NCBI GenBank assembly: GCA_965247125.1
Contig: CBDFGO010000003.1
Span: forward strand, 6,058 to 70,057
Length of the DNA stretch: 64,000 nucleotides
Direction of reading: 5' to 3'
Origin: Rhodothermales bacterium
GTDB lineage: Bacteria > Bacteroidota > Rhodothermia > Rhodothermales > UBA10348
In this document: positions 1-64,000 of the stretch, piece by piece
Numbering within the stretch: the stretch's first letter is position 1
Layout of the letters: every line of letters begins with the position of its first letter
The notes under the pieces: generated by a model
Seen by the model: only the letters and a program-made list of their open reading frames with translations
Told to the model about the DNA's origin: nothing
Databases searched by the model: none
Translations under genes and position numbers: made by a program

Positions 1-199
1 AAACGCGCGAGGATTCGGAGGTGGTAGAGGCCGACTAATCCCAGAGCTTTCCTCCACGTGATCGGCGCTTTTCCAGAGGCGCGGGTCACAGACAGATCCT
101 GCCTGGCGGCGCTGGCCGCGGGTGGCTTCACCACCGCCGGGCGGGACTCTGTCACCTTTTACGAGAAACTGGCCCTTTGAACCGATAAATCAGACCCCA

Positions 200-3100
200 A
201 TGAAGATTGCCATCCTAGCAGACCTGCACGTCAGAGGCTCAGATCTCGACGTATTCGAAGCACAGATGAGCGCGGCCATTCGCGCGATGGTAGAGCGGGA
301 CGTATTCACGGCATTTGTCGCCGGCGATACGTTCGATAGAGATAACATTCACGACCGATCTGCATCAACAGGGCGCATCACGTGGACCGTCGCCCGTCTC
401 CTGGCTAACTCTGGAATTCGTTGGTACCTGGTTGATGGAAATCACGACAAGCCCAACGACACGACGCGTTCGGCCAACTGGTCACTGGCCTCCCTCGACA
501 ATGTTACCGTCATTTCAGAACCATCGCGCATTCCGATGGGAGAAGGAATCGAATTCTACTGTGTGCCGTGGTACTACGAGGCGCAGATGGCTCCCCGTAT
601 TGAGGAAGCACTTCGCCTCCAGGACGAGCATGTCAGGGCAGAGACGAGAGTACTGATCGGCCACGGCCAGGTGCGCGGTGCCCACATGTCGGGGACTCAG
701 TACTGCGAGCACGGCCACTTTGCGATCGGCTCAAATGAACTCCTGGCATACGGCTTCGATCATATCGCGCTCGGCGATTTTCACCGGCGCCAGCCCTTCT
801 ACGTGGGGGCGCTGCGCCAACTGAATCACGGAGAAGAAGGCAACCCCCAGGGCTTCGAGATCTACGACACTGATTCGAACGAGGTCGAGTGGGTAGAGCT
901 CCGCGAGGCCCCTCAGTATCGGACACTCATCTGGACGCAGGGCGAGCCAAAACCCGTGACAAATCCGGCAGAGGTGACCCGAATTCGGACGGAAGGATGG
1001 ACGCCGACAGCGGCGGAAATCGGTGATATTGGGCCGCGCGACAAGATTGATCCGGTAATTGAGCGCCAGGCGATTCAGCGCCGAATCGACGACATCCCCG
1101 AGGGCATACTCTCGGACATGCACGCCGTCCTGGATCTCTATCTGAAGGCCAACGATATCGAGATCACGAAGGAGCTGCACGACGAGCTGGCGAGGCTTCT
1201 CGAGATGGGCGCGCTCTCCGCGTCAGGTCTTCAGCGATCGGCCCGGGGCGGCACGCTCGATATCATTGAGACCCACATCAAGGAGATCGGACCGCACCTT
1301 GATCTGTCAATTGACTGGTCAGAATTCGGAAGCCTGGTTGCGATTCTCGCCGCGAACGGGACGGGCAAGACTATTCTCGCAGAAGCTGATTTTGCGTGCC
1401 TCCACGGGGAATTCCCATCCTACCCGGGGCCACTCTACGACGTGATGACCCAGAACGGTAGCGGCACCTCCGAGCTCAGAACGGTCTTTAAGTACGGGGA
1501 GGATCGCTATGTGGCCAGCCGACGGCTTCACCAGACGGCGAAGACGAAATCTCACGAGGCCACACTCGAAATCATGGAGGCAGGCGCCCCTCGGATCGTG
1601 GCCGGCCCCAAGGTGGGAGATTTCGATAAGGCGATCGAGCACCTTCTGGGAAGTAAGCAGAGCGCGCTAGTGTCGTGGTTCTCGGGCCAGGGCGGTACCG
1701 GCGACATCTGTCTTTTGCCCGTTGTCGATCGGCGCCGTGTTTTCGGCGAGCTCATGGGTTCGGACGGACTCGAGGAGCTGTCACAGCGCTCAAAACAGGA
1801 GGCCGCAAAGGAGACCGCCGAACTCGGCGAAATCGAGCGCAGCATCGAGGCCGAAGCGGGCCTGCCGGAGGAGATAAGGGCGAAGGACGAAGAACTCATC
1901 CGGGTCGATGGACAGCTGCTCGAATTGGGTAAAGAGCAGACTGGCGCGGACACAGTTCTTAAGAATCTCACCGACACCTTGGTGGGGCGCAAAGAAATCC
2001 TCGCCCGCGGAGAGGAGGCCCACAAAGGAGCTCCCGATATCCCGCGGTTGAGAACCGACTACCAACTAGCAAGGCTTGACTCGGACGCTGCGGCCCAGGC
2101 GGCAGCCAGTCTCCCGTCGTTCGAGGCGAAAGCGTCGCGGCTCGAGTACGCGGATGGTCAACTCTCAGCCCACCAGAAATATTCATCATGGAAAACGATT
2201 GACGACAACCTAACGACCTCGATAGCCACGCAGGAAAACACAATCGCGCTCTATGATATCACCGATGCGGATCGGGGAAACGCGGCGGCTCAACCAACGG
2301 TCAAGGTGCAGCTGGACCAACTCAACACAGAGGCGGGCCAGCTTGTTGAGAAAAACGCAGAACTCAACGCCGCTATCGCCTCGGCAGCCGATCAGGTAAA
2401 GGCCCTCGAGGAGTCACGCCAGCTCTCCCCGCTGTTCGGCACCGACTGCGCGCCGTGCCCAATCCTGGCGTCTCTGAAGGCTCAGGTTGGATCAACTGAA
2501 GAGTGGAAAGCCCGTGGTCGTGATGCGGAGCTCGGCCTGGAATCTAATAAGAAAGGCCTGGCGCGGCTGGGGCCGCTCATCGAAGCCGAGGAAAACAGAC
2601 TGGAACTGTGCAAAGCGGCAAGCCTGAAGATCGCCAGCGCTGCAGTTCATTTGGCCCCTGCCCGAGAAGCGCTGAAGGGGTACGAAGACCAACTGCAGTC
2701 GCATCGAAAACTTCCGCCTACGCCCTCTGACCTGACAGAGCTGCAGGCGGCGAACCTGACGACCACGGCCAAGGTCCTGCGGCCGGAAGTTGAACAGCTT
2801 CCCGTTCTTCGCGATCGCGCCTCAAAAAAAGAAGAGCTCGAGGCTAGAACGACCGAGAGGCACAGGGTTCTGGCCGCTGCTGAACAGCAGATAAAATTGC
2901 TCCCAGACCTGTATGTCCTTCGCAGCGCCATCACCGCGGCAGCGCTCGAGGCCACCGAGGCTGTGCTGCGCAAGGATTCGATCGACGGGCAGGTTGTGGA
3001 GGCGAAAGAGCACCGAGCTCGCACTGCCGAGGCTCTCGAGGCGCTGAATGTCCGCCGCAAAACGGTGTGGGAAAACACCCAGCGCACCTCCGCAAAGAAA

Positions 3101-3655
3101 GCCCGTGTGGCGCTGCTGCGCGTGCTCCAGGAGGCCTTCGGCAAGAAGGGCGCCCAAGCGCTTCTGCTCGATGCGTCGATGGCAGATCTCGAACAGGACG
3201 CCCACGAGATCGTCAGTGAGGCGACCGACGGAAGGTTTGCAATCGAGATCAAGACGCAGACCCAGAATGCCGACGGATCCATGAAAGAAGACCTGGCGAT
3301 CATGGCCATCGACCAGCACGGACGCCGCGACGTCTCTCGGTTCTCAGGAGGAGAGAAGCGACTATTTCAGATCGCTCTGCGCATCGCGATGACCAGGTGG
3401 ATTGCCCGCCTCACCGGGCGCAGCGCCGGCGCCATTAGAATCGATGAGACCTTCGATGCGCTCGACACGGAGCGCGCGATCGTGGTCATCGAAATGTTCG
3501 AGCGGCTCAAGGATCGGTTCTCGCGTGTCATTCTCGTGACGCACAACCCCTCGTTCGCCTCCCGCATTCCTGATCGCATTGAGCTCGGAAAACAGACGCC
3601 GGCGCCGGCACAGGCCGAGCCCGAAGAAATGGAGCTCGAGGAGGCGCCGCTATGA
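200..3655 (+). CDS. Single-chain SbcD/Mre11-like metallophosphoesterase fused to SbcC/Rad50-like SMC ATPase with a long coiled coil and CxxC zinc hook. The ORF track starts at 122; MKIAILADLH at 200 is the likely start.
   Basis: N-terminus has calcineurin-like phosphoesterase motifs (ILADLH, GDTFD, GNHD, GHGQ, GDFH). Walker A is AANGTGKT. A roughly 500-aa coiled-coil region contains CAPCP, a CxxC hook. C-terminus has the ABC signature FSGGEKR, Walker B/D-loop IRIDETFDALD and H-loop ILVTHNP. The TGA stop overlaps the next ATG (ATGA). Confidence 0.8.
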   Translation: MKIAILADLHVRGSDLDVFEAQMSAAIRAMVERDVFTAFVAGDTFDRDNIHDRSASTGRITWTVARLLANSGIRWYLVDGNHDKPNDTTRSANWSLASLDNVTVISEPSRIPMGEGIEFYCVPWYYEAQMAPRIEEALRLQDEHVRAETRVLIGHGQVRGAHMSGTQYCEHGHFAIGSNELLAYGFDHIALGDFHRRQPFYVGALRQLNHGEEGNPQGFEIYDTDSNEVEWVELREAPQYRTLIWTQGEPKPVTNPAEVTRIRTEGWTPTAAEIGDIGPRDKIDPVIERQAIQRRIDDIPEGILSDMHAVLDLYLKANDIEITKELHDELARLLEMGALSASGLQRSARGGTLDIIETHIKEIGPHLDLSIDWSEFGSLVAILAANGTGKTILAEADFACLHGEFPSYPGPLYDVMTQNGSGTSELRTVFKYGEDRYVASRRLHQTAKTKSHEATLEIMEAGAPRIVAGPKVGDFDKAIEHLLGSKQSALVSWFSGQGGTGDICLLPVVDRRRVFGELMGSDGLEELSQRSKQEAAKETAELGEIERSIEAEAGLPEEIRAKDEELIRVDGQLLELGKEQTGADTVLKNLTDTLVGRKEILARGEEAHKGAPDIPRLRTDYQLARLDSDAAAQAAASLPSFEAKASRLEYADGQLSAHQKYSSWKTIDDNLTTSIATQENTIALYDITDADRGNAAAQPTVKVQLDQLNTEAGQLVEKNAELNAAIASAADQVKALEESRQLSPLFGTDCAPCPILASLKAQVGSTEEWKARGRDAELGLESNKKGLARLGPLIEAEENRLELCKAASLKIASAAVHLAPAREALKGYEDQLQSHRKLPPTPSDLTELQAANLTTTAKVLRPEVEQLPVLRDRASKKEELEARTTERHRVLAAAEQQIKLLPDLYVLRSAITAAALEATEAVLRKDSIDGQVVEAKEHRARTAEALEALNVRRKTVWENTQRTSAKKARVALLRVLQEAFGKKGAQALLLDASMADLEQDAHEIVSEATDGRFAIEIKTQTQNADGSMKEDLAIMAIDQHGRRDVSRFSGGEKRLFQIALRIAMTRWIARLTGRSAGAIRIDETFDALDTERAIVVIEMFERLKDRFSRVILVTHNPSFASRIPDRIELGKQTPAPAQAEPEEMELEEAPL

Positions 3656-4062
3656 ACGAAGTCCTTCAAATCGACCGGCTCTCGAGGAGCGAACTCGCCA
3701 GTATCGTCGAGAGCGCTGTCGAGCGGGCCGTGAGCCCTGTGCAGCGCGAGCTCGAGCTCTGGCGCCAGCACGCCATCCGGATGAAGACCGTCATTTCGGC
3801 GTCCGACGCAGCCGTCCTATCGGCTGTCAAGCGAGAGACCGTGATCGATGAGTGGATAAAGCACTGGGGCCTGCCAGCCTTCAAGCGCGGCCAGCAGTGG
3901 AATATGTACTTCGTCGACCTCATGGCCTGGCGCATCGGCGAGGTCGGGTTTTCCATACGAAGCCCACACATCACAATTGTTGAACCCCAACACCTGGCAC
4001 GAAAGCATGCAGGACATCGAAGCATATCCACTGCGCTGGCCACTCGGATATCCGCGAACTAA
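3652..4062 (+). CDS. Excisionase/MerR-like HTH (HTH_17-like) DNA-binding protein.
   Basis: Segment VISASDAAVLSAVKRETVIDEWIKHWGLPAFKRGQQWNMYFVDLMAW fits the excisionase-family HTH pattern. Translationally coupled to the upstream gene. The 3' end overlaps the next ORF, so the true C-terminus is uncertain. Confidence 0.55.
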   Translation: MNEVLQIDRLSRSELASIVESAVERAVSPVQRELELWRQHAIRMKTVISASDAAVLSAVKRETVIDEWIKHWGLPAFKRGQQWNMYFVDLMAWRIGEVGFSIRSPHITIVEPQHLARKHAGHRSISTALATRISAN

Positions 4063-4648
4063 GTACCCGAAGCTGTCTCCGTTCAAGAAGACCCGCTACG
4101 ACTACGATCTCGGCAAGACCTTGCGGCGCACGCTCGAAGCCGAGCGCACATTCCTCAGAACGGAATTGCGTCTGCTTAAGGCGAAAAACGTAGTGGTCTC
4201 GACCGATATCCCGCTTCGGCAGGACGGAGAGTTCTACTCGCAGCGGCGCAATCCTGATGACCCGGCCATTGCTGTCTATTTCGTCCTGGGCGACCAGCAG
4301 AAGGTGATTGCGTGTGATGCCTGGAACAACATACAGGATAATATTCGCGCCATTGCCAGAACGATCAAGAATCTGCGCGGCCTCGATCGCTACAAATGTA
4401 CCGACATCATGAAGGGCGTTTTTTCCGGCCTCGAGGAGCGCATGTTGCCGGCAGCCGGCGAAGGCTCGGGCGCCGCCTGGTGGGACGTACTCGAAATCGA
4501 TATGGGGGCTTCAGCCGATGAGATCGATCGGGCTTTCAAGCGCCTGGCCAAGCTACACCACCCCGATGTGCCTGGAGGCAGCGCCGACACCTATCACACC
4601 ATCTCTGAGGCCCGCCTGCAGGGACTCTCATCACGAGGCCAATCATGA
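3977..4648 (+). CDS. J-domain (DnaJ-like, HPD motif) protein with an N-terminal domain of unknown function. An alternative start is at 4007.
   Basis: C-terminal WWDVLEIDMGASADEIDRAFKRLAKLHHPDVPGG matches J-domain helices II-III with the HPD tripeptide. The N-terminal roughly 150 aa are unrecognised. The stop overlaps the next start (ATGA at 4645). Confidence 0.7.
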   Translation: MLNPNTWHESMQDIEAYPLRWPLGYPRTKYPKLSPFKKTRYDYDLGKTLRRTLEAERTFLRTELRLLKAKNVVVSTDIPLRQDGEFYSQRRNPDDPAIAVYFVLGDQQKVIACDAWNNIQDNIRAIARTIKNLRGLDRYKCTDIMKGVFSGLEERMLPAAGEGSGAAWWDVLEIDMGASADEIDRAFKRLAKLHHPDVPGGSADTYHTISEARLQGLSSRGQS

Positions 4649-5457
4649 AGAAGAATGATTCAAACGCCAAGCTATTCCTGGACGTCGAAACGACAGGCAC
4701 CCAGCGCGACAAAGACCAGGTGGTACAGCTGGCCATGATCCTCGAAAAGGGAGAGGGGCGCCTGTCCTACAAGTGGCTCATGAAGCCCACAATAGAGATA
4801 TCTCCCGGGGCCCTGGCTGTCCACAAGATCACCGCGGCCATGCTCGAAAACGAGAAGCCGTTCTCGCACTTCGCGGAGTTCATCTATCAACAGGTCCTCG
4901 CCGCCGACGTCATCGTCGGCTACAATGTTGATTTTGACATTGCTATCGTAGCGGCTGAATTGAAGCGCTGCGGCCTGGCCGACCCCTTCGTCGGAAAGAC
5001 GAAGATCGACCCGTATAAGCTGTGGCTCGCTCGGCGTCCCAGAAAACTCGAGGACGCATATCGCGAATTCGTCGGATCCGAAATGACGGATCAGCACGAT
5101 GCTCTTTCGGATGTCACCGCGACCGAGGCCGTCCTCTACGAGATGATCCGGGAGTTTGGGCTCGAGGACCTCAGTACAGACGAGCTCTGCGACGCCTGCT
5201 TCCCTGACATGAAGCACTGGTGCGGGCCGAGCGAGCACTTCGTGTGGGAGCCGTGGGGCCTCAGCTTCGGGTTCGGAAAGTCCAACGGGAGGCCACTGTT
5301 GGGTTACCACGACATCAGATACATGAATTGGATGCTGGGCGGCACCTTCCCCCAGCACGTGAAAGACATCGTTTCGGCTCGCCTGCATTGGAAGGGCGAT
5401 CGAGATGGATTCCACGCCGCTATGGAAGAGGTCTACGGCGGCACGCGCCAAGCCTAG
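4645..5457 (+). CDS. DEDDh 3'-5' exonuclease (DnaQ/PolIII-epsilon-like) with a C-terminal DUF3820-like domain.
   Basis: Exo I is FLDVETTG, Exo II is YNVDFD, Exo III is HDALSDV. The C-terminal FGFGKSNGRPLLGYHDIRYMNWMLGG resembles the DUF3820 (FGKYKG...W) domain. The 3' end abuts the IS3-C remnant. Confidence 0.8.
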   Translation: MKKNDSNAKLFLDVETTGTQRDKDQVVQLAMILEKGEGRLSYKWLMKPTIEISPGALAVHKITAAMLENEKPFSHFAEFIYQQVLAADVIVGYNVDFDIAIVAAELKRCGLADPFVGKTKIDPYKLWLARRPRKLEDAYREFVGSEMTDQHDALSDVTATEAVLYEMIREFGLEDLSTDELCDACFPDMKHWCGPSEHFVWEPWGLSFGFGKSNGRPLLGYHDIRYMNWMLGGTFPQHVKDIVSARLHWKGDRDGFHAAMEEVYGGTRQA

Positions 5458-5459
5458 GT

Positions 5460-5879
5460 CGCGATCAGCCAATGTAGACCGATATCGCTGAGTTGAACGT
5501 GCTTTAGAAAGTACCAGGCAAGCCCGCCGCTCACTCACATTCAGACTCTTCTGAACATGACGAACGGCCAATCTGCGACGCGACGGGCTTAATACTTTCC
5601 CGTTATTGCCTCTTTCAAGATGGCATTATCAAGAACCTGATCTGCCAGCAGCTTTTTCAGCCGGGTATTCTCCTTCTCGAGTTCCTTGAGACGACGAATG
5701 TCCTGCTTGTGCATCCCGCCGTACTTCTTCTTCCATCGCTAGTAAGTCTGTTCAGTTACTTCAATGGATTTGACAGCTTCAGCTATCGATTGGCCCTGAG
5801 CACTCAGCGATTCAACCGTGCGAAGTTTCTCGATGATCTGGCCTGCGGTGTGTTTACTTCCTTTCATGTTGATGCAGTT
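5460..5879 (-). pseudogene. IS3-family element remnant (IS3-C). Its orfA carries an in-frame TAG and only the first ~40 codons of orfB survive. It is truncated by the neighbouring gene junction and by the IS3-A1 insertion.
   Basis: Minus-strand translation gives MKGSKHTAGQIIEKLRTVESL...TEQTY(TAG)RWKKKYGGM...LRRLKELEKENTRLKKLLADQ, a typical IS3/IS911 OrfA. It is followed by an orfB start, LNVSERRACLVLSKARSTQRY, which then becomes antisense to the exonuclease gene. Confidence 0.6.
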
Positions 5880-5930
5880 AGAGATGGTCCTGATTCATCG
5901 GACAGTCTGAACAACAAATAAGGTGGAGTC

Positions 5931-6254
5931 TTGCGATCTTATCACCCTCAAGAAAGGCTACAAACGATGAGTCGCAAAAGAAGAAATCACAGCAATGCCT
6001 TCAAAGCAAAAGTAGCACTGGCGGCGGTTAAGGGAGACCGCACGATGGCCGAGTTGGCAGACCAATTCCAGGTGCACCCGAATCAGATTCAGACCTGGAA
6101 GAAGAAATTGATTCAGGACGCTGAAGAGGTCTTTGACAAAGGGCATTCCAGAAAGCACAACGAGGAGGGCCAGATCAAGGAGCTTCGCGCCAAGATTGGC
6201 GAGCTTTCGATGGAGAAGGATTTTTTATCCAAAGCGCTCGGTCGCACCCAGTAG
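5931..6254 (+). CDS. IS3-family transposase OrfA (HTH).
   Basis: MSRKRRNHSNAFKAKVALAAVKGDRTMAELADQFQVHPNQIQTWKKK is a typical IS3/IS150 OrfA. Confidence 0.85.
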   Translation: MRSYHPQERLQTMSRKRRNHSNAFKAKVALAAVKGDRTMAELADQFQVHPNQIQTWKKKLIQDAEEVFDKGHSRKHNEEGQIKELRAKIGELSMEKDFLSKALGRTQ

Positions 6255-6268
6255 GTGAGCGCCGCCAA

Positions 6269-7096
6269 ATGATCGACCCAATCCACGACCTCTCCATCAA
6301 ACGGCAGTGCAATCTGCTGGAGCTGAATCGCTCAACGGCCTACTACAAGCCGGTGGGCGAGAGCAAAGAGAACCTGGCCGTGATGAAAAAACTGGATGAG
6401 CTCTACCTTGAGCGGCCCACGCGAGGATCGCGCACCATGAAGGATGCGCTCGAGGACAGAGGTATTTTTGTGGGCCGCCATCGAATCCGGCGATTAATGC
6501 GTCTGATGGGCCTTATTGCCATTTATCCTAAGAAACGGACCTCGATTCCGGGAAAGGGTCACAAGATTTATCCGTATCTCTTGCGTAAGCTCAACGTGAC
6601 GCGGCCCCGGCAGGTTTACGCAAGCGACATCACATTCATTCCGATGAAAAGGGGATTCGTTTACCTGGTCGCCGTCATCGACTGGTACAGCCGAAAAGTA
6701 CTCTCACGCCGGATCTCCAATACGATGGACACCGACTTCTGTGTGGAAGCGCTCGAAGAAGCAATCGCCGTGTATGGAGCGCCAGAGATCTTCAATACGG
6801 ATCAGGGCAGCCAGTTCACACCCGTGGCCTTTACTGATGTTCTGAAGAATCATGACATCAAAATCTCTATGGATGGCAAAGGACGCTGGATGGACAACGT
6901 GTTCGTTGAACGTCTGTGGCGTAGCCTGAAATATGAAGAGGTGTACCTTAAAGCCTATGACAGTGTGGCTGAAGCCCGCAAATCCATTGCTGTATACTTC
7001 GACTACTTCAATAACGAAAGGCGACACAGCTCACATGGAAGAAAGACCCCTGATCACGTATTTTTTAATCACCAGCCGCTTCAAGAAGCAGCATAA
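6269..7096 (+). CDS. IS3-family transposase OrfB (DDE integrase core).
   Basis: rve-type DDE motifs (DITF..., SMDGKGRWMDNVFVERLWRSLKYEEVY). It is in the -1 frame relative to orfA. Confidence 0.85.
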   Translation: MIDPIHDLSIKRQCNLLELNRSTAYYKPVGESKENLAVMKKLDELYLERPTRGSRTMKDALEDRGIFVGRHRIRRLMRLMGLIAIYPKKRTSIPGKGHKIYPYLLRKLNVTRPRQVYASDITFIPMKRGFVYLVAVIDWYSRKVLSRRISNTMDTDFCVEALEEAIAVYGAPEIFNTDQGSQFTPVAFTDVLKNHDIKISMDGKGRWMDNVFVERLWRSLKYEEVYLKAYDSVAEARKSIAVYFDYFNNERRHSSHGRKTPDHVFFNHQPLQEAA

Positions 7097-7194
7097 TCAA
7101 TCCGCAAGATTCCACCTAAGACCCTGTCCAGTTTTATAGGACCATCTCTTTGGTTGTAGCCAAGCGTTTTCATGTCGGAGCTAAATGGCTGACC

Positions 7195-8046
7195 CTACTC
7201 ACGAAGAACTACGAACAGAAAGGTCGAAAAGAGTCCGAAGTCCCCTTCAATCGCACCGTGATAGATTCCAGGAACTAGTGCCTTGACGTTGATGTCAACT
7301 CCACATTGCTTAGGTTCACATTTCATCCTGCTGATTGCCACACGCTTTCCGGCTGAGTTGTACACATACGTTGTCGCATTCTGTTGATTGTCGTTTCCAA
7401 TGCGAATTGAAACCGTTGAACCGGCTGGATTGGGAAATACATTGACTACAGGATTCGCAACTGAAGGGAGCCGGGGATTCTGCAGACCCACCACTATTTG
7501 TCCACCAATTATGACTCTATACAACTCGTACTGGGCAAAACGGAAGTTAATTTTTGACACGCCGATGTCAGGAGAAAACGTATATGATCGTTCATCATCT
7601 CGACCGCTTACGTCGTCGAAATACATCCGAAGAGAGCCATCGAAGGTTCCTGCGAATACTGGTGAGGTCACATCTCGATCGATTGTGACATCGACTTGGG
7701 ATGTGGGATTTTCGGGATTCGGGAATGAATAGGTGTCTCCTTCTGCCAAGCTGAAATCCAGCATCAGAAAGTCTTGATCGTCATACCGAGCCCATACATT
7801 TCCAGCTCCATCCAGCCTTACCAATTGGATGCCAAAGTAAATGATGTGCTCGTTGACACGATGGTAGAGGGTATCATTTACGATCTGTGTAGTGTCGATG
7901 GTGAAATAGACTGCATCATCAGTGTCGGGATTCGTGGCATCGCTATGCGAAAAGAGGTAGGTCCACTGGCTGTCTATTTCCAACGGCAGAAACTTTACCT
8001 GGGATTGCTGGGCTAAGGCCAAACTGGTCAACCAGAAATACGACAT
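7195..8046 (-). CDS. Secreted protein with a T9SS (Por) C-terminal sorting domain. The ORF track extends to 8103; the signal-peptide Met at about 8046 is the likely start.
   Basis: Signal peptide MSYFWLTSLALAQQ. C-terminal VFPNPAGSTVSIRIG...VYNSAGKRVA...ALVPGIYHG...FVVLRE matches the T9SS CTD pattern. Confidence 0.6.
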   Translation of the reverse strand: MSYFWLTSLALAQQSQVKFLPLEIDSQWTYLFSHSDATNPDTDDAVYFTIDTTQIVNDTLYHRVNEHIIYFGIQLVRLDGAGNVWARYDDQDFLMLDFSLAEGDTYSFPNPENPTSQVDVTIDRDVTSPVFAGTFDGSLRMYFDDVSGRDDERSYTFSPDIGVSKINFRFAQYELYRVIIGGQIVVGLQNPRLPSVANPVVNVFPNPAGSTVSIRIGNDNQQNATTYVYNSAGKRVAISRMKCEPKQCGVDINVKALVPGIYHGAIEGDFGLFSTFLFVVLRE

Positions 8047-8209
8047 AGTCAGAAATGCAGATTTGATGATTCTCACGAGCACAATTTGGCCACTAGAAGG
8101 CATAAAGTTAGACCTGAAGATTTGAGTATATATGGGTATTTCTACCTATTCTGATAGGAAAATATACTTATTCTGAACGTACAAAGAGATGGTCCTATAA
8201 AACTGGACA

Positions 8210-9593
8210 GAGCTATGCCCAAAAGTTGTGTATGGAAGGTTTAGGCAGCGTGTCGTTCTGATGTAATTCCGTCGGTGAATTTGATTCCTTTTTTTACAAG
8301 TTGCAATAGGTGCGGTGCATTCAGTTTCCTCCACTTCTTCTGAGCCTCTTTACATAGACGGAAGGCCATTGCAAGAGCTGTTTCTCGGCTCAGACATCCC
8401 CTCGTTTTGGCGGTCCTGAGGCGCACGGTCGCGAACGTAGATTCGATCGGATTTGTGCTCCGAAGATGGATCCAGTGTTCTGCCGGAAAGTCATAAAAAG
8501 CGAGCAGTTCTTCTCGGTCTTTCACCAGAATCTCTGCTGCTTTCGGATACTTTTGCTGGTAGGCTTTGATGAAAAACAGAAGGGCGCTCTCTGCCTGCTT
8601 TTTTGTTTCTGCTGTATAGATCTGCGTGAGGTGACCTTTTGCCTTCTTCTGAACGGACTTGGGCAGGCGGTTGAGCACATTTGCTGTCTTGTGCACCCAA
8701 CAGCGTGCGGCTCGCGTCTCGGGATAAACTTCTGCGAGAGCACTCCAGAATCCCATGGCTCCATCGGCAACAGCCAGCTTCGGTCCTTGATCCAGCCCGC
8801 GGTGCCTCAGCTCCAGGAGCAACTCTCGCCACGACTGCTTGCTCTCGCGAAAGCCGTCCTCGAGTGCTATAAGCTCCTTCCTTCCATCGGCCGTAGCGCC
8901 GATCACGACCAGCAGACACAGTTTCTGTTTATCCATGCGTACGTTTACGTGAATACCGTCGGCCCAGAAATAGACGTAGTGCTTCTCCTTCAGGCTCCGC
9001 TTTTGCCAGTCTTCGTGCTCCCTTGTCCAAAGCGTCTTCAGGCGCGCAATCGTCGAGGAGGTCAGCCCTGGGGCATCAGGACCAACAAGGGCCGAGAGCG
9101 CTGCCTCAAAGCCGCCCGTTGAAACTCCCTTCAGGTACAACCATGGAATGAGAGCCTCAAGCGAGCGGCTCTTGCGGAGGTAGGCTGGTAGTATCGAACT
9201 GCGGAAACCGATTCTATCCTCACCCCGACCCGTACGGTCGCGTATGCGGGGCATCTTTACAGCGACCTCCCCGATACCAGTCAAAATCTTCCTCTCTGGC
9301 AGATATCCATTGCGAACGATGCGGTGGCGATTCTCTTCGTCGCGCAGGAACTGGTAGCGCTGGCAGAAAGCTTCAACCTCGGCCTCAACGGCTGTGGCCA
9401 GCATCTTTGCGGCCCCTGTTCGCAATACTTCTGTCAACACATCCTCTGTGCTATTGTAGTTCTCGTTCTCGTGTGCGTTATTCGTCTTCATGGGCGGTGT
9501 ATCCTCCAATCTTCGGATTGACAATGACGTAATCATCATCAGGATACGCCGCCTATACCTTTTTCACCCGTACACAACTTTCGGGGTTAACTC
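8210..9593 (-). mobile_element. IS256-family IS, copy 1, inserted into the terminus of IS3-A2.
   Basis: 1384 bp. Imperfect 26-bp IRs: GAGCTATGCCCAAAAGTTGTGTATGG versus the reverse complement GAGTTAACCCCGAAAGTTGTGTACGG. A 9-bp target duplication AACTGGACA flanks both sides. Confidence 0.9.
8241..9539 (-). CDS. IS256-family (mutator-type) transposase, 432 aa.
   Basis: Mutator-type core: LLVVIGATADGRKELIALEDGF...WRELLLELRHRGL...LAVADGAMGFWSALAEVYPETRAARCWVHKTANVLNRLPK. Confidence 0.9.
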   Translation of the reverse strand: MMITSLSIRRLEDTPPMKTNNAHENENYNSTEDVLTEVLRTGAAKMLATAVEAEVEAFCQRYQFLRDEENRHRIVRNGYLPERKILTGIGEVAVKMPRIRDRTGRGEDRIGFRSSILPAYLRKSRSLEALIPWLYLKGVSTGGFEAALSALVGPDAPGLTSSTIARLKTLWTREHEDWQKRSLKEKHYVYFWADGIHVNVRMDKQKLCLLVVIGATADGRKELIALEDGFRESKQSWRELLLELRHRGLDQGPKLAVADGAMGFWSALAEVYPETRAARCWVHKTANVLNRLPKSVQKKAKGHLTQIYTAETKKQAESALLFFIKAYQQKYPKAAEILVKDREELLAFYDFPAEHWIHLRSTNPIESTFATVRLRTAKTRGCLSRETALAMAFRLCKEAQKKWRKLNAPHLLQLVKKGIKFTDGITSERHAA

Positions 9594-10848
9594 AACTGGA
9601 CAGGGTCTTAGGTGGAATCTTGCGGATTGATTATGCTGCTTCTTGAAGCGGCTGGTGATTAAAAAATACGTGATCAGGGGTCTTTCTTCCATGTGAGCTG
9701 TGTCGCCTTTCGTTATTGAAGTAGTCGAAGTATACAGCAATGGATTTGCGGGCTTCAGCCACACTGTCATAGGCTTTAAGGTACACCTCTTCATATTTCA
9801 GGCTACGCCACAGACGTTCAACGAACACGTTGTCCATCCAGCGTCCTTTGCCATCCATAGAGATTTTGATGTCATGATTCTTCAGCACATCAGTAAAGGC
9901 CACGGATGTGAACTGGCTGCCCTGATCCGTATTGAAGATCTCTGGCGCTCCATACACGGCGATTGCTTCTTCGAGCGCTTCCACACAGAAGTCGGTGTCC
10001 ATCGTATTGGAGATCCGGCGTGAGAGTACTTTTCGGCTGTACCAGTCGATGACGGCGACCAGGTAAACGAATCCCCTTTTCATCGGAATGAATGTGATGT
10101 CGCTTGCGTAAACCTGCCGGGGCCGCGTCACGTTGAGCTTACGCAAGAGATACGGATAAATCTTGTGACCCTTTCCCGGAATCGAGGTCCGTTTCTTAGG
10201 ATAAATGGCAATAAGGCCCATCAGACGCATTAATCGCCGGATTCGATGGCGGCCCACAAAAATACCTCTGTCCTCGAGCGCATCCTTCATGGTGCGCGAT
10301 CCTCGCGTGGGCCGCTCAAGGTAGAGCTCATCCAGTTTTTTCATCACGGCCAGGTTCTCTTTGCTCTCGCCCACCGGCTTGTAGTAGGCCGTTGAGCGAT
10401 TCAGCTCCAGCAGATTGCACTGCCGTTTGATGGAGAGGTCGTGGATTGGGTCGATCATTTGGCGGCGCTCACCTACTGGGTGCGACCGAGCGCTTTGGAT
10501 AAAAAATCCTTCTCCATCGAAAGCTCGCCAATCTTGGCGCGAAGCTCCTTGATCTGGCCCTCCTCGTTGTGCTTTCTGGAATGCCCTTTGTCAAAGACCT
10601 CTTCAGCGTCCTGAATCAATTTCTTCTTCCAGGTCTGAATCTGATTCGGGTGCACCTGGAATTGGTCTGCCAACTCGGCCATCGTGCGGTCTCCCTTAAC
10701 CGCCGCCAGTGCTACTTTTGCTTTGAAGGCATTGCTGTGATTTCTTCTTTTGCGACTCATCGTTTGTAGCCTTTCTTGAGGGTGATGAGATCGCAAGATT
10801 CCACCTATAATCAGAGCCAGGCTGTCCAGTCAAACGGGACCATCTCTC
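9594..10848 (-). mobile_element. IS3-family copy A2. Its other terminal 25 bp lie at 8185-8209, separated from the body by the IS256 copy-1 insertion.
   Basis: orfB 9631-10458 and orfA 10473-10796 are nearly identical to copy A1 (P/S and Y/H differences). The element terminus AGAGATGGTCCTATAAAACTGGACAG appears on both sides of the IS256 with the duplicated AACTGGACA. Confidence 0.85.
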
Positions 10849-10882
10849 AAAGCCTATTCTAGTCCCTTCCTTTTTCAACTCC

Positions 10883-12161
10883 TGACCTTACTCCCATAAA
10901 GTGGACAGGTAGTTAAGCGTACTTTGCATCAATACAGAGGTACGCAATGGGAACGAGAAGGAAGTATTCCAAAGAGTTCAAACTGGAAGCCGTCCAGTTA
11001 GCTGAGATCAGTGGCAACACGAGTCAGACGGCCAGGGAATTGGGCATCAATGCCGGATTGATCAGGCGTTGGAAGCAGCGATTCGAAGAGGATGGTAAAC
11101 GAGCGTTTCCCGGGCACGGTACTCCTCGTGATGAGGAACTCGTCAAACTCCGCAAAGAGCTCAGACGGGTCAAAGAGGAGAACATCGTTCTAAAAAAAGC
11201 CGCCGGTATTTTCAGCAGAGACCTTCGATGAGATACCGGGTTGTGGACGAAGTAAGAGGGTTGGTGCCAGTCGTGCGAGCGTGTACGTTTATGCGGCTAT
11301 CGCCGAGCGGGTATTACGCATGGAGGGGACGCGCACTGAGTATTCGAGAGCATGAAAACCGTGGACTGTTGATTCAGATTCAAACGATTCACCGGGCCAG
11401 CAGGGGTACGTATGGCGCTCCGCGAGTGCATGCCGAGCTTCGCGCTCAAGGCGTCGCGGTAGGGCGTCGTCGCGTGGCTCGTCTGATGCAGCAGAACGGG
11501 ATTAAGGCGCTCAGGCGCCGCAAGAGGCGTGTACAGGCTCCATCCGCTCCTCTTGAGGCTATCAAGGCCAACGTGCTGGATCGTCAATTCATGCCTGACA
11601 GGCCAGGCGCCGTGTGGACAGCCGACATTACATATTTACCGACGGCTGAAGGATGGCTTCGGCGATTTTCTATCGCCGATGGCTGTCGTGCTGGATTTGT
11701 ACTCACGCCGAGTCGTTGGATGGTCAGTACGTCCCTCTCTCGCAAAAGAACTTGCCACCAACGCGCTTCAGAACGCGATTGAGCATCAGCGGCCACGGGC
11801 AGGGCTAATTCATCATTCGGATCGAGGTAGCCAGTACACGAGCTATGAGTACCAACGAATGCTGCGGCGCGAAGGGATCACCATCTCGATGAGCAGGAGC
11901 GGATCCTGTCACGACAATGCTCCAACCGAGAGCTTCTTCGGGACACTCAAAACGGAGATGCACCTTCGAGGAGATCCATTCAATTCACATGCTGAAGCAA
12001 AACGAGGACTCTTCGAATATATCGAGGTTTTCTACAATCGCCAACGTCGACACTCAACCCTTGGATACCAGACGCCGATGGAATTTGAACAACACTATAT
12101 TAACCAACAAACCACCGCAGTGTAGGCTTAATCAACTGTCCAGAAAACCGGAGTAAGGTCA
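10883..12161 (+). mobile_element. Second IS3-family element (IS3-B). Its orfB is frameshifted, so the element is probably inactive.
   Basis: TG...CA termini with IRs TGACCTTACTCC...GGACAG..TTAAG at both ends. orfA spans 10947-11231 (MGTRRKYSKEFKLEAVQL...). orfB is split into two frames (11228-11782 and 11529-12125), with the break near 11650 where VLDLYSRRVVGWS is in the other frame. Confidence 0.8.
11228..12125 (+). pseudogene. IS3-B transposase OrfB, frameshifted.
   Basis: DDE integrase sequence is split across two overlapping frames. Confidence 0.75.
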
Positions 12162-12633
12162 AGACGGTGAGATCGTCGTAGTGTAGTACGGTACTTCTAT
12201 TTGCTAGCAGAGTGTAGTCTTTAAGCTTTGCAAGCACGGGCGTGTAGGCATCCACTGATCCGTGCTGACCTCGATCACGGAACTCCTGGATCCGATTCTG
12301 AAAATCAACGAGGAAGTCGTGTGTTTCAGTATCGGCAGTGCCCTGAACGGCGCGCTTGATCGCAGCGGCCGAAAAATCCTTCCCTTCGACTACGGCATCA
12401 AGAATTGCATCCTCTGCCTTCATCACGATGGACTTCAGGTATGGATTTAGTCTGGCGTGGTGCCGATTCGATTTTCTGATTTCCTTCTGCAGCGGATTCC
12501 AATCCTTTTCCTTGATTCGAACGGGAAGAGCAATCGTCGAGCGCTTACTTCTATGATGGATAACGAGATAAAGAGGAACAGTGCCGTCACGCGTTTTCTT
12601 CCCTCTCCAGGGCACAATACTTATCTTGGCCAT
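12162..12633 (-). pseudogene. Tyrosine recombinase/integrase (Bacteroidota-type N-terminal arm-binding domain), C-terminally truncated by the IS3-B insertion.
   Basis: MAKISIVPWRGKKTRDGTVPLYLVIHHRSKRSTIALPVRIKEKDWNP is homologous to the second integrase at 41797. The ORF tail runs into the IS3-B right end at 12161. Confidence 0.7.
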
Positions 12634-12837
12634 ATGCCAGAAGTTCTATAGAAAAGATGAGTCCAATGACTAAATAGGTGACGTGTAAGGTGACGATTTT
12701 TATCGCTGAAGTCAATATATATAGATTGGTATCACTCGTTATCATCCTAGATATGCTTGAATCTAGCTTAAATCCGACGAAAACCCTGTGAGACCACGTG
12801 ACTGTTGTGTTCCCCCCCCTCTCCGCACCCAGCGAAA

Positions 12838-12868
12838 GCCCCGACTGCGAAAGCAGCCGGGGCTTTTT
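12838..12868 (+). terminator. Rho-independent terminator-like hairpin plus T-run, inside a GC-rich structured noncoding region.
   Basis: GCCCCGACTGC-GAAA-GCAGCCGGGGC followed by TTTTT. A 12-bp inverted repeat CTTTTTGTGTTG/CAACACAAAAAG and GNRA-loop hairpins lie immediately downstream. Confidence 0.35.
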
Positions 12869-13085
12869 GTGTTGAGCCCGTGAAGCTTGCTTCCAAGGGG
12901 CAACACAAAAAGATCAGGGCGAGCGAAGCTCGCGCGGGGCGTACATTGGTAAGGAGTACCAGGGGCTAACCGAGCGCGAAGCGCGAGGTAATCCCCTCTT
13001 CAATCTGAAAGAAAATCCCTATCTCATCCAATACTCACCACAGTCGACACACAACAAATCCAAATGTGATATGCAGACCGCTTGA

Positions 13086-13140
13086 TCTGCCGACGGATGA
13101 TATGCGGCGAGGATGATATGCCGACGGATGATATGCCGAT
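13086..13140. repeat. Short tandem repeat, about 3 units of GGATGATATGCCGAC.
   Basis: CCGACGGATGATATGCGGCGAGGATGATATGCCGACGGATGATATGCCGATCG. It lies roughly 450 bp upstream of the disrupted integrase and is a candidate set of arm-type or iteron sites. Confidence 0.5.
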
Positions 13141-13339
13141 CGCAGTTGATGCCTTAATCCAAAATCGATTCGCCCGTCCATTTGTGTTAAGCCTTTGTAA
13201 CAGTTACACTTATTTCATCTTCGGATTCGGACGATGGCGTGTATTGCGATATCACTGATCCGCAGAGTAAATGTTCTACAGCACGCCGAAGAACTCGTAT
13301 TGAACCTGGATAATTCTTCGTTCGACTAGGTGGTTACTC

Positions 13340-14104
13340 TCACGTTTTTGGAGTTCCTAACAGCATTCGATGATCGTTTCGTTTTGTCCTTTGATGCATC
13401 CAAAGTGTCGGGCCAATGCCTACGGCCAACTGGGCGAGGAGGAGTGTCCACAAAGGATCATCCCGCAATGCCCAGTGAACGATTGCGGCATACCATTCCG
13501 CTGAGAACATCACTGCGAGGGCAAGAACGAACAGCCTTCTCAATCTTATCGTCCAGACCTTTTCGTCGAGAAGAAAAGGAATCAAGTTGAACAGGGCCAA
13601 ACAACCGATAATGATAAAGTAAATCATTCCCTGCTGGTGCAACGGTCTCCCTGATCGCCAGATTTCTAGAGGCCACGATGCTCGTACGAGAGTGTATCCA
13701 AACGAGTATGCAGAGACTACACCCATCACGAGGGAGAATGATCGACCCACGCCGTACGTGATGACTCCAAATTTAGAGTCATATACGCCCAATTCAGCTT
13801 TGAACAGTGAAAAGTATCTGCGAACGGATCCGGATTTCAGCCACTCTGAGCGATAATCGCATCTAAGTTGAGATTCTGGTCCAACTTGAGCTACCGCTTC
13901 TCGGAATGCATTTTGTTCAGCTACGCCTCGAGCCAGCAGGTTGGAGTAGCAATCCAGTAGATGAGATTCCAGTTCGGCGACGTCGTCATCGCCGTAAAAT
14001 GGGCGAACCTTGAACGGTTTTCTCCATTTTCTCAATTCCGAGATTATGTCAAAGATGGCTTCGTTCCCCACAAATTGTTCAACAACTTGCTCGCCAGATT
14101 CCAC
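13340..14104 (-). CDS. PadR-associated membrane protein, function unknown.
   Basis: The C-terminal half is hydrophobic with at least 3 TM segments. It overlaps the upstream PadR gene by 61 bp, as is common for padR partner genes. Confidence 0.5.
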   Translation of the reverse strand: MESGEQVVEQFVGNEAIFDIISELRKWRKPFKVRPFYGDDDVAELESHLLDCYSNLLARGVAEQNAFREAVAQVGPESQLRCDYRSEWLKSGSVRRYFSLFKAELGVYDSKFGVITYGVGRSFSLVMGVVSAYSFGYTLVRASWPLEIWRSGRPLHQQGMIYFIIIGCLALFNLIPFLLDEKVWTIRLRRLFVLALAVMFSAEWYAAIVHWALRDDPLWTLLLAQLAVGIGPTLWMHQRTKRNDHRMLLGTPKT

Positions 14105-14382
14105 TGCGCTCGTTCGCGCTCTAGTTCTCGAACACCCTTAGTTTTAAGGCGATAATACTTTCTTCGTCGACCATTGTCTGCCGTCCTCCAGGAAGATTGA
14201 ACGAACCCCTGACGTTCAAGACGATGTAGCATAGGATAGATTGCTCCTTCCGCCCACTCAATAGTTTCACCGGAAGCCGTAAATGCCTTTTTAATAATCT
14301 CGTAGCCATAGCTTTCACCTTCAGCTAGTATGGCAAGGACCGCAGGACGAAGTGTCGCAGCTGTCAGGTCTTTACTAAGCAC
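14044..14382 (-). CDS. PadR-family transcriptional regulator.
   Basis: GYEIIKK...GAIYPMLHRLERQGFV...RRKYYRLKTKG is the PadR winged-helix signature. Confidence 0.85.
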   Translation of the reverse strand: MLSKDLTAATLRPAVLAILAEGESYGYEIIKKAFTASGETIEWAEGAIYPMLHRLERQGFVQSSWRTADNGRRRKYYRLKTKGVRELERERAQWNLASKLLNNLWGTKPSLT

Positions 14383-14465
14383 GTCGATACCCTTGTAGTT
14401 CTAGGCATAATATACCTGACACTATTAGGTATGTCAACATTTGATTGTTTGGCGTGCTGTAGAAC

Positions 14466-14580
14466 AAGCGCATGTTGCGGACTCGCACGACTGGCTGAGC
14501 CGGTTGGAAACGATTACTTTCTGAAAGGCGTGCGAATGCTCGCCGCAAGTCCGCCAGCCGTTATATACTCTCTTGAAAAT
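14466..14580. repeat. About 115-bp imperfect direct repeat, copy A. Copy B is at 16572-16686.
   Basis: GCATGTTGCGG(A/G)CTCGCACGACTGGCTGAGCCGGTTGGAAAC...GAATGCTCGCCGCAA(G/A)TCCGCCAGCCGTTAT, about 90% identical. The two copies flank the IS110 element plus higBA. Confidence 0.8.
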
Positions 14581-15860
14581 CAAGCCTTCACAGCGGGTAT
14601 CTGGTAGAATTTCTCTCCTTTAAAAGGAGTTTCGTTCTTGAGCATCCCCAAAATGGAGTGCAGCAGTTTTCTCATGACTGCAACGATGGCCACAAGTGGT
14701 TTTTTGCCCTGGGCGATCAGGTGTTCGTAGAAGGCCATGATGTTGGGCTCCCATTTGATGGCTACGAGTGCGGGCATGTAGAGTGCTCGCCTGAGCTTGA
14801 CGTTTCCCATCTTTGAAATACGCTCACGCTTTGCGACCGAGTCGCCAGAAGTGTATTTGCGAGGATCAAGTCCTGCATGTGCTACCCACTGACGTACGGA
14901 CATGCCATCGGGCAGAATCAAGATTTCTGGCAGAATCATGACAGCGCTTTTCTGTGCAATTCCTCGAATGCTGGTGAGTAGCAGAAATGCGGAATTCATC
15001 TGGTCGTGCCCTTCAATTAAACGAATTGCCTGTTCTAGCATGGCGGCGAGTCTGCGTTCCAGATGTCGAATGTTCACCTCGATGTCATTGATTACGATGG
15101 CTGATGTGGTCACAGTTGCACAGGCTTGGTGCAACCGTGCTTGCTCGCGGGTTCTCTCTGTGGTGAGGGCATGCATGCGGCGCGACATGCCTCTGAGCTC
15201 TAGAATCTCGTCTTTCGGAGGTGTCCAGAGCACAAATACCATGCGGCTTGCAAAATCGGCCAGCATATCGGCATCGACGCGGTCTGTCTTTGATCGGCGC
15301 ATTTGTGCTCGTGCAAACTGACGCGTGGCAGATGGATTGGCTACCATCAGTTCAACAGCGGAACACGAATCAAGGGTCAGCGCGAGGTCGAGACTGTAAT
15401 TGCCCGTTGCCTCGATCACCACACGCACGAACGCTCCAGGCTCCATAATCCACTTGATGAGCTGGCCATGACCTGCTGCGGTATTTAAAAACTGTTTCTG
15501 GCGAGCAGAACGATTTTCTTGGTGGATACATACATCGATCGTCGCCTTGCTTATATCGCAGCCAACAAAGACATTAGTGCACATGAGTCACTCCGGTTTG
15601 TAACGTGAAACGGATAATGATTCCGGTTTCCCATCCCGACCCAGGCGGCGGACATTGTATATGCAGGCTCACAGTATCACGCGAAATGATCCGGGCCTCG
15701 TAAACTCCTCAGCCTTCTGCTTGGGTCAGGCGGGGGGCTGATATAACGGACAGGTTCACTGACAAACAGGACCTAATGCAGCTACAGCCTTCCCCAGAAA
15801 CCTCAACATAACGAGAGGCGGGAAACCGACTGTTTTCTAGATACAATACGGTCTTTGTAA
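14577..15860 (-). mobile_element. IS110-family element. Boundaries are approximate; the stop codon abuts repeat A and a ~300-bp noncoding end lies 5' of the transposase.
   Basis: Transposase 14580-15584 (334 aa) has a DEDD-type N-terminus VGCDISKATIDVC and an IS110/IS116/IS902-type C-terminal domain. No terminal IRs are expected for this family. Confidence 0.65.
14580..15584 (-). CDS. IS110-family (DEDD) transposase.
   Basis: MCTNVFVGCDISKATIDVCIHQ...; C-terminal ...KKPLVAIVAVMRKLLHSILGMLKNETPF. Confidence 0.75.
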   Translation of the reverse strand: MCTNVFVGCDISKATIDVCIHQENRSARQKQFLNTAAGHGQLIKWIMEPGAFVRVVIEATGNYSLDLALTLDSCSAVELMVANPSATRQFARAQMRRSKTDRVDADMLADFASRMVFVLWTPPKDEILELRGMSRRMHALTTERTREQARLHQACATVTTSAIVINDIEVNIRHLERRLAAMLEQAIRLIEGHDQMNSAFLLLTSIRGIAQKSAVMILPEILILPDGMSVRQWVAHAGLDPRKYTSGDSVAKRERISKMGNVKLRRALYMPALVAIKWEPNIMAFYEHLIAQGKKPLVAIVAVMRKLLHSILGMLKNETPFKGEKFYQIPAVKA

Positions 15861-15861
15861 T

Positions 15862-15894
15862 ATGTCAAAATTGACATTATGTCACAAATGACAT
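15862..15894 (+). promoter_or_regulatory. Two adjacent palindromic operators immediately upstream of higB.
   Basis: ATGTCAA-AA-TTGACAT (7-2-7) and ATGTCA-CAAA-TGACAT (6-4-6), ending 10 bp before the higB ATG. Confidence 0.6.
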
Positions 15895-15904
15895 ATATTA
15901 CCGT

Positions 15905-16234
15905 ATGAGTCAAGAAAAACCACTCGTTTGGTTGCATGGTGAGGTGAAATCGCCGCCGTTCTCCAAGAATGCAAGATTGGAGGCTGGTTTTCTACTTCGC
16001 CGGCTTCAAATGGGTGAGAAACTTGAAATGCCGCATTCTAGACCGATGCCCTCGGTTGAGAAAAGGTGTCACGAACTTAGAATCAAGGACGTATATAAGA
16101 CCTGGCGAATCATGTATGCGATCGAATTTGACGCGATCGTGATCTTGGAAGTTTTTCCCAAGAAGACAGGAACTACTCCTAATTTGGTTTTGAACATCTC
16201 TCGAGAGCGTATTCGGTTATATCGATCTTTATAG
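15905..16234 (+). CDS. higB: HigB-like toxin (Gp49/RelE-ParE superfamily).
   Basis: ...LRRLQMGEKLEMPHSRPMP...HELRIKDVYKTWRIMYAIEFDAIVILEVFPKKTGTTP matches the Gp49-like HigB pattern. The toxin-first gene order is typical of higBA. Confidence 0.8.
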   Translation: MSQEKPLVWLHGEVKSPPFSKNARLEAGFLLRRLQMGEKLEMPHSRPMPSVEKRCHELRIKDVYKTWRIMYAIEFDAIVILEVFPKKTGTTPNLVLNISRERIRLYRSL

Positions 16235-16244
16235 AGGTCTAGCC

Positions 16245-16568
16245 ATGAAAGAAGACAAATTAGATAAGCTCAAAGCTGCCGGATGGTCGGTTGGTAACGC
16301 TGCTGAGTTTCTTGGACTCTCTCCTGAAGAAGAGAAGTTTGTCGAGTTAAAGTTGACTTTAGCTGCAGCAATTAAACGACTTCGAAAAGCTAAACGGCTC
16401 ACCCAAGTTGAGCTGGCTAAAAGGATTGGTTCAAGTCAGTCCAGAATTGCGAAGATGGAGTCAGCTGACTCATCAGTGAGTACTGACTTGATGATGAAGT
16501 CTCTTTTTAGCTTGGGAGCATCCCCGTCAGACATCGCAAATTATTTCGGGTCGAGAAAGACCGTATAA
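16245..16568 (+). CDS. higA: HigA-like XRE-family HTH antitoxin.
   Basis: The HTH is LTQVELAKRIGSSQSRIAKME, and the gene lies 10 bp downstream of the toxin. Confidence 0.8.
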   Translation: MKEDKLDKLKAAGWSVGNAAEFLGLSPEEEKFVELKLTLAAAIKRLRKAKRLTQVELAKRIGSSQSRIAKMESADSSVSTDLMMKSLFSLGASPSDIANYFGSRKTV

Positions 16569-16689
16569 CAAGTGCATGTTGCGGGCTCGCACGACTGGCT
16601 GAGCCGGTTGGAAACAGTTACTTTCTGGAAGGGGAGCGAATGCTCGCCGCAAATCCGCCAGCCGTTATGCGCCTTCCAAAATGCTGAAC

Positions 16690-16798
16690 ATGACTGATTG
16701 GACTCTTTCCAATATTCTATTTTTCACCATTCTGCTCGCGGGCTGCAACTCTAATGAGATTACTAACTCCACGGATAGTGATCGGCCGAACGTTTTAT
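16690..16798 (+). pseudogene. Lipoprotein gene 5' fragment truncated by IS256 copy 2.
   Basis: MLNMTDWTLSNILFFTILLAGCNSNE has a signal peptide and lipobox LAGC, then reads straight into the IS256 left end. Confidence 0.5.
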
Positions 16799-18182
16799 GA
16801 GCTATGCCCAAAAGTTGTGTATGGAAGGTTTAGGCAGCGTGTCGTTCTGATGTAATTCCGTCGGTGAATTTGATTCCTTTTTTTACAAGTTGCAATAGGT
16901 GCGGTGCATTCAGTTTCCTCCACTTCTTCTGAGCCTCTTTACATAGACGGAAGGCCATTGCAAGAGCTGTTTCTCGGCTCAGACATCCCCTCGTTTTGGC
17001 GGTCCTGAGGCGCACGGTCGCGAACGTAGATTCGATCGGATTTGTGCTCCGAAGATGGATCCAGTGTTCTGCCGGAAAGTCATAAAAAGCGAGCAGTTCT
17101 TCTCGGTCTTTCACCAGAATCTCTGCTGCTTTCGGATACTTTTGCTGGTAGGCTTTGATGAAAAACAGAAGGGCGCTCTCTGCCTGCTTTTTTGTTTCTG
17201 CTGTATAGATCTGCGTGAGGTGACCTTTTGCCTTCTTCTGAACGGACTTGGGCAGGCGGTTGAGCACATTTGCTGTCTTGTGCACCCAACAGCGTGCGGC
17301 TCGCGTCTCGGGATAAACTTCTGCGAGAGCACTCCAGAATCCCATGGCTCCATCGGCAACAGCCAGCTTCGGTCCTTGATCCAGCCCGCGGTGCCTCAGC
17401 TCCAGGAGCAACTCTCGCCACGACTGCTTGCTCTCGCGAAAGCCGTCCTCGAGTGCTATAAGCTCCTTCCTTCCATCGGCCGTAGCGCCGATCACGACCA
17501 GCAGACACAGTTTCTGTTTATCCATGCGTACGTTTACGTGAATACCGTCGGCCCAGAAATAGACGTAGTGCTTCTCCTTCAGGCTCCGCTTTTGCCAGTC
17601 TTCGTGCTCCCTTGTCCAAAGCGTCTTCAGGCGCGCAATCGTCGAGGAGGTCAGCCCTGGGGCATCAGGACCAACAAGGGCCGAGAGCGCTGCCCCAAAG
17701 CCGCCCGTTGAAACTCCCTTCAGGTACAACCATGGAATGAGAGCCTCAAGCGAGCGGCTCTTGCGGAGGTAGGCTGGTAGTATCGAACTGCGGAAACCGA
17801 TTCTATCCTCACCCCGACCCGTACGGTCGCGTATGCGGGGCATCTTTACAGCGACCTCCCCGATACCAGTCAAAATCTTCCTCTCTGGCAGATATCCATT
17901 GCGAACGATGCGGTGGCGATTCTCTTCGTCGCGCAGGAACTGGTAGCGCTGGCAGAAAGCTTCAACCTCGGCCTCAACGGCTGTGGCCAGCATCTTTGCG
18001 GCCCCTGTTCGCAATACTTCTGTCAACACATCCTCTGTGCTATTGTAGTTCTCGTTCTCGTGTGCGTTATTCGTCTTCATGGGCGGTGTATCCTCCAATC
18101 TTCGGATTGACAATGACGTAATCATCATCAGGATACGCCGCCTATACCTTTTTCACCCGTACACAACTTTCGGGGTTAACTC
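16799..18182 (-). mobile_element. IS256-family IS, copy 2.
   Basis: Same 1384-bp element; the transposase carries an E-to-G substitution (GGFGAAL). No recognisable target duplication. Confidence 0.9.
16830..18128 (-). CDS. IS256-family transposase.
   Basis: 432 aa, identical apart from one substitution. Confidence 0.9.
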   Translation of the reverse strand: MMITSLSIRRLEDTPPMKTNNAHENENYNSTEDVLTEVLRTGAAKMLATAVEAEVEAFCQRYQFLRDEENRHRIVRNGYLPERKILTGIGEVAVKMPRIRDRTGRGEDRIGFRSSILPAYLRKSRSLEALIPWLYLKGVSTGGFGAALSALVGPDAPGLTSSTIARLKTLWTREHEDWQKRSLKEKHYVYFWADGIHVNVRMDKQKLCLLVVIGATADGRKELIALEDGFRESKQSWRELLLELRHRGLDQGPKLAVADGAMGFWSALAEVYPETRAARCWVHKTANVLNRLPKSVQKKAKGHLTQIYTAETKKQAESALLFFIKAYQQKYPKAAEILVKDREELLAFYDFPAEHWIHLRSTNPIESTFATVRLRTAKTRGCLSRETALAMAFRLCKEAQKKWRKLNAPHLLQLVKKGIKFTDGITSERHAA

Positions 18183-18189
18183 ATAAATG

Positions 18190-18553
18190 ACTTAATGTTT
18201 GCCCACGTGCAATAAACCACTTTCTTTCCTGCGAGCTCTGTAGGAAGAGAAATTTTGTCTTTATCGTCCGAGTGTATGTAGATGCCACGCAGACGAATGC
18301 CTTCTTCATTTGCACATTTCATTTCGAATTTTTAACCGCTTGCAGTGCGAGTCTTAGAACTAACCATAACAATAACGCCGTCACATCCTTTAATTCGTGT
18401 CCTGCATTTTTTCTTCCAGTCGGTACTCCAAGGCTGCTTTACAGACATATCGACAAATTCGAAAGGAGAATTTTCATTTCTTGCTTGTCCGCGTAGGTGA
18501 TCGCGGGCACTTTTGTCCGCCATTGCGAAACTAATAAATACTCGTTTTGCCAT
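18190..18553 (-). pseudogene. TIR-like (MTH538/DUF1863-like) small protein with an in-frame stop, clipped by IS256 copy 2.
   Basis: MAKRVFISFAMADKSARDHL...CDGVIVMVSSKT resembles the TIR-like flavodoxin-fold N-terminus. The frame continues after a TAA at 18332 (...NEEGIRLRGIYIH...) up to the IS end. Confidence 0.35.
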
Positions 18554-18695
18554 GATGATTTTTGATTAACCTCTTGTAATATTTGTATCTCAAATCTTAC
18601 CACAATATCGGTGACCGGTTCAACTCTTCTGTAGTGCCCGTGTACTATAGTCTTTCCTGGGATGAGCACCTTGATTACTAGCTCATCAATTACAC

Positions 18696-19157
18696 ATGCA
18701 CGAGCGCACACCTGAGCAAATCAGGGAGGCAAGGGAAACCTTAAAAAAGGAGTATCCCGAATTGTCTGATGAAGACATTGAAATAGTCGATCAATTTCTC
18801 CACAACTGGGCATCCATTATATACAGCATTGTCAAACGTCGGGGACCAGGTGCGAAGTATTTTCTTAATGGTTGGGAGGATCCTCAGCACATCATCACAG
18901 ATACCGAGTGGACTAAAATATCTCTCTTGCTCAGCAGCACGGAGGAAGTAGCCAAGTCAACAGGTCGTCCCAAAGCAGATTGCCGCAATGTCCTGGAGGG
19001 AATACTCTGGTATCTGAATACAGATAACTCACGTTGGGTAGACATGCCAGAACATTATCCACCACACAAGACATGTTATCGCTATTACAGTGAGTGGAAG
19101 AAAAGCGGTGTTCTCAGCAACATCCTCGAACTTCTTGATTCTGATACACGGCTATAG
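18696..19157 (+). CDS. IS5-family transposase N-terminal domain (DUF4096) protein. It is an orphan with no DDE domain downstream.
   Basis: ITDTEWTKISLLL...STGRPKADCRNVLEGILWYLNTDNSRWVDMPEHYPPHKTCYRYYSEWKKSGVL matches the DUF4096 pattern. Confidence 0.65.
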   Translation: MHERTPEQIREARETLKKEYPELSDEDIEIVDQFLHNWASIIYSIVKRRGPGAKYFLNGWEDPQHIITDTEWTKISLLLSSTEEVAKSTGRPKADCRNVLEGILWYLNTDNSRWVDMPEHYPPHKTCYRYYSEWKKSGVLSNILELLDSDTRL

Positions 19158-19289
19158 TTTTGGGGAATTGAGAGTATTGAGGAATGAGATTTTCTAGGTT
19201 TCCGTTCCTCAAAACTATTTTACACGACAAGAGCCCTCAATCGAGGGCTCTTGTGGGTGAATGGTGCCGGATCCGGCATGTAATGTGAC

Positions 19290-19420
19290 CCGTGTCGAGA
19301 CAGACCTCGAACTTTGAACGATGTTGTGGACGAGTTGGTTGAATACTTCCGTGCTGAAGAAGAGAAAAAGAGGCAGGGCAGGAAATAAAGCCCCTGAAGT
19401 CCCCAATGTCCTTAACTCAA
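19290..19420. repeat. About 130-bp conserved intergenic element, copy 1. Copy 2 is at 59270-59400.
   Basis: Shared core CCTCGAACTTTGAACGA(T/G)GTTGTGGACGA...GAAGAAGAGAA...GAAGTCCCCAA(T/C)GTCC. Both copies sit just downstream of a plus-strand gene. Confidence 0.6.
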
Positions 19421-19727
19421 CCGCCCTCTGATTCGGGGTAGAACCCGATGAGTTAGAAGAGTATTTCGGCTCAATCGATTCAAGCTTACACCAGAAACTT
19501 TTTTTAACCGACTCCGCCAGTCGTGCGAACCCTCAGCTTGGTCCCGAAAGAATCCTACTGACAAAAAATGGCACGATTGTACTAGATAATAGGGTTACTA
19601 GTCCTATGCATTTCAAAGCGAAGAATTCTAACATTAAAATTCCGGAGTGGTACTGCCAACCAAAGAAATTACTGGAAAGAAATTGCTGGTTTGAAACACC
19701 TCGTTTGGGAAAGGATCAACGATGCCT

Positions 19728-20997
19728 AGAAGTGGTCCTACAAAACTGGACAGGGTCCTAGGTGGAGTCTTGCGGGTTGATTATGCTGCTTCTTGAAGCG
19801 GCTGGTGATTGAAAAATACGTGATCCGGAGTTCGTCTTCCAAGCGAGCTGTGGCGCCGTTCTCCGTTGAAGTAGTCAAAGTAATCGGCGATTGAGCGACA
19901 CGCATCAGCCACACTTTCGTAGGCTTTCAAGTATACCTCCTCGTACTTCAGGCTTCTCCAGAGTCTCTCGATGAAGACATTGTCCATCCAGCGACCTTTT
20001 CCGTCCATTGAGATCTGAACGTCGTGTTTCTTGAGAACATCGGTAAAGGCCACGGATGTAAACTGGCTGCCCTGATCCGTATTGAAGATCTCTGGCGCTC
20101 CATACACGGCGATTGCTTCTTCGAGAGCTTCCACGCAGAAGTCGGTGTCCATCGTATTGGAGATCCGGCGTGAGAGTACTTTTCGGCTGTACCAGTCGAT
20201 GACGGCAACCAGGTAGAGAAAGCCCTTTTTCATCGGGATGAACGTAATGTCGCTTGCGTAAACCTGCCGGGGCCGCGTCACGTTGAGCTTACGCAAGAGA
20301 TACGGATAAATCTTGTGACCTTTTCCCGGAATCGAGGTCCGTTTCTTAGGATAAATGGCAATAAGGCCCATCAGACGCATTAATCGCCGGATTCGATGGC
20401 GGCCCACAAAAATACCTCTGTCCTCGAGCGCATCCTTCATGGTGCGCGATCCTCGCGTGGGCCGCTCAAGGTAGAGCTCATCGAGCGCTCTCATCACAAC
20501 CAGATTCTCCTCGCTTTCGCCCACCGGCTTGTAGTAGGCCGTCGAGCGGTTCAGCTCCAGCAGAATGCACTGCTGTTTGATGGAAAGATTATGGTTTCGG
20601 TCGATCATTTGGCGGCGCTCACCTACTGGGTGCGACCGAGCGCTTTGGATAAAAAATCCTTCTCCATCGAAAGCTCGCCAATCTTGGCGTGAAGCTCCTT
20701 GATCTGGCCCTCTTCATTGCGTTTTCCGGAATGCCCTTTTTCAACCACCTCTTCAGCGTCCTGAATCAGCTTCTTTTTCCACGTCTGAATCTGGTTCGGA
20801 TGAACCTGGAACTGGTCTGCCAACTCGGCCATCGTGCGGTCTCCCTTAACCGCCGCCAGTGCTACTTTTGCTTTGAAGGCATTGCTGTGATTTCTTCTTT
20901 TGCGACTCATCGTTTGTATCCTTTCTTGAGGGTGATAAGATCGCAAGATTCCACCTATAATCAGAGCCAGGCTGTCCAGTCAAACGGGACCATCTCT
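19728..20997 (-). mobile_element. IS3-family copy A3, a diverged variant with orfB about 93% identical at the amino-acid level.
   Basis: orfB spans 19781-20608 and orfA 20623-20946. Ends are AGAAGTGGTCC...GGACCATCTCT. Confidence 0.85.
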
Positions 20998-21046
20998 CCT
21001 CGCTGCGAATTGAAAGGACATAGTTTCAAACCAGCTGGTACACTAA

Positions 21047-21976
21047 ATGACTCCTATTCATACTCGATCAGTCCGTTCAATTTCGTTCCCCTTATTAGTC
21101 TGCTTGTCACTCGTTGGGCTGGTTTCATGCGATGCTTTTAAATCTACTGACAAGATCGATTTCAGGAACTTCGACGTCGTTGCCTCCGATGGATCCCACG
21201 TTCGTCTATTAAACACCTCAACAGGAAATCGTACAGATGTATCGTCTCTTGCATCTTCTGGAGTGGCTTGCGTGAGGTGGAGAAATGAAAGAGACTTGTT
21301 GCTTGCCCTTCAAGAGGAGGGTATCAATGCTCACATCTCCGAGGTCTCAATTTTCAGACTTTCAGATGAAGAGACTCTTTCAGAGTACGATCTCCCGACC
21401 ATCACCCAGATACCCGATCATTTTTTATTGGACGGGAACGATGTCGTTTACTACACGAAGAGGACTTCACAGACAAATGCGATTGTCAAATACGACCTGA
21501 TCACGTCTGAAAGCAGTACGATCGAGGTTAATGGCTATGTCAGCCACATAAGTCTTCATCCGGACACAAAGCGGCTTTTGGCCATCATTACGAGTGAAGC
21601 AGGGACCGAAGGTCAATATATAGACTTTCCACATCGGGCAATTTCTGGTGTTTTCAGTATCGAGGGGGTCGTCACCAGTGCTGTTCAGTACGAATCCCAT
21701 ATTGACGCAAGTATTCAAGGTGGCCGCGTTGCCAGAATTAATCTATCAACCAATGAGGTCACTACGCTTGTCTCTGCGTCAGCCTTAAATGAAATGGGCA
21801 TCGAAAATCTACGATTTCTTGGCGGCACATCTCTAGCAAATGTCAAACTGGCTGCCGCCCACATTGGAGGCTTAGAGAATCAAATCCTTGGCCTTTTCAA
21901 CACCGAGGGGCCCGAAATAACGTCACTGATTGAGGATTTCCAAGGTCGATGTGCCCACTTCAAAAATATTGAATAA
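21047..21976 (+). CDS. Secreted lipoprotein, possibly beta-propeller-like; function unknown.
   Basis: Signal peptide with LVSC lipobox. Low-GC segment. Confidence 0.4.
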   Translation: MTPIHTRSVRSISFPLLVCLSLVGLVSCDAFKSTDKIDFRNFDVVASDGSHVRLLNTSTGNRTDVSSLASSGVACVRWRNERDLLLALQEEGINAHISEVSIFRLSDEETLSEYDLPTITQIPDHFLLDGNDVVYYTKRTSQTNAIVKYDLITSESSTIEVNGYVSHISLHPDTKRLLAIITSEAGTEGQYIDFPHRAISGVFSIEGVVTSAVQYESHIDASIQGGRVARINLSTNEVTTLVSASALNEMGIENLRFLGGTSLANVKLAAAHIGGLENQILGLFNTEGPEITSLIEDFQGRCAHFKNIE

Positions 21977-21996
21977 CATTAATAGGCAGGTGAATT

Positions 21997-24014
21997 ATGT
22001 TTAAATCGTCTTTTCTGTCACTAGTTACAGTTTTTGCGCTGTGCTCGCATTACTCGTTCGCGCAGATCAGTCTGCAGGACGAATATTCGGCAGACGTTGA
22101 GTCTGCCATCGCAGACTTCATCATATCATCTGGCAGTAACTGGGTTGTTGAATGGAACACGGACTTTGACTGGCCCAGCTTGGTCTACCTCGGATCCACG
22201 ACACCGCTTCCTGAAAACACGGAAAAAGCTGCTCTGGAATACATAAAAAAACGTAGTAATTTCTTCAGAATACCAAACCAGGTTCCCAACAAGCTCACCT
22301 TGCAGAATAAAAGAACCTATAACGGTGTTACGCACTATCGATTTGAGCAGAATTTTTTCGGGATCCCAGTGGAGGATGCTTTTTTGGGAGTCCACGTTGC
22401 AGCAGACAGATCTATTGATATGATCAGCAATAGCTTGGTCCCTCTCACGCCTGGGCGCTCTGCACCTTCGCTTTCAGCCTCCGATGCAGCCTTCATTAGC
22501 AACCACTTCATTCCGAAGAAATTCGGTAAAGTAGAGGCCGAGGAGGCCCGGCTGCTATATACGGCTACCAGCGACGAGCCTGGCGTGTCGCTGGCATGGC
22601 ATTTTTCAAAAAATGATTTCGATGTTTGGGTCGATTCCGAGACCGGAGAAGTTTTGAGAAAGGGATACACTGCGAACTTTGCAATATATCCATCCGAATT
22701 CGAAACGGGGCCAACGCTTTCTCACACTTCGTCTGCTTCTTCCAAAGCAACGAGTAATCGGGACACGGCCTCTGGCTACACATATGCAGTCCACCCGAAT
22801 ACGTCTTCACTCTCGACAACCACACTAAATCGACTAGATGCTTTATATGAAATTACCGGACTTGTTGGAGAATGGGCCGACGTACTGTCGCAGATTGGAA
22901 CGCGGGCGCAGGTTGATGCCAATGATGACTTCATGTACGGCACCAGCGATGCGGAAGAACTCAGTCAGGTAAACATCTATTACCACATAGACAAGATCCG
23001 AGAGGAATTTGTGTCCGATGAGTTGGATTTCGACGATTTTGACGAGCAAATTGTATGGGCTAACGCCAATAATACCTTCGATGATGAAGAAGCGCCGAAT
23101 GCTAAGTATTCGACATCAAACGACAAGCTCTATTTCCAAAATGGACTGGTTATGGATCCTGCGGGGACTACTGACATTGGTCTTGAGGCCATTGTAATCT
23201 ATCATGAGTATATGCACCACGTTTTCCATGAGGTGAACTCGAAGCTGGCCGGGGGGTTTTACTTTGACCAATCTCGAGGGGTACAGGAGGGACTGGCGGA
23301 CTATTTCGCATACTACTTCTCAGGAGACGATGATATTTTGGATTATGCTTTCCCTTCTTACGAGCGAACGATCGACTCCGGTGGAAACAGTAGCGTTCAG
23401 ACCTGCATAAACGAGGGTACCGGGTATACTTGCGGGACAATGCTAACTACAACCTTGGATGCAATCGCCGATAACGTCAATGTGGATGAAGATCTGTTTA
23501 TTGAAATATTGTTCGGTGCTGCAAATCGCATTTCTACCCTCACGATGAAAAACGTGGCACAATCTCTGATTGCCGAGGACCGGGCCGTGAATCAGTCGCA
23601 CTACATAGCATTTGTCGAAGAGGAATTTGAAGCTATCGGTACGGGAGATGTTGATGGGCCGGATGATCTTGAAGTTCTGACGGACGGACTATTTTGCTTG
23701 GACGAGAACGAAATTGGATACTTCTCTACTTCAGTACTCGGCGGCAGGCCGCCATATTCGTATGATTGGCAGTTTTACCAAGATTGCGAAGGTAGTCCAG
23801 CATTGCCTTGTGATTCATGGACCTCAGTCGGAAGCCAGTCAACGCTGGACCTCTCGAATCATCAGGACTTCAGTTTGAAAGTTGAGGTCACGGATGACAA
23901 CGACGAAACCGATTGGTCAGGTATCCGAAATGTCCAGATTTCTTCATCCTGTAGCGCTCCTTACAATGGTGAAGGATCTACTCTCGACATCAGGCTGAAA
24001 CAGACTAGCGACAA
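21997..24014 (+). pseudogene. Secreted gluzincin (M4/M36-like HEXXH...E) zinc metalloprotease with a C-terminal PKD-like region, C-terminally truncated by IS256 copy 3.
   Basis: Signal peptide MFKSSFLSLVTVFALCSHYSFAQ. Zinc motifs IVIYHEYMHHVFHE and GVQEGLADYF. The ORF tail ...QKLCMEGLGSVSF is IS-encoded. Confidence 0.6.
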
Positions 24015-25398
24015 GAGCTATGCCCAAAAGTTGTGTATGGAAGGTTTAGGCAGCGTGTCGTTCTGATGTAATTCCGTCGGTGAATTTGATTCCTTTTTTT
24101 ACAAGTTGCAATAGGTGCGGTGCATTCAGTTTCCTCCACTTCTTCTGAGCCTCTTTACATAGACGGAAGGCCATTGCAAGAGCTGTTTCTCGGCTCAGAC
24201 ATCCCCTCGTTTTGGCGGTCCTGAGGCGCACGGTCGCGAACGTAGATTCGATCGGATTTGTGCTCCGAAGATGGATCCAGTGTTCTGCCGGAAAGTCATA
24301 AAAAGCGAGCAGTTCTTCTCGGTCTTTCACCAGAATCTCTGCTGCTTTCGGATACTTTTGCTGGTAGGCTTTGATGAAAAACAGAAGGGCGCTCTCTGCC
24401 TGCTTTTTTGTTTCTGCTGTATAGATCTGCGTGAGGTGACCTTTTGCCTTCTTCTGAACGGACTTGGGCAGGCGGTTGAGCACATTTGCTGTCTTGTGCA
24501 CCCAACAGCGTGCGGCTCGCGTCTCGGGATAAACTTCTGCGAGAGCACTCCAGAATCCCATGGCTCCATCGGCAACAGCCAGCTTCGGTCCTTGATCCAG
24601 CCCGCGGTGCCTCAGCTCCAGGAGCAACTCTCGCCACGACTGCTTGCTCTCGCGAAAGCCGTCCTCGAGTGCTATAAGCTCCTTCCTTCCATCGGCCGTA
24701 GCGCCGATCACGACCAGCAGACACAGTTTCTGTTTATCCATGCGTACGTTTACGTGAATACCGTCGGCCCAGAAATAGACGTAGTGCTTCTCCTTCAGGC
24801 TCCGCTTTTGCCAGTCTTCGTGCTCCCTTGTCCAAAGCGTCTTCAGGCGCGCAATCGTCGAGGAGGTCAGCCCTGGGGCATCAGGACCAACAAGGGCCGA
24901 GAGCGCTGCCTCAAAGCCGCCCGTTGAAACTCCCTTCAGGTACAACCATGGAATGAGAGCCTCAAGCGAGCGGCTCTTGCGGAGGTAGGCTGGTAGTATC
25001 GAACTGCGGAAACCGATTCTATCCTCACCCCGACCCGTACGGTCGCGTATGCGGGGCATCTTTACAGCGACCTCCCCGATACCAGTCAAAATCTTCCTCT
25101 CTGGCAGATATCCATTGCGAACGATGCGGTGGCGATTCTCTTCGTCGCGCAGGAACTGGTAGCGCTGGCAGAAAGCTTCAACCTCGGCCTCAACGGCTGT
25201 GGCCAGCATCTTTGCGGCCCCTGTTCGCAATACTTCTGTCAACACATCCTCTGTGCTATTGTAGTTCTCGTTCTCGTGTGCGTTATTCGTCTTCATGGGC
25301 GGTGTATCCTCCAATCTTCGGATTGACAATGACGTAATCATCATCAGGATACGCCGCCTATACCTTTTTCACCCGTACACAACTTTCGGGGTTAACTC
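24015..25398 (-). mobile_element. IS256-family IS, copy 3.
   Basis: Identical 1384-bp element with no target duplication. Confidence 0.9.
24046..25344 (-). CDS. IS256-family transposase.
   Basis: 432 aa. Confidence 0.9.
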   Translation of the reverse strand: MMITSLSIRRLEDTPPMKTNNAHENENYNSTEDVLTEVLRTGAAKMLATAVEAEVEAFCQRYQFLRDEENRHRIVRNGYLPERKILTGIGEVAVKMPRIRDRTGRGEDRIGFRSSILPAYLRKSRSLEALIPWLYLKGVSTGGFEAALSALVGPDAPGLTSSTIARLKTLWTREHEDWQKRSLKEKHYVYFWADGIHVNVRMDKQKLCLLVVIGATADGRKELIALEDGFRESKQSWRELLLELRHRGLDQGPKLAVADGAMGFWSALAEVYPETRAARCWVHKTANVLNRLPKSVQKKAKGHLTQIYTAETKKQAESALLFFIKAYQQKYPKAAEILVKDREELLAFYDFPAEHWIHLRSTNPIESTFATVRLRTAKTRGCLSRETALAMAFRLCKEAQKKWRKLNAPHLLQLVKKGIKFTDGITSERHAA

Positions 25399-26860
25399 AG
25401 GTCCCATCTCATCAGATCGTAGTACGTTTCTGTCGAGATACCCGTAAAGTATGGATCCCCCGTTGGGGTGTCTTTCTCATACCACTTATAGGTGCATTCG
25501 CTGCAACTGACTTCAGACGGATCATAGGTTGGATCGGAGTCAAGGTTAATATCCTCATGCCACTCTTTCTCGATGGTCGCCAGACCAAGATCGGTTAACA
25601 GGGTCTCGCCTGGTGGGTCTTTCTCTGGCTGTGACGCCACAAGACCGGCAGACGTACTCGCATTGTCATTCCATATTAAAATTACGTCTTCGTATCCCTC
25701 GCTTCCCATGTCATCATCATCTGAAAATTTGGCCCCGAATTCTGAGTAGTTGTTGACTCGGGTTGCACTAACGGACATTATCGTGCCTTCTGTTCTGGAA
25801 TTGTGAGTGATTCCATGAGCATGTGAGGGCCAGTCCCATGTCGATACTGTTTCGCTTGGGTTGTCTGGGTCGTAGCTGGGCCAGCCGTCCGTAAAAGTGT
25901 CGATATCGTGAACTGCGCCAATAAGGTGCCCAATTTCGTGAGAGACCGTTTTTCTGTGGTTTGCTCCAAATAGGTTTGCGACAGCGAATCCATCACCCGA
26001 TTGTTCTGCAAAGATCTCTTCAGCTAGACCGTATCCGTCACTTAAAGTGTCGTGAAGGGCAATTACAAGATCCGCACCAGAGGTGGTCCTGGCAGACGCA
26101 ACGCCGCCAAACGGAGAGGTGCCAGCCGTTAACTTATCTAAAAAGCTCTGCCTAGTAATTGATGCTGTATATGTCACTTCCATAGTGTGGACGACGTTCA
26201 GCTCGATAGTATCGTCCGACTCACCACTTCCCAGAGCTGTATTTATATTCGAAACATAGGTATCAATGTCGGCGACAATGGTACTTTGAGCCGATTTCGC
26301 CCCTGACGTATAGACAAACATAACGTCAATCTCCTCCACCGAAGGCAAGGTCGTAGCGCTACTTCCGGATCTTTGTACGCTATCAGAATTCTTTCCTCTC
26401 CCGCCACGATTTCCGGCCTGGGTTCTAAAGTCGTTAGCATCCCTGTCCGCCCCTAGAGTGCCTTGATTTATGATGAGGTGAATTCCATCGCCCAGCGGCG
26501 TGAAGCTCCACTCTTCATCATCGATTACGAGCGCACCCCGTACATCATTTCCTTCGACGGAAAGAGTGTTGACATGTCGAGAATCACCAACGTGGCCTTG
26601 CCAAATGATTTCTAACAGACCCTTTCGGGTGATACCACGTGTAATTATTTCCAAGGATTGTCCGTTTGGGAGAACAATATTCGACTTTGAGGCGATGAGG
26701 TTGGTGATTGGAGATTGAACCCTCACTAAACTACGCTCGGCCCCTTGTTCTCCCTTGATTCTGGCCATGAGCCTGCCTATTTGAAGGGGACCTAATTCCG
26801 ATATTCCGCCTCTAACGGGTACGAAGACGGAGGAGGCATCCTGTGCCATTGAAGGCAGCG
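25399..26860 (-). pseudogene. Internal fragment of a metzincin (HExxHxxGxxH) zinc metalloprotease gene, truncated at both ends by IS256 copies 3 and 4.
   Basis: SHEIGHLIGAVHD motif. Both the start and stop codons of the listed 493-aa ORF lie inside IS sequence. Confidence 0.6.
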
Positions 26861-28244
26861 GAGCTATGCCCAAAAGTTGTGTATGGAAGGTTTAGGCAGC
26901 GTGTCGTTCTGATGTAATTCCGTCGGTGAATTTGATTCCTTTTTTTACAAGTTGCAATAGGTGCGGTGCATTCAGTTTCCTCCACTTCTTCTGAGCCTCT
27001 TTACATAGACGGAAGGCCATTGCAAGAGCTGTTTCTCGGCTCAGACATCCCCTCGTTTTGGCGGTCCTGAGGCGCACGGTCGCGAACGTAGATTCGATCG
27101 GATTTGTGCTCCGAAGATGGATCCAGTGTTCTGCCGGAAAGTCATAAAAAGCGAGCAGTTCTTCTCGGTCTTTCACCAGAATCTCTGCTGCTTTCGGATA
27201 CTTTTGCTGGTAGGCTTTGATGAAAAACAGAAGGGCGCTCTCTGCCTGCTTTTTTGTTTCTGCTGTATAGATCTGCGTGAGGTGACCTTTTGCCTTCTTC
27301 TGAACGGACTTGGGCAGGCGGTTGAGCACATTTGCTGTCTTGTGCACCCAACAGCGTGCGGCTCGCGTCTCGGGATAAACTTCTGCGAGAGCACTCCAGA
27401 ATCCCATGGCTCCATCGGCAACAGCCAGCTTCGGTCCTTGATCCAGCCCGCGGTGCCTCAGCTCCAGGAGCAACTCTCGCCACGACTGCTTGCTCTCGCG
27501 AAAGCCGTCCTCGAGTGCTATAAGCTCCTTCCTTCCATCGGCCGTAGCGCCGATCACGACCAGCAGACACAGTTTCTGTTTATCCATGCGTACGTTTACG
27601 TGAATACCGTCGGCCCAGAAATAGACGTAGTGCTTCTCCTTCAGGCTCCGCTTTTGCCAGTCTTCGTGCTCCCTTGTCCAAAGCGTCTTCAGGCGCGCAA
27701 TCGTCGAGGAGGTCAGCCCTGGGGCATCAGGACCAACAAGGGCCGAGAGCGCTGCCTCAAAGCCGCCCGTTGAAACTCCCTTCAGGTACAACCATGGAAT
27801 GAGAGCCTCAAGCGAGCGGCTCTTGCGGAGGTAGGCTGGTAGTATCGAACTGCGGAAACCGATTCTATCCTCACCCCGACCCGTACGGTCGCGTATGCGG
27901 GGCATCTTTACAGCGACCTCCCCGATACCAGTCAAAATCTTCCTCTCTGGCAGATATCCATTGCGAACGATGCGGTGGCGATTCTCTTCGTCGCGCAGGA
28001 ACTGGTAGCGCTGGCAGAAAGCTTCAACCTCGGCCTCAACGGCTGTGGCCAGCATCTTTGCGGCCCCTGTTCGCAATACTTCTGTCAACACATCCTCTGT
28101 GCTATTGTAGTTCTCGTTCTCGTGTGCGTTATTCGTCTTCATGGGCGGTGTATCCTCCAATCTTCGGATTGACAATGACGTAATCATCATCAGGATACGC
28201 CGCCTATACCTTTTTCACCCGTACACAACTTTCGGGGTTAACTC
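26861..28244 (-). mobile_element. IS256-family IS, copy 4.
   Basis: Identical element, same orientation as copy 3, with no target duplication. Confidence 0.9.
26892..28190 (-). CDS. IS256-family transposase.
   Basis: 432 aa. Confidence 0.9.
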   Translation of the reverse strand: MMITSLSIRRLEDTPPMKTNNAHENENYNSTEDVLTEVLRTGAAKMLATAVEAEVEAFCQRYQFLRDEENRHRIVRNGYLPERKILTGIGEVAVKMPRIRDRTGRGEDRIGFRSSILPAYLRKSRSLEALIPWLYLKGVSTGGFEAALSALVGPDAPGLTSSTIARLKTLWTREHEDWQKRSLKEKHYVYFWADGIHVNVRMDKQKLCLLVVIGATADGRKELIALEDGFRESKQSWRELLLELRHRGLDQGPKLAVADGAMGFWSALAEVYPETRAARCWVHKTANVLNRLPKSVQKKAKGHLTQIYTAETKKQAESALLFFIKAYQQKYPKAAEILVKDREELLAFYDFPAEHWIHLRSTNPIESTFATVRLRTAKTRGCLSRETALAMAFRLCKEAQKKWRKLNAPHLLQLVKKGIKFTDGITSERHAA

Positions 28245-28968
28245 GTTCGTTCCTGCTACAGTACCAGTACTGCTGACTCTTAGAGCCAACACCGAAGTTC
28301 ACAGTTCACTGGAAAAACTGTCCGATTTCAATGGCTGGCTATTCAGAAACGTCCAACGCGAAAATCCCCAGATTGCAGACGGAATCCTTCGCTCATTCGA
28401 GATTGAAACCGAACTCGGAAATCGGGAGTCCGTCTCGGCGGATCTTCTCTTGGAATACGCGCCAGGTTCGGTCTGGGGCTCGGATTTTACGTTTCGCCGC
28501 TACAGCTTTCGAGGCTCGTTCAAGCTAAAGACTTTTTACCGAAGGCGCAGTCGACCCAATTGGCTCCGCGTATCGGTTTTGGCCGGCAGGAGCAGCGGTG
28601 ACTTACCGGTTCAAAGGCAGTTTTCAATTACTGGATCGGCGGGCCCGTTCTCTGAATTTACGGGCTTCCGGTCGCTCGGAAAGACGCCTTTCTTGGCCGA
28701 TAAGGTTCTGGGAATATTCTGGACGCACGATTTTACCACGGCACTATTCGAAAAATTCGGGCTTTGGAGACTGGCCGACGGGGGCATGGGGATTCAACTA
28801 TTTGGAGGTCACGGATTTTCTTCCTCCGTCAACTTCGGCGAGTTCAGTAAAAATCATCACGAGTTCGGAGTTGGGCTGTCCTACCCGTTCGGTCTTCCAG
28901 TCAGGCTCGACTTCGCCACAACGAGCAGTGGGGGATTTTTCTTTCGATTAGGAAAATCGCTTCGTTGA
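28245..28968 (+). pseudogene. C-terminal beta-barrel fragment of an Omp85/BamA-family outer-membrane protein, N-terminally truncated by IS256 copy 4.
   Basis: ...GRSSGDLPVQRQFSITGSAGPFSEFTGFRSLG...FFFRLGKSLR is a typical Omp85 barrel C-terminus. The first ~35 residues of the listed ORF are IS-encoded. Confidence 0.5.
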
Positions 28969-29099
28969 CGCACCGTGGTCAAGGATCGAGGTCCTGCGAA
29001 AAGGGCCTTCTGAGCTAATTTGCAGGTATGACAAAAAGGTGTCATACCCTGTCTCTATCATGGAATCAAGCGAGACAATAATTCTTCGATTACGACACC

Positions 29100-29717
29100 A
29101 TGATTCAAGTAACCGCATACCCGACCCTCGAATGGCTCCGCACAAGAGCCCACGATCGCGGGCCCGTATTTCCTCGAGACCACTCAGTTCCGAGTGACAG
29201 GATGTCTACGAATTTTATCAATCAGCTAGCATCTCGATTTCGACAGGTACTCGTTAGTGAGACTCGAATCGATGTCGGTGTATGGATTTCCACTCCCAAT
29301 GGTGAGAAGGAGGTGGGACTCGTAATTCAGCACCGCGACAGAAGCATCGCGATCTGCGACTCGAGGCATTACGGCCAGAATCCACAATGTTCAGATGCAG
29401 TCGCGCTGGTCTACGGAGGCTTTGAGGCGCTCTATAGATTCGGGGGCAATCCGACAGAGGAAGTTCTCGACGATATAGTCTATATGGTGATGTGCGACCG
29501 AGCCGGCTGGTTCACCAATTTTGGTCGGTTGTCGGTTGGCCGAAAAGTATCGGATGAAACGCTGCTCGAGACCTGCACGCGGCAAGATCGTTCCAACTTT
29601 CTTATCGATACGGATGAAGTCTGTCTGACAAGAATGCGCCTGTGCGTTGCTTCAGACTGGGTAGACCCGTTTGAACGCGCTCTGGACGCGGGCCGCCGCT
29701 TTGCGAAGCGCGCCTAA
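29100..29717 (+). CDS. Hypothetical protein (205 aa).
   Basis: ORF only; no recognisable motif. Confidence 0.3.
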   Translation: MIQVTAYPTLEWLRTRAHDRGPVFPRDHSVPSDRMSTNFINQLASRFRQVLVSETRIDVGVWISTPNGEKEVGLVIQHRDRSIAICDSRHYGQNPQCSDAVALVYGGFEALYRFGGNPTEEVLDDIVYMVMCDRAGWFTNFGRLSVGRKVSDETLLETCTRQDRSNFLIDTDEVCLTRMRLCVASDWVDPFERALDAGRRFAKRA

Positions 29718-31179
29718 CGGTCCACGAGATTCGTGGAGGCTTTGCGTCCTGTCCAGGCAAGGTCACTATATCTCTCCATCATCTGCACATTAACCGTGCC
29801 CAGGTCCACTTTTTGAGAGGACACGCCGAGGTTCAAGTAATATTGAATGACCACTCTTGCTCGCTGTTCAGCAAGATTGGAGGCGTTGCGTTCTGTGTCG
29901 AATGCAAACCCATTAACCTCCATAATCCGATCGGTACACGGCATGGTGGTGGAAAAATTATCCCGAAGAAGCTGTCTCATTTCCAGCGTCAGGTCGGACG
30001 AATGCGGTGTAAAAAAGACCTGCTTGAGGGTCGGAATTTCGTCGCACGCATTTTCCGTAATGACGATCGAACGAGCAGAAGTGTCGAAGTATCTTGCATT
30101 TGAGGCAGTTAAAGATGCCTCATAAGCCCCGGCCTGTTCATAGATATGGCTGGTATCGCAGTCTGAAGCCGTCGATCCGTCTCCGAATTCCCATTCGCAG
30201 GAGACTTCGCCACCGCGCACGAGGGGACTGAACGATATGACATCACCCACCCTCGCCGACTGGGGAACGGCAGATATCGATACGATCAACACCTCCTCGA
30301 CCGTCATTGCGACTTCGACACTGGTTTCGATGGTCACGCTCTGTCGGTTTCTGGTGGCCTCGGCCCGAACGAGATAGTGGCCCTCCTCGACGAACGTGTG
30401 CTTGACTGCGTATCCACTCGAGGTCGAGCCATCGCCAAAATCCCATCTGACAGAATAATCTACGGGATCCAGATCGGTCGTAAGCGTAAAGACCCCCTCT
30501 TCTCCCGTGTTCAGTGAGCCGGGAGCCGACATCTTTACCCTACCCAGGCGGGCTGTTTTTTTCCTGAAATGATATCGGATTCCCGTGCTGAATGAAGTCA
30601 ACGCGTCTGGTGAATTGCCCGAGCCCGCGGCATCCAGGGCCGTGTTGGGAAAGACCAGGTGTTGTTGGATCTGAGAAAAAAGAACGATGGGACCAAGAGG
30701 CCGGGCGAGTCCAATTCCCAGCACAGGTCCAAAGCCTGTCTTTCCTTCTCCGTTCACGGATCCCGATGTGATGCCAATTCCCGCGGACAATGACGGTTCA
30801 TACTTTCCGAAGGGGAGGAGGCGGTACCGAGCTTCCACGACGATGGAAGTCCTGCTGTCGTCAGATACCCGCGGATCAAGGTGGTAAGATTACTGCTGTT
30901 GGAGGTGATTCCGGGATAGACTCCTCTCGAGAATTGTCCGACCACATCGAATGATTCGCTCCAGCGGTAGCCGAGGCTGAGTTCTGTGCCCGGTCCCATG
31001 CTTTCAATAAGCCATTCCAGTCCACTCACGTTCTGAAGGCCTCTATCGCCCGTGTACAGAGCTGTTCTGATGCGGGCTTCAATAAAAAATCGCTCGGAGA
31101 GAAGCTGCGAAAATGCTTCATTCGGACTGCCTGCGTTCAGCGCGAAGACGGCTAGGAGAATGGCTATTGAACGGCGCAT
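29714..31179 (-). pseudogene. Outer-membrane protein with an N-terminal beta-barrel/signal peptide, two PKD domains and a C-terminal OmpA-like peptidoglycan-binding domain. There is a frameshift near 30840.
   Basis: Two overlapping frames: 30754-31179 (signal peptide MRRSIAILLAVFALNA) and 29714-30838. PKD repeats WDFGDGSTSSGYAVKHTF and WEFGDGSTASD. OmpA-C region ...NGFAFDTERNASNLAEQRARVVIQYYLNLGV. Confidence 0.6.
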
Positions 31180-31358
31180 GAAACGACAAGGATGAGTTGC
31201 ACCAAAATCGGGAAAGCGAGCCCCTTAACAAAGTTGATTGGGAATAAAATTCGCTATCCCGGAGACGGGCAGGCCTGTTTCGACGAAGGGCGGCGATCCC
31301 GATTGTTCCCAATCGGGATCGCCACTCCTAGCGTCAATAAACCAGAGCGATTTTGCGA

Positions 31359-32642
31359 CTAGTCGTCGGCGCCAGGAGTAGCTTCCTCAGCGCTTGCGGT
31401 TGTTGTCTTGTTGCTGCGTGGTTCGGAAGCCCGGCTTAGCATCCCGGCGATGTCCACGCCCGTTGAAGCCTTCAGGCTTTCAAGCAGTGCCGGAGTGGCG
31501 CCCGCAATCTGACTGAAGACCGCGGGTACACCGCTTCCAGATCCACCCTGACCGCTGTCCACAACGGTCAGCTTGTCGATTTTCAGGTTGTCAACCGTCT
31601 GGACAACATCCTTCAGGATCTCGGGGAGCATCTGAATCAGGAACAACCGTTCGGCATCGTTTCCGGCAGCCTGCCAGAGCTCAAGTTTCTGAGCCAGCAC
31701 GTTAACCTCGGCCTTTCCGTCTTCCAGAATACGCGCAGCGTTCCCGATGGCGACTTCCTCTTTGGCCCTCCTTTCGGCCTCCGCGGCGACGATCACATCA
31801 GCGCGCTGCCTCTTTTCGGCCAGCAAAATTTCCTGCTCAGCGAGCTCCTGCTCGGCAACCGCCTCTGCGACCCTGGCAGCTACCTCGATTTTGGCTTCTT
31901 CGGCCGAAGCCTCGGCTGCCAATTGAGCCTTCAGAATCCGCACGCCGTTTTCTGCCCTGGTTATTTCCATGTCGGCTTTTGCTTCGGCCAGCTTGGATTG
32001 CTCTCTCTTTTCGGCCTCGACTACCTGTGCGGTAGCGATGATCTGTGCCGTACTCTGTCTTCCGATGGCGTCCAGATAGCCTCGATCATCCTCGACACTC
32101 TGGATCTTCAATGTATCGAGTTGCAGTCCCAGCACAGACAAATCATTGTCAGCCTCGTCGAGCAATTCCTTCGCAAATTTGAGTCGATCCTCGTTTACTT
32201 CTTCCGGAGTCAAGGAGGCGACCACGCCGCGAAGATTTCCTTCGAGGGTCTCCTTCGCGATCGTCTGTATTTCCTCGAGATCTTTTCCGAGCAGACGTTC
32301 GACCGCGTTGTTCAACTCATGCTCACCCGAGGATATTTTTACGTTGGCTATGGCGCGGACCATCAGCGGTATTCCTCCTTTTGAGTAGGCGTTCGACACT
32401 GTAAGGTCAATCGGAATGGTGTTTAACGTGAGGCGGTCTACTTCTTCGATGATCGGGATGCGAAATCCTCGACCTCCCTGGATGACGCGGTAACCGACCC
32501 TCGATCCATCACTGAGCGCCCTCGATCGACCTGAGAAAATGAGCACTTCATTCGGTTGACAAATCTTCAGATTGGCCCGAATAATGCCAAGCACGGCCAG
32601 AAAGCCAAGAATGATAATGGCGGGAATGACAAGTATGTCCAT
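31359..32642 (-). CDS. Flotillin-like SPFH/band-7 protein (YqiK/FloA-like).
   Basis: N-terminal TM segment, SPFH domain, and a long EA-rich coiled coil. Confidence 0.8.
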   Translation of the reverse strand: MDILVIPAIIILGFLAVLGIIRANLKICQPNEVLIFSGRSRALSDGSRVGYRVIQGGRGFRIPIIEEVDRLTLNTIPIDLTVSNAYSKGGIPLMVRAIANVKISSGEHELNNAVERLLGKDLEEIQTIAKETLEGNLRGVVASLTPEEVNEDRLKFAKELLDEADNDLSVLGLQLDTLKIQSVEDDRGYLDAIGRQSTAQIIATAQVVEAEKREQSKLAEAKADMEITRAENGVRILKAQLAAEASAEEAKIEVAARVAEAVAEQELAEQEILLAEKRQRADVIVAAEAERRAKEEVAIGNAARILEDGKAEVNVLAQKLELWQAAGNDAERLFLIQMLPEILKDVVQTVDNLKIDKLTVVDSGQGGSGSGVPAVFSQIAGATPALLESLKASTGVDIAGMLSRASEPRSNKTTTASAEEATPGADD

Positions 32643-32750
32643 GGTGCTTCTCCATTTTGACGAATAGTGTCTCGAATACTTCTTCGTGCTCGGTTAACGG
32701 TGTTAATAAAAATTGGATAATGTTGATCTGTTGATGATTTCAGGTGAGCG

Positions 32751-33347
32751 TCAGTCGGGTTTGACTACTTCAGCAATCCGACCCGTCATGCGGACCACGA
32801 CCACTTCATCGCCGTCCTGAACCTCTTCCATATCGGTCGATTCAAAAAGACGGGCGGTTATCTGGAGCCGCTTTCCCGCAGCCTGCACGAGAATCTTCCC
32901 ATTCTCGCTTCCTTTGAAGGGCAGCAAAACCCGGGCGGTTCGCCCCTGGATGTCCGCATCTGACACCTGGCTTGATACGTGTTCATACGCAAAGCGCTTG
33001 ATAATAAAGTTGCCGCCGATTCCTACGAGTAGGCCCGTGGCTGCGGAGAGGATCGCGGTGCGGGGCTCAGAAGAACCCATTAAACCAAGGATCACTCCGG
33101 TCAGGCCGAAAAATGCTGCGAACAGGAAGAGTGCTCGAATGCTCAGCAGATCCACAACCCCGAGTCCTGAACCCGCATCGACCGAAAAATCGCTGTCGAA
33201 GTCGTGGTCTGCATCAAAATCGAAATCGTGATCGAAATCCGCATCCACGTCCACGTCCACGTCAGAATCGGTTTCGCCAGCGCCGAATACCGACAGAAGG
33301 ACGAAAAAACCGCCGACGATTAAACTGATGAGGTAAACTGAATCCAT
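32751..33347 (-). CDS. NfeD-like membrane protein (YqiJ-like partner of flotillin).
   Basis: TM segments, an acidic D-rich linker and a C-terminal OB-fold-like region. It sits upstream in the same orientation as the SPFH gene. Confidence 0.7.
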   Translation of the reverse strand: MDSVYLISLIVGGFFVLLSVFGAGETDSDVDVDVDADFDHDFDFDADHDFDSDFSVDAGSGLGVVDLLSIRALFLFAAFFGLTGVILGLMGSSEPRTAILSAATGLLVGIGGNFIIKRFAYEHVSSQVSDADIQGRTARVLLPFKGSENGKILVQAAGKRLQITARLFESTDMEEVQDGDEVVVVRMTGRIAEVVKPD

Positions 33348-33567
33348 GGTGCGAACTCCTTGAAAACTCTCCCCACTACGGGATTATGCATGATAAGTTA
33401 CCCAGATGTCACTAGCGAGTCGACATATTTAAGGATATTGTTAGTATATATATAAATAATTAAAGTATTATGTGCAAATAGTTAAGTTTATGAGGATACA
33501 AAATGAATAGTATTCAGTAGAGGTAGGTTGTATTGCCCCGGATGCTAGCGCACCAGAAGCTAGTTTT

Positions 33568-34443
33568 GTGTGCATGACCACTTCATTTCGTCTTTTGGCA
33601 TTCAGCTCCATCGTCTTCATGTTGTTCTCTACTGGTTGCTCATCCAGCGACCCCTCTGGAACAGATGAACGGCACAGCATCCTTTTCCAGGATGTCAATC
33701 GATTTGTTCATGTCCACTATCCTGATGGATATGACGAAGCCGATCCAATGCCTGTCGTACTGGCGTTTCACGGGGCAAATGGCTCCGGTCTCGGATTCCA
33801 GCAGGGAGCACGTCTGGACAGAGAAGCGGATGAGCACGGATTCATTGTAGCCTATCCCTCCGCATTCGGCAGCAACTGGGCGGAAGGCTGTAATTGTAGA
33901 CGACCGGACCTGGACGGAGTGGACGATGTTGGTTTCGCGGATCAGACCATCGAGCTGCTCGATGATCTCTATGAGATCGATCGAGCCCGGATTTATGCCG
34001 CAGGTTATTCTCAAGGTGGAATGTTTGTCCATAGATTGGCCTGCGAGCGAAGCGAAACGTACGCTGGTTTTTTCACGGTGGGATCCCTCATCTCCCTGCC
34101 ACTATCTCAAAACTGTGAACCTGATTCAGTAGTCGACATCATGATGCTGAACGGTACCGATGACGAATCGGTACCGTATCGAGGAAGATCAGACGGCTCC
34201 TATTCCCTCAAGGGCGCGCTTGAGACCTATTTTATGTGGGGGGCCAAAAACGGCTGCCCGAACTTCAGGGATCCGCAAACGATTCGCAACGGTGGTCGGA
34301 CCACCCACGTTCATCTCATTGAGTCATGCATGGGAGGATCCAGGGTGCGCCTGGACGAAATCGTAAACGGAACCCACGAATGGCCGATTGGAGATATTGA
34401 CGCACCATCACTTCTGACCGAATTCTTTCGCCTCAGCCGATGA
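33568..34443 (+). CDS. Lipoprotein esterase of the PHB-depolymerase/feruloyl-esterase family (alpha/beta hydrolase).
   Basis: Lipobox LFSTGC. Nucleophile elbow GYSQGG. HGANGSG region. Confidence 0.7.
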   Translation: MCMTTSFRLLAFSSIVFMLFSTGCSSSDPSGTDERHSILFQDVNRFVHVHYPDGYDEADPMPVVLAFHGANGSGLGFQQGARLDREADEHGFIVAYPSAFGSNWAEGCNCRRPDLDGVDDVGFADQTIELLDDLYEIDRARIYAAGYSQGGMFVHRLACERSETYAGFFTVGSLISLPLSQNCEPDSVVDIMMLNGTDDESVPYRGRSDGSYSLKGALETYFMWGAKNGCPNFRDPQTIRNGGRTTHVHLIESCMGGSRVRLDEIVNGTHEWPIGDIDAPSLLTEFFRLSR

Positions 34444-35599
34444 GCGGTAGCCAGCTTTCGGCCACCCAGAATCCGAGAAAGGTGCCCACTGCGTAGCCGA
34501 GGGATCCGATCAGGATCGAGGGAAGAACCAGATCCTCACGCCCCAGACTACGGGCGAGTGCGAGCGCGGAAGTGCCACCTCCGATGTTGGCCTGCGAGGC
34601 GATAGATGCGACCACTGGATCGATCTTGAAAAACAGAGCGGCCGAATAGACAAGCACGCCGTGAATCAGGACGGTAACGGACGTAAATATCAGAAGATTT
34701 ACGCCGAGCCCACCCAGCTCTCCCATTGCTCCGATATCGCAGTATGCCCCGATAACCGCTAGAAACAAGTAGACGGCGAACATTCCCAAGACCTTCAGTC
34801 CGGGAAGCTTCGAAAGGGTCGGTATCTGCGCGAGAATCAGGGCAATCGCGGTGAGGATCAGTGCCGATGGCACGCTCGGGACCAGCGTAGCAAGCTGTTC
34901 GGAGAGCCAAACTGCGCCAAAACCAAGTCCCAAGACCACCCCGAGATCGACGGGGTCAACCGTTTCCGTATCCTCTTTTACACCAGTTGATACGTCTCCA
35001 ATTATGGATTCGATCTCGCGACCTTTGGGTCGCGGCCATACGTGAATAATTGCCCGTGGAATCGCAAGGGTTATGATCATCCAGGTCGTGGTGATGATGT
35101 TGTCAACAACAACCGAGCCGCTGAACAGCAGGCCCTCCTCCATGACATTGTAGGTCAATGCCAGGGAATTGAAGTTGACGCTTCCTCCGGTGTAGGTGCC
35201 CACGAACATCCCGCCGATAGCATTATAGAGTGGTCCGATTGTCTCGGCGCCGTCGATTACACACATTCCCACGAAGACGCCGATTGCTGTCGCCAGAGAA
35301 CCAAAAAGGAAGAGAAAAACCATCTGTCTTCCGGCCCGGAGAACATCCCGGAGATTGACCGGCAAAAGGAGCCAGAAAATGGCGAGAGGCGCTATCGTCG
35401 AAAAAATGTAGTCGTAGGCGGGTGCTGGATTTGCAGCAGATGAACCCGTCGGTAGCAGACCCACATTGGCTACTATCGCGGTCACGAGAATAACCAGCAG
35501 CGCCGTGCCAAAGTGCTTCAGGACCGTCCGCCGGACTAGCATTTCCGTGACGAAGACGATAGCACTCAGAACGCCAATGATATACGCGGACTCTGTCAT
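34433..35599 (-). CDS. Polytopic inner-membrane protein, possibly DUF819-like.
   Basis: About 10 predicted TM helices; no catalytic motif recognised. Confidence 0.4.
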   Translation of the reverse strand: MTESAYIIGVLSAIVFVTEMLVRRTVLKHFGTALLVILVTAIVANVGLLPTGSSAANPAPAYDYIFSTIAPLAIFWLLLPVNLRDVLRAGRQMVFLFLFGSLATAIGVFVGMCVIDGAETIGPLYNAIGGMFVGTYTGGSVNFNSLALTYNVMEEGLLFSGSVVVDNIITTTWMIITLAIPRAIIHVWPRPKGREIESIIGDVSTGVKEDTETVDPVDLGVVLGLGFGAVWLSEQLATLVPSVPSALILTAIALILAQIPTLSKLPGLKVLGMFAVYLFLAVIGAYCDIGAMGELGGLGVNLLIFTSVTVLIHGVLVYSAALFFKIDPVVASIASQANIGGGTSALALARSLGREDLVLPSILIGSLGYAVGTFLGFWVAESWLPLIG

Positions 35600-35712
35600 G
35601 ATGAAGCTGGTAGGGACCTAAATGAACTCAGTACGTTGAAGCTACCCGGTCGGAATCCGGCGTCGGAGTATCGTCAATGCTCGCCTGAAGACCAAACTTT
35701 ACAGCTGCCTTA

Positions 35713-36930
35713 ATGCTCACGTTCGACGAAAAGACGAGATACAGTCGTCACCTCTTGCTACCGGAATTCGGAGAAGCGGGTCAGCGCAGGTTGAAGGAAT
35801 CCTCAGTGCTCGTCGTCGGCGCGGGAGGACTTGGTTCGGGCGCGCTGATGTACATGGCCGCTGCCGGAATCGGAAGAATCGGGATCGTGGAATTTGATAC
35901 GGTCGACGCAAGCAATCTTCACCGACAAATATTGTACGGAACAGATGATGTCGGCGCCTCCAAACTGTCGGTGGCAAGTCGAAGACTGCGCGATATCAAC
36001 CCGTTGATTGACATCGAACTTCATGAGATGCGGTTGACCTCCGAGAATGCCATGAAGCTTATTTCTGATTATGATATTGTCGCAGACGGCACGGATAATT
36101 TCGCGACGCGCTATCTGGTGAACGACGCCTGTGTGTTGACCTCCACACCCAACGTGTTCGCTTCCATTTTTAGATTTGACGGCCAACTGTCGGTCTTCGG
36201 AGCGAAGGATGGACCCTGTTACAGGTGCCTGTTTCCCCAGCCGCCACCTGCCGGATCCGTACCGTCGTGCGCGGAAGGAGGGGTTCTGGGTGTTCTACCG
36301 GGTATTCTTGGTATTCTTCAGGCCACAGAGGTCATCAAAATGCTGGTGGACCTCGGAGAATCGCTGATCGGCAAAATGCTCTTGATTGACGCCCTGACGA
36401 TGCATTTTAAGACCCTGAGAATTTCGAAGGATGTGGAATGCGCGGTTTGTGGGGAACGTCCAACGATAGATAAATTGATAGACTACGAGTCGTTCTGTGC
36501 TGGAATTGATACGAGTGATTCAGCGGATCGCTCGCAATCGTTACCAGACCCGTCCGATTCCCCGCCAAAGACTTCAACTGCGTCCAACAACTTGCTGTTT
36601 TCACCTCAGGCATCTCTCATCGACGTCCACCAGCTCAAGGAAATTCGAGAGAGTGGAGAAGACTTCCTGCTCCTCGATGTTCGGCAACCAGAAGAACTAT
36701 CGATAGCGGACATCGGCGGCGTGTCGGTGCCCATGAATGAGCTTCCGGAGCGCCTGGATGAGGTCGCGCCGGACAAGAAGCAGAAAATCGTTGTGATGTG
36801 CCGCAGTGGTGTTCGATCAGCAAACGTCGCGGCGTGGCTGGGCAAACAGGACTATGAAAATGTACAAAGCCTCGACGGCGGCATTCTTGCCTGGTCACAG
36901 CATATCGATCCGACCATCGCCGTTTACTGA
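35713..36930 (+). CDS. moeB: MoeB/ThiF-type E1 adenylyltransferase with a C-terminal rhodanese domain (MoeZ-type).
   Basis: GAGGLGS nucleotide-binding motif. CxxC pairs CYRCLFP and CAVCGE. Rhodanese region LLLDVRQPEE...VMCRSGVRS. Confidence 0.85.
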   Translation: MLTFDEKTRYSRHLLLPEFGEAGQRRLKESSVLVVGAGGLGSGALMYMAAAGIGRIGIVEFDTVDASNLHRQILYGTDDVGASKLSVASRRLRDINPLIDIELHEMRLTSENAMKLISDYDIVADGTDNFATRYLVNDACVLTSTPNVFASIFRFDGQLSVFGAKDGPCYRCLFPQPPPAGSVPSCAEGGVLGVLPGILGILQATEVIKMLVDLGESLIGKMLLIDALTMHFKTLRISKDVECAVCGERPTIDKLIDYESFCAGIDTSDSADRSQSLPDPSDSPPKTSTASNNLLFSPQASLIDVHQLKEIRESGEDFLLLDVRQPEELSIADIGGVSVPMNELPERLDEVAPDKKQKIVVMCRSGVRSANVAAWLGKQDYENVQSLDGGILAWSQHIDPTIAVY

Positions 36931-36960
36931 ACCGCCAAAATTATTACTCGTCACCGCTAC

Positions 36961-39186
36961 ATGATCCGTTTGATCTGGCCTGTTCTACTATTCCTCTTCG
37001 CCGCGTCCGCGGCAAGTGCTCAGGACCCCGTCGTCCTTCAGAGAATCGAGGGCCCCGTTCAACTGGATGGGATCTCTGACGAGCCAGCGTGGGAAAGTAT
37101 CGACCCCGTCCCTCTGAGCATGTACGAACCTATTTCTGGCGGGACGATGACGGAACGAACCGTAATCAAAGTCGGATACGACGATGATTTTCTCTACGTA
37201 TCCGGCCAAATGTATGACTCCGACGCAGATGGAATTCGAGGCAATACGCTCTATCGAGACCGGTATTCGGGAGACGACGTATTCGCCATCGTACTGGACA
37301 CGTTCAACGACAATGAAAACGCGTTGTGGTTCTACACTACGCCCACAGGTGTGCGTCTGGACTACGCAGTATCGAAGGATGCAAACGGATTTGGTGGAAT
37401 TTCGACATTCGGCGGTGGCGTGATAAACAGTTCCTGGAATACCTATTGGGATGTAGAAACAGTCCGGACGGACGAAGGCTGGTTCGCTGAAATGAGGATT
37501 CCCTATTCGAGCCTCAGTTTTCAGGAAAAGGACGGACGTATAGAAATGGGGATGATCACCTATCGACTGATTGCACGAAAGGGTGAACGTCACATCTATC
37601 CCCTCATTCCCCCCAACTGGAGTATGGGCTTTGCCAAACCGTCCCAGGCCCAGAAGGTCATATTGGAAAATGTTCTCAGCAAGAAACCAATTTATATCAC
37701 GCCGTATCTGACGGGCGGTAGCACGGGTCTGAATGCCCTGAACGACGACGATTCGGCTTACGAGTTTGATAGCGAGTTCACGCGGCAGGTCGGCCTGGAT
37801 CTCAAGTATGCGATCAACAGCAATCTTACCCTGGATGCGACCGTCAACACGGATTTTGCGCAGGTTGAAGCAGACGATCAGCAGGTCAATCTTTCCCGAT
37901 TCTCGCTGTTTTTCCCTGAAAAGAGACAGTTTTTTCAGGAGCGAGCGGGTCTATTCGATTTTTCAACGGGTCGCCGAGATCGACTTTTTCATAGTAGACA
38001 GATAGGCATCAATGACGGCGAGACGGTACGCATTTTGGCGGGGGGGCGTGTCGTTGGGCGGGTAGGATCATGGGATCTGGGTTTTATCGATATGCAGACT
38101 GAATCCTCCGGTGATCTTCCCTCCGAAAATTTCGGCATTCTGCGTCTTCGCCGGCAGGTGATCAACGACCAGTCCTATGCAGGAGGCATGTTTACGAGTC
38201 GCCTGGGAGATGACGGTTCCTACAACGCGGTTTATGGATTGGATGGCTCGTTCAAGATCGGAAGGGACGATTATCTGGACCTGAAATGGGCACAGACCTT
38301 CGATGATGACACTATCGACACGACCGGATTTGATTTTACCGGGGCGGCTTATGCTTCAGCGCAGATTGCCCGGCGCAACGACATTGGTCTATCGTTTCGG
38401 TCTGGGGTCTCCTACTCGGGTACCGACTTTAATCCGGGCATTGGCTTCGTCCAGCGAAACGACTACACTCAGGTATCGTGGGACGTTCAGTATGGATGGC
38501 TTTCTTCGGACGAGGCGAAGCTTCGGACACACGACGGGTCGGTGTACGGGAATGTTTATTTCAGAAATGAGGACGGTAGTATCGAGTCCGTACGGGCTGG
38601 AGGAAGCTGGGACTTCGATTTCAAGTCGAGTGCGAGTGCCAGGAGCAATGTGAATTTCATCGTAGAGGACCTCACGAGCGAGCTTCAGTTTCCAAATGAT
38701 ACCTCGGTCCCTGAGGGCCGATATTCATTTGTCGAGTGGGAGACGAGCTACAATATGTCCAGTGGCAACCTTTTTAGGGGCCGTTATCAGTTGCAGATTG
38801 GTTCTTTCTACGACGGCTGGCGGTATGAGGCGGGGTTCAACCCCACCTGGAATGTCAGTCGATTTGTTGAACTGGGAGGCAGCTACAAATTTACCCGCTT
38901 GGAATTTCCGGATCGCGATCAGTCCGCCGATATTCACCTGGTCGGAGTCAGGGCCCAGATCGGTTTCAACACCAAGGTATCATTGAACTCCTTTGTGCAG
39001 TACAACACGTCTGCGAAGGTAGTCGCCTCCAATGTCCGATTTCGCTACAACCTGTCGGAAGGAAACGACCTTTGGCTCGTCTACACTGAAAACCTGAACT
39101 CCGATCGGTTCCGTGAAAGTCCAGCACTACCCCTTTCAAACAACCGAACGTTTCTCCTCAAGTACACCTACACATTCATTAGATGA
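36961..39186 (+). CDS. CBM9-like N-terminal domain plus DUF5916-type beta-barrel protein, secreted or outer-membrane.
   Basis: Signal peptide ...AASAQ. Family-typical DGxxDEPxW N-terminus. Confidence 0.6.
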   Translation: MIRLIWPVLLFLFAASAASAQDPVVLQRIEGPVQLDGISDEPAWESIDPVPLSMYEPISGGTMTERTVIKVGYDDDFLYVSGQMYDSDADGIRGNTLYRDRYSGDDVFAIVLDTFNDNENALWFYTTPTGVRLDYAVSKDANGFGGISTFGGGVINSSWNTYWDVETVRTDEGWFAEMRIPYSSLSFQEKDGRIEMGMITYRLIARKGERHIYPLIPPNWSMGFAKPSQAQKVILENVLSKKPIYITPYLTGGSTGLNALNDDDSAYEFDSEFTRQVGLDLKYAINSNLTLDATVNTDFAQVEADDQQVNLSRFSLFFPEKRQFFQERAGLFDFSTGRRDRLFHSRQIGINDGETVRILAGGRVVGRVGSWDLGFIDMQTESSGDLPSENFGILRLRRQVINDQSYAGGMFTSRLGDDGSYNAVYGLDGSFKIGRDDYLDLKWAQTFDDDTIDTTGFDFTGAAYASAQIARRNDIGLSFRSGVSYSGTDFNPGIGFVQRNDYTQVSWDVQYGWLSSDEAKLRTHDGSVYGNVYFRNEDGSIESVRAGGSWDFDFKSSASARSNVNFIVEDLTSELQFPNDTSVPEGRYSFVEWETSYNMSSGNLFRGRYQLQIGSFYDGWRYEAGFNPTWNVSRFVELGGSYKFTRLEFPDRDQSADIHLVGVRAQIGFNTKVSLNSFVQYNTSAKVVASNVRFRYNLSEGNDLWLVYTENLNSDRFRESPALPLSNNRTFLLKYTYTFIR

Positions 39187-39980
39187 GTCGTTTTTCTCTC
39201 CTTCTGCTAATCGTCGTGGTTCTGAATTCAGGATGTGCTCGTTCAGATTCTGACCAACCGACCCTCGAAGATGCTTCGGCTGTCCTGGCTGCTATGAAAT
39301 CCACGTACGACGGTGAGTGGTACGAAACACTCACCTTTGTCCAGACAACCATCCAGTTCGATCCGACCGGTGGAGTGGATACCACCTCCTGGTTCGAGGG
39401 AATTGAGATTCCCGGGAAGCTGCGAATCGATATCGGATCTCCCACGTCTGGGAATACGATGATTTTTCGGGAAGACTCCATCTACGTTTTTCGGGATGGA
39501 CAACTCGCCAATGCCGCAGCGACAATTCATCCGCTCCTGCGTCTCGGATTTGATGTCTATGGAATGCCCACGGATGAGGCACGCGCAAAGCTTGATAGTC
39601 TGGGATTCGATCTTGAGAGAATGCATATAGCCTCGTGGCAGGATCGGAATGCGTACGTGATCGGAACAGACGTCGAAGGTGATCTGGATACCTCTCAGTT
39701 CTGGATAGACGCAGAGAGACTCGTATTCGTGCGACTCCTGCAGGGGGTTGGCCGCAACAGATCCGTCCGACAAGAGATCTTATTCAATGACTATCAACCG
39801 CTTGGAGGCGGCTGGATCGCTCCGGAAGTACGATTCTATGCTGATTCGACGATCACTCTGATTGAACGTTATCACAGCATCGAAATCGGGACAGAATTTG
39901 GTGATGGATATTTTGAGCCCGGCTCATTTATCAATGCAGACCATTGGTTTGACGACGAGTTACTCGGAACCGGTCGCTAA
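39183..39980 (+). CDS. Lipoprotein, possibly LolA-like fold.
   Basis: Lipobox LNSGC. Start overlaps the upstream stop. Confidence 0.4.
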   Translation: MSRFSLLLLIVVVLNSGCARSDSDQPTLEDASAVLAAMKSTYDGEWYETLTFVQTTIQFDPTGGVDTTSWFEGIEIPGKLRIDIGSPTSGNTMIFREDSIYVFRDGQLANAAATIHPLLRLGFDVYGMPTDEARAKLDSLGFDLERMHIASWQDRNAYVIGTDVEGDLDTSQFWIDAERLVFVRLLQGVGRNRSVRQEILFNDYQPLGGGWIAPEVRFYADSTITLIERYHSIEIGTEFGDGYFEPGSFINADHWFDDELLGTGR

Positions 39981-40516
39981 TCGAGTTTTTTACGTCGCAT
40001 CTTGGGCATACCAATTGGAAGGATTGCTCCGTCGGTAATCAGGTCCTGCAAAAGAGCCCCTTCCAGATTGACGCCCGTTAGATCTGCCCCCGTCAGGATG
40101 GTTTCACGCAGATGTGCCTCGACCAGGCAGGCGTTTCTCAGGGTAGCGTTGAACAAGATGGCCTCTGACAGTCGGCAGCGAGTCATATCTGCTCCATCCA
40201 GGTCACACCCGGTCAGCGTAGCGTAGCTCAGATCCACGCCTATCAGTCGCGCACCTCGGACGGTTGCCTTGCTCAAGTCGGCTCCGGTTAGATTGGCTTC
40301 CGTCAAATCGGCCTCGTTCAAATTGGCATCATCCAATTCAGCAACGGTCAGGAGAGTGGCTTTCAGGTCTGACCTTTCAAAGTTAATACCCTGAAGGAAG
40401 CGTCCTGTCAGATCGTGCGCGCTCAAATCAGGCGTGATGTCTGGATTTTCTGTCCGCCACGCATTCCAGGCTTCAATTCCCTGGTCTAAAATATCGATAT
40501 GGTGCTTATCTGCCAC
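39977..40516 (-). CDS. Pentapeptide-repeat protein.
   Basis: Tandem A(D/N)LxxA(N/D)L repeats throughout. Confidence 0.8.
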   Translation of the reverse strand: MADKHHIDILDQGIEAWNAWRTENPDITPDLSAHDLTGRFLQGINFERSDLKATLLTVAELDDANLNEADLTEANLTGADLSKATVRGARLIGVDLSYATLTGCDLDGADMTRCRLSEAILFNATLRNACLVEAHLRETILTGADLTGVNLEGALLQDLITDGAILPIGMPKMRRKKLD

Positions 40517-40929
40517 GAGATTTGGCTGGCTAATAACACGAAACTATAGGAAAGCGTCGACATTAATGCGCGATTCGACCGGGTATCGTGAATTGGCGTG
40601 TCTTTCTGCAACTGGATTCTTTTATTGTATGTATAATCCGGGGGTAAGCAAATATTCTACCTTCCATTACGATACAGGACCTGGCTGAATTTCCATGGTG
40701 ATAGTTCTTCTCCTTACAATGACACTGTTGGCCTACAAACTAGGCGCCTTTGACGAGTACATCGAACACCGTCAGATGTTGTTGATGGATCACGATGTGA
40801 TGATCGAGATCGACGAGGCCACCTGGGAAGATCGTCAGATACGCTTCCGCGCGACCCATCCTGGGCTTGGAGAACGCTCCTACGTATCTCTGGGTCGCAG
40901 GCGCTGAGCCACGGTAGAACTCTCAAGAA

Positions 40930-41207
40930 TGTAGAGTCGTAACCTGGCAGCCAACGTTGGTCAGATATTCGTGCTGATGACCTCCGAACTGACCGGTCTG
41001 GTGCTGATCTCTGTTGTGATAGCCGTTCCGTTCGCCTGGTTCACCATGTCCGGCTGGCTTGAAAACTTTGCCTATCGTATTGACCTGTCCTGGTGGATTT
41101 TCGGACTTGCTGGGCTGACAGCTCTGGTGCTCGCCATTGCAACGGTCGCATACCAATCCATCAAGGCTGCTCTCGCGGATCCAATTGTCAGTCTTCGCTA
41201 CGAATAG
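40930..41207 (+). pseudogene. C-terminal fragment of an FtsX-family ABC permease.
   Basis: ...WLENFAYRIDLSWWIFGLAGLTALVLAIATVAYQSIKAALADPIVSLRYE is a typical FtsX C-terminal TM4 plus tail. No upstream body is present. Confidence 0.55.
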
Positions 41208-41216
41208 AGTTGGGTA

Positions 41217-41408
41217 CTAGTTCGAGGGCTCGTAGCAGTACTCGTTCTTGGAGAGGCAGGGTTGAAGCAATGAATCGGGGCGGGCCATGGCCGCTTGCTC
41301 CTCTGCGGAGGCATCTACTATAAAATCTCTACACCCTGTGGTGGAGAAGCTCGTAAGGAGGATAAACGCCAGTGTGATGGCGAGTCTATGTGTGAGGGGT
41401 CGTTTCAT
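41217..41408 (-). CDS. Small lipoprotein (63 aa).
   Basis: Signal peptide with TTGC lipobox. Confidence 0.35.
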   Translation of the reverse strand: MKRPLTHRLAITLAFILLTSFSTTGCRDFIVDASAEEQAAMARPDSLLQPCLSKNEYCYEPSN

Positions 41409-41554
41409 GATGATTACCCGATTTTTCGACTCAGTTTTGGCGATTCGGGGAATCCCTCATGTCTAGTATCGGCTGATTAAGTGAAATATTAACAAAGACT
41501 TAAGGCGGTGATTAAGTTTTCGGTATTCTCTGTAGCGATTCGCAGACGTCGCAA

Positions 41555-41597
41555 AACGAAAAAACGCCCTAACACACTGCAATGCAGTGGTTAGGGC
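41555..41597 (-). terminator. Rho-independent terminator on the minus strand.
   Basis: Minus strand reads GCCCTAACCACTGC-ATT-GCAGTGTGTTAGGGC followed by TTTTTT. It terminates a transcript originating in the 41600-41790 noncoding region. Confidence 0.5.
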
Positions 41598-41796
41598 GAA
41601 TGGGCTGACTAAAGAGTGTGGAGCTAAGGAGAGTCGAACCTTATCTCGGTTTCGCGAACGTTTCGCTGGATATCATGCCTATATGGGCGTTACAGAGTGA
41701 AATTTCTCTGGACCGTTTCTAACATATTGCAAATCTAGAAAAAATCCGTCACCTTATCCGTCACCTATTTCATTTAAGTTAACCCCCATTACACCG

Positions 41797-42663
41797 GTGG
41801 CTAAAGTTCGCATTGTCCCGTGGACGGGTAAGAAAGATGCCGAGGGTAGAATGCCACTCTATCTCGTCATTCACCATAAGAACAGGCGCTCAACCATCGC
41901 CTTGCCTGTCCGCATAAAGATGAAAGACTGGAATCCCAGGCGTGGAGAAATTCGCAATTCAAATCCAGACCACGTGAGGCTCAATCTCCGTCTCTTGGAG
42001 GTACTCGGCAAAGCGAGAGCTGCCCTTCAGGACGCACTGTTAGAGGATACAACTATCTCCTCGCACCGAATCAAAGCATCAATATTAGGAGATGCTTCGG
42101 ACGCTGAAAGAGATTTCTTTGCCTACTATGAATCCCAGCTTAATGCATATCGACAAAGACAGCAATGGGCAACATCGGAAGCGTACCGGGTAGCTCTCAA
42201 AAAGCTACGTGACTACACCCGCGGGTCGAGCGGACGAACGACACTTGACTTCGACGACTTGACAGTATCCTTCATTGAAGGATTCCGGACATACCTCATC
42301 GGTTACTGTGGCAACGGCAAGAACACCGTCCACAAAAATCTGGCAAGTATTCGCACGATTCTTTATTCAGCGATCCGTGAAGGACGCTTCCCGCAGGAAA
42401 AGAACCCCTTCTTCCAGATTCGGATGGAAAAACAGAAAAGGACGAAGAACAAATCGATTGATATCGAAGATGTCTGGAAAATCGAAGACGCGGACCTCGG
42501 CGAGGGCAGAATCATAGATGTTCGTAACTGCTTTGTGTTCGCATTCTACAATGCTGGTATGCGTGTTTCCGATGTCCTTCAGCTTCAAGGACAGGATATG
42601 GTAAAGCGAAGCGGAATTTGGAGAGTTGAGTATGAAATGGAGAAGACGGGTGCAGACTCTTTC
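41797..42663 (+). pseudogene. Tyrosine recombinase/integrase, C-terminally truncated by IS256 copy 5.
   Basis: MAKVRIVPWTGKKDAEGRMPLYLVIHHKNRRSTIALPVRIKMKDWNP is homologous to the 12162-12633 fragment. The tail ...FELCPKVVYG is IS-encoded. Confidence 0.75.
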
Positions 42664-44047
42664 GAGCTATGCCCAAAAGTTGTGTATGGGTGAAAAAGGT
42701 ATAGGCGGCGTATCCTGATGATGATTACGTCATTGTCAATCCGAAGATTGGAGGATACACCGCCCATGAAGACGAATAACGCACACGAGAACGAGAACTA
42801 CAATAGCACAGAGGATGTGTTGACAGAAGTATTGCGAACAGGGGCCGCAAAGATGCTGGCCACAGCCGTTGAGGCCGAGGTTGAAGCTTTCTGCCAGCGC
42901 TACCAGTTCCTGCGCGACGAAGAGAATCGCCACCGCATCGTTCGCAATGGATATCTGCCAGAGAGGAAGATTTTGACTGGTATCGGGGAGGTCGCTGTAA
43001 AGATGCCCCGCATACGCGACCGTACGGGTCGGGGTGAGGATAGAATCGGTTTCCGCAGTTCGATACTACCAGCCTACCTCCGCAAGAGCCGCTCGCTTGA
43101 GGCCCTCATTCCATGGTTGTACCTGAAGGGAGTTTCAACGGGCGGCTTTGAGGCAGCGCTCTCGGCCCTTGTTGGTCCTGATGCCCCAGGGCTGACCTCC
43201 TCGACGATTGCGCGCCTGAAGACGCTTTGGACAAGGGAGCACGAAGACTGGCAAAAGCGGAGCCTGAAGGAGAAGCACTACGTCTATTTCTGGGCCGACG
43301 GTATTCACGTAAACGTACGCATGGATAAACAGAAACTGTGTCTGCTGGTCGTGATCGGCGCTACGGCCGATGGAAGGAAGGAGCTTATAGCACTCGAGGA
43401 CGGCTTTCGCGAGAGCAAGCAGTCGTGGCGAGAGTTGCTCCTGGAGCTGAGGCACCGCGGGCTGGATCAAGGACCGAAGCTGGCTGTTGCCGATGGAGCC
43501 ATGGGATTCTGGAGTGCTCTCGCAGAAGTTTATCCCGAGACGCGAGCCGCACGCTGTTGGGTGCACAAGACAGCAAATGTGCTCAACCGCCTGCCCAAGT
43601 CCGTTCAGAAGAAGGCAAAAGGTCACCTCACGCAGATCTATACAGCAGAAACAAAAAAGCAGGCAGAGAGCGCCCTTCTGTTTTTCATCAAAGCCTACCA
43701 GCAAAAGTATCCGAAAGCAGCAGAGATTCTGGTGAAAGACCGAGAAGAACTGCTCGCTTTTTATGACTTTCCGGCAGAACACTGGATCCATCTTCGGAGC
43801 ACAAATCCGATCGAATCTACGTTCGCGACCGTGCGCCTCAGGACCGCCAAAACGAGGGGATGTCTGAGCCGAGAAACAGCTCTTGCAATGGCCTTCCGTC
43901 TATGTAAAGAGGCTCAGAAGAAGTGGAGGAAACTGAATGCACCGCACCTATTGCAACTTGTAAAAAAAGGAATCAAATTCACCGACGGAATTACATCAGA
44001 ACGACACGCTGCCTAAACCTTCCATACACAACTTTTGGGCATAGCTC
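42664..44047 (+). mobile_element. IS256-family IS, copy 5, with a chimeric transposase-proximal terminus.
   Basis: Both termini are the GAGCTATGCCC type, forming a perfect IR. The transposase-proximal end reads GAGCTATGCCCAAAAGTTGTGTATGG|GTGAAAAAGGTATAGG, which is the IRL outer part joined to the IRR inner part. No target duplication. Confidence 0.9.
42718..44016 (+). CDS. IS256-family transposase.
   Basis: 432 aa. Confidence 0.9.
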   Translation: MMITSLSIRRLEDTPPMKTNNAHENENYNSTEDVLTEVLRTGAAKMLATAVEAEVEAFCQRYQFLRDEENRHRIVRNGYLPERKILTGIGEVAVKMPRIRDRTGRGEDRIGFRSSILPAYLRKSRSLEALIPWLYLKGVSTGGFEAALSALVGPDAPGLTSSTIARLKTLWTREHEDWQKRSLKEKHYVYFWADGIHVNVRMDKQKLCLLVVIGATADGRKELIALEDGFRESKQSWRELLLELRHRGLDQGPKLAVADGAMGFWSALAEVYPETRAARCWVHKTANVLNRLPKSVQKKAKGHLTQIYTAETKKQAESALLFFIKAYQQKYPKAAEILVKDREELLAFYDFPAEHWIHLRSTNPIESTFATVRLRTAKTRGCLSRETALAMAFRLCKEAQKKWRKLNAPHLLQLVKKGIKFTDGITSERHAA

Positions 44048-44345
44048 ATTTTATAACTCCTTGTACTGCTAACCTTAACGCGCATTAACTTCTTCTGGGT
44101 TAAGGATTTTATTGAGTTTTCACCTCGATAATGGAAATCAATGACTCTGCTGAACACCTTACTTACCACCTGAACGTTGCTGGGCATGTGCAAGATTGTC
44201 ATGATTCCTACCTATTGACGCGCAATGTCATCAACTAAGCGGAAAAAGTGTTCTCATACATGCGAATCAAATCAACGCCTTGTATCACATAACTCAAAAA
44301 TACTACTATAATATTATATGCGAATATTCCACCAAATACTCCAAC

Positions 44346-45729
44346 GAGTTAACCCCGAAAGTTGTGTACGGGTGAAAAAGGTATAGGCGGCGTATCCTGA
44401 TGATGATTACGTCATTGTCAATCCGAAGATTGGAGGATACACCGCCCATGAAGACGAATAACGCACACGAGAACGAGAACTACAATAGCACAGAGGATGT
44501 GTTGACAGAAGTATTGCGAACAGGGGCCGCAAAGATGCTGGCCACAGCCGTTGAGGCCGAGGTTGAAGCTTTCTGCCAGCGCTACCAGTTCCTGCGCGAC
44601 GAAGAGAATCGCCACCGCATCGTTCGCAATGGATATCTGCCAGAGAGGAAGATTTTGACTGGTATCGGGGAGGTCGCTGTAAAGATGCCCCGCATACGCG
44701 ACCGTACGGGTCGGGGTGAGGATAGAATCGGTTTCCGCAGTTCGATACTACCAGCCTACCTCCGCAAGAGCCGCTCGCTTGAGGCTCTCATTCCATGGTT
44801 GTACCTGAAGGGAGTTTCAACGGGCGGCTTTGAGGCAGCGCTCTCGGCCCTTGTTGGTCCTGATGCCCCAGGGCTGACCTCCTCGACGATTGCGCGCCTG
44901 AAGACGCTTTGGACAAGGGAGCACGAAGACTGGCAAAAGCGGAGCCTGAAGGAGAAGCACTACGTCTATTTCTGGGCCGACGGTATTCACGTAAACGTAC
45001 GCATGGATAAACAGAAACTGTGTCTGCTGGTCGTGATCGGCGCTACGGCCGATGGAAGGAAGGAGCTTATAGCACTCGAGGACGGCTTTCGCGAGAGCAA
45101 GCAGTCGTGGCGAGAGTTGCTCCTGGAGCTGAGGCACCGCGGGCTGGATCAAGGACCGAAGCTGGCTGTTGCCGATGGAGCCATGGGATTCTGGAGTGCT
45201 CTCGCAGAAGTTTATCCCGAGACGCGAGCCGCACGCTGTTGGGTGCACAAGACAGCAAATGTGCTCAACCGCCTGCCCAAGTCCGTTCAGAAGAAGGCAA
45301 AAGGTCACCTCACGCAGATCTATACAGCAGAAACAAAAAAGCAGGCAGAGAGCGCCCTTCTGTTTTTCATCAAAGCCTACCAGCAAAAGTATCCGAAAGC
45401 AGCAGAGATTCTGGTGAAAGACCGAGAAGAACTGCTCGCTTTTTATGACTTTCCGGCAGAACACTGGATCCATCTTCGGAGCACAAATCCGATCGAATCT
45501 ACGTTCGCGACCGTGCGCCTCAGGACCGCCAAAACGAGGGGATGTCTGAGCCGAGAAACAGCTCTTGCAATGGCCTTCCGTCTATGTAAAGAGGCCCAGA
45601 AGAAGTGGAGGAAACTGAATGCACCGCACCTATTGCAACTTGTAAAAAAAGGAATCAAATTCACCGACGGAATTACATCAGAACGACACGCTGCCTAAAC
45701 CTTCCATACACAACTTTTGGGCATAGCTC
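44346..45729 (+). mobile_element. IS256-family IS, copy 6, inserted in the 3' part of the FtsX permease gene.
   Basis: 9-bp target duplication TACTCCAAC on both sides. Confidence 0.9.
44400..45698 (+). CDS. IS256-family transposase.
   Basis: 432 aa. Confidence 0.9.
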   Translation: MMITSLSIRRLEDTPPMKTNNAHENENYNSTEDVLTEVLRTGAAKMLATAVEAEVEAFCQRYQFLRDEENRHRIVRNGYLPERKILTGIGEVAVKMPRIRDRTGRGEDRIGFRSSILPAYLRKSRSLEALIPWLYLKGVSTGGFEAALSALVGPDAPGLTSSTIARLKTLWTREHEDWQKRSLKEKHYVYFWADGIHVNVRMDKQKLCLLVVIGATADGRKELIALEDGFRESKQSWRELLLELRHRGLDQGPKLAVADGAMGFWSALAEVYPETRAARCWVHKTANVLNRLPKSVQKKAKGHLTQIYTAETKKQAESALLFFIKAYQQKYPKAAEILVKDREELLAFYDFPAEHWIHLRSTNPIESTFATVRLRTAKTRGCLSRETALAMAFRLCKEAQKKWRKLNAPHLLQLVKKGIKFTDGITSERHAA

Positions 45730-47679
45730 TACTCCAACTACCATTAACCACAATTCCGGGACTTGTGATCCGAATTGACTGGACCATTTTTCGTTCCAGG
45801 CGATCAAAACAACCAGTGATACGATAAAAGCAATAACATTGGGTACTAGAAGAGGTCTCATCAACGTTTTAACATTTTCTAGGGTAGTAGCACCGCAATA
45901 ACGTCGAATAGCCAAGTTTTTAAGGTTTGCGGTAATTGTCGCGCGAGCTCCGAAATGCCCCATAACCATGCATAGAATAACAGAAAACAAAGACATGACT
46001 GCCACAAATACCTTCGCCTCGATAATCTTTCGGTAGGGTTTCGCATAGGCAGATTCAATTGAATAGACTGACGGTGCGATTTTTGTAACTGACTGTATTA
46101 ATGATTGTATTTCTCTAATCACCTCGCTAGTTACAGGACGGGAAGTTTTCACAATGATTTGAATGGGATTGGCGTCCATTAATAGTATAGCCAAGGGCGT
46201 GATGGGAGCATCTAAATACTGGAACTTAAAATCCTCCACGATTGCTGTCACTCGCGGAGAACCCGCAAAGCAACATTTATACTCCCGGCCTAAAATGGTA
46301 TTGATACTTTCTCCTTCGACTTCCACCGCTTTTCGGTTCAATATCACCGGAACGAAGTCATCTAGATTCGACCCGGAATTTACTGATCCAGATAAGATCT
46401 CTATATCCAAGACATCAAAAAAACCTTCAGACACCATCAGTGTTGACGGATAATCACTAAATATTGGTTCTTCTTTCAGTGGTTGCAACATTTTCGGAAA
46501 ATCTGAGCCAGGATATGGAACGAAAACATCACTGGAGCTAACAATGAGAGAGGATGTCAGAAGCTTCTGTTTGATCTCTGATAAAAAGCCCCTTTCAGAA
46601 GCAGTCACGTCAATTCCAGCCAAATTCTCTACTTCGAATCCATAGTCTGGTTGCAGCAACTGGTTCATATGTTTATTAAGCAACAACGAACTTGATACTA
46701 ATACGACAGAACAGACCGCCAGTATTAGCTGGATTCCAATCTCATTTGTTCGCTTCGTGGATGACAACGACTGTGTTGCCGCTGTTCGCAGCGAGGCGTT
46801 TTTAAATGTGACATAAGACATCAAAAACCCAATTGATAACAGTGCAAATACAATTGCGCAAAACAAAAGGGCAGATAAAGCGAGATGACCGCCAACACTA
46901 TTGCCATACGTTCCTGAAATAGCCAATATGCTCACAACAAGAATACCAGCTAGAATAAACTGCCCGGCCTGGACGCTGAATGACAACAGCAATAGTCTGG
47001 CAATATTTGACTTGGATGCGCCATAGACGATTCTTATAGCGAAACTCTTGAACTTGAGTAAATTTCGATGCCATAGAAATAGCATATAAAGTGCTGAAGC
47101 GACTATCTGCAAGAGCACCGAGTATATGTAAAGAGAGGCGCCCAGTACAGAGTGCGCTTTTATACTTGGGTCATCTTGGATCGTACGTATTTTACTTAAT
47201 TCTCTTACGTGACGAAGGGTAATCCTAGCCTGACCTCCATTCCATTCATGAATGCTATACATTCTGGGAACGATCGTCCTCAAGTAGTCATTCATGTTGT
47301 CTTCGACTTCTTGCACTTGTACACCACGTGCAATTCTCACATACGAGTAACTATTTGAAAGGCGCCATTCCGAATCTGAGTTCTTTTCGTTGCTTACGTA
47401 AACCTCAGATGGATTGAGAACGAGATATCCGAAATCGATGTGTGAGTTGTGTTTGAGCTGGGGACGCGCATGATTGATAATAGTTGGGATTGAATTGTCT
47501 TCAGCGATAACATTCACATAAACAGAGTCTGGTCCGTCAGACTTGGCAATTAGACGCTTCGAAAGCACAGTCGGATAGGCGCGTATGGCAATAGCGTCTC
47601 CAAAAATGAGATTGTAACTTTGATAAGAGGTGAAGTAAGCTGCATCGAATCTAAATACCTCATTGTCGAACCGTATCAT
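45730..47679 (-). pseudogene. FtsX-family ABC transporter permease (MacB-like, two FtsX repeats), split into three pieces by IS21-A and IS256 copy 6.
   Basis: FtsX signatures FAIRIVYGASKSNIARLL and LAIRRYCGATTLENV. N-terminal 92 aa lie at 49812-50088 and the C-terminal ~40 aa at 44222-44345. Across the TACTCCAAC duplication the frame rejoins as ...MVVGVFGGIFAYNIIVVFLSYVIQ... Confidence 0.75.
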
Positions 47680-47793
47680 AGGGTTGCCCAGTGTTAACGA
47701 CGGATTACTTTTGACCCACCAACGACGGTTTAGAATTGACCCACCCCGGCATGGTATTCATTAGTCTGGAAAAACCAGATTGATGAATACCGC

Positions 47794-49029
47794 ATGCTAA
47801 AAAGTAGAACTGTGAACACACTTCGTGAACTGGCCGCTGACGGTCACTCCATCCGGGAGATCAGCAAACGCATGGGGCTTTCTCGTAACACTGTCCGTAA
47901 GTACTTGCGGACCATACCGGTGCCTGCTCCTCGGCCTAAACGGTATTCCAAACTGGAACCCTTCAAAGAGCAGGTTCGCCGTTGGGTACTCGAGGATCGA
48001 CTCCTCAACTGCGTGACCATGCATGAACGACTGCAGGTGATGGGATATAGCGGGGGCCTGACGATCCTGAAAGATTATGTTCGGCCACTTCGTCCGGCGA
48101 AAGGAGGCCGCCGACCGGTTCGGCGCTATGAGACCGATCCTGGCGAGCAGATGCAGATCGATTGGGGAACCTTTATGTACGAAGTAGGAGGTGTTCGCAA
48201 GAAGATCTACGGCATGACGGCGGTCATGAGTTACTCGCGCATGCGATATGTTATCTTCTCGAAGCGTTGCGACACAGCCAGTCTGATTCGTGCCATCCAA
48301 GACGCGCTGGAATACTTTGGTGGCCTGCCACAGACCATCCTGAGTGATCGCATGAAGAGTGTGCTGCTCACGGTCGAAGACGGACAATTCATCTGGAACA
48401 GTGTTTATGCCGATTTTTTAGCCGCGATTGGCGTAGTGCCACGGGTGTGTCGCTCGAGAGTGCCACAGACGAAGGGAAAGGTCGAACGCTCCATCCGGGT
48501 CATCAAAGAGAGCTTCTGGCCCGGTGTGCGCTTTGGCGATGTTGGCCACCTCAACGAACAGGCCAGAATCTGGTACACATCCCGCAACTCACGTCTTCAC
48601 CGAACGACACATGAGCGGCCCGATGAGCGACACCAGAGGGAAAAACTGAGCTCCTTGCCTGTGGGCTACGCATGGGAACGATTCCGGAGTGAGCCTAGGC
48701 GAGTAACGTGGGATGGCTTTATCTCCTTTGACGGCGTACTCTACGGCCTTCCGAGCGAACCACTGACGGCCGGCGACCTGGTCGATGTCACCTACCGCGA
48801 TCAGGAGATCCTCGTCTGGTACAAAGGACACCTCGTCGTTCGTCACCGAGTGCGCCACGAGTCCGGACTAACGGTCTGGCATGCGGACCAGTTTAAAACG
48901 ATTCCACCCGCAGCTGAGAGCCACCGCTTGCCCGCTCCCGTTGCATACCAGGTGCCCTCCATTGAAGCGCCGCGTCGCTCGCTCACCGAGTATGATGATC
49001 TCTTCAAGGCGCAAGAGGTTGTGATATGA
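47794..49029 (+). CDS. istA: IS21 transposase IstA.
   Basis: N-terminal HTH (HSIREISKRMGLSRNTVRKYL) and DDE core. Confidence 0.85.
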   Translation: MLKSRTVNTLRELAADGHSIREISKRMGLSRNTVRKYLRTIPVPAPRPKRYSKLEPFKEQVRRWVLEDRLLNCVTMHERLQVMGYSGGLTILKDYVRPLRPAKGGRRPVRRYETDPGEQMQIDWGTFMYEVGGVRKKIYGMTAVMSYSRMRYVIFSKRCDTASLIRAIQDALEYFGGLPQTILSDRMKSVLLTVEDGQFIWNSVYADFLAAIGVVPRVCRSRVPQTKGKVERSIRVIKESFWPGVRFGDVGHLNEQARIWYTSRNSRLHRTTHERPDERHQREKLSSLPVGYAWERFRSEPRRVTWDGFISFDGVLYGLPSEPLTAGDLVDVTYRDQEILVWYKGHLVVRHRVRHESGLTVWHADQFKTIPPAAESHRLPAPVAYQVPSIEAPRRSLTEYDDLFKAQEVVI

Positions 49030-49793
49030 GCACGACCCTTGCCATTGATGATCTTCTGCGCCGCCTACGTCTTGGACAGTTGGCTTCGCAGCTTCCAGAG
49101 CTGATCGAAGGAGCGCGGCAGCAGAAACTATCGTACGAACGATTCCTGGCCTCCGTTCTCGAGACCGAACTGCGTGGACGCGACGATCGTGCACTCGTGC
49201 GCCGGATGCGTTCGGCCCGCTTACCCCTGAAAGCCCGTTTAGAGACCTTCGACTTTGCCTTCCAGCCCTCGATCTCTGAGCGCCTGGTTGGCGAACTGGC
49301 GCAAGGATCCTATCTCGATACGGCTACTAACGTAATCCTGCTCGGGCCACCGGGCGTGGGAAAGACCCATCTGGCCTGTGCGCTCGCCGTTAAAGCTATC
49401 GAGAGCGGACATACGGCACGCTTTACAACGCTTCGCTCATTGATCACGGATCTGGGAGGACTCGGACGACGTGAGGTCAAGACGCTGCGGGCGTATCTAA
49501 AACCAGATTTGTTGATCATTGATGAGATTGGTTATTCCCAGCTCAGTCCCGATAACGCTAACAGTCTCTTCGAACTTATCACCGCACGATATGAACGTGG
49601 ATCCATCATCCTGACGAGTAATCTCTCCTTCAATGACTGGGGCAACCTGCTCGGAGACGATGTCCTGGCGACTGCCATGCTCGACCGTCTGCTGCACCAC
49701 GCCGAGGTCATCACCATTAACGGACGCTCCTACAGAATGCGTAACCACATAGAAAACGATCAACCATCCACCGCCGTGGGTGGGTCAATTTAA
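49026..49793 (+). CDS. istB: IS21 helper ATPase IstB.
   Basis: Walker A LLGPPGVGKTHLA and Walker B LLIIDEIG. Confidence 0.9.
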   Translation: MSTTLAIDDLLRRLRLGQLASQLPELIEGARQQKLSYERFLASVLETELRGRDDRALVRRMRSARLPLKARLETFDFAFQPSISERLVGELAQGSYLDTATNVILLGPPGVGKTHLACALAVKAIESGHTARFTTLRSLITDLGGLGRREVKTLRAYLKPDLLIIDEIGYSQLSPDNANSLFELITARYERGSIILTSNLSFNDWGNLLGDDVLATAMLDRLLHHAEVITINGRSYRMRNHIENDQPSTAVGGSI

Positions 49794-50103
49794 AGCTGTC
49801 GACCTGGGTCATTTTTAACCCGGCGTTGACACCCAGAATGGGTTCCAGATGCCCAGCTCCGTTGATCGCGGTCAAACCTTTCAACAATTCATATGCCAAC
49901 GGCTTTGGCGTCAACGCAGTATGGACTTCGCTGCCGTTCCTGGTAATCTTGTAGTTCAGCCGATACAATTCGTCGGCATATTCTGCGTTGTCATAGTGAG
50001 TTAGTTGAGATCCGAACTGAAAGAATAATATTGCCGCGACGATCCCCGTGGTTGTTAGGCCGACCGCTAGAATATTCAATATTCGCATCGACTACCAACA
50101 GAT

Positions 50104-50429
50104 CTAGTAAATGCTCTGGCTTGCATCAAACGCTTGGATTGCCTTTAATCCTGTCAGAACTGCTATTTCTTTCGATGAATCAACCGAGATCAATCCAGCA
50201 ACACTATTTCTCGATAACGCTCGCTCCAAAATTAGAAGGGTTGGAGTCGCTCCAGGACCAAGGTTGTAACTTTTCATCAGTTCTGATATGGCGTAGTTGT
50301 TCCAGAGACCGCCGGCTGCTATTTCGTCGAATTCATATGTTTGATAAAGATGATTCGCACCAATCTTCGCACCGTTGTCAACAGCAATACCGAGAGTTTT
50401 CACGTACGATTTTTTAGCCACTGCTAAAT
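50104..50429 (-). pseudogene. Lipoprotein gene (about 190 aa, upstream of the FtsX permease) split by IS256 copy 7. The 5' part is at 51814-52069.
   Basis: Across the CTGCTAAAT duplication the two pieces rejoin in frame: ...LVKEVSD-LAV-AKKSYVKTLGIAVDNG... The N-terminus is MPIFKAQAILSSAFLAVLLIFVGCGP (lipobox). Confidence 0.65.
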
Positions 50430-51813
50430 GAGCTATGCCCAAAAGTTGTGTATGGAAGGTTTAGGCAGCGTGTCGTTCTGATGTAATTCCGTCGGTGAAT
50501 TTGATTCCTTTTTTTACAAGTTGCAATAGGTGCGGTGCATTCAGTTTCCTCCACTTCTTCTGAGCCTCTTTACATAGACGGAAGGCCATTGCAAGAGCTG
50601 TTTCTCGGCTCAGACATCCCCTCGTTTTGGCGGTCCTGAGGCGCACGGTCGCGAACGTAGATTCGATCGGATTTGTGCTCCGAAGATGGATCCAGTGTTC
50701 TGCCGGAAAGTCATAAAAAGCGAGCAGTTCTTCTCGGTCTTTCACCAGAATCTCTGCTGCTTTCGGATACTTTTGCTGGTAGGCTTTGATGAAAAACAGA
50801 AGGGCGCTCTCTGCCTGCTTTTTTGTTTCTGCTGTATAGATCTGCGTGAGGTGACCTTTTGCCTTCTTCTGAACGGACTTGGGCAGGCGGTTGAGCACAT
50901 TTGCTGTCTTGTGCACCCAACAGCGTGCGGCTCGCGTCTCGGGATAAACTTCTGCGAGAGCACTCCAGAATCCCATGGCTCCATCGGCAACAGCCAGCTT
51001 CGGTCCTTGATCCAGCCCGCGGTGCCTCAGCTCCAGGAGCAACTCTCGCCACGACTGCTTGCTCTCGCGAAAGCCGTCCTCGAGTGCTATAAGCTCCTTC
51101 CTTCCATCGGCCGTAGCGCCGATCACGACCAGCAGACACAGTTTCTGTTTATCCATGCGTACGTTTACGTGAATACCGTCGGCCCAGAAATAGACGTAGT
51201 GCTTCTCCTTCAGGCTCCGCTTTTGCCAGTCTTCGTGCTCCCTTGTCCAAAGCGTCTTCAGGCGCGCAATCGTCGAGGAGGTCAGCCCTGGGGCATCAGG
51301 ACCAACAAGGGCCGAGAGCGCTGCCTCAAAGCCGCCCGTTGAAACTCCCTTCAGGTACAACCATGGAATGAGAGCCTCAAGCGAGCGGCTCTTGCGGAGG
51401 TAGGCTGGTAGTATCGAACTGCGGAAACCGATTCTATCCTCACCCCGACCCGTACGGTCGCGTATGCGGGGCATCTTTACAGCGACCTCCCCGATACCAG
51501 TCAAAATCTTCCTCTCTGGCAGATATCCATTGCGAACGATGCGGTGGCGATTCTCTTCGTCGCGCAGGAACTGGTAGCGCTGGCAGAAAGCTTCAACCTC
51601 GGCCTCAACGGCTGTGGCCAGCATCTTTGCGGCCCCTGTTCGCAATACTTCTGTCAACACATCCTCTGTGCTATTGTAGTTCTCGTTCTCGTGTGCGTTA
51701 TTCGTCTTCATGGGCGGTGTATCCTCCAATCTTCGGATTGACAATGACGTAATCATCATCAGGATACGCCGCCTATACCTTTTTCACCCGTACACAACTT
51801 TCGGGGTTAACTC
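50430..51813 (-). mobile_element. IS256-family IS, copy 7.
   Basis: 9-bp target duplication CTGCTAAAT. Confidence 0.9.
50461..51759 (-). CDS. IS256-family transposase.
   Basis: 432 aa. Confidence 0.9.
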   Translation of the reverse strand: MMITSLSIRRLEDTPPMKTNNAHENENYNSTEDVLTEVLRTGAAKMLATAVEAEVEAFCQRYQFLRDEENRHRIVRNGYLPERKILTGIGEVAVKMPRIRDRTGRGEDRIGFRSSILPAYLRKSRSLEALIPWLYLKGVSTGGFEAALSALVGPDAPGLTSSTIARLKTLWTREHEDWQKRSLKEKHYVYFWADGIHVNVRMDKQKLCLLVVIGATADGRKELIALEDGFRESKQSWRELLLELRHRGLDQGPKLAVADGAMGFWSALAEVYPETRAARCWVHKTANVLNRLPKSVQKKAKGHLTQIYTAETKKQAESALLFFIKAYQQKYPKAAEILVKDREELLAFYDFPAEHWIHLRSTNPIESTFATVRLRTAKTRGCLSRETALAMAFRLCKEAQKKWRKLNAPHLLQLVKKGIKFTDGITSERHAA

Positions 51814-52140
51814 CTGCTAAATCTGAAACCTCCTTAACTAGTTTCTCAAACGTCTCGGCCATTAACGGGCTTGTACACCACACACATGTAGCTGAACCAA
51901 CATAGACGATAAGGTAATCCATATTCGAGGTGCTTTCATATGCGGACTTCTCCCCCTTTTGATCCTCCTTTTCTGCTATCTCCGAACCTCGTGGCCCGCA
52001 ACCAACAAAAATCAACAAAACCGCTAGAAATGCAGAGCTTAGAATAGCTTGTGCTTTAAAAATTGGCACGACTCCATACCGCTATTGAAGAGTACACATC
52101 GCTCTCGTCCATTGTCAGCACTAACTCGCTTCCGAAATAC

Positions 52141-52175
52141 TGACCTTACTCCGGTTTTCTGGACAGTTGATTAAG
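52141..52175. repeat. Solo 35-bp right-end IR fragment of IS3-B.
   Basis: TGACCTTACTCCGGTTTTCTGGACAGTTGATTAAG is a 35/35 match to the reverse complement of 12127-12161. Confidence 0.8.
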
Positions 52176-52486
52176 AGATGGTCCTATAAAACTGGACAGG
52201 GTCTTAGGTGGAATCTTGCGGATTGATTATGCTGCTTCTTGAAGCGGCTGGTGATTAAAAAATACGTGATCAGGGGTCTTTCTTCCATGTGAGCTGTGTC
52301 GCCTTTCGTTATTGAAGTAGTCGAAGTATACAGCAATGGATTTGCGGGCTTCAGCCACACTGTCATAGGCTTTAAGGTACACCTCTTCATATTTCAGGCT
52401 ACGCCACAGACGTTCAACGAACACGTTGTCCATCCAGCGTCCTTTGCCATCCATAGAGATTTTGATGTCATGATTCTTCAAGCACA
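52176..52486 (-). pseudogene. IS3-A fragment (right end plus last 84 codons of orfB), truncated by IS256 copy 8.
   Basis: Begins AGAGATGGTCCTATAAAACTGGACAGGGTC and matches the orfB C-terminus. Confidence 0.85.
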
Positions 52487-53870
52487 GAGTTAACCCCGAA
52501 AGTTGTGTACGGGTGAAAAAGGTATAGGCGGCGTATCCTGATGATGATTACGTCATTGTCAATCCGAAGATTGGAGGATACACCGCCCATGAAGACGAAT
52601 AACGCACACGAGAACGAGAACTACAATAGCACAGAGGATGTGTTGACAGAAGTATTGCGAACAGGGGCCGCAAAGATGCTGGCCACAGCCGTTGAGGCCG
52701 AGGTTGAAGCTTTCTGCCAGCGCTACCAGTTCCTGCGCGACGAAGAGAATCGCCACCGCATCGTTCGCAATGGATATCTGCCAGAGAGGAAGATTTTGAC
52801 TGGTATCGGGGAGGTCGCTGTAAAGATGCCCCGCATACGCGACCGTACGGGTCGGGGTGAGGATAGAATCGGTTTCCGCAGTTCGATACTACCAGCCTAC
52901 CTCCGCAAGAGCCGCTCGCTTGAGGCTCTCATTCCATGGTTGTACCTGAAGGGAGTTTCAACGGGCGGCTTTGAGGCAGCGCTCTCGGCCCTTGTTGGTC
53001 CTGATGCCCCAGGGCTGACCTCCTCGACGATTGCGCGCCTGAAGACGCTTTGGACAAGGGAGCACGAAGACTGGCAAAAGCGGAGCCTGAAGGAGAAGCA
53101 CTACGTCTATTTCTGGGCCGACGGTATTCACGTAAACGTACGCATGGATAAACAGAAACTGTGTCTGCTGGTCGTGATCGGCGCTACGGCCGATGGAAGG
53201 AAGGAGCTTATAGCACTCGAGGACGGCTTTCGCGAGAGCAAGCAGTCGTGGCGAGAGTTGCTCCTGGAGCTGAGGCACCGCGGGCTGGATCAAGGACCGA
53301 AGCTGGCTGTTGCCGATGGAGCCATGGGATTCTGGAGTGCTCTCGCAGAAGTTTATCCCGAGACGCGAGCCGCACGCTGTTGGGTGCACAAGACAGCAAA
53401 TGTGCTCAACCGCCTGCCCAAGTCCGTTCAGAAGAAGGCAAAAGGTCACCTCACGCAGATCTATACAGCAGAAACAAAAAAGCAGGCAGAGAGCGCCCTT
53501 CTGTTTTTCATCAAAGCCTACCAGCAAAAGTATCCGAAAGCAGCAGAGATTCTGGTGAAAGACCGAGAAGAACTGCTCGCTTTTTATGGCTTTCCGGCAG
53601 AACACTGGATCCATCTTCGGAGCACAAATCCGATCGAATCTACGTTCGCGACCGTGCGCCTCAGGACCGCCAAAACGAGGGGATGTCTGAGCCGAGAAAC
53701 AGCTCTTGCAATGGCCTTCCGTCTATGTAAAGAGGCCCAGAAGAAGTGGAGGAAACTGAATGCACCGCACCTATTGCAACTTGTAAAAAAAGGAATCAAA
53801 TTCACCGACGGAATTACATCAGAACGACACGCTGCCTAAACCTTCCATACACAACTTTTGGGCATAGCTC
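52487..53870 (+). mobile_element. IS256-family IS, copy 8.
   Basis: No clean target duplication. The transposase carries a D-to-G substitution (FYGFPAEHW). Confidence 0.9.
52541..53839 (+). CDS. IS256-family transposase.
   Basis: 432 aa. Confidence 0.9.
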   Translation: MMITSLSIRRLEDTPPMKTNNAHENENYNSTEDVLTEVLRTGAAKMLATAVEAEVEAFCQRYQFLRDEENRHRIVRNGYLPERKILTGIGEVAVKMPRIRDRTGRGEDRIGFRSSILPAYLRKSRSLEALIPWLYLKGVSTGGFEAALSALVGPDAPGLTSSTIARLKTLWTREHEDWQKRSLKEKHYVYFWADGIHVNVRMDKQKLCLLVVIGATADGRKELIALEDGFRESKQSWRELLLELRHRGLDQGPKLAVADGAMGFWSALAEVYPETRAARCWVHKTANVLNRLPKSVQKKAKGHLTQIYTAETKKQAESALLFFIKAYQQKYPKAAEILVKDREELLAFYGFPAEHWIHLRSTNPIESTFATVRLRTAKTRGCLSRETALAMAFRLCKEAQKKWRKLNAPHLLQLVKKGIKFTDGITSERHAA

Positions 53871-54430
53871 CCAAGAGCAATCGAAAGTCCTCTTTGAAAA
53901 GAAACTGCTGAACGTCGGTTATAGTCTCCAAGGCCATCCAGCGACAGCCAATTAAAGAACCGCCAACGCCGGTGAGGAGTGCGGGTACGTAGGTACTCAC
54001 AACTTCGAGACTGGCTGATTTAGATATGCGGGGCACATCCAGGGAGCTCGAGTCTCTACCGATTCCTCAGCCAAGCGCTGCCGGTTACGCGTTCTCTTGC
54101 TAGCGGTCGCCGAGCGAACACTCCAATAGACGCATAGATATTGTAGCATACATGTATCACATATGTATTATTTTGCACAATTGGTGTAACACGCCTATTG
54201 ACCTTGAGACAAAAAGATGTATCCTTACTTAAGCAAATCTCGTGAACTGAAATATTTGGCCCTCCAACGGCGTGGTACTTCAGCCGATTAACTGTTTCTC
54301 TTGACGCATGGATACTTGGATTGCGAGCGTATTTGGACGAGATCGGGGTGAATCCATCGAACTGAGTAGTCTTCCGGAGCTGTTCCATCGGGTTCCGGAG
54401 ATGGATATAGTGGAACGCCCAGAGAATCAC

Positions 54431-55814
54431 GAGCTATGCCCAAAAGTTGTGTATGGAAGGTTTAGGCAGCGTGTCGTTCTGATGTAATTCCGTCGGTGAA
54501 TTTGATTCCTTTTTTTACAAGTTGCAATAGGTGCGGTGCATTCAGTTTCCTCCACTTCTTCTGAGCCTCTTTACATAGACGGAAGGCCATTGCAAGAGCT
54601 GTTTCTCGGCTCAGACATCCCCTCGTTTTGGCGGTCCTGAGGCGCACGGTCGCGAACGTAGATTCGATCGGATTTGTGCTCCGAAGATGGATCCAGTGTT
54701 CTGCCGGAAAGTCATAAAAAGCGAGCAGTTCTTCTCGGTCTTTCACCAGAATCTCTGCTGCTTTCGGATACTTTTGCTGGTAGGCTTTGATGAAAAACAG
54801 AAGGGCGCTCTCTGCCTGCTTTTTTGTTTCTGCTGTATAGATCTGCGTGAGGTGACCTTTTGCCTTCTTCTGAACGGACTTGGGCAGGCGGTTGAGCACA
54901 TTTGCTGTCTTGTGCACCCAACAGCGTGCGGCTCGCGTCTCGGGATAAACTTCTGCGAGAGCACTCCAGAATCCCATGGCTCCATCGGCAACAGCCAGCT
55001 TCGGTCCTTGATCCAGCCCGCGGTGCCTCAGCTCCAGGAGCAACTCTCGCCACGACTGCTTGCTCTCGCGAAAGCCGTCCTCGAGTGCTATAAGCTCCTT
55101 CCTTCCATCGGCCGTAGCGCCGATCACGACCAGCAGACACAGTTTCTGTTTATCCATGCGTACGTTTACGTGAATACCGTCGGCCCAGAAATAGACGTAG
55201 TGCTTCTCCTGCAGGCTCCGCTTTTGCCAGTCTTCGTGCTCCCTTGTCCAAAGCGTCTTCAGGCGCGCAATCGTCGAGGAGGTCAGCCCTGGGGCATCAG
55301 GACCAACAAGGGCCGAGAGCGCTGCCTCAAAGCCGCCCGTTGAAACTCCCTTCAGGTACAACCATGGAATGAGAGCCTCAAGCGAGCGGCTCTTGCGGAG
55401 GTAGGCTGGTAGTATCGAACTGCGGAAACCGATTCTATCCTCACCCCGACCCGTACGGTCGCGTATGCGGGGCATCTTTACAGCGACCTCCCCGATACCA
55501 GTCAAAATCTTCCTCTCTGGCAGATATCCATTGCGAACGATGCGGTGGCGATTCTCTTCGCCGCGCAGGAACTGGTAGCGCTGGCAGAAAGCTTCAACCT
55601 CGGCCTCAACGGCTGTGGCCAGCATCTTTGCGGCCCCTGTTCGCAATACTTCTGTCAACACATCCTCTGTGCTATTGTAGTTCTCGTTCTCGTGTGCGTT
55701 ATTCGTCTTCATGGGCGGTGTATCCTCCAATCTTCGGATTGACAATGACGTAATCATCATCAGGATACGCCGCCTATACCTTTTTCACCCGTACACAACT
55801 TTCGGGGTTAACTC
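54431..55814 (-). mobile_element. IS256-family IS, copy 9, inserted into the ATPase gene of the 54308-59172 cassette.
   Basis: 9-bp target duplication GAGAATCAC. The transposase carries three substitutions (D-to-G, K-to-Q, V-to-A). Coordinates are anchored on the ORF; my line count differs by 2 bp. Confidence 0.9.
54462..55760 (-). CDS. IS256-family transposase.
   Basis: 432 aa. Confidence 0.9.
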   Translation of the reverse strand: MMITSLSIRRLEDTPPMKTNNAHENENYNSTEDVLTEVLRTGAAKMLATAVEAEVEAFCQRYQFLRGEENRHRIVRNGYLPERKILTGIGEVAVKMPRIRDRTGRGEDRIGFRSSILPAYLRKSRSLEALIPWLYLKGVSTGGFEAALSALVGPDAPGLTSSTIARLKTLWTREHEDWQKRSLQEKHYVYFWADGIHVNVRMDKQKLCLLVVIGATADGRKELIALEDGFRESKQSWRELLLELRHRGLDQGPKLAVADGAMGFWSALAEVYPETRAARCWVHKTANVLNRLPKSVQKKAKGHLTQIYTAETKKQAESALLFFIKAYQQKYPKAAEILVKDREELLAFYDFPAEHWIHLRSTNPIESTFATVRLRTAKTRGCLSRETALAMAFRLCKEAQKKWRKLNAPHLLQLVKKGIKFTDGITSERHAA

Positions 55815-57170
55815 GAGAATCACATCATCCTGGGCGTAAAAGGAACAGGAAAATCGACAGTACTGCGGGCGCTCACACCCGAAGCCTGGCAACTCCGACA
55901 GCCCGGATTGGAAGAGTTACCCTATATGGGTATATACGTTCCAATGGCATACTCAGACGTGTCAGGCTTTGTCCCATTAGACAATGAGGGTCAAGACACG
56001 ACGCTATTCGAGCATTATTTCGTGGCTTCGGTTTTCACACAACTCTGCTCGCAATGGGAAGTCGTGTTGAATCTGGAGCGTAATCACACTATTGCACGAT
56101 TGCTGATAGAAAAACTGAAAGGCAATGAGCTTCCAGAACACCTGGACCTAGAATCGCTCGTACCCATATTCGCCAGAACCTGTGATGAAGTACAAAGGAA
56201 GATCAGAGAAGAACTTGTTACAGATGCAAGAAAAGTAGAGTGGGTGACGAGAGCACCTCTGCGAATAGTTGACCTCGTTGACACGCTGAAACAAATCGGA
56301 CACACCTTAGAGAAGCAAGATAAGTCCTTTCGAAGAATAGGGTTATTTTTGGACTCCTTCGACTACTATCAACGACTGGGACGTGTGATCGCTCCGCTCC
56401 TGCAGTCTGATAGTAGTGTCCAACTCGTGTGTAAAATTGCCTCGCGTACTCTAGATGTCGTAGATGGTTTTGCTGCCGCAGGTCGCAGGTTGGAGCTTGA
56501 TCGAGATTTCCAGGTCTTGTCGCTTGACCGGTCCCCAGACAACAAGCAATACCATGATTTCGTACGAGCGGCTATTGTTAGGCGAGTACGCAAGTTTTGT
56601 GGAATCGCAAGTAGCCTTTCTGATGGCGAGATAATTGAATTGCTGTGTTACGATTCGAGCGCCCCGGAAGATGGAGGCTCATTTGAATCATTGTGTAGCA
56701 TTTCAAGCGGTAATCTACTTTCGGTTTACGAGTTGATTGATACTGCTGCTCAGATTCAAAGATATGATGGTGAAAGCGAGTCTAAGGGGGCCACTCCACT
56801 AGAGCGACGGTGTCGTATTTCTAGTATAAAGCATTATTCAGATAGGTTTTGGAATCATGAAATTGGGGAGAGAATGGGTCCGTCCACTCTTGAGGCGGAG
56901 ACCTTTTGCGATGTAGCCCTGTCTTTTGCTCCGGACAAGAGCCAAGCCAATCGATACTCACCGCGCTTCGTGTTTGACATCGCATCCGAGAGAAGTAAGA
57001 CATTTATTCCTAAAATGCTTGCGAATCGCGTTCTGATAGCGGTTGATCCGATTACAAACAGAAATGCGCAAGCGGGTCTACCTTTGGGATCTCCGGTGGA
57101 ATTCGAGTTGAACAGAGGCCTCTTACCGGTGAAAAAAGAACTCCGATCATGGGCGATCGAGTCGATCTAA
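55815..57170 (+). pseudogene. P-loop (AAA+-like) ATPase, first gene of the 54308-59172 cassette, interrupted by IS256 copy 9. The N-terminal 41 codons are at 54308-54430.
   Basis: Rejoined reading: MDTWIASVFGRDRGESIELSSLPELFHRVPEMDIVERPENH-IILGVKGTGKSTVLRAL...LEELPYMGIYVP... Walker A is GVKGTGKST. The candidate Walker B is RIGLFLDSFD. The annotated Met at 55908 is internal. Confidence 0.6.
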
Positions 57171-58201
57171 GTCGAGGTGAGTTCACCCGTCGATATCGGA
57201 CATCTCTGAAGAGAATGCGCCCGCGAATCAGTCCCAAAGCTGGTAAGCAACAGGCAAATCTTTTTCGCCATGACTTCTGCGTATTTGTCTCAATCCCTTT
57301 TGATGCAAAGAAGAAGGACCGGAATCGCGTATTAAGAAAGGCGATCAACCGAATATACAAGGAACTGACCGGCGAGCAGGGGGGACCTGGCACTTCGTAT
57401 GTTGATGTGTTCTCTATGCCGAGGACGGGATCTTTCAGATACGACATTCCAAAATACCTCCGTGATTCAAATTACTGCGTGGCTGATGTAACAGATATGG
57501 GTAGGGATTCAGGGCTATCACCGGGCGTGTTTTTTGAAATAGGATTAGCCGTCGGTGTTCGAAAACCATTTGCAATGTTTTACAACACGCAGTACGCAGA
57601 GCGCAACTTCGACGTCGACAGACTTCCGAGATATTTGCGCGGTCAAACTGTCCTTATATGGGGAGAGGGGCAGAAAACGAGTTTCTATGAAGCATATCGG
57701 CCTGTTCACGAGACTCTTGTGGCACAATCTGGGAAGTGGGAGCACCCATTCAACGAGGATTCTGGTTCGAAAGGAGGGGAGTCGTCAAATCCCATTGCAT
57801 ATCTATCATTCCAGCCGAGAAACCAAAAAGCAGAGGAGTGGATTGCCGAGCGCATAGCCAGGACATTTCCTCGTATGCAACTAATAACCCCGCGGGACTT
57901 TGCGTCGGATGACGGGGCAAGACTAGTCGAGACCGTCGCAAAAGCAGAACTGGCTGTCATAGATTGTACCGGTGGTATAAACGAGTACGCACTTGAGTTG
58001 GGCGTCGCAGCGGCTCTGAGACCGGATCACGTTATCGAAGTATGGAATAATCGAGTTGACTCGCGATTGAATCCTATTGCAATGTTTCCCGGAAGCAGGT
58101 TTGCTTGGACTGAGCGCGGAAATATTGATGAGGAAGACATTGATCGCTTATTGGAAGATATCGCTCGGCGTACTCAACTCGGCAGATTAATGAGGAAATG
58201 A
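57149..58201 (+). CDS. Tandem nucleoside-2-deoxyribosyltransferase-like/TIR-like (flavodoxin-fold, SLOG-related) domain protein. An alternative start is at 57215.
   Basis: Two repeats of the NDT-type motif: CVFVSIPFD...ADVTDMGRDSGLSPGVFFEIGLAVGVRKP and AELAVIDCTGGINEYALELGVAAALRP. Low GC. Overlaps the upstream gene end and is coupled to the downstream gene by ATGA. Confidence 0.5.
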   Translation: MGDRVDLSRGEFTRRYRTSLKRMRPRISPKAGKQQANLFRHDFCVFVSIPFDAKKKDRNRVLRKAINRIYKELTGEQGGPGTSYVDVFSMPRTGSFRYDIPKYLRDSNYCVADVTDMGRDSGLSPGVFFEIGLAVGVRKPFAMFYNTQYAERNFDVDRLPRYLRGQTVLIWGEGQKTSFYEAYRPVHETLVAQSGKWEHPFNEDSGSKGGESSNPIAYLSFQPRNQKAEEWIAERIARTFPRMQLITPRDFASDDGARLVETVAKAELAVIDCTGGINEYALELGVAAALRPDHVIEVWNNRVDSRLNPIAMFPGSRFAWTERGNIDEEDIDRLLEDIARRTQLGRLMRK

Positions 58202-59172
58202 TCCCGAGGAAAGTTGATACTTTTCTTCCTGCCAGAGATAGCAGGCATGACGATCTGCTTATTGTATGCAGCAGCTTCGAACATCGCTGCATGGGCTTTC
58301 TGAAGCACGTAACATCGCAGACCGAAAAATATTCATGCAAGCGAGTACTTAGAGTGCGATTCGATGACAGAGGTGATAGCGCAATTCGTCAGCGAGTCAG
58401 AGGCATCGAGCCGATGTTGGACTCGCTCGCAAAAAAATGCTCCCAATCTGGCTTGATTGAGTACCTGGAGCTTGAGCCCTACATCATCTATGATTCCTAC
58501 CGTGCTTATAAAAATTTGTGCAGGTCTGTAGATACGGGATCGTCCGTAGTGGTAGACGTCTCTACTATGCCGAAGCTGCATTGTTTGTATTTGCTCAAGG
58601 CAGCGCAAGAGAGCGGCAGAATTGCAAGACTACGAATGGTATATACAAGGGCCCGCTACGGTAGGTTCGACGACCTTTCATTTAGTAGCGAACAGCCGAC
58701 CGTTCTGCCACTCTTTGGCACTCATAGAAAGACAGAATTTAAATCGTCCCACCTTCTCCTATTTTGCGGGCTCGAGCCAGCCAGAAGCTACTCAGTGTGG
58801 AAAAGATATGGCCAGAACCGCTGTACAAAGATATTCATTGATAGCGGCAGACAAGATCCCGAGAGGTGTATTGCACGAGCTCAGCGCATGAACGATTTTG
58901 GTGGCACAAGTAGTGAAATTACGTTAGATGCCTTCAATCCGAATGGTGTTCTTACCTGGCTGAAAGAGACTTATGAAAGCTCGTTTAAACAAGGTGAGTA
59001 CATGTATATATCTCCCATGACCACGAAATGGGAATTGCTCGCAGTCTGGAAGTTTTTCTCTTTAGATAATCGAGCTCAGGCAGGTATCGTATATACAAGT
59101 CCAGCTCGTCTGAACGCACGAGGTCATACGTTGGAGCGAACCGGGGAAGTTCTTTCTGCGAGCGTATGGTAG
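58198..59172 (+). CDS. Rossmann-like protein of unknown function, possibly a CARF/SAVED-like sensor. Third gene of the cassette.
   Basis: LLIVCSSFEHRCMG and VVVDVSTMPK (D-x-S-x-x-x-K) resemble CARF-type strand motifs. No other recognisable catalytic motif. Confidence 0.35.
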   Translation: MIPRKVDTFLPARDSRHDDLLIVCSSFEHRCMGFLKHVTSQTEKYSCKRVLRVRFDDRGDSAIRQRVRGIEPMLDSLAKKCSQSGLIEYLELEPYIIYDSYRAYKNLCRSVDTGSSVVVDVSTMPKLHCLYLLKAAQESGRIARLRMVYTRARYGRFDDLSFSSEQPTVLPLFGTHRKTEFKSSHLLLFCGLEPARSYSVWKRYGQNRCTKIFIDSGRQDPERCIARAQRMNDFGGTSSEITLDAFNPNGVLTWLKETYESSFKQGEYMYISPMTTKWELLAVWKFFSLDNRAQAGIVYTSPARLNARGHTLERTGEVLSASVW

Positions 59173-59269
59173 GGCGGTGCGGCGCAACATGATCGCTTTG
59201 ACATGGGTACAGCGCTGGCAAACCGAACCCGGCATAGATTTCCCCCTTGACAGATTGTGGCCCACATCG

Positions 59270-59400
59270 AGGTGCACCTCGAACTTTGAACGAGGTTGTG
59301 GACGAACCGGTAGCCTATTTCAAGGCTCAAGAAGAGAAGAAAAAGAAGAGGGAGAGGGCCAGACGAAGTCCCCAACGTCCCTGAAGTCTCCATCGTCTAC
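59270..59400. repeat. About 130-bp conserved intergenic element, copy 2.
   Basis: See copy 1 at 19290-19420. It lies in a convergent intergenic region between the third cassette gene and the split membrane-protein gene. Confidence 0.6.
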
Positions 59401-59649
59401 ACACATTATAATATCTCAACAGAACCCAATAATTGATCAGCATATCCATCTTGTGTAATCCTGTCCAAATCGGCCACCCAATCCAATTTAAATCGGCCAC
59501 CTAATCCGATTGATTCCGGCCACCCAATCCGATTCTAATCGGCCACCCCACATGCGGGGAATCAGGAGTGTAGGTAGACGCGGGATAATTCAGTAACCCG
59601 GTTCGTTCGCCCTTCTTTTTTCACCAACCAGTGATCAAAGAGGGCATCG

Positions 59650-61188
59650 ATGCCGAAGAAGCGATTATCCGTGAAGAAGACCAGAGAGATACTACGTTTG
59701 CGTTTTGAGTGCGGCCTCTCAGAACGAAAGATTGCCACCAGTTGTGCGATCGCCAGAAGCACGGTTGCCGATTATTTGAATCGGGCGAGGGAAGCCGCTC
59801 TGACGTGGCCACTACCCGATGACGTGACCGAGGATGCGCTCGAAGAGCTTCTCTTCCCAGCTCGTCCTCACCAGAAATCTCGGCGTCCCCTTCCGGACTG
59901 GGAAACGCACAGAAAGGAACTGACCAGGGACGGCGTCACGATGCAGCTCCTGTTCGAGGAATACCGTGAAAAGCATCCGGACGGATACAGCCGATCACGT
60001 TTTTTTGATCTCTATCGTATCTGGAAAGGGACCATTGATCCGGTTATGCGAATCGAGCACAAGGCAGGCGACAAACTCTTTGTCGATTACAGTGGGCAGA
60101 CCGTTGCAGTCATCGATCCAGAGACAAATGAAGAGAGACGGGCCGAAGTGTTTGTCGCCACACTGGGCGCCAGTAATTACACCTACGCCGAGGCCACATG
60201 GACGCAGTCGCTACCGGACTGGATTGGCGCTCACGTACGGGCACTGGAATTTATAGGAGGGGTTCCCAGATTATTAATCCCCGATAACCTGAAGAGCGGA
60301 GTAACGGACGCCAATTACTACGAACCGAGTATCAACGAAACCTACGCCCGGATGGCCGCGCATTACGGCGTAGCTGTACTGCCTGCCCGGGTTCGCCATC
60401 CGCAAGATAAAGCTAAGGTGGAGATTGCTGTCAAAATCGTAGAATCTCGCATTTTGGCACGACTTCGGAATCGGAGATTCTTCTCGCTGCATGAGTTGAA
60501 CCTGGCAATCCGCGAACTCCTCGAGGATCTAAACAATCGTCCGTTCCAGAAGCTCTCAGGTAGTCGCCGCTCACTCTTTGAAGAGATCGAGCGCTCAGCG
60601 CTCGCTCCTCTACCGGTCTCGCCCTACCTCTACTGCGAATGGAAAAAAGCACGCGCGGGAATCGATTACCACATCGCCGTCAAAAAGCATTACTACAGCG
60701 TCCCGTTTATCTACATCAAGAAAGAGCTCGATGTATGCGTGAGTGAGCGCACCGTTGAGGTCTTCTACAAGGAGGAGCGGATTGCCAGTCATCGCCGTTC
60801 CGCGCGCCAGGGTATGTTCACGACGCTTACCGAGCACATGCCCAAAAGCCACCGTCAGTATGCCGAATGGTCGCCGAGCCGCTTGATTCGCTGGGCTTCA
60901 AAGTCTGGAGAATCGACGGCTCTCCTGATGGAAAATCTTCTCGACTCCTACCCTCATCCCGAACACGGCTACCGGGCAGGACTCGGCATCATGCGTCTGG
61001 CCAAAACCTACGGAGACGACCGCCTTGAGGCTGCGTGCCAACGCGCGCTCTCCATTGGAACGTGCCGCTACAAAAGTGTCAAGTCCATCCTGAAGAACAA
61101 TCTTGACCAGGCGCCGCTGCCAGAAAAGATCAATCCCAGAGCGCCCATCACTCACGCCAATATCCGTGGATCTGAGTATTACAGCTAA
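59650..61188 (+). CDS. istA: IS21 transposase IstA (512 aa).
   Basis: HTH N-terminus and DDE core. Confidence 0.85.
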   Translation: MPKKRLSVKKTREILRLRFECGLSERKIATSCAIARSTVADYLNRAREAALTWPLPDDVTEDALEELLFPARPHQKSRRPLPDWETHRKELTRDGVTMQLLFEEYREKHPDGYSRSRFFDLYRIWKGTIDPVMRIEHKAGDKLFVDYSGQTVAVIDPETNEERRAEVFVATLGASNYTYAEATWTQSLPDWIGAHVRALEFIGGVPRLLIPDNLKSGVTDANYYEPSINETYARMAAHYGVAVLPARVRHPQDKAKVEIAVKIVESRILARLRNRRFFSLHELNLAIRELLEDLNNRPFQKLSGSRRSLFEEIERSALAPLPVSPYLYCEWKKARAGIDYHIAVKKHYYSVPFIYIKKELDVCVSERTVEVFYKEERIASHRRSARQGMFTTLTEHMPKSHRQYAEWSPSRLIRWASKSGESTALLMENLLDSYPHPEHGYRAGLGIMRLAKTYGDDRLEAACQRALSIGTCRYKSVKSILKNNLDQAPLPEKINPRAPITHANIRGSEYYS

Positions 61189-61214
61189 TCCGATAACCAA
61201 ACCAGAAAAAGAAC

Positions 61215-61979
61215 ATGCTACCAAACCCCACACTCGAGCGCCTACGCTCCATTCGACTGCACGGCATGGCCGATGCGTATGCCGAACAGAGTGAACAAAC
61301 AGATATAGAAGCGCTCACATTTGATGAGCGATTCGGCCTGCTCGTTGACCGAGAGGCCGCCGAGAGAGAAAACCGGCGCCTCACGAATCGGCTGCGCCGC
61401 GCTCGCCTTCGGCAATCGGCCTCGATCGAAGACATCGATTACACTGCTGCCCGGGGCTTCGACAAGTCACTCATCCGTTCGCTTGCCCGCTGCCACTACA
61501 TCCGTGAGCATCAGAACATCCTCATCGTCGGTCCCACCGGAACGGGAAAGACCTACCTGGCTTGTGCGCTCGCTCATAAAGCCTGTCTCGAAGGATTTAC
61601 GGCTGGATACTATCGACTATCGAATCTCCTTGCCGATCTTGAGATAGCAAAGGTGGACGGTCGGTATCCAAAGATCATTCGGGATCTGGCAAAGAACGAT
61701 CTGATTATTCTCGACGACTGGGGTCTGGCACCGATCGCAGATCATGTGCGGCCCATTTTACTTGAGATTCTTGATGACCGACATGGGAATCGATCGACCA
61801 TTGTAACGAGCCAATTACCCGTTGACGCCTGGCACACAGCCATCGGAGAGGCAACGATCGCTGACGCCATTCTTGATAGACTTGTACACGACGGCCACCG
61901 GATCGAACTTGAGGGAGATTCAATGAGAAAGAAACGCTCTACAGTCAAACACAAACCGACTCAAATAACCGAACAATAA
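61215..61979 (+). CDS. istB: IS21 helper ATPase IstB.
   Basis: Walker A IVGPTGTGKTYLA and Walker B LIILDDWG. Confidence 0.9.
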   Translation: MLPNPTLERLRSIRLHGMADAYAEQSEQTDIEALTFDERFGLLVDREAAERENRRLTNRLRRARLRQSASIEDIDYTAARGFDKSLIRSLARCHYIREHQNILIVGPTGTGKTYLACALAHKACLEGFTAGYYRLSNLLADLEIAKVDGRYPKIIRDLAKNDLIILDDWGLAPIADHVRPILLEILDDRHGNRSTIVTSQLPVDAWHTAIGEATIADAILDRLVHDGHRIELEGDSMRKKRSTVKHKPTQITEQ

Positions 61980-62073
61980 CACCCGCGTCGCTACGCTCCG
62001 ACCCGGCCGATTAGAATCGGATTGGGTGGCCGGTTTGCGCCGGAATCAGTGGCCGAATACGTCGGAATACACA

Positions 62074-62763
62074 TCCATCTGCCGCCACGCGGATCCACGC
62101 GGGCTTAATTACAAAAATCCAAAGCACCAACAAAAACAGCTGTATTGCGAAAACGAAATAAATAGATACAGGCAAGACTAAACCCTGACTGACATACGTA
62201 CTAGCGAGAAGCGCAGTAGCCAAAATTGACATAGATAAAATGACCAAACCGAGTGGCTTCAGACCCCATAGATTTCGTCTGAATCCAAAATTACAATTCT
62301 CGGAAAACAATAAATAAAATCGGTCTTTGTCTCTTGTGCGGTCTCTGAGCATTCTACTGCATGTTTCATAAATCTCATCAGCCGAGTCTGGATCCGCAGC
62401 CTCTTCTTCAGGAGTTGGGAGCTTTGGAGAGTCTCCAAGTAGCGTTTGTAGTTTGGAGTGCAATCGCTTGATGTAGTGTTCGTTAGAACTAGCTGAATAC
62501 CTGAGATTAACTACTGAAGGCGCACCACCCCAGGACTGAAATAAGCCAGCTTGTTTTTTCTTACCACGATCACGGCCGAGTTGCGCTAAAAGAGCGGGTA
62601 TTCCTGCTGATACTGCGAGACTCCAAAGATTTTCCCCAGTCGTTTCAAGCTCTGGGAACCATGATATTGAAGCTAAAATTGCTGGAAGCATCACAATCAA
62701 AACAGGAAGCAAACGAGCCTTTATTGTGTACGTATCAAACTTCATCATTTTCCATGATTGCAT
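62074..62763 (-). pseudogene. Membrane protein (about 245 aa) split by IS21-B. The last 15 codons are at 59407-59451.
   Basis: TM helices at both ends. Across the TCCATCT duplication the frame rejoins as ...IRVAADG-YADQLLGSVEIL*. The listed ORF tail CVFRRIRPLIPAQTGHPIRF is IS-encoded. Confidence 0.55.
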
Positions 62764-62774
62764 AATTGGTCAAG

Positions 62775-63236
62775 TTATTCTTCCACCTGATTGTAGAAAG
62801 GTATGGGTGTGGCGCCTGGCCAATTTCGACCGGGCGCATTATGACTGTGCAATCTGTTCCCACCTTTTGTGGCAAAAGGACGGGCACCTCGACGTCGAAA
62901 AGCGTTGGTGACTTTTTTTGATGGATGTTTTGGTTCGCCATTAACAGCTACGGATACTAGGGCTGTTTTAATTCTTTCATCCGTGTTGAGTCTCGGTCCA
63001 ACAATTCGATCTAGAATTGCAGGGCCAATGTTTCGCTTACTTCCATGATGAGGGACTTGTATGAAATGTGTTTGAGAGAGATCGATTCCAGCATTGTCAC
63101 ATAGCTCAATAACTTGCGTTAATGCTGGTATTCCCGCATCTGCTGTAAAAAGTGACCTGTGACCATCTACAGTCAGTAACAAAACGGTACTTGTATTATT
63201 TCTTGGACTGGTTTCTCCTTCGTTGGTTAAGGTTTG
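62775..63236 (-). pseudogene. MBL-fold metallo-hydrolase C-terminal fragment (ComEC/YycJ-like ...VPHHGSKRN tail), N-terminally truncated by IS256 copy 10.
   Basis: ...HFIQVPHHGSKRNIGPAILD. The upstream reading frame runs into the IS256 left end at 63237. Confidence 0.45.
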
Positions 63237-64000
63237 GAGCTATGCCCAAAAGTTGTGTATGGAAGGTTTAGGCAGCGTGTCGTTCTGATGTAATTCCGTC
63301 GGTGAATTTGATTCCTTTTTTTACAAGTTGCAATAGGTGCGGTGCATTCAGTTTCCTCCACTTCTTCTGAGCCTCTTTACATAGACGGAAGGCCATTGCA
63401 AGAGCTGTTTCTCGGCTCAGACATCCCCTCGTTTTGGCGGTCCTGAGGCGCACGGTCGCGAACGTAGATTCGATCGGATTTGTGCTCCGAAGATGGATCC
63501 AGTGTTCTGCCGGAAAGTCATAAAAAGCGAGCAGTTCTTCTCGGTCTTTCACCAGAATCTCTGCTGCTTTCGGATACTTTTGCTGGTAGGCTTTGATGAA
63601 AAACAGAAGGGCGCTCTCTGCCTGCTTTTTTGTTTCTGCTGTATAGATCTGCGTGAGGTGACCTTTTGCCTTCTTCTGAACGGACTTGGGCAGGCGGTTG
63701 AGCACATTTGCTGTCTTGTGCACCCAACAGCGTGCGGCTCGCGTCTCGGGATAAACTTCTGCGAGAGCACTCCAGAATCCCATGGCTCCATCGGCAACAG
63801 CCAGCTTCGGTCCTTGATCCAGCCCGCGGTGCCTCAGCTCCAGGAGCAACTCTCGCCACGACTGCTTGCTCTCGCGAAAGCCGTCCTCGAGTGCTATAAG
63901 CTCCTTCCTTCCATCGGCCGTAGCGCCGATCACGACCAGCAGACACAGTTTCTGTTTATCCATGCGTACGTTTACGTGAATACCGTCGGCCCAGAAATAG
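63237..64000 (-). mobile_element. IS256-family IS, copy 10, truncated by the window edge.
   Basis: GAGCTATGCCCAAAAGTTGTGTATGG left end at 63237. The transposase ORF continues past the window end. Confidence 0.9.

What the first reader, a model, noticed from the sequence alone, without database searches (positions are those of the whole stretch)
200..5457. Candidate novel nuclease operon: single-chain SbcD-SbcC(Rad50, CxxC hook) fusion, HTH, J-domain protein and DEDDh exonuclease-DUF3820
Four translationally coupled genes (ATGA overlaps at 3652 and 4645) sit in a high-GC block and encode an architecture I cannot map to a described system.
- Gene 1 fuses a complete SbcD/Mre11 metallophosphoesterase (all five motifs) to a complete SbcC/Rad50 ATPase in one polypeptide. 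The ATPase has Walker A, a coiled coil of about 500 residues with a CAPC zinc hook, the signature motif FSGGE, Walker B/D-loop and H-loop. In canonical SbcCD and Mre11-Rad50 these are separate subunits.
- Gene 2 is a small excisionase-like HTH protein.
- Gene 3 is a J-domain co-chaperone-like protein (HPD) with an unknown N-terminal domain.
- Gene 4 is a DnaQ-like 3'-5' exonuclease with a DUF3820-like tail.
The cluster is bounded on the right by stacked IS3 remnants. It could be an anti-phage or anti-plasmid DNA-degrading system, or the recombination module of a decayed integrative element.
Basis: partly seen in the sequence, partly recalled or inferred. Interest (0 to 1): 0.8.

Follow-up and report, generated by a model that had tools for sequence, protein, structure and literature searches.

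The report
Phage-derived fused SbcD-SbcC recombination gene block
The four genes are real, but they are a leftover piece of a bacteriophage's early replication and recombination region, and the single-chain Mre11-Rad50 (SbcD-SbcC) nuclease is an architecture described in 2011 and common in phages, so this is ordinary.

Summary
Window 200-5457 carries four same-strand, overlapping ORFs in a 57-62% GC block. They encode a 1151-aa SbcD-SbcC fusion with every catalytic motif and a CAPC hook, a 136-aa weak-HTH orphan, a 213-aa J-domain protein and a 270-aa DEDDh exonuclease. A degenerate IS3 copy starts one base after the last stop codon.

The "unmapped, novel system" reading does not hold.
- Mre11/Rad50 (SbcD/SbcC) fusions were described by Yoshida, Claverie and Ogata in 2011 (PMC3175470) in viruses, a phage, plasmids and bacteria.
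- An exhaustive search found 58 fused cluster representatives among the 160 proteins classified. These were interleaved with split versions of the same family.
- Every relative of the fusion whose gene context I examined sits in a phage-like replication or recombination region.
- Gene 3 is PHROG 9210, with 396 relatives in IMG/VR. Gene 4 is PHROG 192.
- The four genes do not travel together. Only the exonuclease follows the fusion, and only in the closest clade. None of 85 gene-3 loci carries genes 1, 2 or 4.
- PADLOC gives only generic hits.

Best explanation: a prophage or mobile-element early-region fragment, cut on the right by IS activity. The left flank could not be read. It is a new member of a known kind, and interest is low.

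The parts
200..3655 (+). Gene 1: single-chain SbcD-SbcC (Mre11-Rad50) fusion, 1151 aa. The open frame extends upstream to a GTG at 122.
   Evidence: ORF. Pfam Metallophos plus SbcC/SMC domains. PHROG 100 (SbcD-like, E 3e-36) and PHROG 77 (SbcC-like, E 3e-35). Invariant motifs. Model and fold hits.
200..787 (+). Gene 1, Mre11/SbcD metallophosphoesterase domain (residues 1-196) with motifs I-V.
   Evidence: Pfam PF00149 at residues 1-196. D8, H10, D43, N81, H82, H155, D193 and H195 are invariant in 11 fusions. Foldseek hit to S. aureus SbcD 7dog, TM 0.65.
848..1237 (+). Gene 1, predicted capping domain (residues 217-286) and helical Rad50-binding-like linker (residues 307-346). Split relatives break at about residue 335-356.
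   Evidence: Secondary structure of the model. SbcD-only relatives align to 1-330 and SbcC-only relatives to 356-1131.
1259..1759 (+). Gene 1, Rad50/SbcC N-terminal ATPase lobe with Walker A (NGTGKT at residue 386).
   Evidence: PDB sequence hits to T. maritima Rad50 at 375-541. Motif position. Model.
1766..3223 (+). Gene 1, antiparallel coiled coil (residues 523-1008, about 485 aa).
   Evidence: Long helices in the model.
2447..2458 (+). Gene 1, CAPC zinc-hook motif (C750-C753).
   Evidence: Both cysteines are invariant in 11 fusions. Motif position. The break between the two coiled-coil arms lies at 741-753 in the model.
3239..3586 (+). Gene 1, Rad50/SbcC C-terminal ATPase lobe: signature FSGGE (1048), Walker B IRIDE (1079), D-loop FDALD (1085), H-loop VTHN (1113).
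   Evidence: PDB Rad50 hits at 978-1120.
3652..4062 (+). Gene 2: 136-aa orphan with a weak HTH signal at residues 45-93. ATGA overlap with gene 1.
   Evidence: HTH_17 E 0.009. PHROG 15534 E 3e-4. NCBIfam MAD1 HTH E 0.004. No phage homologue. Coding-like GC3 of 0.77.
4007..4648 (+). Gene 3: 213-aa phage-type J-domain protein (PHROG 9210). The N-terminal alpha/beta domain has unknown function. The J domain spans residues 158-202 (nt 4478-4612) with HPD at 185-187. It overlaps gene 2 by 56 nt.
4645..5457 (+). Gene 4: 270-aa DEDDh 3'-5' exonuclease (residues 11-162) with a conserved C-terminal tail (about residues 205-245; FGK..D..Y..W..G..FP..K). ATGA overlap with gene 3.
   Evidence: Pfam RNase_T at 59 bits. 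PHROG 192, E 4e-35. 41 phage records cover at least 80% of it. Alignment shows it is complete at the C-terminus. Tail matches PF12843 only below threshold, and only in homologues.
5458..5925 (-). Degenerate IS3-family remnant: orfA with an in-frame stop, plus the first 39 codons of orfB, cut at the junction with the high-GC block.
   Evidence: Three-frame translation. No second copy in the window.
5931..7096 (+). IS3-family copy with orfA (5931-6254) and orfB (6269-7096).
   Evidence: Pfam HTH_Tnp_1, HTH_21 and rve.

Best explanation
The block at window 1-5457 is a fragment of the early (replication and recombination) region of a temperate phage or closely related mobile element. It lies in an IS-riddled stretch of a lower-GC host chromosome.

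Gene 1 is a phage-type Mre11-Rad50 (SbcD-SbcC) nuclease in which the two normally adjacent, translationally coupled subunit genes are joined into one ORF. By inference from T4 gp46/gp47 and from SbcCD and Mre11-Rad50 structures, it would dimerise through the ATPase heads and the zinc hook. It would then bind DNA ends or hairpins and cut or resect them in an ATP-dependent way, feeding recombination-dependent replication or end processing of the element's genome.

Gene 4, a DnaQ-like DEDDh exonuclease, is inferred to trim 3' ends or proofread. Gene 3 is inferred to use its J domain to recruit host DnaK to a phage or host client bound by its N-terminal domain. Gene 2 is probably a small DNA-binding protein.

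Shown here: the domain content, the family memberships, the phage contexts of the homologues, the lack of co-occurrence, the composition shift and the IS-cut right end. Inferred: every biochemical activity, and the claim that the fragment is a remnant rather than the edge of an intact prophage. The DNA to the left of the window could not be read.
For: PHROG matches for three of the four proteins:
- Gene 1: PHROG 100 and PHROG 77.
- Gene 3: PHROG 9210 over its full length, E 8e-39.
- Gene 4: PHROG 192, E 4e-35.

Distribution of gene 1 relatives: 1346 phage records against 4 weak plasmid matches.

Contexts of fused relatives:
- L004 carries an S24 repressor, Prim-Pol/DnaB_C, the fusion, a small gene and then a gene-4 homologue at 42% identity.
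- L018 carries an HTH_3 repressor, a DnaC/IstB-like gene, the fusion, ERCC4 and Dam.
- L019 is a large phage with PolIII alpha, RecA, primase and a tail tube gene.
- L020 and L021 carry SegE, primase and a tail-fibre gene.
- IMG/VR contigs L022 to L027 also hold relatives.

Fused and split versions interleave at 25-39% identity. The fusion architecture is published (PMC3175470).

Gene 3 family: 396 IMG/VR relatives and isolated phages. Its neighbours are RecE-like exonucleases, RecT, methyltransferases and integrases.

Gene 4 family, including the tail, occurs in 41 phage records.

GC is 0.57-0.62 in the block against 0.42-0.57 elsewhere. A truncated IS3 starts one base after the gene 4 stop, whereas in L004 the operon continues. 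No other phage-like genes turned up among the 20 ORFs sampled from the rest of the window. A functional phage-encoded J-domain protein is known (Rki of phage RB43, PMC3486835).
Against: The left flank could not be retrieved. No integrase, repressor, attachment site or structural gene of this particular element has therefore been seen.

No tRNA lies in the window. There is no DNA-level match to any sequenced phage.

All four ORFs are intact although the surroundings are heavily degraded by IS elements. This could mean recent arrival, or selection for a host-beneficial function.

Gene 2 has no phage homologue. No activity has been tested.
Confidence: 0.8

Rival explanations
1. A dedicated four-gene anti-phage or anti-plasmid defence system. 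The fused SbcDC would degrade invading DNA, and the HTH, J-domain and DEDDh proteins would act as sensor, regulator and accessory nuclease.
For: SMC/Rad50-like ATPases and DEDDh nucleases do occur in defence systems. PADLOC gives weak hits: mad3 E 7e-12, LmuB E 4e-11 and DEDDh E 5e-26. The genes are intact and tightly coupled within an IS-rich, island-like region. A possible defence-type trio lies elsewhere in the window.
Against: The PADLOC hits cover only generic ATPase and exonuclease cores, and genes 2 and 3 hit nothing. The partner genes of Lamassu and MADS are absent.

The four genes do not co-occur. Gene 2 and gene 3 homologues were found near none of the 80 loci retrieved through gene 1. 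Genes 1, 2 and 4 were found near none of the 85 gene-3 loci.

The contexts of the fusion's relatives are phage replication regions, not defence islands.
Confidence: 0.06
2. The host's own core SbcCD double-strand-break repair locus, with ordinary neighbours.
For: It has the same enzymatic domains and motifs as SbcCD.
Against: - NCBIfam SbcC (TIGR00618) scores 42 bits against a cutoff of 478.5, and SbcD (TIGR00619) 18.8 against 77.65.
- GC is about 10 points above the surrounding genes.
- All four proteins are singletons at 90% identity.
- The nearest relatives are 33-39% identical and lie on phage-like contigs.
- The scan of one genome per species returned only one locus with both halves, and it is split.
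Confidence: 0.03
3. Part of an integrated plasmid, ICE or phage satellite rather than a phage proper.
For: Yoshida et al. found fusions on the plasmids of Clostridium kluyveri and on the Deferribacter megaplasmid, where they are flanked by transposases. The left flank is unknown. The visible part of L004 shows a repressor and a Prim-Pol but no structural genes.
Against: Only 4 weak matches were found in 72,556 plasmids, against 1346 phage records. Genes 3 and 4 belong to PHROG families and occur in isolated tailed phages. No conjugation or partition genes lie in the window.
Confidence: 0.1

Closest known systems
Mre11/Rad50 (SbcD/SbcC) fusion proteins of Yoshida, Claverie and Ogata 2011 (Mimivirus R555, Bacillus phage 0305phi8-36, Clostridium kluyveri plasmids, Deferribacter megaplasmid; PMC3175470)
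   Same: The domain order is the same: an N-terminal Metallophos/Mre11 domain, a linker about as long as the capping plus helix-loop-helix region, then a Rad50 ABC ATPase with a coiled coil. In motif V an Asp stands before the conserved His (GDxH), which may be the same His-to-Asp replacement the paper reports for R555 (my reading, not aligned). Both lie outside the canonical SbcCD clades, are associated with viruses and mobile elements, and show sporadic, recurrent fusion. Transposases sit next to the gene, as in Deferribacter.
   Different: No sequence comparison with the paper's 13 proteins was made. The nearest relatives found here are 33-39% identical metagenomic phage-like proteins. This copy has a complete ATPase and a CxxC hook, whereas the Bacillus phage protein lacks parts.
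Phage T4 gp47/gp46 and the split SbcD-like/SbcC-like pairs of Staphylococcus and Bacillus myophages (PHROG 100 and PHROG 77)
   Same: Same two PHROG families. Same position in phage replication and recombination modules. The presumed role is in end resection for recombination-dependent replication (established for T4; my knowledge and the background section of PMC3175470).
   Different: These are two polypeptides from adjacent genes, against one chain here. Identity is 24-27%.
Canonical bacterial SbcCD (E. coli; structures 7yzp and 7dog)
   Same: Fold and catalytic motifs of both halves.
   Different: SbcCD has separate subunits. This protein scores far below the NCBIfam SbcC and SbcD cutoffs and sits in foreign-composition DNA.
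Phage J-domain proteins: PHROG 9210 members annotated "molecular chaperone" (Synechococcus phage Ssp-JY39, Erythrobacter phage vB_EliS_R6L, Caulobacter phage Sansa), and the characterised Rki of phage RB43 (PMC3486835)
   Same: Gene 3 matches PHROG 9210 over its full length and is 31-38% identical to those phage proteins. Like Rki it is a small phage protein with a J domain and an HPD motif.
   Different: No PHROG 9210 member has been characterised. Its N-terminal domain has no assigned fold or function. No sequence relation to Rki outside the J domain was tested.
Phage DnaQ-like exonucleases of PHROG 192 (annotated "DNA polymerase III epsilon subunit" in Flavobacterium phages such as FpV9)
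   Same: DEDDh core plus the same conserved C-terminal tail, at 30-34% identity over residues 7-250.
   Different: It falls below the cutoffs of every NCBIfam DnaQ or ExoX equivalog. In those phages it is not next to an SbcDC gene.

Membership tests
Mre11/Rad50 (SbcD/SbcC) fusion proteins (Yoshida et al. 2011) | N-terminal calcineurin-like phosphoesterase domain with the Mre11/SbcD motifs DxH, GD, GNH(D/E), H and (G)xH | tested here: met
   Pfam PF00149 at 32 bits against 21.5. D8/H10, G42-D43, G80-N81-H82-D83, H155 and D193/H195 are invariant in 11 fusions. Fold hits to SbcD and Mre11.
Mre11/Rad50 (SbcD/SbcC) fusion proteins (Yoshida et al. 2011) | C-terminal Rad50/SbcC ABC ATPase split by a coiled coil: Walker A, signature motif, Walker B and D-loop | tested here: met
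   NGTGKT at 386, FSGGE at 1048, IRIDE at 1079, FDALD at 1085 and VTHN at 1113. PDB Rad50 sequence hits to both lobes. Foldseek top hits are Rad50/SbcC. The individual Pfam SbcC and SMC domains fall just below their gathering scores.
Mre11/Rad50 (SbcD/SbcC) fusion proteins (Yoshida et al. 2011) | Both halves in one uninterrupted ORF, nuclease first | tested here: met
   Single ORF 200..3655. The identical 1151-aa protein is on record. 58 cluster representatives match both halves. Single-ORF relatives were confirmed in L018, L019 and L033.
Mre11/Rad50 (SbcD/SbcC) fusion proteins (Yoshida et al. 2011) | Linker long enough to hold the capping and Rad50-binding helix-loop-helix regions | tested here: met
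   The model shows a beta-rich domain at 217-286 and helices at 307-346 before the ATPase. This is a prediction only.
Mre11/Rad50 (SbcD/SbcC) fusion proteins (Yoshida et al. 2011) | ATP-dependent nuclease activity on DNA ends or hairpins | not testable with these tools
   Needs purified protein.
Canonical bacterial SbcCD | Scores above the NCBIfam SbcC (TIGR00618) and SbcD (TIGR00619) cutoffs; two separate subunits | tested here: not met
   42.2 bits against 478.5, and 18.8 against 77.65. Single chain.
Known anti-phage defence systems with SMC/Rad50-like ATPases (Lamassu LmuB, MADS mad3/mad8, PARIS AriA, Septu PtuA) | Specific match to the system's ATPase model, plus the system's partner genes alongside | tested here: not met
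   Only generic ATPase-core hits (mad3 E 7e-12 over 1002-1127; LmuB E 4e-11). Genes 2 and 3 have no PADLOC hit, and no partner genes are present.
PHROG 9210 (phage J-domain proteins of unknown function) | Full-length match to the family profile; C-terminal J domain with HPD | tested here: met
DEDDh (DnaQ-like, RNase_T PF00929) 3'-5' exonucleases | Exo I, II and III motifs with His in Exo III; Pfam match above threshold | tested here: met
   59.2 bits against 24. D13, E15, D98, H151 and D156 are invariant in the alignment with phage homologues.
DUF3820 / QSregVF_b (PF12843) C-terminal domain | Pfam match at or above 22 bits | tested here: inconclusive
   No hit for gene 4 or for its isolated tail, even at E up to 10. 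Homologues in L004 and L034 reach 12-16 bits, E 0.011-0.18. The tail motif is conserved.
HTH_17 / excisionase-like DNA-binding proteins (PF12728) | Pfam match at or above 27 bits | tested here: inconclusive
   16.7 bits, E 0.009. Weak hits to the same segment in PHROG 15534 and in NCBIfam MAD1.
Prophage or integrated mobile element | Integrase, attachment sites, and regulatory and structural or transfer genes contiguous with the block | not testable with these tools
   The block starts at the left edge of the window, and the source contig could not be retrieved. The right side is IS remnants and host-like genes.

The most novel reading that the evidence does not exclude
The block is not mere debris. 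It would be a domesticated prophage fragment, kept intact among decaying IS copies because the host benefits from it. The fused SbcDC and the DEDDh exonuclease would act as a nuclease-based exclusion module. Its activity would be gated by the J-domain protein through host DnaK, and by the orphan HTH protein. That would be a chaperone-controlled Mre11-Rad50 nuclease, which has not been described.
Probability: 0.05. Interest if true: 0.55.

Novelty: new member of a known kind. Interest (0 to 1): 0.15.

Why it matters
It matters little beyond annotation. It adds one divergent, complete example (zinc hook, all motifs) to the already described and widespread class of single-chain Mre11-Rad50 nucleases of phages. 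It also shows that fused and split versions interleave within one family.

Two small open points remain. The N-terminal domain of the abundant phage J-domain family PHROG 9210 has no known function. The conserved tail of PHROG 192 exonucleases has no assigned function either.

Tried and rejected
**Attempts to read the left flank, all failed**
- Exact-protein look-ups for genes 1, 3 and 4 found no gene position on record.
- The scan of one genome per species did not return the source genome.
- An exact 39-mer from gene 1 is absent from IMG/VR.

**Searches that gave little or nothing**
- The first genome scan with the 11-sequence alignment failed for lack of a conserved stretch.
- The word-indexed search with gene 4 returned only itself.
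- Gene 2 has no match in phage records at E up to 0.01. It is unrelated to the small gene that occupies the same position in L004 and L034.
- A DNA-level search of the block against phages found no match.
- Pfam on the isolated gene 3 N-domain, the gene 4 tail and the gene 1 linker found nothing usable.
- The afdb50 fold library was unavailable.
- The promoter, terminator and repeat scans showed nothing above chance. No tRNA lies in the window.

**Readings considered and rejected**
- Frameshift artefact, because the ORF is continuous and many fused homologues exist.
- Core SbcCD locus.
- Lamassu-type or MADS-type defence system.

Full report
**1. What is in the sequence**

Window 200-5457 holds four ORFs on the + strand:
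- Gene 1: 200..3655, 1151 aa from the ATG. The frame is open back to a GTG at 122.
- Gene 2: 3652..4062, 136 aa.
- Gene 3: 4007..4648, 213 aa. A TTG at 3977 is also open.
- Gene 4: 4645..5457, 270 aa.

Exactly these four protein sequences are on record from an NCBI/ENA contig of 2,003,299 bp. Each is a singleton at 90% identity. The ATGA overlaps at 3652 and 4645 are there, and genes 2 and 3 overlap by 56 nt. All four have the GC-by-codon-position pattern of real genes, with GC3 of 0.69-0.77 and GC2 of 0.38-0.44. The block is 57-62% GC, against 42-57% in the other 1-kb bins of the window.

**2. Gene 1 is a genuine SbcD-SbcC fusion**

Pfam finds Metallophos at residues 1-196, plus AAA_23, SbcC_Walker_B and SMC_N. 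PHROGs finds the SbcD-like family 100 (E 3e-36) on 1-243 and the SbcC-like family 77 (E 3e-35) on 370-1131.

In an alignment of 11 fused homologues the following are invariant (positions confirmed): D8, H10, G42-D43, G80-N81-H82, H155, G192-D193-x-H195, G389-K390, C750, C753, S1049-G1050-x-E1052 and D1082-E1083.

Sequence search of the PDB hits T. maritima, P. furiosus and M. jannaschii Rad50 on both ATPase lobes.

An AlphaFold model (pLDDT 76) shows, in order:
- a nuclease domain at 1-196;
- a capping-like domain at 217-286;
- helices at 307-346;
- the ATPase N-lobe at 354-520;
- a coiled coil at 523-1008, broken at the CAPC hook (741-753);
- the ATPase C-lobe at 1014-1129.

Its best Foldseek matches are Rad50/SbcC (7zr1, 7yzp, 3qf7) and SbcD/Mre11 (7dog, 3av0_A). 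It is not a frameshift artefact, because many homologues are single ORFs across the same junction.

**3. The fusion is neither new nor rare**

Yoshida, Claverie and Ogata (Virol J 2011, PMC3175470) described Mre11/Rad50 (SbcD/SbcC) fusions in several places:
- Mimivirus R555;
- Bacillus phage 0305phi8-36;
- the plasmids of Clostridium kluyveri;
- the Deferribacter megaplasmid, where the gene is flanked by transposases;
- several bacteria and eukaryotes.

They showed that R555-like sequences are abundant in viral metagenomes. They argued for recurrent fusion and for spread by viruses, plasmids and transposons.

An exhaustive phmmer search of 1.84 billion cluster representatives gave 255 proteins at E of 1e-30 or better. 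I classified 160 proteins: the 150 best representatives from that search plus the earlier word-search hits.
- 58 match both halves (947-1297 aa).
- 80 are SbcC-only, with a median of 824 aa. They align to residues 356-1131.
- 22 are SbcD-only, with a median of 351 aa. They align to residues 1-330.

Fourteen fetched loci carry both halves on the DNA. Three of them are fused (L018, L019, L033) and 11 are split. The split ones include two of the closest relatives, L036 (39% identity in the best segment) and L045 (36%). L004, L020 and L021 are also fused, being contigs that encode the fused proteins P0002 and P0015, and L034 holds one long ORF that is cut at the contig start. Fusion and fission of the two adjacent genes are therefore frequent within one family.

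The protein is not a canonical SbcCD. It scores 42 bits against a cutoff of 478.5 for NCBIfam SbcC, and 18.8 against 77.65 for SbcD.

**4. Where such genes live**

Gene 1 matches 1346 phage records, where the matches listed are split pairs annotated as recombination exonuclease subunits. It gives only 4 weak matches in 72,556 plasmids.

Contexts of fused relatives are phage-like:
- L004: S24 repressor, divergent early operon, Prim-Pol/DnaB_C, the fusion, a 120-aa gene, an RNase_T exonuclease, then HTH_17.
- L018: HTH_3 repressor, a DnaC/IstB-like gene, a Gp3-like gene, the fusion, ERCC4, Dam.
- L019: PolIII alpha, RecA, primase, the fusion, a tail tube gene, clamp loader.
- L020 and L021: SegE homing endonuclease, primase, the fusion, a tail fibre gene.
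- IMG/VR viral contigs also carry relatives.

**5. Genes 2 to 4**

Gene 3 matches PHROG 9210 over its whole length (E 8e-39). It is 31-38% identical to "molecular chaperone" genes of Synechococcus phage Ssp-JY39, Erythrobacter phage vB_EliS_R6L and Caulobacter phage Sansa, which lie in early regions next to Bet or RecT, SSB, methylases and a helicase. One peptide pattern alone retrieved 396 relatives in IMG/VR.
- The N-terminal alpha/beta domain has conserved motifs PLxWPxGxPRT, DDPGVAVYF and ACDxW..DN. It has no convincing structural relative.
- Neighbours of 75 family members on viral contigs are RecE-like exonucleases, RecT-like annealing proteins, DNA methyltransferases, PAPS reductase and integrases. 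No neighbour family is shared by more than 10 loci.

Gene 4 is a DEDDh exonuclease. It scores 59 bits on RNase_T and carries D13, E15, D98, H151 and D156. It belongs to PHROG 192.
- 41 phage records cover at least 80% of it, including the C-terminal tail.
- The tail motif is conserved and the protein is complete at its C-terminus.
- A DUF3820/PF12843 match appears only below threshold, and only in the L004 and L034 homologues.

Gene 2 has only sub-threshold HTH signals on residues 45-93 in three libraries. It has no phage homologue. It is unrelated to the small gene at the same position in L004 and L034.

**6. The four genes are not a system**

I ran tblastn of genes 1-4 against all fetched loci. 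A gene 4 homologue (41-42% identity) lies downstream of the fusion only in L004 and L034, the closest clade. No gene 2 or gene 3 homologue lies near any of the 80 loci retrieved through gene 1. None of the 85 loci retrieved through gene 3, each with up to 10 kb on either side, has a gene 1, 2 or 4 homologue.

PADLOC gives only generic ATPase-core and exonuclease hits, and nothing for genes 2 and 3.

**7. Borders**

One base after the gene 4 stop codon a degenerate IS3 begins on the minus strand (5458-5925). It consists of orfA with an in-frame stop followed by only 39 codons of orfB. A further IS3 copy follows at 5931-7096. In L004 the operon continues beyond the exonuclease, so here the element appears cut.

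The rest of the window is extremely rich in IS elements: 12 copies of an IS256/Mutator transposase ORF, four copies of the IS3 orfB, one IS110 and two IS21-like elements. It also has ordinary host genes such as a T9SS-tail protein, PKD-OmpA, ThiF-rhodanese and a Band 7 protein. None of the 20 ORFs sampled there is phage-like.

The left side of the block lies outside the window, and I could not retrieve it.

**8. Interpretation**

The most likely reading (about 0.8) is a phage-derived early replication and recombination gene block. It is either a prophage remnant or the IS-truncated edge of a prophage.

Mechanism, by inference from T4 gp46/gp47 and from SbcCD and Mre11-Rad50 structures:
- The single-chain nuclease dimerises through its ATPase heads and zinc hook, and processes DNA ends or hairpins for recombination-dependent replication.
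- The DEDDh enzyme trims 3' ends.
- The J-domain protein recruits host DnaK, as shown for the unrelated phage J-domain protein Rki (PMC3486835).
- Gene 2 probably binds DNA.

None of these activities was tested. The rivals are a defence system (0.06), a core SbcCD locus (0.03), and a plasmid, ICE or satellite origin (0.10).

**9. Verdict**

This is a new member of a known kind, and interest is low.

Noticed in passing
window 55908-59172 (+): Three overlapping, coupled ORFs of 420, 350 and 324 aa lie between an IS256 copy and an IS21-like element. The first hits Pfam ORC-CDC6-like (PF24389, E 2e-10). The third hits PADLOC CARF-type models (PDLC01911, E 2e-17, near full length). The middle one hits nothing. 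This may be a signalling or defence-type module.
   Followed up: partly
whole window; for example 8241-9539 (-), 16830-18128 (-), 24046-25344 (-), 26892-28190 (-), 42718-44016 (+), 44400-45698 (+), 50461-51759 (-), 52541-53839 (+), 54462-55760 (-): There are 12 copies of a 432-aa IS256/Mutator-family transposase ORF in 64 kb. There are also four copies of a 275-aa IS3 orfB, one IS110 (14580-15584) and two IS21-like elements (47794-49793 and 59650-61979). This is an unusually IS-dense region, where IS-mediated rearrangement would be expected.
   Followed up: partly
window 4007-4480 (gene 3 N-terminal domain); L087-L166: The N-terminal domain of the PHROG 9210 J-domain family has strongly conserved motifs (PLxWPxGxPRT, DDPGVAVYF, ACDxW..DN). 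It has 396 relatives in IMG/VR but no Pfam family and no convincing structural relative. One relative, P0024, carries Pfam PF06892 in place of the J domain.
   Followed up: partly
L036 5113-8746; L005 6003-10247: In some split relatives a short extra ORF or a gap separates the SbcD-like and SbcC-like genes. In L036 a 94-aa ORF lies at 6228-6512. Fusion is therefore not the only rearrangement at this junction.
   Followed up: no
window 7195-8103 (-): A 302-aa protein carries a T9SS C-terminal sorting domain (Por_Secre_tail, E 1e-7). This suggests a host from the Bacteroidota-type (FCB) lineages. The organism itself was not identified.
   Followed up: no
window 1-38 (+): The end of an upstream ORF (…TREDSEVVEAD*) runs off the left edge of the window, about 160 nt before gene 1. 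It may be the preceding gene of the same element, but it is too short to identify.
   Followed up: no

What the first reader, a model, noticed from the sequence alone, without database searches (positions are those of the whole stretch)
3977..4648. J-domain protein embedded in a nuclease operon
A DnaJ-type J domain (…KRLAKLHHPD…) sits at the C-terminus of a protein whose N-terminal roughly 150 residues are unrecognised. J-domain proteins in mobile or defence contexts usually recruit host DnaK to remodel a partner, such as replication initiators. Here the partner would be a nuclease complex, which is unusual.
Basis: partly seen in the sequence, partly recalled or inferred. Interest (0 to 1): 0.5.

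Follow-up and report, generated by a model that had tools for sequence, protein, structure and literature searches.

The report
Phage J-domain protein, not nuclease-linked
The gene encodes a real J-domain co-chaperone from a very widespread but unstudied phage protein family, and its position between two nuclease genes is an accident of phage mosaicism, not a sign that it serves the nucleases.

Summary
The ORF 3977-4648 (+), whose real start is probably the ATG at 4007 (213 aa), ends in a J domain. It matches Pfam DnaJ above the gathering score, has HPD at residues 185-187, and its model superposes on solved J domains. The first ~146 residues match no Pfam, NCBIfam or PADLOC model.

The protein is not an orphan. 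It matches PHROG 9210 (unknown function) over its full length. Its N-domain defines a family of 4,255 50%-identity clusters. Most members are 190-210 aa, and about 80-90% carry HPD. They occur in phages and prophages of many bacterial phyla.

The nuclease-partner reading fails. In 182 family loci no SbcC/SbcD-like gene lies nearby, and no neighbouring gene is conserved. The closest relatives of this SbcD-SbcC fusion and DEDDh exonuclease keep the same nuclease pair in temperate-phage replication operons without any J gene.

The window's first 5.5 kb is a GC-rich phage fragment cut off by an IS3 remnant.

My reading is a class-C phage J-protein. Its basic N-domain has an HPF/dsRBD-like fold and selects an unknown target. 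Its short J domain loads host DnaK onto that target. This is an ordinary member of a known but uncharacterised kind.

The parts
4007..4648 (+). Gene for the 213-aa phage J-domain protein (PHROG 9210 family). The maximal ORF starts at the TTG at 3977.
   Evidence: ORF. Identical to public protein P0001 from the ATG at 4007. Full-length PHROG 9210 match, E 8e-39. The family N-terminus aligns to this start.
4007..4444 (+). N-domain, residues 1-146, the part that defines the family. It has the conserved YPLxWPxGxPRT N-terminal segment, then strand-strand-helix-strand-strand-strand-helix-helix. It is basic and its function is unknown.
4445..4477 (+). Flexible linker, residues 147-157 (LPAAGEGSGAA).
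   Evidence: This is the only low-confidence stretch of the model: block means are 66-70 and residues 152-154 fall below 50. Its length varies in the family alignment.
4478..4645 (+). Short J domain, residues 158-213: helix I, helix II, the HPD loop and helix III, with no helix IV. HPD is at nt 4559-4567.
   Evidence: Pfam DnaJ at 31 bits against a cut-off of 27.8, profile positions 2-49 of 63. Foldseek probability 1.00 to many solved J domains, rmsd 0.9-3 A over ~50 residues. HPD is 93-96% conserved in the family.
122..3655 (+). Single-chain SbcD (Mre11-type phosphoesterase) + SbcC (Rad50-type ATPase) fusion. The public model starts at nt 200 (1151 aa). It is a neighbour, not a partner.
   Evidence: Pfam Metallophos, AAA_23, SbcC_Walker_B and SMC_N. 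phrog_100 and phrog_77. P0157 is identical.
3652..4062 (+). 136-aa ORFan with a weak, sub-threshold HTH_17 resemblance. It overlaps gene 1 by 4 nt and the J gene by 56 nt.
   Evidence: HTH_17 E 0.0089, 16.7 bits against a cut-off of 27. No phage homologue by tblastn. Not similar to the ORFan in the same slot of L204.
4645..5457 (+). DEDDh (RNase_T / DnaQ-like) 3'-5' exonuclease, 270 aa. Its start overlaps the J gene's stop (ATGA).
   Evidence: Pfam RNase_T E 9.6e-16. phrog_192 E 3.9e-35. 42% identical to the exonuclease downstream of the related SbcDC fusion in L204.
5582..5867 (-). IS3-family OrfA pseudogene with an in-frame TAG. It marks where the phage-derived block is cut off.
   Evidence: Translation. 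Pfam HTH_Tnp_1 E 2.2e-13. GC falls from 0.59-0.61 to about 0.50 beyond this point.

Best explanation
The gene encodes a class-C (type III) J-domain co-chaperone of phage origin, a somewhat divergent but intact member of the PHROG 9210 family. It lies in a 5.5-kb, GC-rich remnant of a temperate phage's early replication/recombination operon. That remnant sits in an IS-saturated chromosome, probably of a Bacteroidota-like host, and its right end was removed by an IS3 insertion.

Proposed mechanism:
- The conserved, basic N-domain of about 146 aa binds a specific target. The target is not identified. The domain's charge and fold suggest that it is nucleic acid or a nucleic-acid-bound factor.
- A flexible linker presents the short C-terminal J domain to host DnaK in its ATP state.
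- The HPD loop triggers ATP hydrolysis, so DnaK clamps onto whatever the N-domain holds, or onto the N-domain's partner, and remodels, releases or sequesters it early in infection or induction.

Shown here: the domain identities, the size of the family, HPD conservation, the lack of any fixed gene partner, and the phage early-region context. Inferred: DnaK stimulation, the nature of the target, and the biological outcome.

The flanking SbcDC and DEDDh nucleases are ordinary phage recombination genes. They are not the client.
For: J domain:
- Pfam match above the gathering score.
- HPD in the sequence and 93-96% conserved in 129 relatives.
- Present in 127/155 representatives, 74/83 viral loci and 74/99 genome loci.
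- The model superposes on solved J domains, including the DnaK-bound one.
- No G/F, zinc-finger or DnaJ C-terminal domain was found, hence class C.

Family:
- Full-length PHROG 9210 match.
- The N-domain profile finds 4,255 / 2,688 / 821 clusters at E <= 1e-3 / 1e-10 / 1e-30, most 190-210 aa.
- 396 confirmed stretches in IMG/VR from one peptide pattern.
- Members occur in isolated phages of Synechococcus, Microcystis, Erythrobacter, Caulobacter, Microbacterium and Haloarcula.
- Public names are only 'J domain-containing protein', 'molecular chaperone' or 'hypothetical'.

Phage early-region context:
- Family members lie next to Bet, RecT, SSB, HNH and methylases in isolated phages.
- In metagenomic loci the neighbours are integrases, C5-methylases, RecT/ERF/YqaJ, RusA, ParB_N and DUF5131.

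Not nuclease-linked.

Phage remnant:
- GC 0.59-0.61 against about 0.50 elsewhere.
- IS3 OrfA pseudogene at 5582-5867.
- The rest of the window is host and IS genes.
- Relatives of genes 1 and 4 follow an S24 repressor, Prim-Pol/DnaB_C and VRR_NUC in phage-sized contigs.

The two domains are independent modules joined by a low-confidence linker. The N-domain is basic, with median pI 9.6.
Against: - No experiment on any family member was found.
- The J domain lacks helix IV throughout the family, so its ability to stimulate DnaK is assumed, not shown.
- About 10-25% of members, including phage R6L gp9 and Sansa gp74, have lost HPD. Some members are the N-domain alone or carry other C-terminal modules. 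The N-domain must therefore have a DnaK-independent activity.
- The many near-invariant polar residues in the N-domain look more like a ligand or catalytic pocket than a plain docking surface.
- The window's copy deviates at 5 of 35 highly conserved columns, which puts it in the top 5% most divergent. It also sits in a decaying prophage, so it may no longer be under selection.
Confidence: 0.65

Rival explanations
1. The J protein is a dedicated co-chaperone of the neighbouring nuclease machinery and brings DnaK to assemble, activate or recycle the SbcDC complex and/or the DEDDh exonuclease.
For: The four genes are co-directional. Genes 1/2 and 3/4 have overlapping stop and start codons, and no promoter-like site was found in the block; terminator-like matches were at the level expected by chance. 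Some phage genomes carry both a family member and a related DEDDh exonuclease, for example Microbacterium and Caulobacter phages, but the two genes are not adjacent there.
Against: No credible SbcC/SbcD-like gene occurs near the family gene in 182 loci. Metallophos, SbcC and RNase_T are not among the 25 listed of 55 Pfam families matching the 150 nearest neighbours. The closest SbcDC+exonuclease modules lack the J gene entirely. The family is thousands of clusters strong, while fused SbcDC relatives number three.
Confidence: 0.05
2. Replication-initiation helper. Like host DnaJ acting on lambda P-DnaB or P1 RepA, or like the J domain of SV40 large T antigen, the protein delivers DnaK to the phage's own initiator, helicase or primase complex to activate it.
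For: The gene lies in early replication/recombination regions, next to SSB and upstream of a DNA helicase in Sansa. Related nuclease modules sit beside Prim-Pol/DnaB_C. The DnaK/DnaJ requirement of lambda replication is established knowledge (Zylicz et al. 1989, cited in PMC8215388). The precedent of the T-antigen J domain is cited in PMC3486835.
Against: No replication gene is a conserved neighbour. The commonest neighbours are integrases and methylases, and replication systems differ widely among carrier phages. A single conserved N-domain would have to recognise very different initiators.
Confidence: 0.12
3. Host-chaperone hijack or decoy. The protein acts mainly on the DnaK system itself. 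It could titrate DnaK away from sigma-32, as Rki of phage RB43 does, to raise chaperone levels. It could also compete with host DnaJ and so blunt DnaJ-dependent immune sensing.
For: Rki is the one characterised phage J protein and works this way (PMC3486835). DnaJ-dependent phage sensing by bNACHT25 is reported (Conte et al. 2025, as cited in PMC12619734). The family sits among accessory early genes between recombination functions and the integrase, where host-modulating genes are usual (the comparison with lambda's pL region is my own knowledge).
Against: A decoy would not need a large, strongly conserved N-domain with many invariant polar residues. Members that lost HPD keep the N-domain. 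There is no sequence relation to Rki: no RB43 or T4-like hit.
Confidence: 0.1
4. The N-domain is the real effector (an enzyme, an inhibitor of a host enzyme, or a nucleic-acid or ribosome binder). The short three-helix J domain is vestigial or only regulatory. In this decaying prophage the gene may be inert altogether.
For: HPD-less, J-less and alternative-tail variants exist. Near-invariant polar residues cluster in loops. The fold resembles HPF/RaiA and the T7 dGTPase inhibitor Gp1.2. Helix IV is absent. The window's copy is among the most divergent.
Confidence: 0.08

Closest known systems
PHROG 9210, the GenBank 'J domain-containing protein' / 'molecular chaperone' of phages (e.g. Synechococcus phage Ssp-JY39 XAI96743, Erythrobacter phage vB_EliS_R6L gp9, Caulobacter phage Sansa gp74)
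   Same: Same two-domain architecture over the full length, 28-42% identity, and the same invariant N-domain residues.
   Different: The window's copy is more divergent than most, with 5 deviations at 35 highly conserved columns. It sits between SbcDC and a DEDDh exonuclease, a neighbourhood seen in none of the other family loci examined. R6L gp9 and Sansa gp74 have lost HPD, whereas this copy keeps it.
Rki (gp057w) of T4-like phage RB43, the only experimentally characterised phage J-domain protein (PMC3486835)
   Same: A phage-encoded class-C J protein: a J domain plus a unique domain, expected to act through host DnaK.
   Different: I recall Rki's J domain as N-terminal and complete (from memory, not checked here); here it is C-terminal and lacks helix IV. 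There is no detectable sequence relation outside the J domain, and no T4-like phage appears among the tblastn hits. Rki comes from a lytic T4-like myovirus, whereas this family is in temperate-type phages and prophages.
J domain of polyomavirus large T antigen, and host DnaJ acting on lambda P or P1 RepA
   Same: Precedents for a virus directing Hsp70 to a defined viral or host complex through a J domain.
   Different: The non-J parts are unrelated. The T-antigen J domain is N-terminal and fused to the initiator helicase itself. No link to a replication initiator was found here.
HPF / RaiA (YfiA) ribosome hibernation factors, the dsRBD-like strand-helix-strand-strand-strand-helix sandwich
   Different: Only 4-16% identity, and no Pfam S30AE match. 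The N-domain adds a conserved N-terminal WPxGxPRT segment, two extra strands, a long conserved loop and a third helix. The similarity is at the level of a common small fold, not demonstrated homology.
T7 Gp1.2, inhibitor of host dGTPase
   Different: No sequence relation (hhalign probability 0.1). It is half the size and has no J domain.

Membership tests
J-domain proteins (Pfam PF00226), class C / type III | Sequence match to the J-domain profile above the curated threshold | tested here: met
   31.0 bits against a gathering score of 27.8, E 2.7e-7.
J-domain proteins (Pfam PF00226), class C / type III | His-Pro-Asp tripeptide in the loop between helices II and III | tested here: met
   H185-P186-D187, nt 4559-4567. 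93-96% conserved in the family.
J-domain proteins (Pfam PF00226), class C / type III | Helix II / helix III hairpin fold superposable on solved J domains | tested here: met
   Foldseek probability 1.00 and rmsd 0.9-3 A to 4j7z, 6d6x, 4rwu, 5nro_B and others. The model's pLDDT is 94-98 in this region.
J-domain proteins (Pfam PF00226), class C / type III | Complete four-helix J domain (helix IV present) | tested here: not met
   The Pfam match covers profile positions 2-49 of 63. The model has helices at 158-161, 170-184 and 193-209, and the protein ends at 213. The same holds across the family.
J-domain proteins (Pfam PF00226), class C / type III | No G/F region, zinc-finger or DnaJ C-terminal domain (separates class C from classes A and B) | tested here: met
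   DnaJ is the only Pfam hit. NCBIfam DnaJ equivalogs match only the J-domain stretch and score far below their cut-offs.
J-domain proteins (Pfam PF00226), class C / type III | Stimulates the ATPase of the cognate Hsp70 (DnaK) | not testable with these tools
   Needs biochemistry or genetic complementation.
PHROG 9210 / N-domain family defined here | Full-length match to the family profile | tested here: met
   E 8.1e-39, residues 11-214 of the 223-aa ORF against profile 2-197 of 204.
PHROG 9210 / N-domain family defined here | Invariant core residues (L9, W11, P12, G74, Y91, D104, N112, R124, R128) | tested here: met
   All are present in the window's protein. There are 5 deviations at other columns that are at least 85% conserved.
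   No credible hits in 182 family loci. The nearest SbcDC+exonuclease modules lack it.
   Both structure-prediction jobs went to the monomer models, so no multimer run was possible.
Rki-type phage J protein (RB43 gp057w) | N-terminal J domain followed by the Rki-specific C-terminal domain | tested here: not met
   The J domain is C-terminal here. No T4-like or RB43 record appears among the tblastn hits.
HPF/RaiA (Ribosomal_S30AE) ribosome-binding factors | Strand-helix-strand-strand-strand-helix fold | tested here: inconclusive
HPF/RaiA (Ribosomal_S30AE) ribosome-binding factors | Sequence-profile membership | tested here: not met
   No Pfam hit in the N-domain at E <= 0.1. The PDB sequence-profile search found nothing relevant.
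Known anti-phage defence systems (PADLOC) | Match to a defence-system protein model | tested here: not met
   No PADLOC family matched the J protein.

The most novel reading that the evidence does not exclude
The HPF/RaiA-like, basic N-domain docks on the ribosome or on RNA. This very widespread family would then be a phage-encoded, ribosome- or RNA-tethered Hsp70 co-chaperone, a bacterial-virus counterpart of eukaryotic Zuotin. It would redirect host DnaK to translating or hibernating ribosomes early in infection or prophage induction.
Probability: 0.06. Interest if true: 0.8.

Novelty: new member of a known kind. Interest (0 to 1): 0.3.

Why it matters
For this window it matters little. The gene is one more copy of a catalogued phage J-protein, stranded in a decayed prophage, and the unusual link to nucleases disappears on comparison with related loci.

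The family itself deserves attention. Thousands of temperate phages and prophages across at least eight bacterial phyla, plus a haloarchaeal virus, carry the same ~146-aa domain of unknown function. That domain has no close solved fold and is nearly always tethered to a DnaK-recruiting J domain. Only one phage J protein, Rki, has ever been studied, and it is unrelated.

Finding what the N-domain binds would show what these phages use the host Hsp70 for. Culturable models exist in Caulobacter, Synechococcus PCC 7002, Erythrobacter and Microbacterium phages.

Tried and rejected
1. Nuclease partnership. I tested it from both sides: family loci searched for SbcC/SbcD and DEDDh genes, and SbcDC relatives searched for the J gene. 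It was rejected.
2. A conserved operon partner of any kind. BLAST clustering of the +-6 genes in 83 loci gave a largest cluster of only 11 loci, a C5-methylase at scattered positions. Pfam scans of large and small neighbours showed no dominant family.
3. An HTH_17 link. It was suggested by the upstream ORFan and by fusion variant P0117. Only 1 other of 81 small neighbours has HTH_17, and the window's match is below threshold.
4. Homology of the N-domain to solved structures by sequence. The profile search of PDB found only a chance hit, Invasin at E 1.
5. Fold match in viral predicted structures (BFVD). Nothing reached E <= 1e-3.
6. Relation to T7 Gp1.2. hhalign probability 0.1.
8. Defence-system membership. 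No PADLOC hit.
9. Retrieving the source genome or upstream context. The look-up of encoding contigs, the listing of cluster members and a genome-contig scan with the exact protein gave no locus or organism name.
10. The afdb50 fold library was unavailable.
11. Near or distant DNA similarity of the 5.6-kb block to sequenced phages: none.
Full report
**The observation**

The + strand carries an uninterrupted ORF from 3977 to 4648 (223 aa from a TTG). A public protein (P0001, 213 aa; NCBI and ENA) is identical from the ATG at 4007. Family alignments put the conserved N-terminus (M, 3-8 residues, then [AF]YPLxWP) at that ATG. I take 4007-4648 as the gene and number residues accordingly.

The C-terminal 56 residues form a J domain:
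- Pfam DnaJ scores 31.0 bits against a gathering score of 27.8 (E 2.7e-7).
- HPD lies at residues 185-187 (nt 4559-4567).
- H, P and D are 93-96% conserved among 129 aligned relatives.
- An AlphaFold2 model (mean pLDDT 90.2) superposes on many solved J domains with Foldseek probability 1.00. These include the DnaJ J domain bound to DnaK, 5nro_B.

The domain is short. It has helices I, II and III only, the Pfam match covers profile positions 2-49 of 63, and the protein ends 26 residues after HPD. The whole family shares this trait.

There is no G/F region, zinc finger or DnaJ C-terminal domain, so this is a class-C (type III) J protein. The first ~146 residues match nothing in Pfam, NCBIfam or PADLOC.

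**The protein belongs to a large family**

The whole protein matches PHROG 9210 ('unknown function') end to end (E 8e-39). A profile of the N-domain alone, searched against 1.84 billion representative proteins, finds 4,255 clusters at E <= 1e-3, 2,688 at <= 1e-10 and 821 at <= 1e-30. Nearly all the best hits are 190-210 aa, which is the N-domain plus a tail of J-domain size.

HPD is present in:
- 127 of 155 representatives;
- 74 of 83 viral loci;
- 74 of 99 bacterial-genome loci.

A single peptide pattern (DPGVAVYF-like) recovered 396 confirmed copies in IMG/VR. Carriers there include Alpha-, Beta- and Gammaproteobacteria, Nostoc and other cyanobacteria, Bacteroidota, Planctomycetota, Acidobacteriota, Chloroflexota, Oscillospiraceae and one Thermoplasmata MAG.

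Isolated phages with a copy infect Synechococcus, Microcystis, Erythrobacter, Caulobacter, Microbacterium and Haloarcula. Their annotations read 'molecular chaperone', 'DnaJ-like' or 'hypothetical protein'. Public databases call the family 'J domain-containing protein' at best. I found no paper on it. The only characterised phage J protein is Rki of RB43, which has a different architecture (PMC3486835). A 2025 paper still states that the role of phage DnaJ-like proteins 'is not well understood' (PMC12619734).

**The nuclease link**

Genes 1-4 are co-directional and tightly packed. The pairs 1/2 and 3/4 share ATGA overlaps, and 2/3 overlap by 56 nt. The block contains no promoter-like site, and terminator-like matches were no more frequent than in shuffled sequence. 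They are probably co-transcribed. Comparison with related loci shows that this adjacency is accidental.

Evidence from the J-family side:
- In 83 viral and 99 genomic loci, phmmer with the window's SbcD-SbcC fusion found nothing.
- 52 SbcC-like queries gave only two marginal hits (E ~7e-4) to proteins of 341-417 aa.
- The window's exonuclease hit one family locus.
- BLAST clustering of the six genes on either side gave a largest neighbour cluster of 11 of 83 loci. That cluster is a C5 DNA methylase at scattered positions.
- Pfam scans of the 150 nearest large neighbours and 81 nearest small neighbours listed integrases, ParB_N, HNH, DUF5131, methylases, RecT, ERF, YqaJ, RusA, SNF2 and serine recombinases.
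- Metallophos, SbcC and RNase_T were not among the 25 listed of 55 matching families. Each of them could therefore occur in at most one neighbour.

Evidence from the nuclease side:
- The closest relatives of the fused SbcDC protein (P0158 at 39% and P0159 at 33% identity) lie in temperate-phage early operons.
- The gene order there is: S24 repressor, HTH, Prim-Pol/PriCT/DnaB_C primase-helicase, VRR_NUC, an unknown gene, SbcDC, an ORFan of 117-120 aa, RNase_T exonuclease.
- That exonuclease is 42% identical to the window's gene 4 (E 1e-62).
- The ORFan is unrelated to the window's gene 2.
- No J-family sequence is detectable in those loci, even at E <= 10.

The conserved unit is SbcDC, then a variable slot, then the DEDDh exonuclease. 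In this window the slot holds an ORFan with no phage homologue plus the J gene. This is ordinary phage mosaicism.

**The element in the window**

Positions 1-4000 have GC 0.59-0.61, against about 0.50 for the rest of the window. Directly after the exonuclease gene lies an IS3-family OrfA pseudogene with an in-frame stop (5582-5867, minus strand).

The remaining 58 kb holds host genes and many IS copies:
- host genes include a T9SS-sorted protein, PKD/OmpA, ThiF-rhodanese and proteases;
- nine IS256-type ORFs;
- four IS3 OrfB copies;
- IS110 and an IS4/5 fragment;
- an Arm-DNA-bind_5 integrase fragment.

The J gene thus sits in a truncated remnant of a temperate phage's early operon, in an IS-saturated chromosome that is probably Bacteroidota-like. 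The upstream part lies outside the window and could not be retrieved. The window's copy deviates at 5 of 35 highly conserved family columns, among the most divergent 5%. It keeps every invariant residue and HPD.

**The N-domain**

Modelled alone, the N-domain gives pLDDT 89.9 and pTM 0.82. An extended conserved N-terminal segment (YPLxWPxGxPRT) packs onto a two-layer sandwich. The order is strand-strand-helix-strand-strand-strand-helix-helix, with a long conserved loop (STNxPLRxDGxP) between the third and fourth strands.

Structural comparisons:
- Foldseek on the full model independently picked RaiA/HPF for this part (probability 0.92, E 0.03).
- BFVD gave nothing significant.
- Sequence profiles found no PDB relative.
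- hhalign to Gp1.2 was null.

The core strand-helix-strand-strand-strand-helix topology is therefore of the common HPF/dsRBD-like type, but homology is not shown. The domain is basic, with median pI 9.6 and net charge +5. It carries many near-invariant polar residues: R17, S65, R71, D73, D85, Y91, D104, N112, R124 and R128.

Variants exist with the N-domain alone (~146 aa), with an HTH_17 domain in place of the J domain (P0117, E 5e-13), or with a CP76-like tail (P0007). Phage R6L gp9 and Sansa gp74 have lost HPD. The N-domain is the core of the family, and the J domain is a usual but dispensable effector arm.

**Mechanism**

The reading I commit to, at about 0.65 confidence, has three parts:
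- The N-domain recognises a specific target that is still unknown. Its charge and fold point to nucleic acid or a nucleic-acid-bound factor.
- The flexible linker (residues 147-157, the only low-confidence part of the model) lets the J domain reach DnaK-ATP.
- The HPD loop triggers hydrolysis, so DnaK locks onto the bound target and remodels or sequesters it early in infection or induction.

Shown here: the domain identities, HPD conservation, the modular architecture, the early-region context and the absence of a fixed partner gene. Inferred: DnaK stimulation by a three-helix J domain, the target, and the outcome.

The rivals are:
- a replication-initiation helper, on the lambda P / P1 RepA / T-antigen logic;
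- a DnaK/DnaJ hijack or decoy, Rki-like or aimed against DnaJ-dependent sensing;
- an N-domain that works on its own with a vestigial J domain;

**Novelty and score**

The family is already catalogued (PHROG 9210, GenBank annotations), though nothing is known about its function. This gene is a new, rather divergent member of a known kind, and the feature that made it look special does not hold.

The residual interest lies in the family: a very widespread phage J-protein whose conserved N-domain has no characterised relative. The most novel reading I cannot exclude is a ribosome- or RNA-tethered phage co-chaperone, based only on the weak HPF-like fold match. I give it about 6%.

Noticed in passing
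window 8241-9539(-), 16830-18128(-), 24046-25344(-), 26892-28190(-), 42718-44016(+), 44400-45698(+), 50461-51759(-), 52541-53839(+), 54462-55760(-): Nine copies of a 432-aa IS256-family (Transposase_mut) ORF lie within 64 kb. With the other IS types they make up roughly a quarter of the window, which is an unusually IS-saturated stretch of chromosome.
   Followed up: partly
window 6269-7096(+), 9631-10458(-), 19781-20608(-), 28141-28968(+); also 14580-15584(-) and 18696-19157(+): Four IS3-family OrfB (rve) copies; OrfA partners (107 aa) were seen for the first two and not checked for the others. There is also one IS110-family transposase and an IS4/5 (DUF4096) fragment.
   Followed up: partly
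window 5582-5867 (-): An IS3-type OrfA (HTH_Tnp_1, E 2e-13) with an in-frame TAG and no OrfB behind it. It abuts the 3' end of the exonuclease gene and marks where the phage-derived block was truncated.
   Followed up: yes
window 1-5500 versus the rest: GC content steps from 0.59-0.61 in the phage block to about 0.50 in the rest of the window. This fits foreign origin of the block.
   Followed up: yes
window 122/200-3655 (+); loci L204 10001-13363, L205 4153-7524, L206 3296-7159: SbcD (Mre11-like phosphoesterase) and SbcC (Rad50-like ATPase) are fused into one polypeptide of about 1,150 aa. Only three fused relatives turned up. Two sit in temperate-phage early operons next to Prim-Pol/DnaB_C and VRR_NUC, followed by an ORFan and the same DEDDh exonuclease.
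   Followed up: partly
window 12100-12633 (-): A 177-aa ORF consisting only of an Arm-DNA-bind_5 domain, the N-terminus of Bacteroidota-type tyrosine integrases. It is probably an integrase fragment left by IS activity. Its relation to the phage block is unknown.
   Followed up: no
window 7195-8103 (-): A protein with a T9SS C-terminal sorting domain (Por_Secre_tail), boxed in by IS copies. It suggests that the host belongs to Bacteroidota or a related FCB lineage.
   Followed up: no
proteins P0117, P0007 and the ~146-aa members (e.g. P0070, P0072, P0080, P0091): The family's N-domain also occurs fused to an HTH_17 DNA-binding domain, to a CP76/CII-like tail, or on its own. It therefore functions without a J domain in some phages.
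   Followed up: partly
L002 8004-8612 (Erythrobacter phage R6L gp9); L003 7980-8600 (Caulobacter phage Sansa gp74): Both are annotated 'molecular chaperone', yet their alignment shows a deletion that removes the HPD motif. They are unlikely to stimulate DnaK.
   Followed up: partly
window 4007-4062: The J gene overlaps the preceding 136-aa ORFan by 56 nt in a different frame. This is long for a coupling overlap. The ORFan has only a sub-threshold HTH_17 resemblance and no phage homologue.
   Followed up: partly

What the first reader, a model, noticed from the sequence alone, without database searches (positions are those of the whole stretch)
8210..64000. IS256-family burst: ten near-identical 1384-bp copies in 64 kb
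Copies are about 99.8% identical, differing by a handful of A-to-G type substitutions (E-to-G in copy 2, D-to-G in copy 8, three changes in copy 9). Copies 1, 6, 7 and 9 keep perfect 9-bp duplications (AACTGGACA, TACTCCAAC, CTGCTAAAT, GAGAATCAC), and copies 6, 7 and 9 interrupt ORFs that rejoin in frame; these are recent simple insertions. Copies 2, 3, 4, 5 and 8 lack duplications, implying inter-copy recombination or deletion. Density of this order suggests an IS-expansion hotspot, or a genome under relaxed selection such as a recent host restriction or small population.
Basis: seen in the sequence. Interest (0 to 1): 0.6.

Follow-up and report, generated by a model that had tools for sequence, protein, structure and literature searches.

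The report
Recent IS256-family insertion sequence expansion
A previously unnamed but otherwise typical IS256-family jumping gene has recently multiplied to ten near-identical copies in the mobile-DNA-rich parts of a 64-kb stretch of an uncultured Rhodothermales chromosome, which is real but ordinary biology.

Summary
The window has nine complete 1384-bp copies and one copy cut by the window end. They are 99.4-100% identical and make up 20.7% of the window. Each has an intact 416/432-aa DDE transposase that passes NCBI's IS256 model, 26-bp imperfect terminal repeats, and in four copies a perfect 9-bp target duplication. Removing copies 6, 7 and 9 restores ORFs of 709, 194 and 490 aa. The five copies without duplications mostly abut cut features: a conserved gene reduced to its last 240 aa, half an integrase, a cut IS3, and a gene fragment open at both ends. 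This fits IS-mediated deletion or rearrangement.

The host is a Rhodothermales genome, probably a long-read MAG. All ten copies lie in accessory DNA that also carries IS3, IS110, IS21 and IS5 elements, integrase fragments and defence-like genes. IS-derived DNA is at least 38% of the window. A 13-kb conserved backbone, 92% identical to two sister genomes, has no IS.

Protein-cluster data put the element and the other IS families on at least three large contigs, so the IS load is genome-wide, probably with local enrichment here. Host restriction is untested.

Verdict: new member of a known kind, low interest.

The parts
8210..9593 (-). IS256-family copy 1. Consensus sequence. 9-bp duplication AACTGGACA at 8201-8209 and 9594-9602. 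Inserted 28 nt from the end of IS3-like copy B. Transposase CDS 8241-9539 (432 aa), or 8241-9491 from the more likely start (416 aa).
16799..18182 (-). Copy 2. One change (E145G). No target duplication.
24015..25398 (-). Copy 3. Consensus. No duplication. Its left flank cuts ORF 21997-24014. Its right flank is a 1462-bp Reprolysin-like gene fragment (25399-26860, minus strand) that is open at both ends.
26861..28244 (-). Copy 4. Consensus. No duplication. Its right flank (28246-28968) is only the C-terminal 240 aa of a gene that is 806-955 aa in related Rhodothermales.
42664..44047 (+). Copy 5. One silent change plus a converted left end. No duplication. Abuts a tyrosine-integrase gene (41797-42663) that lacks its catalytic half.
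42664..42689 (+). Left terminal repeat of copy 5. It carries the right-end sequence GAGCTATGCCCAAAAGTTGTGTATGG (5 substitutions at positions 4, 7, 8, 12 and 24), giving perfect 26-bp inverted ends.
44346..45729 (+). Copy 6. One silent change, T1251C. Duplication TACTCCAAC at 44337-44345 and 45730-45738. Interrupts a membrane-protein ORF that is 709 aa (stop-to-stop frame) when restored.
50430..51813 (-). Copy 7. Consensus. Duplication CTGCTAAAT at 50421-50429 and 51814-51822. Interrupts an ORF that is 194 aa (stop-to-stop frame) when restored.
52487..53870 (+). Copy 8. D350G plus the T1251C shared with copy 6. No duplication. Abuts a 314-bp end fragment of the IS3-like element (52173-52486).
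54431..55814 (-). Copy 9. D67G and K184Q. Duplication GAGAATCAC at 54422-54430 and 55815-55823. Interrupts, at about codon 42, an ORC/CDC6-like ATPase gene (490-aa frame when restored). This is the first gene of a three-gene defence-like cluster.
63237..64000 (-). Copy 10. First 764 bp only, cut by the window end. Identical to consensus.
28245..41601 (.). IS-free chromosomal backbone: PKD/OmpA, Band 7, esterase, DUF819, MoeB/ThiF, DUF5916 and pentapeptide genes. Positions 29025-40951 are 92.4% identical to two sister genomes. Positions 33341-40951 are 86.8% identical to GTDB MAG contig CALBJU010000198.
5881..7152 (+). Context: IS3-family element, copy A. Other copies are B (8182-8209 plus 9594-10848, split by IS256 copy 1), C (19733-20998, 90% identical) and fragment D (52173-52486).
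47794..49793 (+). Context: IS21-family istA/istB pair. A second, unrelated IS21 lies at 59516-62033. Also present: IS110 transposase 14580-15584 (-), IS5 fragment 18696-19157, frameshifted IS3 11228-12125, and integrase fragment 12100-12633 (-).

Best explanation
The repeat is a new, autonomous insertion sequence of the IS256 family. It is 1384 bp long, has one DDE transposase gene and 26-bp imperfect terminal repeats, and makes 9-bp target duplications. It has been transposing recently in a Rhodothermales chromosome.

By analogy with IS256 and ISCth4, it most likely moves by copy-out/paste-in. One end attacks the same strand just outside the other end. Replication then releases a double-stranded circle in which the two ends are joined through a spacer of a few bp. 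The circle integrates with a staggered cut that gives the 9-bp duplication. This mechanism is inferred, not shown here.

Copies pile up in this window because most of it is dispensable accessory DNA where insertions cost little: other IS elements, remnants of integrative elements, toxin-antitoxin genes and defence-like genes. Possibly daughters also land near their parents.

Once several identical copies lay close together, they recombined or underwent transposase-mediated intramolecular events. This deleted or moved the DNA between them and left hybrid copies without duplications, next to truncated genes.
For: Family membership:
- Pfam Transposase_mut E=1e-64.
- NCBIfam IS256 equivalog 307.8 bits against a cutoff of 150.
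- Alignment to the ISCth4 transposase structure 6xg8, E=2.6e-30, with residues D194, D259, E366 and C280-x-x-H283 in place.

Recency:
- Five of ten copies are identical and the rest differ by 1-2 substitutions. All nine complete copies have intact ORFs, and there are no fragments or solo ends.
- Coding changes are 4 non-synonymous to 2 synonymous, as expected without selection on individual copies.
- Copies 6 and 8 share a derived change. Copy 9 adds D67G to a K184Q lineage that is found alone on other contigs. So there were several rounds of transposition, not one event.

True insertions:
- Four perfect 9-bp duplications and three restored ORFs.
- The Pfam score of the ORC/CDC6-like gene doubles after restoration, from 40 to 80 bits.

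Rearrangement:
- Copy 4 abuts the last 240 aa of a gene that is 806-955 aa in relatives, and the missing part is not in the window.
- Copy 5 abuts half an integrase.
- Copy 8 abuts a cut IS3.
- The 1462 bp between copies 3 and 4 is a gene piece with neither start nor stop.

Location:
- All copies lie outside the 13.4-kb backbone shared with sister genomes.
- IS-derived DNA is at least 37.9% of the window.

Genome-wide picture:
- I count nine non-consensus full-length transposase variants for this genome. This assumes the 6 of 21 cluster members not listed are alternative-start duplicates of listed ones. Three of the nine are in this window. The others are on the 2.0-Mb, 1.58-Mb and 0.8-Mb contigs.
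Against: - No reads are available, so the joins at the five copies without duplications cannot be checked against mis-assembly.
- The genome itself could not be retrieved. The copy number of roughly 30 and the 'enrichment' are extrapolated from protein-variant counts, with 6 of 21 cluster members not listed.
- The absence of copies from the backbone is not significant on its own: about 0.79^10, or 0.1, for ten random insertions (my arithmetic).
- No empty-site allele was found in metagenomes.
- Circles, the spacer length and activity are not shown.
Confidence: 0.85

Rival explanations
1. The window is typical of the whole genome. IS elements of many families have expanded everywhere because selection is relaxed, for example after host restriction or a bottleneck. 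The local density is not special.
For: - The IS256 element, the IS3-like element (34 OrfB variants), IS110 and both IS21 elements all occur on two to four contigs of the assembly.
- The window also shows IS-independent gene loss: a 2.75-kb deletion at 40950 relative to sister genomes, with AGC microhomology.
Against: - Only about nine non-consensus IS256 variants exist genome-wide and three are in this 64 kb. This suggests tens of copies, not the ~700 that uniform density would need in a genome of at least 4.4 Mb.
- The backbone block is IS-free.
- Relatives at ~70% protein identity appear, from their isolate names, to be estuarine or Caspian MAGs. Nothing indicates a host.
Confidence: 0.2
2. 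Some or all copies, or the joins at the five copies without duplications, are assembly artefacts. These could be mis-joins through a shared repeat or chimeras of co-existing strains.
For: - Five of nine complete copies lack duplications, and no reciprocal flank pairs exist in the window.
Against: - Every copy has unique flanks.
- Four copies have exact duplications and three restore ORFs.
- Copies carry private substitutions.
- Flanks of the copies without duplications are truncated genes, as real deletions would leave.
- A 1.4-kb repeat is short relative to typical long reads (general knowledge).
Confidence: 0.05
3. The copies arose by segmental duplication or as parts of composite transposons, not by independent transposition of the single element.
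For: Direct pairs lie close together: copies 3 and 4 are 1462 bp apart, and copies 5 and 6 are 298 bp apart.
Against: - Self-BLAST shows no repeated DNA beyond the element ends.
- The outer flanks of the pairs carry no shared 9-bp duplication.
- Copy 6 has its own duplication.
Confidence: 0.02

Closest known systems
IS256 family insertion sequences (prototype IS256 of staphylococci and enterococci; structurally studied member ISCth4 of Clostridium thermocellum)
   Same: - Single Mutator-type DDE transposase with a C/DxxH insertion-domain motif.
- Length about 1.4 kb, imperfect terminal repeats of about 26 bp, and 8-9-bp target duplications.
- Many identical copies in one genome.

   Different: - The protein is distant from the structurally studied member ISCth4 (E=2.6e-30).
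- The nearest named database proteins are about 60-62% identical.
- The nearest unnamed metagenomic relatives are 73-85% identical.
- By the usual IS naming rule (recalled, not checked against ISfinder) it would receive a new name.
- The host is Rhodothermales. The paper search found nothing on IS256 in that order.
IS expansions with IS-mediated deletion and inversion in other bacteria, such as Shigella, Bordetella pertussis IS481, Yersinia pestis and hospital Enterococcus faecium (own knowledge; see also PMC13216065 and PMC12065110, listed)
   Same: - Near-identical copies, gene interruption, and copies without duplications at rearrangement endpoints.
- Accumulation in accessory DNA.
   Different: - Here the organism is uncultured and environmental, with no known host.
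- Copy number appears moderate (tens), with one very dense neighbourhood.
IS30-type 'network' of copy-out/paste-in pathways, in which IR-IR junctions formed between neighbouring copies give deletions and inversions (PMC9333248, abstract seen)
   Same: It offers a transposase-driven route to the copies without duplications and to the close direct pairs.
   Different: No junction or dimer structure is present in the window. Homologous recombination explains the same facts.

Membership tests
IS256 family (ISfinder sense) | Transposase of the Mutator/IS256 DDE type | tested here: met
   PF00872 E=1e-64, 219 bits against cutoff 21. NCBIfam NF033543 'IS256 family transposase' equivalog, 307.8 bits against cutoff 150.
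IS256 family (ISfinder sense) | Catalytic D, D, E triad and C/DxxH motif in the insertion domain | tested here: met
   The alignment to ISCth4 (6xg8) places D194, D259 and E366 opposite ISCth4 D175, D241 and E348, and C280/H283 opposite its C262 motif. None of the window variants touches these residues.
IS256 family (ISfinder sense) | Single ORF, element about 1.2-1.5 kb, imperfect terminal inverted repeats of a few tens of bp | tested here: met
   1384 bp with one 416/432-aa ORF. The 26-bp ends match at 21 of 26 positions.
IS256 family (ISfinder sense) | Target-site duplication of 8-9 bp | tested here: met
   Perfect 9-bp duplications at copies 1, 6, 7 and 9.
IS256 family (ISfinder sense) | Copy-out/paste-in transposition through a circle with abutted ends separated by about 5-7 bp | not testable with these tools
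   Needs reads or PCR across an IRR-spacer-IRL junction. The mechanism is taken from IS256 and ISCth4 work.
IS-expansion genome caused by host restriction or relaxed selection | High IS copy number genome-wide, in several families | tested here: inconclusive
   Several IS families occur on 2-4 contigs, and the IS3-like OrfB has 34 variants. Copy numbers cannot be counted because the genome could not be retrieved.
IS-expansion genome caused by host restriction or relaxed selection | Host-associated lifestyle, widespread pseudogenes, reduced genome | not tested
   There is only one IS-independent 2.75-kb deletion plus the IS-cut genes in the window. No habitat information was available.

The most novel reading that the evidence does not exclude
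Copy 5 may be a natural record of the circular transposition intermediate. Its left end (26 nt) has been overwritten with the right-end sequence, exactly over the span where the two ends are homologous. The rest of the element is unchanged.

The left/right difference is conserved in relatives that are 73-85% identical in transposase protein. So this state is derived and not due to chance (P about 4e-11).

The simplest mechanism is a template switch or heteroduplex correction within the quasi-palindrome formed when the two ends are abutted in the circle junction, or held together in the synaptic complex. If so, such conversions could be used to detect copy-out/paste-in history from genomes alone. 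They would also show that an element with two right ends can still integrate.
Probability: 0.25. Interest if true: 0.45.

Novelty: new member of a known kind. Interest (0 to 1): 0.25.

Why it matters
The finding documents an active or very recently active IS256-family element in Rhodothermales. It also gives a clear example of how IS copies gather in dispensable island DNA and then erode it through deletions. This is useful for annotating the genome and for interpreting long-read MAGs, since short-read MAGs of related organisms are fragmented (the nearest GTDB relative is a 9.5-kb contig) and would probably miss such IS-rich DNA. It does not change what is known about IS biology. The end conversion in copy 5 is the only feature that could interest transposition specialists.

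Tried and rejected
- Retrieving the source genome to count copies. The exact-pattern scan of GTDB representatives found nothing. Exact-protein look-ups for window proteins and cluster members found nothing on record.
- Plasmid collection: no match. Viral contigs: none.
- JGI metagenomes: the empty-site allele of copy 6 was not found. The terminal-repeat pattern hit only the end of an 87%-related IS.
- Reciprocal flank pairs that would reveal inversions between window copies: none at 7-mer level in any orientation. This includes the inverted pair of copies 4 and 5 that brackets the backbone.
- Composite-transposon reading of the close pairs: rejected because the outer flanks share no duplication.
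- The PadR/permease fragment at 13.3-14.4 kb as a relocated piece of the backbone: rejected, since it is only 46% identical to the sister PadR.
- tRNA or other RNA genes as integration sites: none found.
- A-to-G mutational bias: six of six substitutions in the window are at A:T pairs, but variants elsewhere in the genome break the pattern.
- Literature: nothing on IS256 in Rhodothermales, and nothing on end conversion in prokaryotic IS.
Full report
**Observation**

A repeat search finds seven direct and three inverted copies of one 1384-bp sequence. They are at 8210-9593, 16799-18182, 24015-25398, 26861-28244, 42664-44047, 44346-45729, 50430-51813, 52487-53870 and 54431-55814. A tenth copy starts at 63237 and is cut by the window end. 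A degenerate search for the 26-nt ends gives exactly 19 matches, with none in shuffled sequence. So there are no solo ends or decayed fragments. Pairwise identity is 99.42-100%, and the copies make up 20.7% of the window.

Removing copies 6, 7 and 9 with one duplication copy restores open frames of 709, 194 and 490 aa.
- Copy 9 has two changes, D67G and K184Q.
- Copy 6 has a silent change that copy 8 shares.
- Copy 5 has six changes.

**What the element is**

The real start is more likely the internal Met, giving 416 aa. That Met is preceded by GGAGGA, and related elements are called with 415-416 aa.

- The protein matches Pfam Transposase_mut (E=1e-64).
- It matches the NCBIfam IS256 equivalog at 307.8 bits against a cutoff of 150.
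- It aligns to the ISCth4 transposase structure 6xg8 (E=2.6e-30).
- In that alignment D194, D259 and E366 lie opposite the catalytic residues reported for ISCth4, and C280-x-x-H283 lies opposite its C/DxxH motif.
- The ends are 26-bp imperfect repeats matching at 21 of 26 positions.

Together with the 9-bp duplications, every sequence-level feature of the IS256 family is met. The copy-out/paste-in mechanism with a circular intermediate is taken from published work on IS256 and ISCth4 (PMC7780238). It is inferred here, not shown.

The nearest proteins are unnamed metagenomic sequences at 73-85% identity. Named IS256-family transposases are about 60-62% identical. It is therefore a new member of a known family.

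**History of the copies**

Five of the ten copies are identical to the consensus, and the others carry one or two private changes. Copies 6 and 8 share T1251C, and copy 8 adds D350G. Copy 9 combines K184Q, a variant that occurs alone on other contigs of the genome, with D67G. This is a shallow, star-like tree with small sub-lineages, meaning several recent rounds of transposition from a near-invariant source. Coding changes split 4 non-synonymous to 2 synonymous, as expected when individual copies are not under selection.

**Copies without duplications**

- Copy 4's right flank encodes only the last 240 aa of a protein that is 806-955 aa in related Rhodothermales. The missing part is nowhere in the window.
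- Copy 5 abuts a tyrosine-integrase gene that keeps its arm-binding and SAM-like domains but lacks the catalytic half.
- Copy 8 abuts a 314-bp end piece of an IS3-like element.
- The 1462 bp between copies 3 and 4 is an internal piece of a Reprolysin-like peptidase gene, open at both ends.
- No reciprocal flank pairs exist among window copies. So the partner junctions were deleted or lie elsewhere.

Transposase-mediated intramolecular events would leave the same traces.

**Context**

A T9SS sorting domain and the related loci place the window in Rhodothermales.

- The closest GTDB contig is 86.8% identical over 33341-40951.
- Two sister genomes were recovered through the MoeB/ThiF protein cluster. 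They are 92.4% identical over 29025-40951 and carry no IS in 21 kb.
- The IS-laden flanks of the window have no counterpart in the sister loci.

The flanks of the window contain:
- an IS3-family element in three copies plus a fragment, with copy 1 of the IS256 element inserted 28 nt from the end of one of them;
- a second, frameshifted IS3;
- an IS110, an IS5 fragment and two different IS21 elements;
- two integrase fragments;
- a Gp49/HTH toxin-antitoxin-like pair;
- defence-like genes.

IS-derived DNA is at least 37.9% of the window.

**Hotspot or genome-wide?**

The source genome could not be fetched, so the copies cannot be counted directly. Protein-cluster data give indirect evidence.

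- Single-copy backbone proteins are on one contig of 2,003,299 bp.
- The transposase cluster has 21 entries. I read these as a consensus, nine non-consensus full-length variants and two truncated forms, mostly recorded twice because of two start calls. Six of the 21 entries were not listed, so this count is an estimate.
- Three of the nine variants are in this window. The rest are on the 2.0-, 1.58- and 0.8-Mb contigs.
- One third of the window copies are variants. This suggests roughly 30 copies genome-wide, of which the window (about 1.5% of a genome of at least 4.4 Mb) holds about a third. This is a rough extrapolation.
- The IS3-like OrfB has 34 variants, and IS110 and both IS21 elements occur on two or three contigs. 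So the genome as a whole is IS-rich.

My reading is that both hold: a multi-family IS load across the genome, with strong accumulation in permissive island DNA. Nothing here speaks to host restriction.

**Assembly artefact**

Unique flanks, exact duplications, restored ORFs and private substitutions argue against collapsed or invented copies. The five joins without duplications cannot be verified without reads.

**Copy 5's converted end**

The left end of copy 5 (42664-42689) carries five substitutions that make it identical to the right-end sequence. The rest of the element differs from the consensus by one silent change. The left/right asymmetry is conserved in relatives whose transposases are 78-85% identical, so this state is derived. 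Chance is excluded (about 4e-11).

The converted tract coincides with the span of end-to-end homology. This fits a template switch or mismatch correction between the two ends when they are juxtaposed, as in the circle junction. This is a hypothesis. I found no report of it.

**Verdict**

This is a real, recent expansion of a new IS256-family member in accessory DNA of an IS-rich Rhodothermales genome. It is ordinary in kind and useful mainly for annotation. Interest is 0.25.

Noticed in passing
window 42664-42689 (copy 5 left end): Five clustered substitutions convert the left terminal repeat into the right-end sequence, giving perfect 26-bp ends. The left/right asymmetry is conserved in related elements. 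This may be a template-switch or repair event at the abutted ends of the circle junction.
   Followed up: partly
window 5881-7152, 8182-8209 plus 9594-10848, 19733-20998, 52173-52486: A second recently active IS of the IS3 family, about 1.27 kb, with orfA/orfB. Copies A and B are 99.7% identical and inverted around a T9SS-cargo gene (7195-8103). The first ~40 nt of copy A differ from B and C, so it looks mosaic. B and C have 3-bp duplications (TTG, AGG) and A does not. Its OrfB has 34 variants genome-wide.
   Followed up: partly
window 40945-40955, compared with L086 15238-17994: Relative to both sister genomes the window lacks 2.75 kb (a PadR regulator and most of a MacB/FtsX permease gene). 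The junction shows AGC microhomology and no IS. This is IS-independent gene loss.
   Followed up: partly
window 54305-59172: Three-gene cluster: an ORC/CDC6-like ATPase (disrupted by copy 9), a protein with a weak nucleoside 2-deoxyribosyltransferase match, and a protein matching PADLOC's CARF6 models (E=2.4e-17). It looks like a defence module knocked out by the IS.
   Followed up: partly
window 122-5457: High-GC segment (59-61%, against 51% for the window). It encodes a 1177-aa fusion of a metallophosphatase with an SbcC/LmuB-like ATPase, a small HTH protein, a DnaJ-domain protein and a DEDDh exonuclease. It is possibly a horizontally acquired defence or repair module.
   Followed up: no
window 14459-16668: An IS110-family transposase gene (14580-15584, minus strand). 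NCBIfam calls this family RNA-guided. It lies within a segment bounded by 106-bp direct repeats (14459-14564 and 16563-16668, 91.5% identical) that also holds a Gp49/HTH toxin-antitoxin-like pair.
   Followed up: no
window 41600-41800: Homology with the sister genomes ends right after a terminator-like hairpin at about 41601. The next ~50 nt look to my eye like the 3' end of a tRNA and are followed by the truncated integrase gene, as at an integrative-element attachment site. ARAGORN and Rfam give no support.
   Followed up: yes
L082 (ENA ERZ23505103 scaffold_4355): A metagenomic contig carries relatives of both the IS256-type (77% nt) and the IS3-type (74% nt) elements, next to a T9SS-cargo gene. 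The same pair of IS families therefore co-occurs in another genome, probably a related one.
   Followed up: no
window 29714-30838 and 34433-35599, compared with L085/L086: The PKD/OmpA gene is 374 aa here and 488 aa in the sister genomes, which may reflect repeat-number variation. DUF819 is 388 aa here but is called as a truncated 296-aa gene in the sisters, with a separate 68-aa ORF just upstream of it.
   Followed up: no

Follow-up and report, generated by a model that had tools for sequence, protein, structure and literature searches.

The stretch of DNA analysed here (the window) is 64 kb long. At the locus under study, the 5′ fragment of a tyrosine integrase gene (int1) abuts an IS3-family insertion sequence (IS3-B) and is preceded by candidate integrase-binding repeats, a displaced 3′ end of a tRNA-Ser gene and a cluster of hairpins designated as the module. 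The features are listed below with the basis of each assignment in parentheses.

10883-12161, plus strand: IS3-B, IS3-family insertion sequence truncating int1 (Pfam domains of orfA and orfB, ends read)
12162-12633, minus strand: int1, tyrosine integrase 5′ fragment (Pfam Arm-DNA-bind_5)
12676-12695, plus strand: two direct AGGTGACG repeats, candidate arm-type Int-binding sites (conservation)
12778-12795, plus strand: block CGAAAACCCTGTGAGACC, element side of the junction (conserved in the aligned upstream regions of six integrases)
12812-12827, plus strand: displaced tRNA-Ser 3′ end, putative att core (match to intact tRNA-Ser genes)
12828-13001, plus strand: hairpin module, ~180 nt (homology and covariation)
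12835-12874, plus strand: H1, GC-rich hairpin with a GAAA loop, and T-tract (fold and covariation)
12863-12912, plus strand: H2, long hairpin (fold and covariation)
12919-12940, plus strand: H3, hairpin GCGAGC-GAA-GCTCGC followed by CGGGGC (fold and covariation)
12961-13001, plus strand: H4, T-arm-like hairpin AGGGG...GTAATCCCCT (comparison with homologues)
13067-13144, no strand assigned: 15-nt tandem repeat TGATATGCCGACGGA (Tandem Repeats Finder)

The int1 open reading frame starts with MAKISIVPWRGKK and runs down the minus strand from 12633, and codons 1-157 are all that remains of it in the window. Arm-DNA-bind_5 (PF17293) was assigned to residues 10-93 with an E-value of 2.3e-14, and the remnant consists of this arm-binding domain and the beginning of a SAM-like domain. 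The C-terminal part, with the complete SAM-like core-binding domain and the PF00589 catalytic domain, is absent from the window. An intact protein of 422 aa (P0010) is 100% identical to int1 over amino acids 1-157, and PF13102 and PF00589 are present in P0010 and in the int1 homologues. Because the window copy ends at codon 157 while its twin has both domains, int1 is a pseudogene of a true member of the Arm-DNA-bind_5 / Phage_int_SAM_5 / Phage_integrase architecture. The breakpoint between int1 and IS3-B is at 12161/12162. The two open reading frames of IS3-B carry HTH_Tnp_1 (orfA) and rve (orfB), and its left end TGACCTTACTCC... and right end ...GGAGTAAGGTCA, which finishes at 12161, are inverted repeats of 74%; no matching target duplication was found between the two flanks. 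On the int1 side, the alignment with a 90%-cluster relative (L136), which has 88% nucleotide identity to 12162-12676, stops exactly at 12162. Both ends agree with the preliminary description, according to which the N-terminus is intact and the gene is knocked out by IS3-B at 12161.

The second integrase gene of the window (41797-42693) is 47% identical to int1, as expected from the earlier proposal of two homologous tyrosine integrases. The core of this second integrase has the acceptor strand TAGCTCC followed by A, which fits tRNA-Ala, and may equally well be a tmRNA end. A search with the integrase alignment gave a single locus (L008) among genome contigs and no locus among viral contigs, and the best matches in annotated phage and plasmid records were at or below 29% identity.

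The two AGGTGACG copies have a 12-nt spacing and lie 43-62 nt ahead of the start codon of int1. Five copies of AGGTGACG are present in the window, four of which make two pairs, one upstream of each integrase, and upstream of every homologue the pair is retained (five loci: L001, L003, L004, L008, and L140). Judging from this arrangement, the pair is likely to represent arm-type sites to which Int would bind, and it may overlap the int promoter.

The putative att core is composed of the 3′ strand of the T-stem, the acceptor 3′ strand CCTCTCC, the discriminator G (12825) and CA. Fifteen to 16 nt of it are identical to the termini of intact tRNA-Ser genes called by ARAGORN in many loci, and by this match 12812-12827 is assigned as a displaced tRNA-Ser fragment. 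When metagenomes were scanned for TCCCNCCCNCTCCGCA together with CCCCG, loci were found in which the motif lies inside ARAGORN-called tRNA-Ser genes, after GGTTCGAA; the same motif in the window, L001, L003, L004, and L008 is preceded by GTGT or GCGT and an integrase. Specifically, GTGTT precedes the core in the window and replaces the T-loop GGTTCGAAT, and the crossover position probably was the T-loop / T-stem boundary. ARAGORN detected no tRNA or tmRNA genes in the 64-kb window. An intact tRNA-Ser was found on the element side neither in the window nor in 6-10 kb of L001, L003, L004, L008, and L136, and the same flanks contained no second copy of the core with up to three mismatches allowed. 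The island signature is thus only half seen. The earlier proposal that this is the att region of a decayed integrative element holds, but the sites then offered as att and arm sites do not; the comparison supports the AGGTGACG pair at 12676-12695 and the tRNA-Ser core at 12812-12827 in their place.

The module begins directly after the core. H1 proper is AAAGCCCCGACTGC-GAAA-GCAGCCGGGGCTTT (12835-12866, previously placed at 12838-12868) with one A.C mismatch, followed by T5. A GC-rich stem-loop directly followed by a U-tract, H1 with the T-tract resembles an intrinsic terminator acting on the tRNA-sense strand. In the outer stem of H2 the T-tract is paired with an A-tract, forming the perfect 12-bp inverted repeat CTTTTTGTGTTG / CAACACAAAAAG at 12863-12874 and 12901-12912 that had been noticed before; the spacer is 26 nt and not 24 nt. 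The apex of H2 is GAAG-CTTG-CTTC, with CTTG at 12886-12889. CGGGGC after H3 is able to pair with the 5′ arm of H1, and a terminator scan predicted a minus-strand terminator at 12933-12919 made of H3 and a T-tract. H4 encloses the hairpin GCGC-GAA-GCGC and is followed by a degenerate second copy of the tRNA 3′ end (AATCCCCTCTTC). Several of these hairpins had been described as having GNRA loops. The hairpins themselves are present, but the GAAA of H1 is the sole true GNRA tetraloop, and GAA triloops are found in the two others (12919-12933 and about 12973-12985). Against dinucleotide shuffles, 12800-13005 folds with a z-score of -3.5 for the plus and -4.9 for the minus strand, which is more than chance would give. 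Degeneration of the window copy is evident from the A.C mismatch in H1, a long-range helix of only 6 bp and the lack of a four-way junction in its fold.

Rfam 15 gave nothing at the gathering level in the window. The best match was sar (RF00262) with 31 bits against a threshold of 43, and it was driven by two generic hairpins. A known RNA (tmRNA, tRNA, or another Rfam family) in the window is ruled out by the negative ARAGORN and Rfam results. No further copy of the module or of 12770-12990, suggested earlier as a possible attL/attR partner, is present within the window.

Homologues of the module were found in metagenomic loci following intact tRNA-Ser genes (anticodons GCT, TGA, GGA, and CGA) and tRNA-Pro TGG. 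The window module has identities of 76% to that of L096 and 72% to that of L070; in L070 and L131 an open reading frame starting with MLTRRII, read by eye as hisF, begins ~240 nt after the tRNA. The module recurs across loci of very different G+C content. The order of element, tRNA-Ser fragment and module is also present in at least two other junction types (L033, L075, and L116; L147). In viral contigs, a generic H1 pattern matched only ordinary terminators, and an H4 pattern matched mostly coding noise, with L147 as the only real module. When nine other module-bearing loci were compared with Rfam, only the tRNA itself reached the threshold, and no description of the module was found in the literature. 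The module appears to be an undescribed folded unit conserved after tRNA-Ser and tRNA-Pro genes in related bacteria.

This distribution bears on the arm region proposed in the preliminary description, by which hairpins at 12835-12990 and 15-nt repeats at 13086-13140 would be the P′ arm and arm-type sites of the int1 element. Arm regions are expected to hold repeats, and the cluster does adjoin an integrase and a core in the window, L001, L003, L004, and L008. The loci with intact tRNA-Ser or tRNA-Pro genes, however, contain no integrase homologue, and the AGGTGAC motif is absent from all 31 modules, so the module is not the arm region of int1. The occurrence of the cluster at the other junction types and the unrelated sequence that follows modules in other loci point in the same direction, and once an element is integrated its P and P′ arms should lie at opposite ends. 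The cluster is instead a conserved intergenic spacer in relatives, an outcome that the preliminary description had itself named as contradicting an att region. The tandem repeat, noted there as three copies at 13086-13140, is real: Tandem Repeats Finder reported 13067-13139 with a period of 15, 4.7 copies and 80% matches, two copies being near-perfect. Its unit occurs at this one spot in the window and outside the conserved module, and an array of arm sites finds no support. Related loci L137-L139 diverge ~75 nt past the neighboring gene, and their contigs end before the position of the repeat. Taken together, the arm-region explanation of hairpins and repeats is largely refuted and, in our view, very improbable.

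Conservation of the fold was examined by covariation across 31 homologues. RNAalifold on a MAFFT alignment performed poorly, giving only H1, the apex of H2, the outer stem of H4 and an implausible pairing between the core and H3, so an alignment by covariance model was used. In this alignment, 94.5% of the cells in paired positions are paired, as compared with 76% in shuffles and at most 55% in slid controls, and 22 of 26 pairs are altered on both sides; the observed values were reached by none of 500 shuffles. H1 has 11 of 13 pairs altered on both sides, and the inner stem of H2 covaries at all five pairs. The T-rich tract after H1 is present in 31 of 31 homologues, the H2 apex is CUUG in 24 of the 30 members with a called apex, and the H3 loop has the form G..A in most members. 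On the tRNA-sense strand, G.U appositions outnumber A.C (41 vs 10). In well-preserved copies the fold is a four-way junction with a T-arm-like hairpin behind it, in some cases with a second copy of the tRNA 3′ end, and the long-range helix starts at the tRNA discriminator. The alternative raised in the preliminary description, a small structured RNA, is the closer one given the covariation and the strand bias, but no known Rfam family matches.

These properties could also be those of an independent small RNA gene, transcribed from its own promoter and acting in trans as a tRNA-like decoy or a protein-binding RNA and unrelated to termination or mobile DNA. The strong covariation, the strand bias, the conserved CUUG and GNA/GNNA loops, the four-way-junction fold and the T-arm-like H4 followed by an acceptor-like 3′ strand would all suit such a gene. 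We nevertheless regard it as improbable, because with a helix that begins at the tRNA discriminator the RNA would belong to the tRNA precursor instead of forming a transcript of its own. In addition, the interval from the tRNA end to H1 showed no promoter-like site, no Rfam family matches, and H1 with its U-tract at the very start would halt most transcription before the remainder is synthesized.

Intact second copies of the tRNA 3′ end are present after H4 in L041, L096, L059, L068, L078, and L050, and the H4 unit is tandemly repeated in L100, L004, and L082. The second copy of the tRNA 3′ end, which is matched to Ser or Pro, is not explained by a role as a terminator.

Direct repeats of this kind raise the alternative that the module is a cargo-less mini integrative element of ~180 bp, or an att-only satellite, moved by tRNA-specific integrases in trans. 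Such a unit would sit in the tRNA 3′ end with direct repeats of that end (the core and DR2) flanking it, and the window would be a tandem array of the dead int1 element and then a degenerate mini-element. In the six loci with intact second copies, the unit lies between direct repeats comprising 15-95 nt of the tRNA 3′ end, and these repeats correspond to the tRNA concerned, be it Ser or Pro. L024 (without) and L096 (with) are one locus differing by the H3-H4-DR2 segment, near-identical H1 sequences follow different tRNA-Ser isoacceptor genes, and two distinct modules form a tandem array in L033. The unit falls short of the ~250 bp given for attP and lies below the 2-kb filter of island finders (PMC4383910). 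Against this, a clean pair of empty and filled sites was not found, the second repeat is absent or degenerate in several members, and the modules do not contain the AGGTGAC arm motif. A 180-bp DNA circle would also generally be a poor substrate for recombination. Moreover, judging from the covariation and the G.U bias, selection has acted on a folded single strand, and protein-binding att arms would need no such folding. We consider the mini-element explanation unlikely, while giving it more weight than a free-standing RNA gene.

The reading that we judge probable is that the region is the integrase-proximal (attR type) junction of an element in a tRNA-Ser 3′ end, with a resident trailer module. 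The integrase, a tyrosine recombinase of Bacteroidota type, would have used its N-terminal arm-binding domain to bind the AGGTGACG pair and would have recombined at the T-loop / T-stem boundary of tRNA-Ser, which would have displaced the final 14-16 nt of the tRNA (12812-12827) and attached them to element DNA. Later, the integrase would have been cut after codon 157 by an IS3-family element, and further IS-mediated rearrangement would have taken away the rest of the element, so that it would now be immobile. The hairpin module (12828-13001) would already have been resident downstream of the tRNA, acting as RNA from the tRNA-sense strand. H1 with its U-tract would terminate the tRNA transcript, and H3 with the complementary U-tract on the other strand would terminate convergent transcription; by terminating from both strands, the module would insulate the tRNA gene. 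In read-through RNA, parts of the module are predicted to refold into the four-way junction beginning at the discriminator base. L033, in which two different modules each follow their own core 2 kb apart, suggests that modules can travel with elements and may not be purely resident. An intact attP, or a junction inside a tandem array, would likewise account for the order of integrase, core and module.

The integrase scar is an ordinary decayed integration junction beside a possibly new tRNA-trailer module. The scar is routine and shows how an IS-ridden genome inactivates integrative elements. The module sits exactly where tRNA-targeting integrases act and is absent from Rfam. We tentatively propose, with the balance somewhat against it, that it belongs to an undescribed and widespread ~180-nt class of structured units that, in Rhodothermales- and Bacteroidota-like bacteria, are joined to tRNA-Ser and tRNA-Pro genes at their 3′ ends, being either a trailer RNA or the smallest known integrative element. 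Members of this conjectural class would combine a four-way junction starting at the discriminator base with conserved CUUG and GNA loops, a mimic of the T-arm and a duplicated tRNA 3′ end. As a trailer RNA it might have a role in tRNA maturation or att-site protection, a suggestion as tentative as the class itself, and would bear on tRNA 3′ processing and tRNA gene insulation in a poorly studied phylum. Were it instead a miniature element flanked by att sites, it would represent a new type of mobile DNA of very small size and would expose a systematic blind spot of island-finding software, since an att-only satellite lies far below the size filters and would be missed. In either case, att-site annotation in Rhodothermota and Bacteroidota would be improved.

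The published signature of tDNA islands, a tDNA plus a displaced tDNA fragment, is used by Islander (PMC4383910). As in islands of this type, the tyrosine integrase adjoins a tRNA 3′ fragment in the orientation of the tRNA itself, the fragment begins at the T-loop / T-stem region, which corresponds to the published T/J sublocation class (PMC4383910), and related loci contain tandem arrays. The present locus differs in that the integrase is IS-truncated, the window lacks the remainder of the element, and the intact tRNA expected at the other end is seen neither there nor in 6-10 kb of related loci. NBU2 of Bacteroides, according to the portion of PMC6692515 that cites Wang et al. 2000, integrates via IntN2 at the 3′ ends of tRNA-Ser genes; it shares with int1 a Bacteroidota-type tyrosine recombinase and the tRNA-Ser 3′ end, the target being the basis of the comparison. 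In the KplE1 IntS and P4 Int systems, the integrase promoters overlap att arm sites and are autoregulated (PMC2951348). The candidate arm-type repeats of int1 are similarly placed between the gene and the tRNA-derived core, while the neighboring tRNA of KplE1 is intact (attL) and that of int1 is a fragment.

The module resembles REP/BIME and MITE palindromes in its intergenic GC-rich hairpins with stable G..A loops and in the tandem repeats of H4. In contrast to the many dispersed copies and constant termini of those families, it is single copy in 64 kb and fixed at tRNA 3′ ends, it conserves structure and not sequence, and it has neither constant terminal inverted repeats nor short target duplications. 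With bidirectional intrinsic terminators it shares a GC-rich hairpin and a U-tract on each strand, the A-tract and U-tract being complementary. It differs from them in having, besides two hairpins, a conserved CUUG hairpin at its center, all of which are able to rearrange into a four-way junction, and in adding a T-arm-like hairpin and a duplicate tRNA 3′ end that ordinary terminators do not have.

The IS load of the 64-kb window is unusually heavy, and both of its tyrosine integrases are cut.

12162-12633, minus strand: int1, the first integrase, with an ORF that begins at 12633 with MAKISIVPWRGKK... and contains the Pfam arm-type DNA-binding domain PF17293
41797-42693: int2, the fragment of the second integrase
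8241-9539, 16830-18128, 24046-25344, 26892-28190, 42718-44016, 44400-45698, 50461-51759, 52541-53839 and 54462-55760: nine transposase ORFs of 432 aa

The preliminary description had proposed that the two integrases are homologous, and 47% identity between int1 and the int2 fragment across 168 residues bears this out. Int2 is itself cut by a copy of the Mutator/IS256 type, the type to which a domain scan assigned one of the nine 432-aa transposases; the translations seen were near-identical. IS3- and IS110-family elements are likewise present, and an IS110-family transposase (14580-15584) lies beside two adjacent ORFs of 109 and 107 aa (15905-16568), which by eye resemble a toxin of the HigB/RelE type and an HTH antitoxin. 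The base at which the IS3-family element IS3-B was said to knock out int1 was correct: the alignment with L136, a metagenomic relative that shares its 90% cluster (88% nucleotide identity over 12162-12676), ends exactly at 12162, and IS3-B, which starts with TGACCTTACTCC at 10883, finishes with ...GGAGTAAGGTCA at 12161. No common target duplication was found when the IS3-B flanks were compared and the left flank is the end of another IS, indicating that the truncation was later followed by more IS-mediated rearrangement. A solo 35-nt IS3-B right end (52141-52175, 100% identical) adjoins another IS3-like element at its end, which is evidence for recombination between ISs or for nested insertion.

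An intact 422-aa integrase (P0010) is 100% identical to int1 residues 1-157, and its C-terminal part occurs nowhere in the window. P0010 comes from a contig of 2,003,299 bp, the length also recorded for the contig of three other window-encoded proteins; a second copy of the int1 element, possibly a functional one, is therefore probable in the genome.

In the general account of such integrases, the N-terminal domain class binds arm-type sites and the catalytic domain works at the core (PMC2951348). Comparison of the regions upstream of int1 and int2 revealed only one clearly conserved block, AAATAGGTGACG-NN-TAAGGTGACG. Of the five AGGTGACG motifs in the 64 kb, four form two pairs with a spacing of 12 nt, 43-62 nt upstream of the int1 and int2 start codons. 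Lying between start codon and core, the pair is the obvious candidate for an arm-type site. The int1 homologue loci compared (59-68% protein identity) were L001 and L002 (both P0014), L003 (P0025), L004-L007 (P0024) and L008, a Rhodothermales MAG. Read upstream from the integrase start, all of them share the order of an AGGTGAC pair, the block GAAACCCCTGTGAAACC, GTGT/GCGT then TCCCnCCCnCTCCGCA, a GC hairpin with a T-tract and a long hairpin with a AGCTTGCT apex, followed by additional hairpins in all save L008. The hairpin stems differ in sequence, with the pairing kept. The second integrase is laid out as follows.

41747-41766: AGGTGACG pair upstream of int2, the same repeats as at int1
41640-41617, minus strand: tRNA- or tmRNA-type 3' fragment GGTTCGACTCTCCTTAGCTCCACA, followed by a terminator hairpin at 41598-41559

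The acceptor strand of this fragment, TAGCTCC then A, fits a tRNA-Ala or tmRNA type, and the int2 upstream region contains no module like the hairpin cluster beside int1. A related locus (L140, 74% identical) has the same layout as int2, with no tRNA within 9.7 kb.

The region upstream of int1 had been read as the att and arm-site region of a decayed integrative element. A decayed integrative element with an att end is indeed present, but the choice of sequences for the att and arm sites was wrong.

13067-13144: tandem repeat of the 15-nt unit TGATATGCCGACGGA, 4.7 copies, outside the module
13340-14104, minus strand: gene for a 254-aa membrane protein

The array, described earlier as a threefold repeat, exists, but no support was found for its role as arm sites, and within the window the unit is confined to this place. 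In three metagenomic loci with the closest relatives of this gene (L137-L139; 76% identity), ~75 nt past the stop of this gene are conserved (window 13265-13345); beyond them the loci diverge from the window, and their contigs end before the position of the repeat.

The core was identified by scanning metagenome contigs for TCCCNCCCNCTCCGCA with CCCCG 6-14 nt further, which returned 120 loci. In most of them the motif was preceded by ...GGGTTCGAA, and ARAGORN called tRNA-Ser in 33 of the 38 such loci submitted to it (anticodons GCT, TGA, GGA or CGA). Because the motif falls in these called genes, the core is assigned to a tRNA-Ser 3' end.

12812-12827: tRNA-Ser fragment, made up of the T-stem 3' strand, CCTCTCC as the acceptor 3' strand, G as the discriminator, and CA

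The DNA to the left of 12812 is non-tRNA and conserved among the integrase loci. As a displaced tDNA fragment, the core marks an end of a tRNA-integrated island. No intact tRNA lies within 6-10 kb on the element side of any integrase locus, so that an array junction made of integrase, core and module, instead of a terminal attR, may also be what is seen.

The hairpin with T5 reported in the cluster (12828-13001, here the module) is present in the sequence, as is the perfect 12-bp inverted repeat, but with a spacer of 26 nt instead of 24 nt. ARAGORN found no tRNA or tmRNA in the window, and Rfam at gathering thresholds gave no match there. With permissive settings, the best match was sar RNA (31 bits against a threshold of 43), which was rejected as a sub-threshold score produced by two generic hairpins. 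Known RNAs are thus excluded, and in nine other loci that carry the module Rfam likewise has no family that matches it. Folding of 12800-13005 is far better than that of shuffled sequence (z = -3.5 and -4.9 for the two strands).

The same series of structures follows many intact tRNA-Ser genes (for example L024, L041, L044, L070, L073, L084, L090, L096, L099, L100, L131 and L132), with more distant, AT-richer examples in L027, L059, L068, L074, L078, L082, L106 and L113; no integrase homologue is encoded in these loci. The window module is 76% identical to that of L096 over 187 nt and 72% identical to that of L070; in each case the module stands behind tRNA-Ser(GCT), and the rest of the locus has no match in the window. 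An ORF starting MLTRRII, ~240 nt after the tRNA in L070 and L131, is by eye presumably hisF. The AGGTGAC motif is absent from the modules. The order of element, tRNA-Ser fragment and module also occurs at at least two other junction types.

AAATAAAC...GGTTCGAA: L033, L075 and L116
587-aa ORF with TAGGGTAGCA repeats: IMG/VR contig L147

The hairpin cluster is accordingly best assigned to the tRNA locus and not to the integrase. A covariance model built from 14 module copies also found it behind another tRNA.

L050 5555-5737: module after tRNA-Pro(TGG)
L081 1368-1554: module after tRNA-Pro(TGG)

In both, the 3' end copied by the last hairpin and by the terminal repeat is that of tRNA-Pro (TCCTrTCTTCCCGAC). 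The tRNA-Ser(GCT) genes of the same loci are without the full module and have a long trailer hairpin (L081) or H1 and a T-tract (L050).

From the tRNA discriminator, the module runs through trailer, H1, H2, H3, anti-trailer, C-rich run and H4.

H1: GC stem with mostly G..A loops, then a U-tract
H2: outer stem of a U-tract paired with an A-tract
H3: loop C-GNA-G or C-GNNA-G
H4: form GGGAUCAC...GUAAUCCC, its 3' strand being the end of the T-loop and the T-stem 3' strand

A direct second copy of the tRNA 3' end follows H4 in L041, L096, L059, L068, L078 and L050, reaching 46 nt in L096 and ~95 nt in L041; only AATCCCCTCTTC is left of it in the window. When well-preserved copies are folded at minimum energy, the trailer helix, the top of H1, the long H2 and H3 meet in a four-way junction, which H4 follows. 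The window module is degenerate, with an A.C mismatch in H1, loss of the segment pairing with the H1 3' arm and a trailer helix of 6 bp, and folds as three separate hairpins and H4.

Pairs were counted in 31 copies aligned by fitting to the model, which favours structure. Standard pairs filled 94.5% of cells (76.2% in shuffles) and 22 of 26 pairs had changed on both sides (shuffle mean 12.2); none of 500 shuffles reached any observed measure, and sliding the partners by 1-3 columns left at most 55% of cells paired. The structure is independently supported by the trailer and anti-trailer, which in 22 of 28 copies have Watson-Crick runs of 8-21 nt in common, exceeding almost every shuffle and often beginning at the GCA of the tRNA end, by the excess of G.U (41) over A.C (10) on the tRNA-sense strand, and by the CUUG apex of H2 in 24 of the 30 copies with a called apex.

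The strand bias and conserved loops indicate selection on the tRNA-sense single strand, for which the tRNA precursor is the simplest candidate. In form, H1 with its U-tract is an intrinsic terminator of the tRNA, and H3 with the complementary U-tract on the other strand is one for convergent transcription, which here would be that of the PadR operon ending at 13340. Given these forms on both strands and the selection on the tRNA-sense strand, our preferred reading is a structured trailer of the tRNA that also serves as a bidirectional insulator and was resident downstream of tRNA-Ser(GCT) before the int1 element inserted. That the module is instead a miniature element flanked by att sites, or consists of the fused ends of such an element, we consider rather unlikely, yet several observations fit it better than a simple terminator. 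Three are at odds with a terminator role: the tRNA end repeated after H4 agrees with the tRNA concerned, Ser or Pro; near-identical H1 sequences stand behind different isoacceptor genes; and L024 and L096 represent one locus, in which the H3-H4-repeat segment is missing from L024 and present in L096. Further, L033 has two different modules 2 kb apart, each after its own core.

L033 7923-8110: tRNA-Ser 3' fragment junction, then a module
L033 10159-10325: tRNA-Ser 3' fragment junction, then a different module

The two are separated by a 242-aa ORF and by a gene pair taken, by eye, to be a HigB/HigA-like toxin-antitoxin; the double junction looks like a tandem array of islets.

The tRNA-trailer module, as favoured here, is apparently undescribed and is the sole part of the region deserving follow-up. 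H4 (GGGAT...GTAATCCC) occurs in 2-4 tandem copies in L100 (~3149-3250), L004 (~5570-5700), L082 (~2925-2990) and L070 (~3190-3290), which is reminiscent of REP/BIME clusters. The int1 integrase junction is a member of a well-known kind. The AGGTGACG pair at int1 could in addition serve to autoregulate int, as in KplE1 and P4; the proposed crossover falls in the published T-loop/T-stem class (PMC4383910), and NBU2 offers a precedent for a Bacteroidota recombinase targeting a tRNA-Ser 3' end (PMC6692515).
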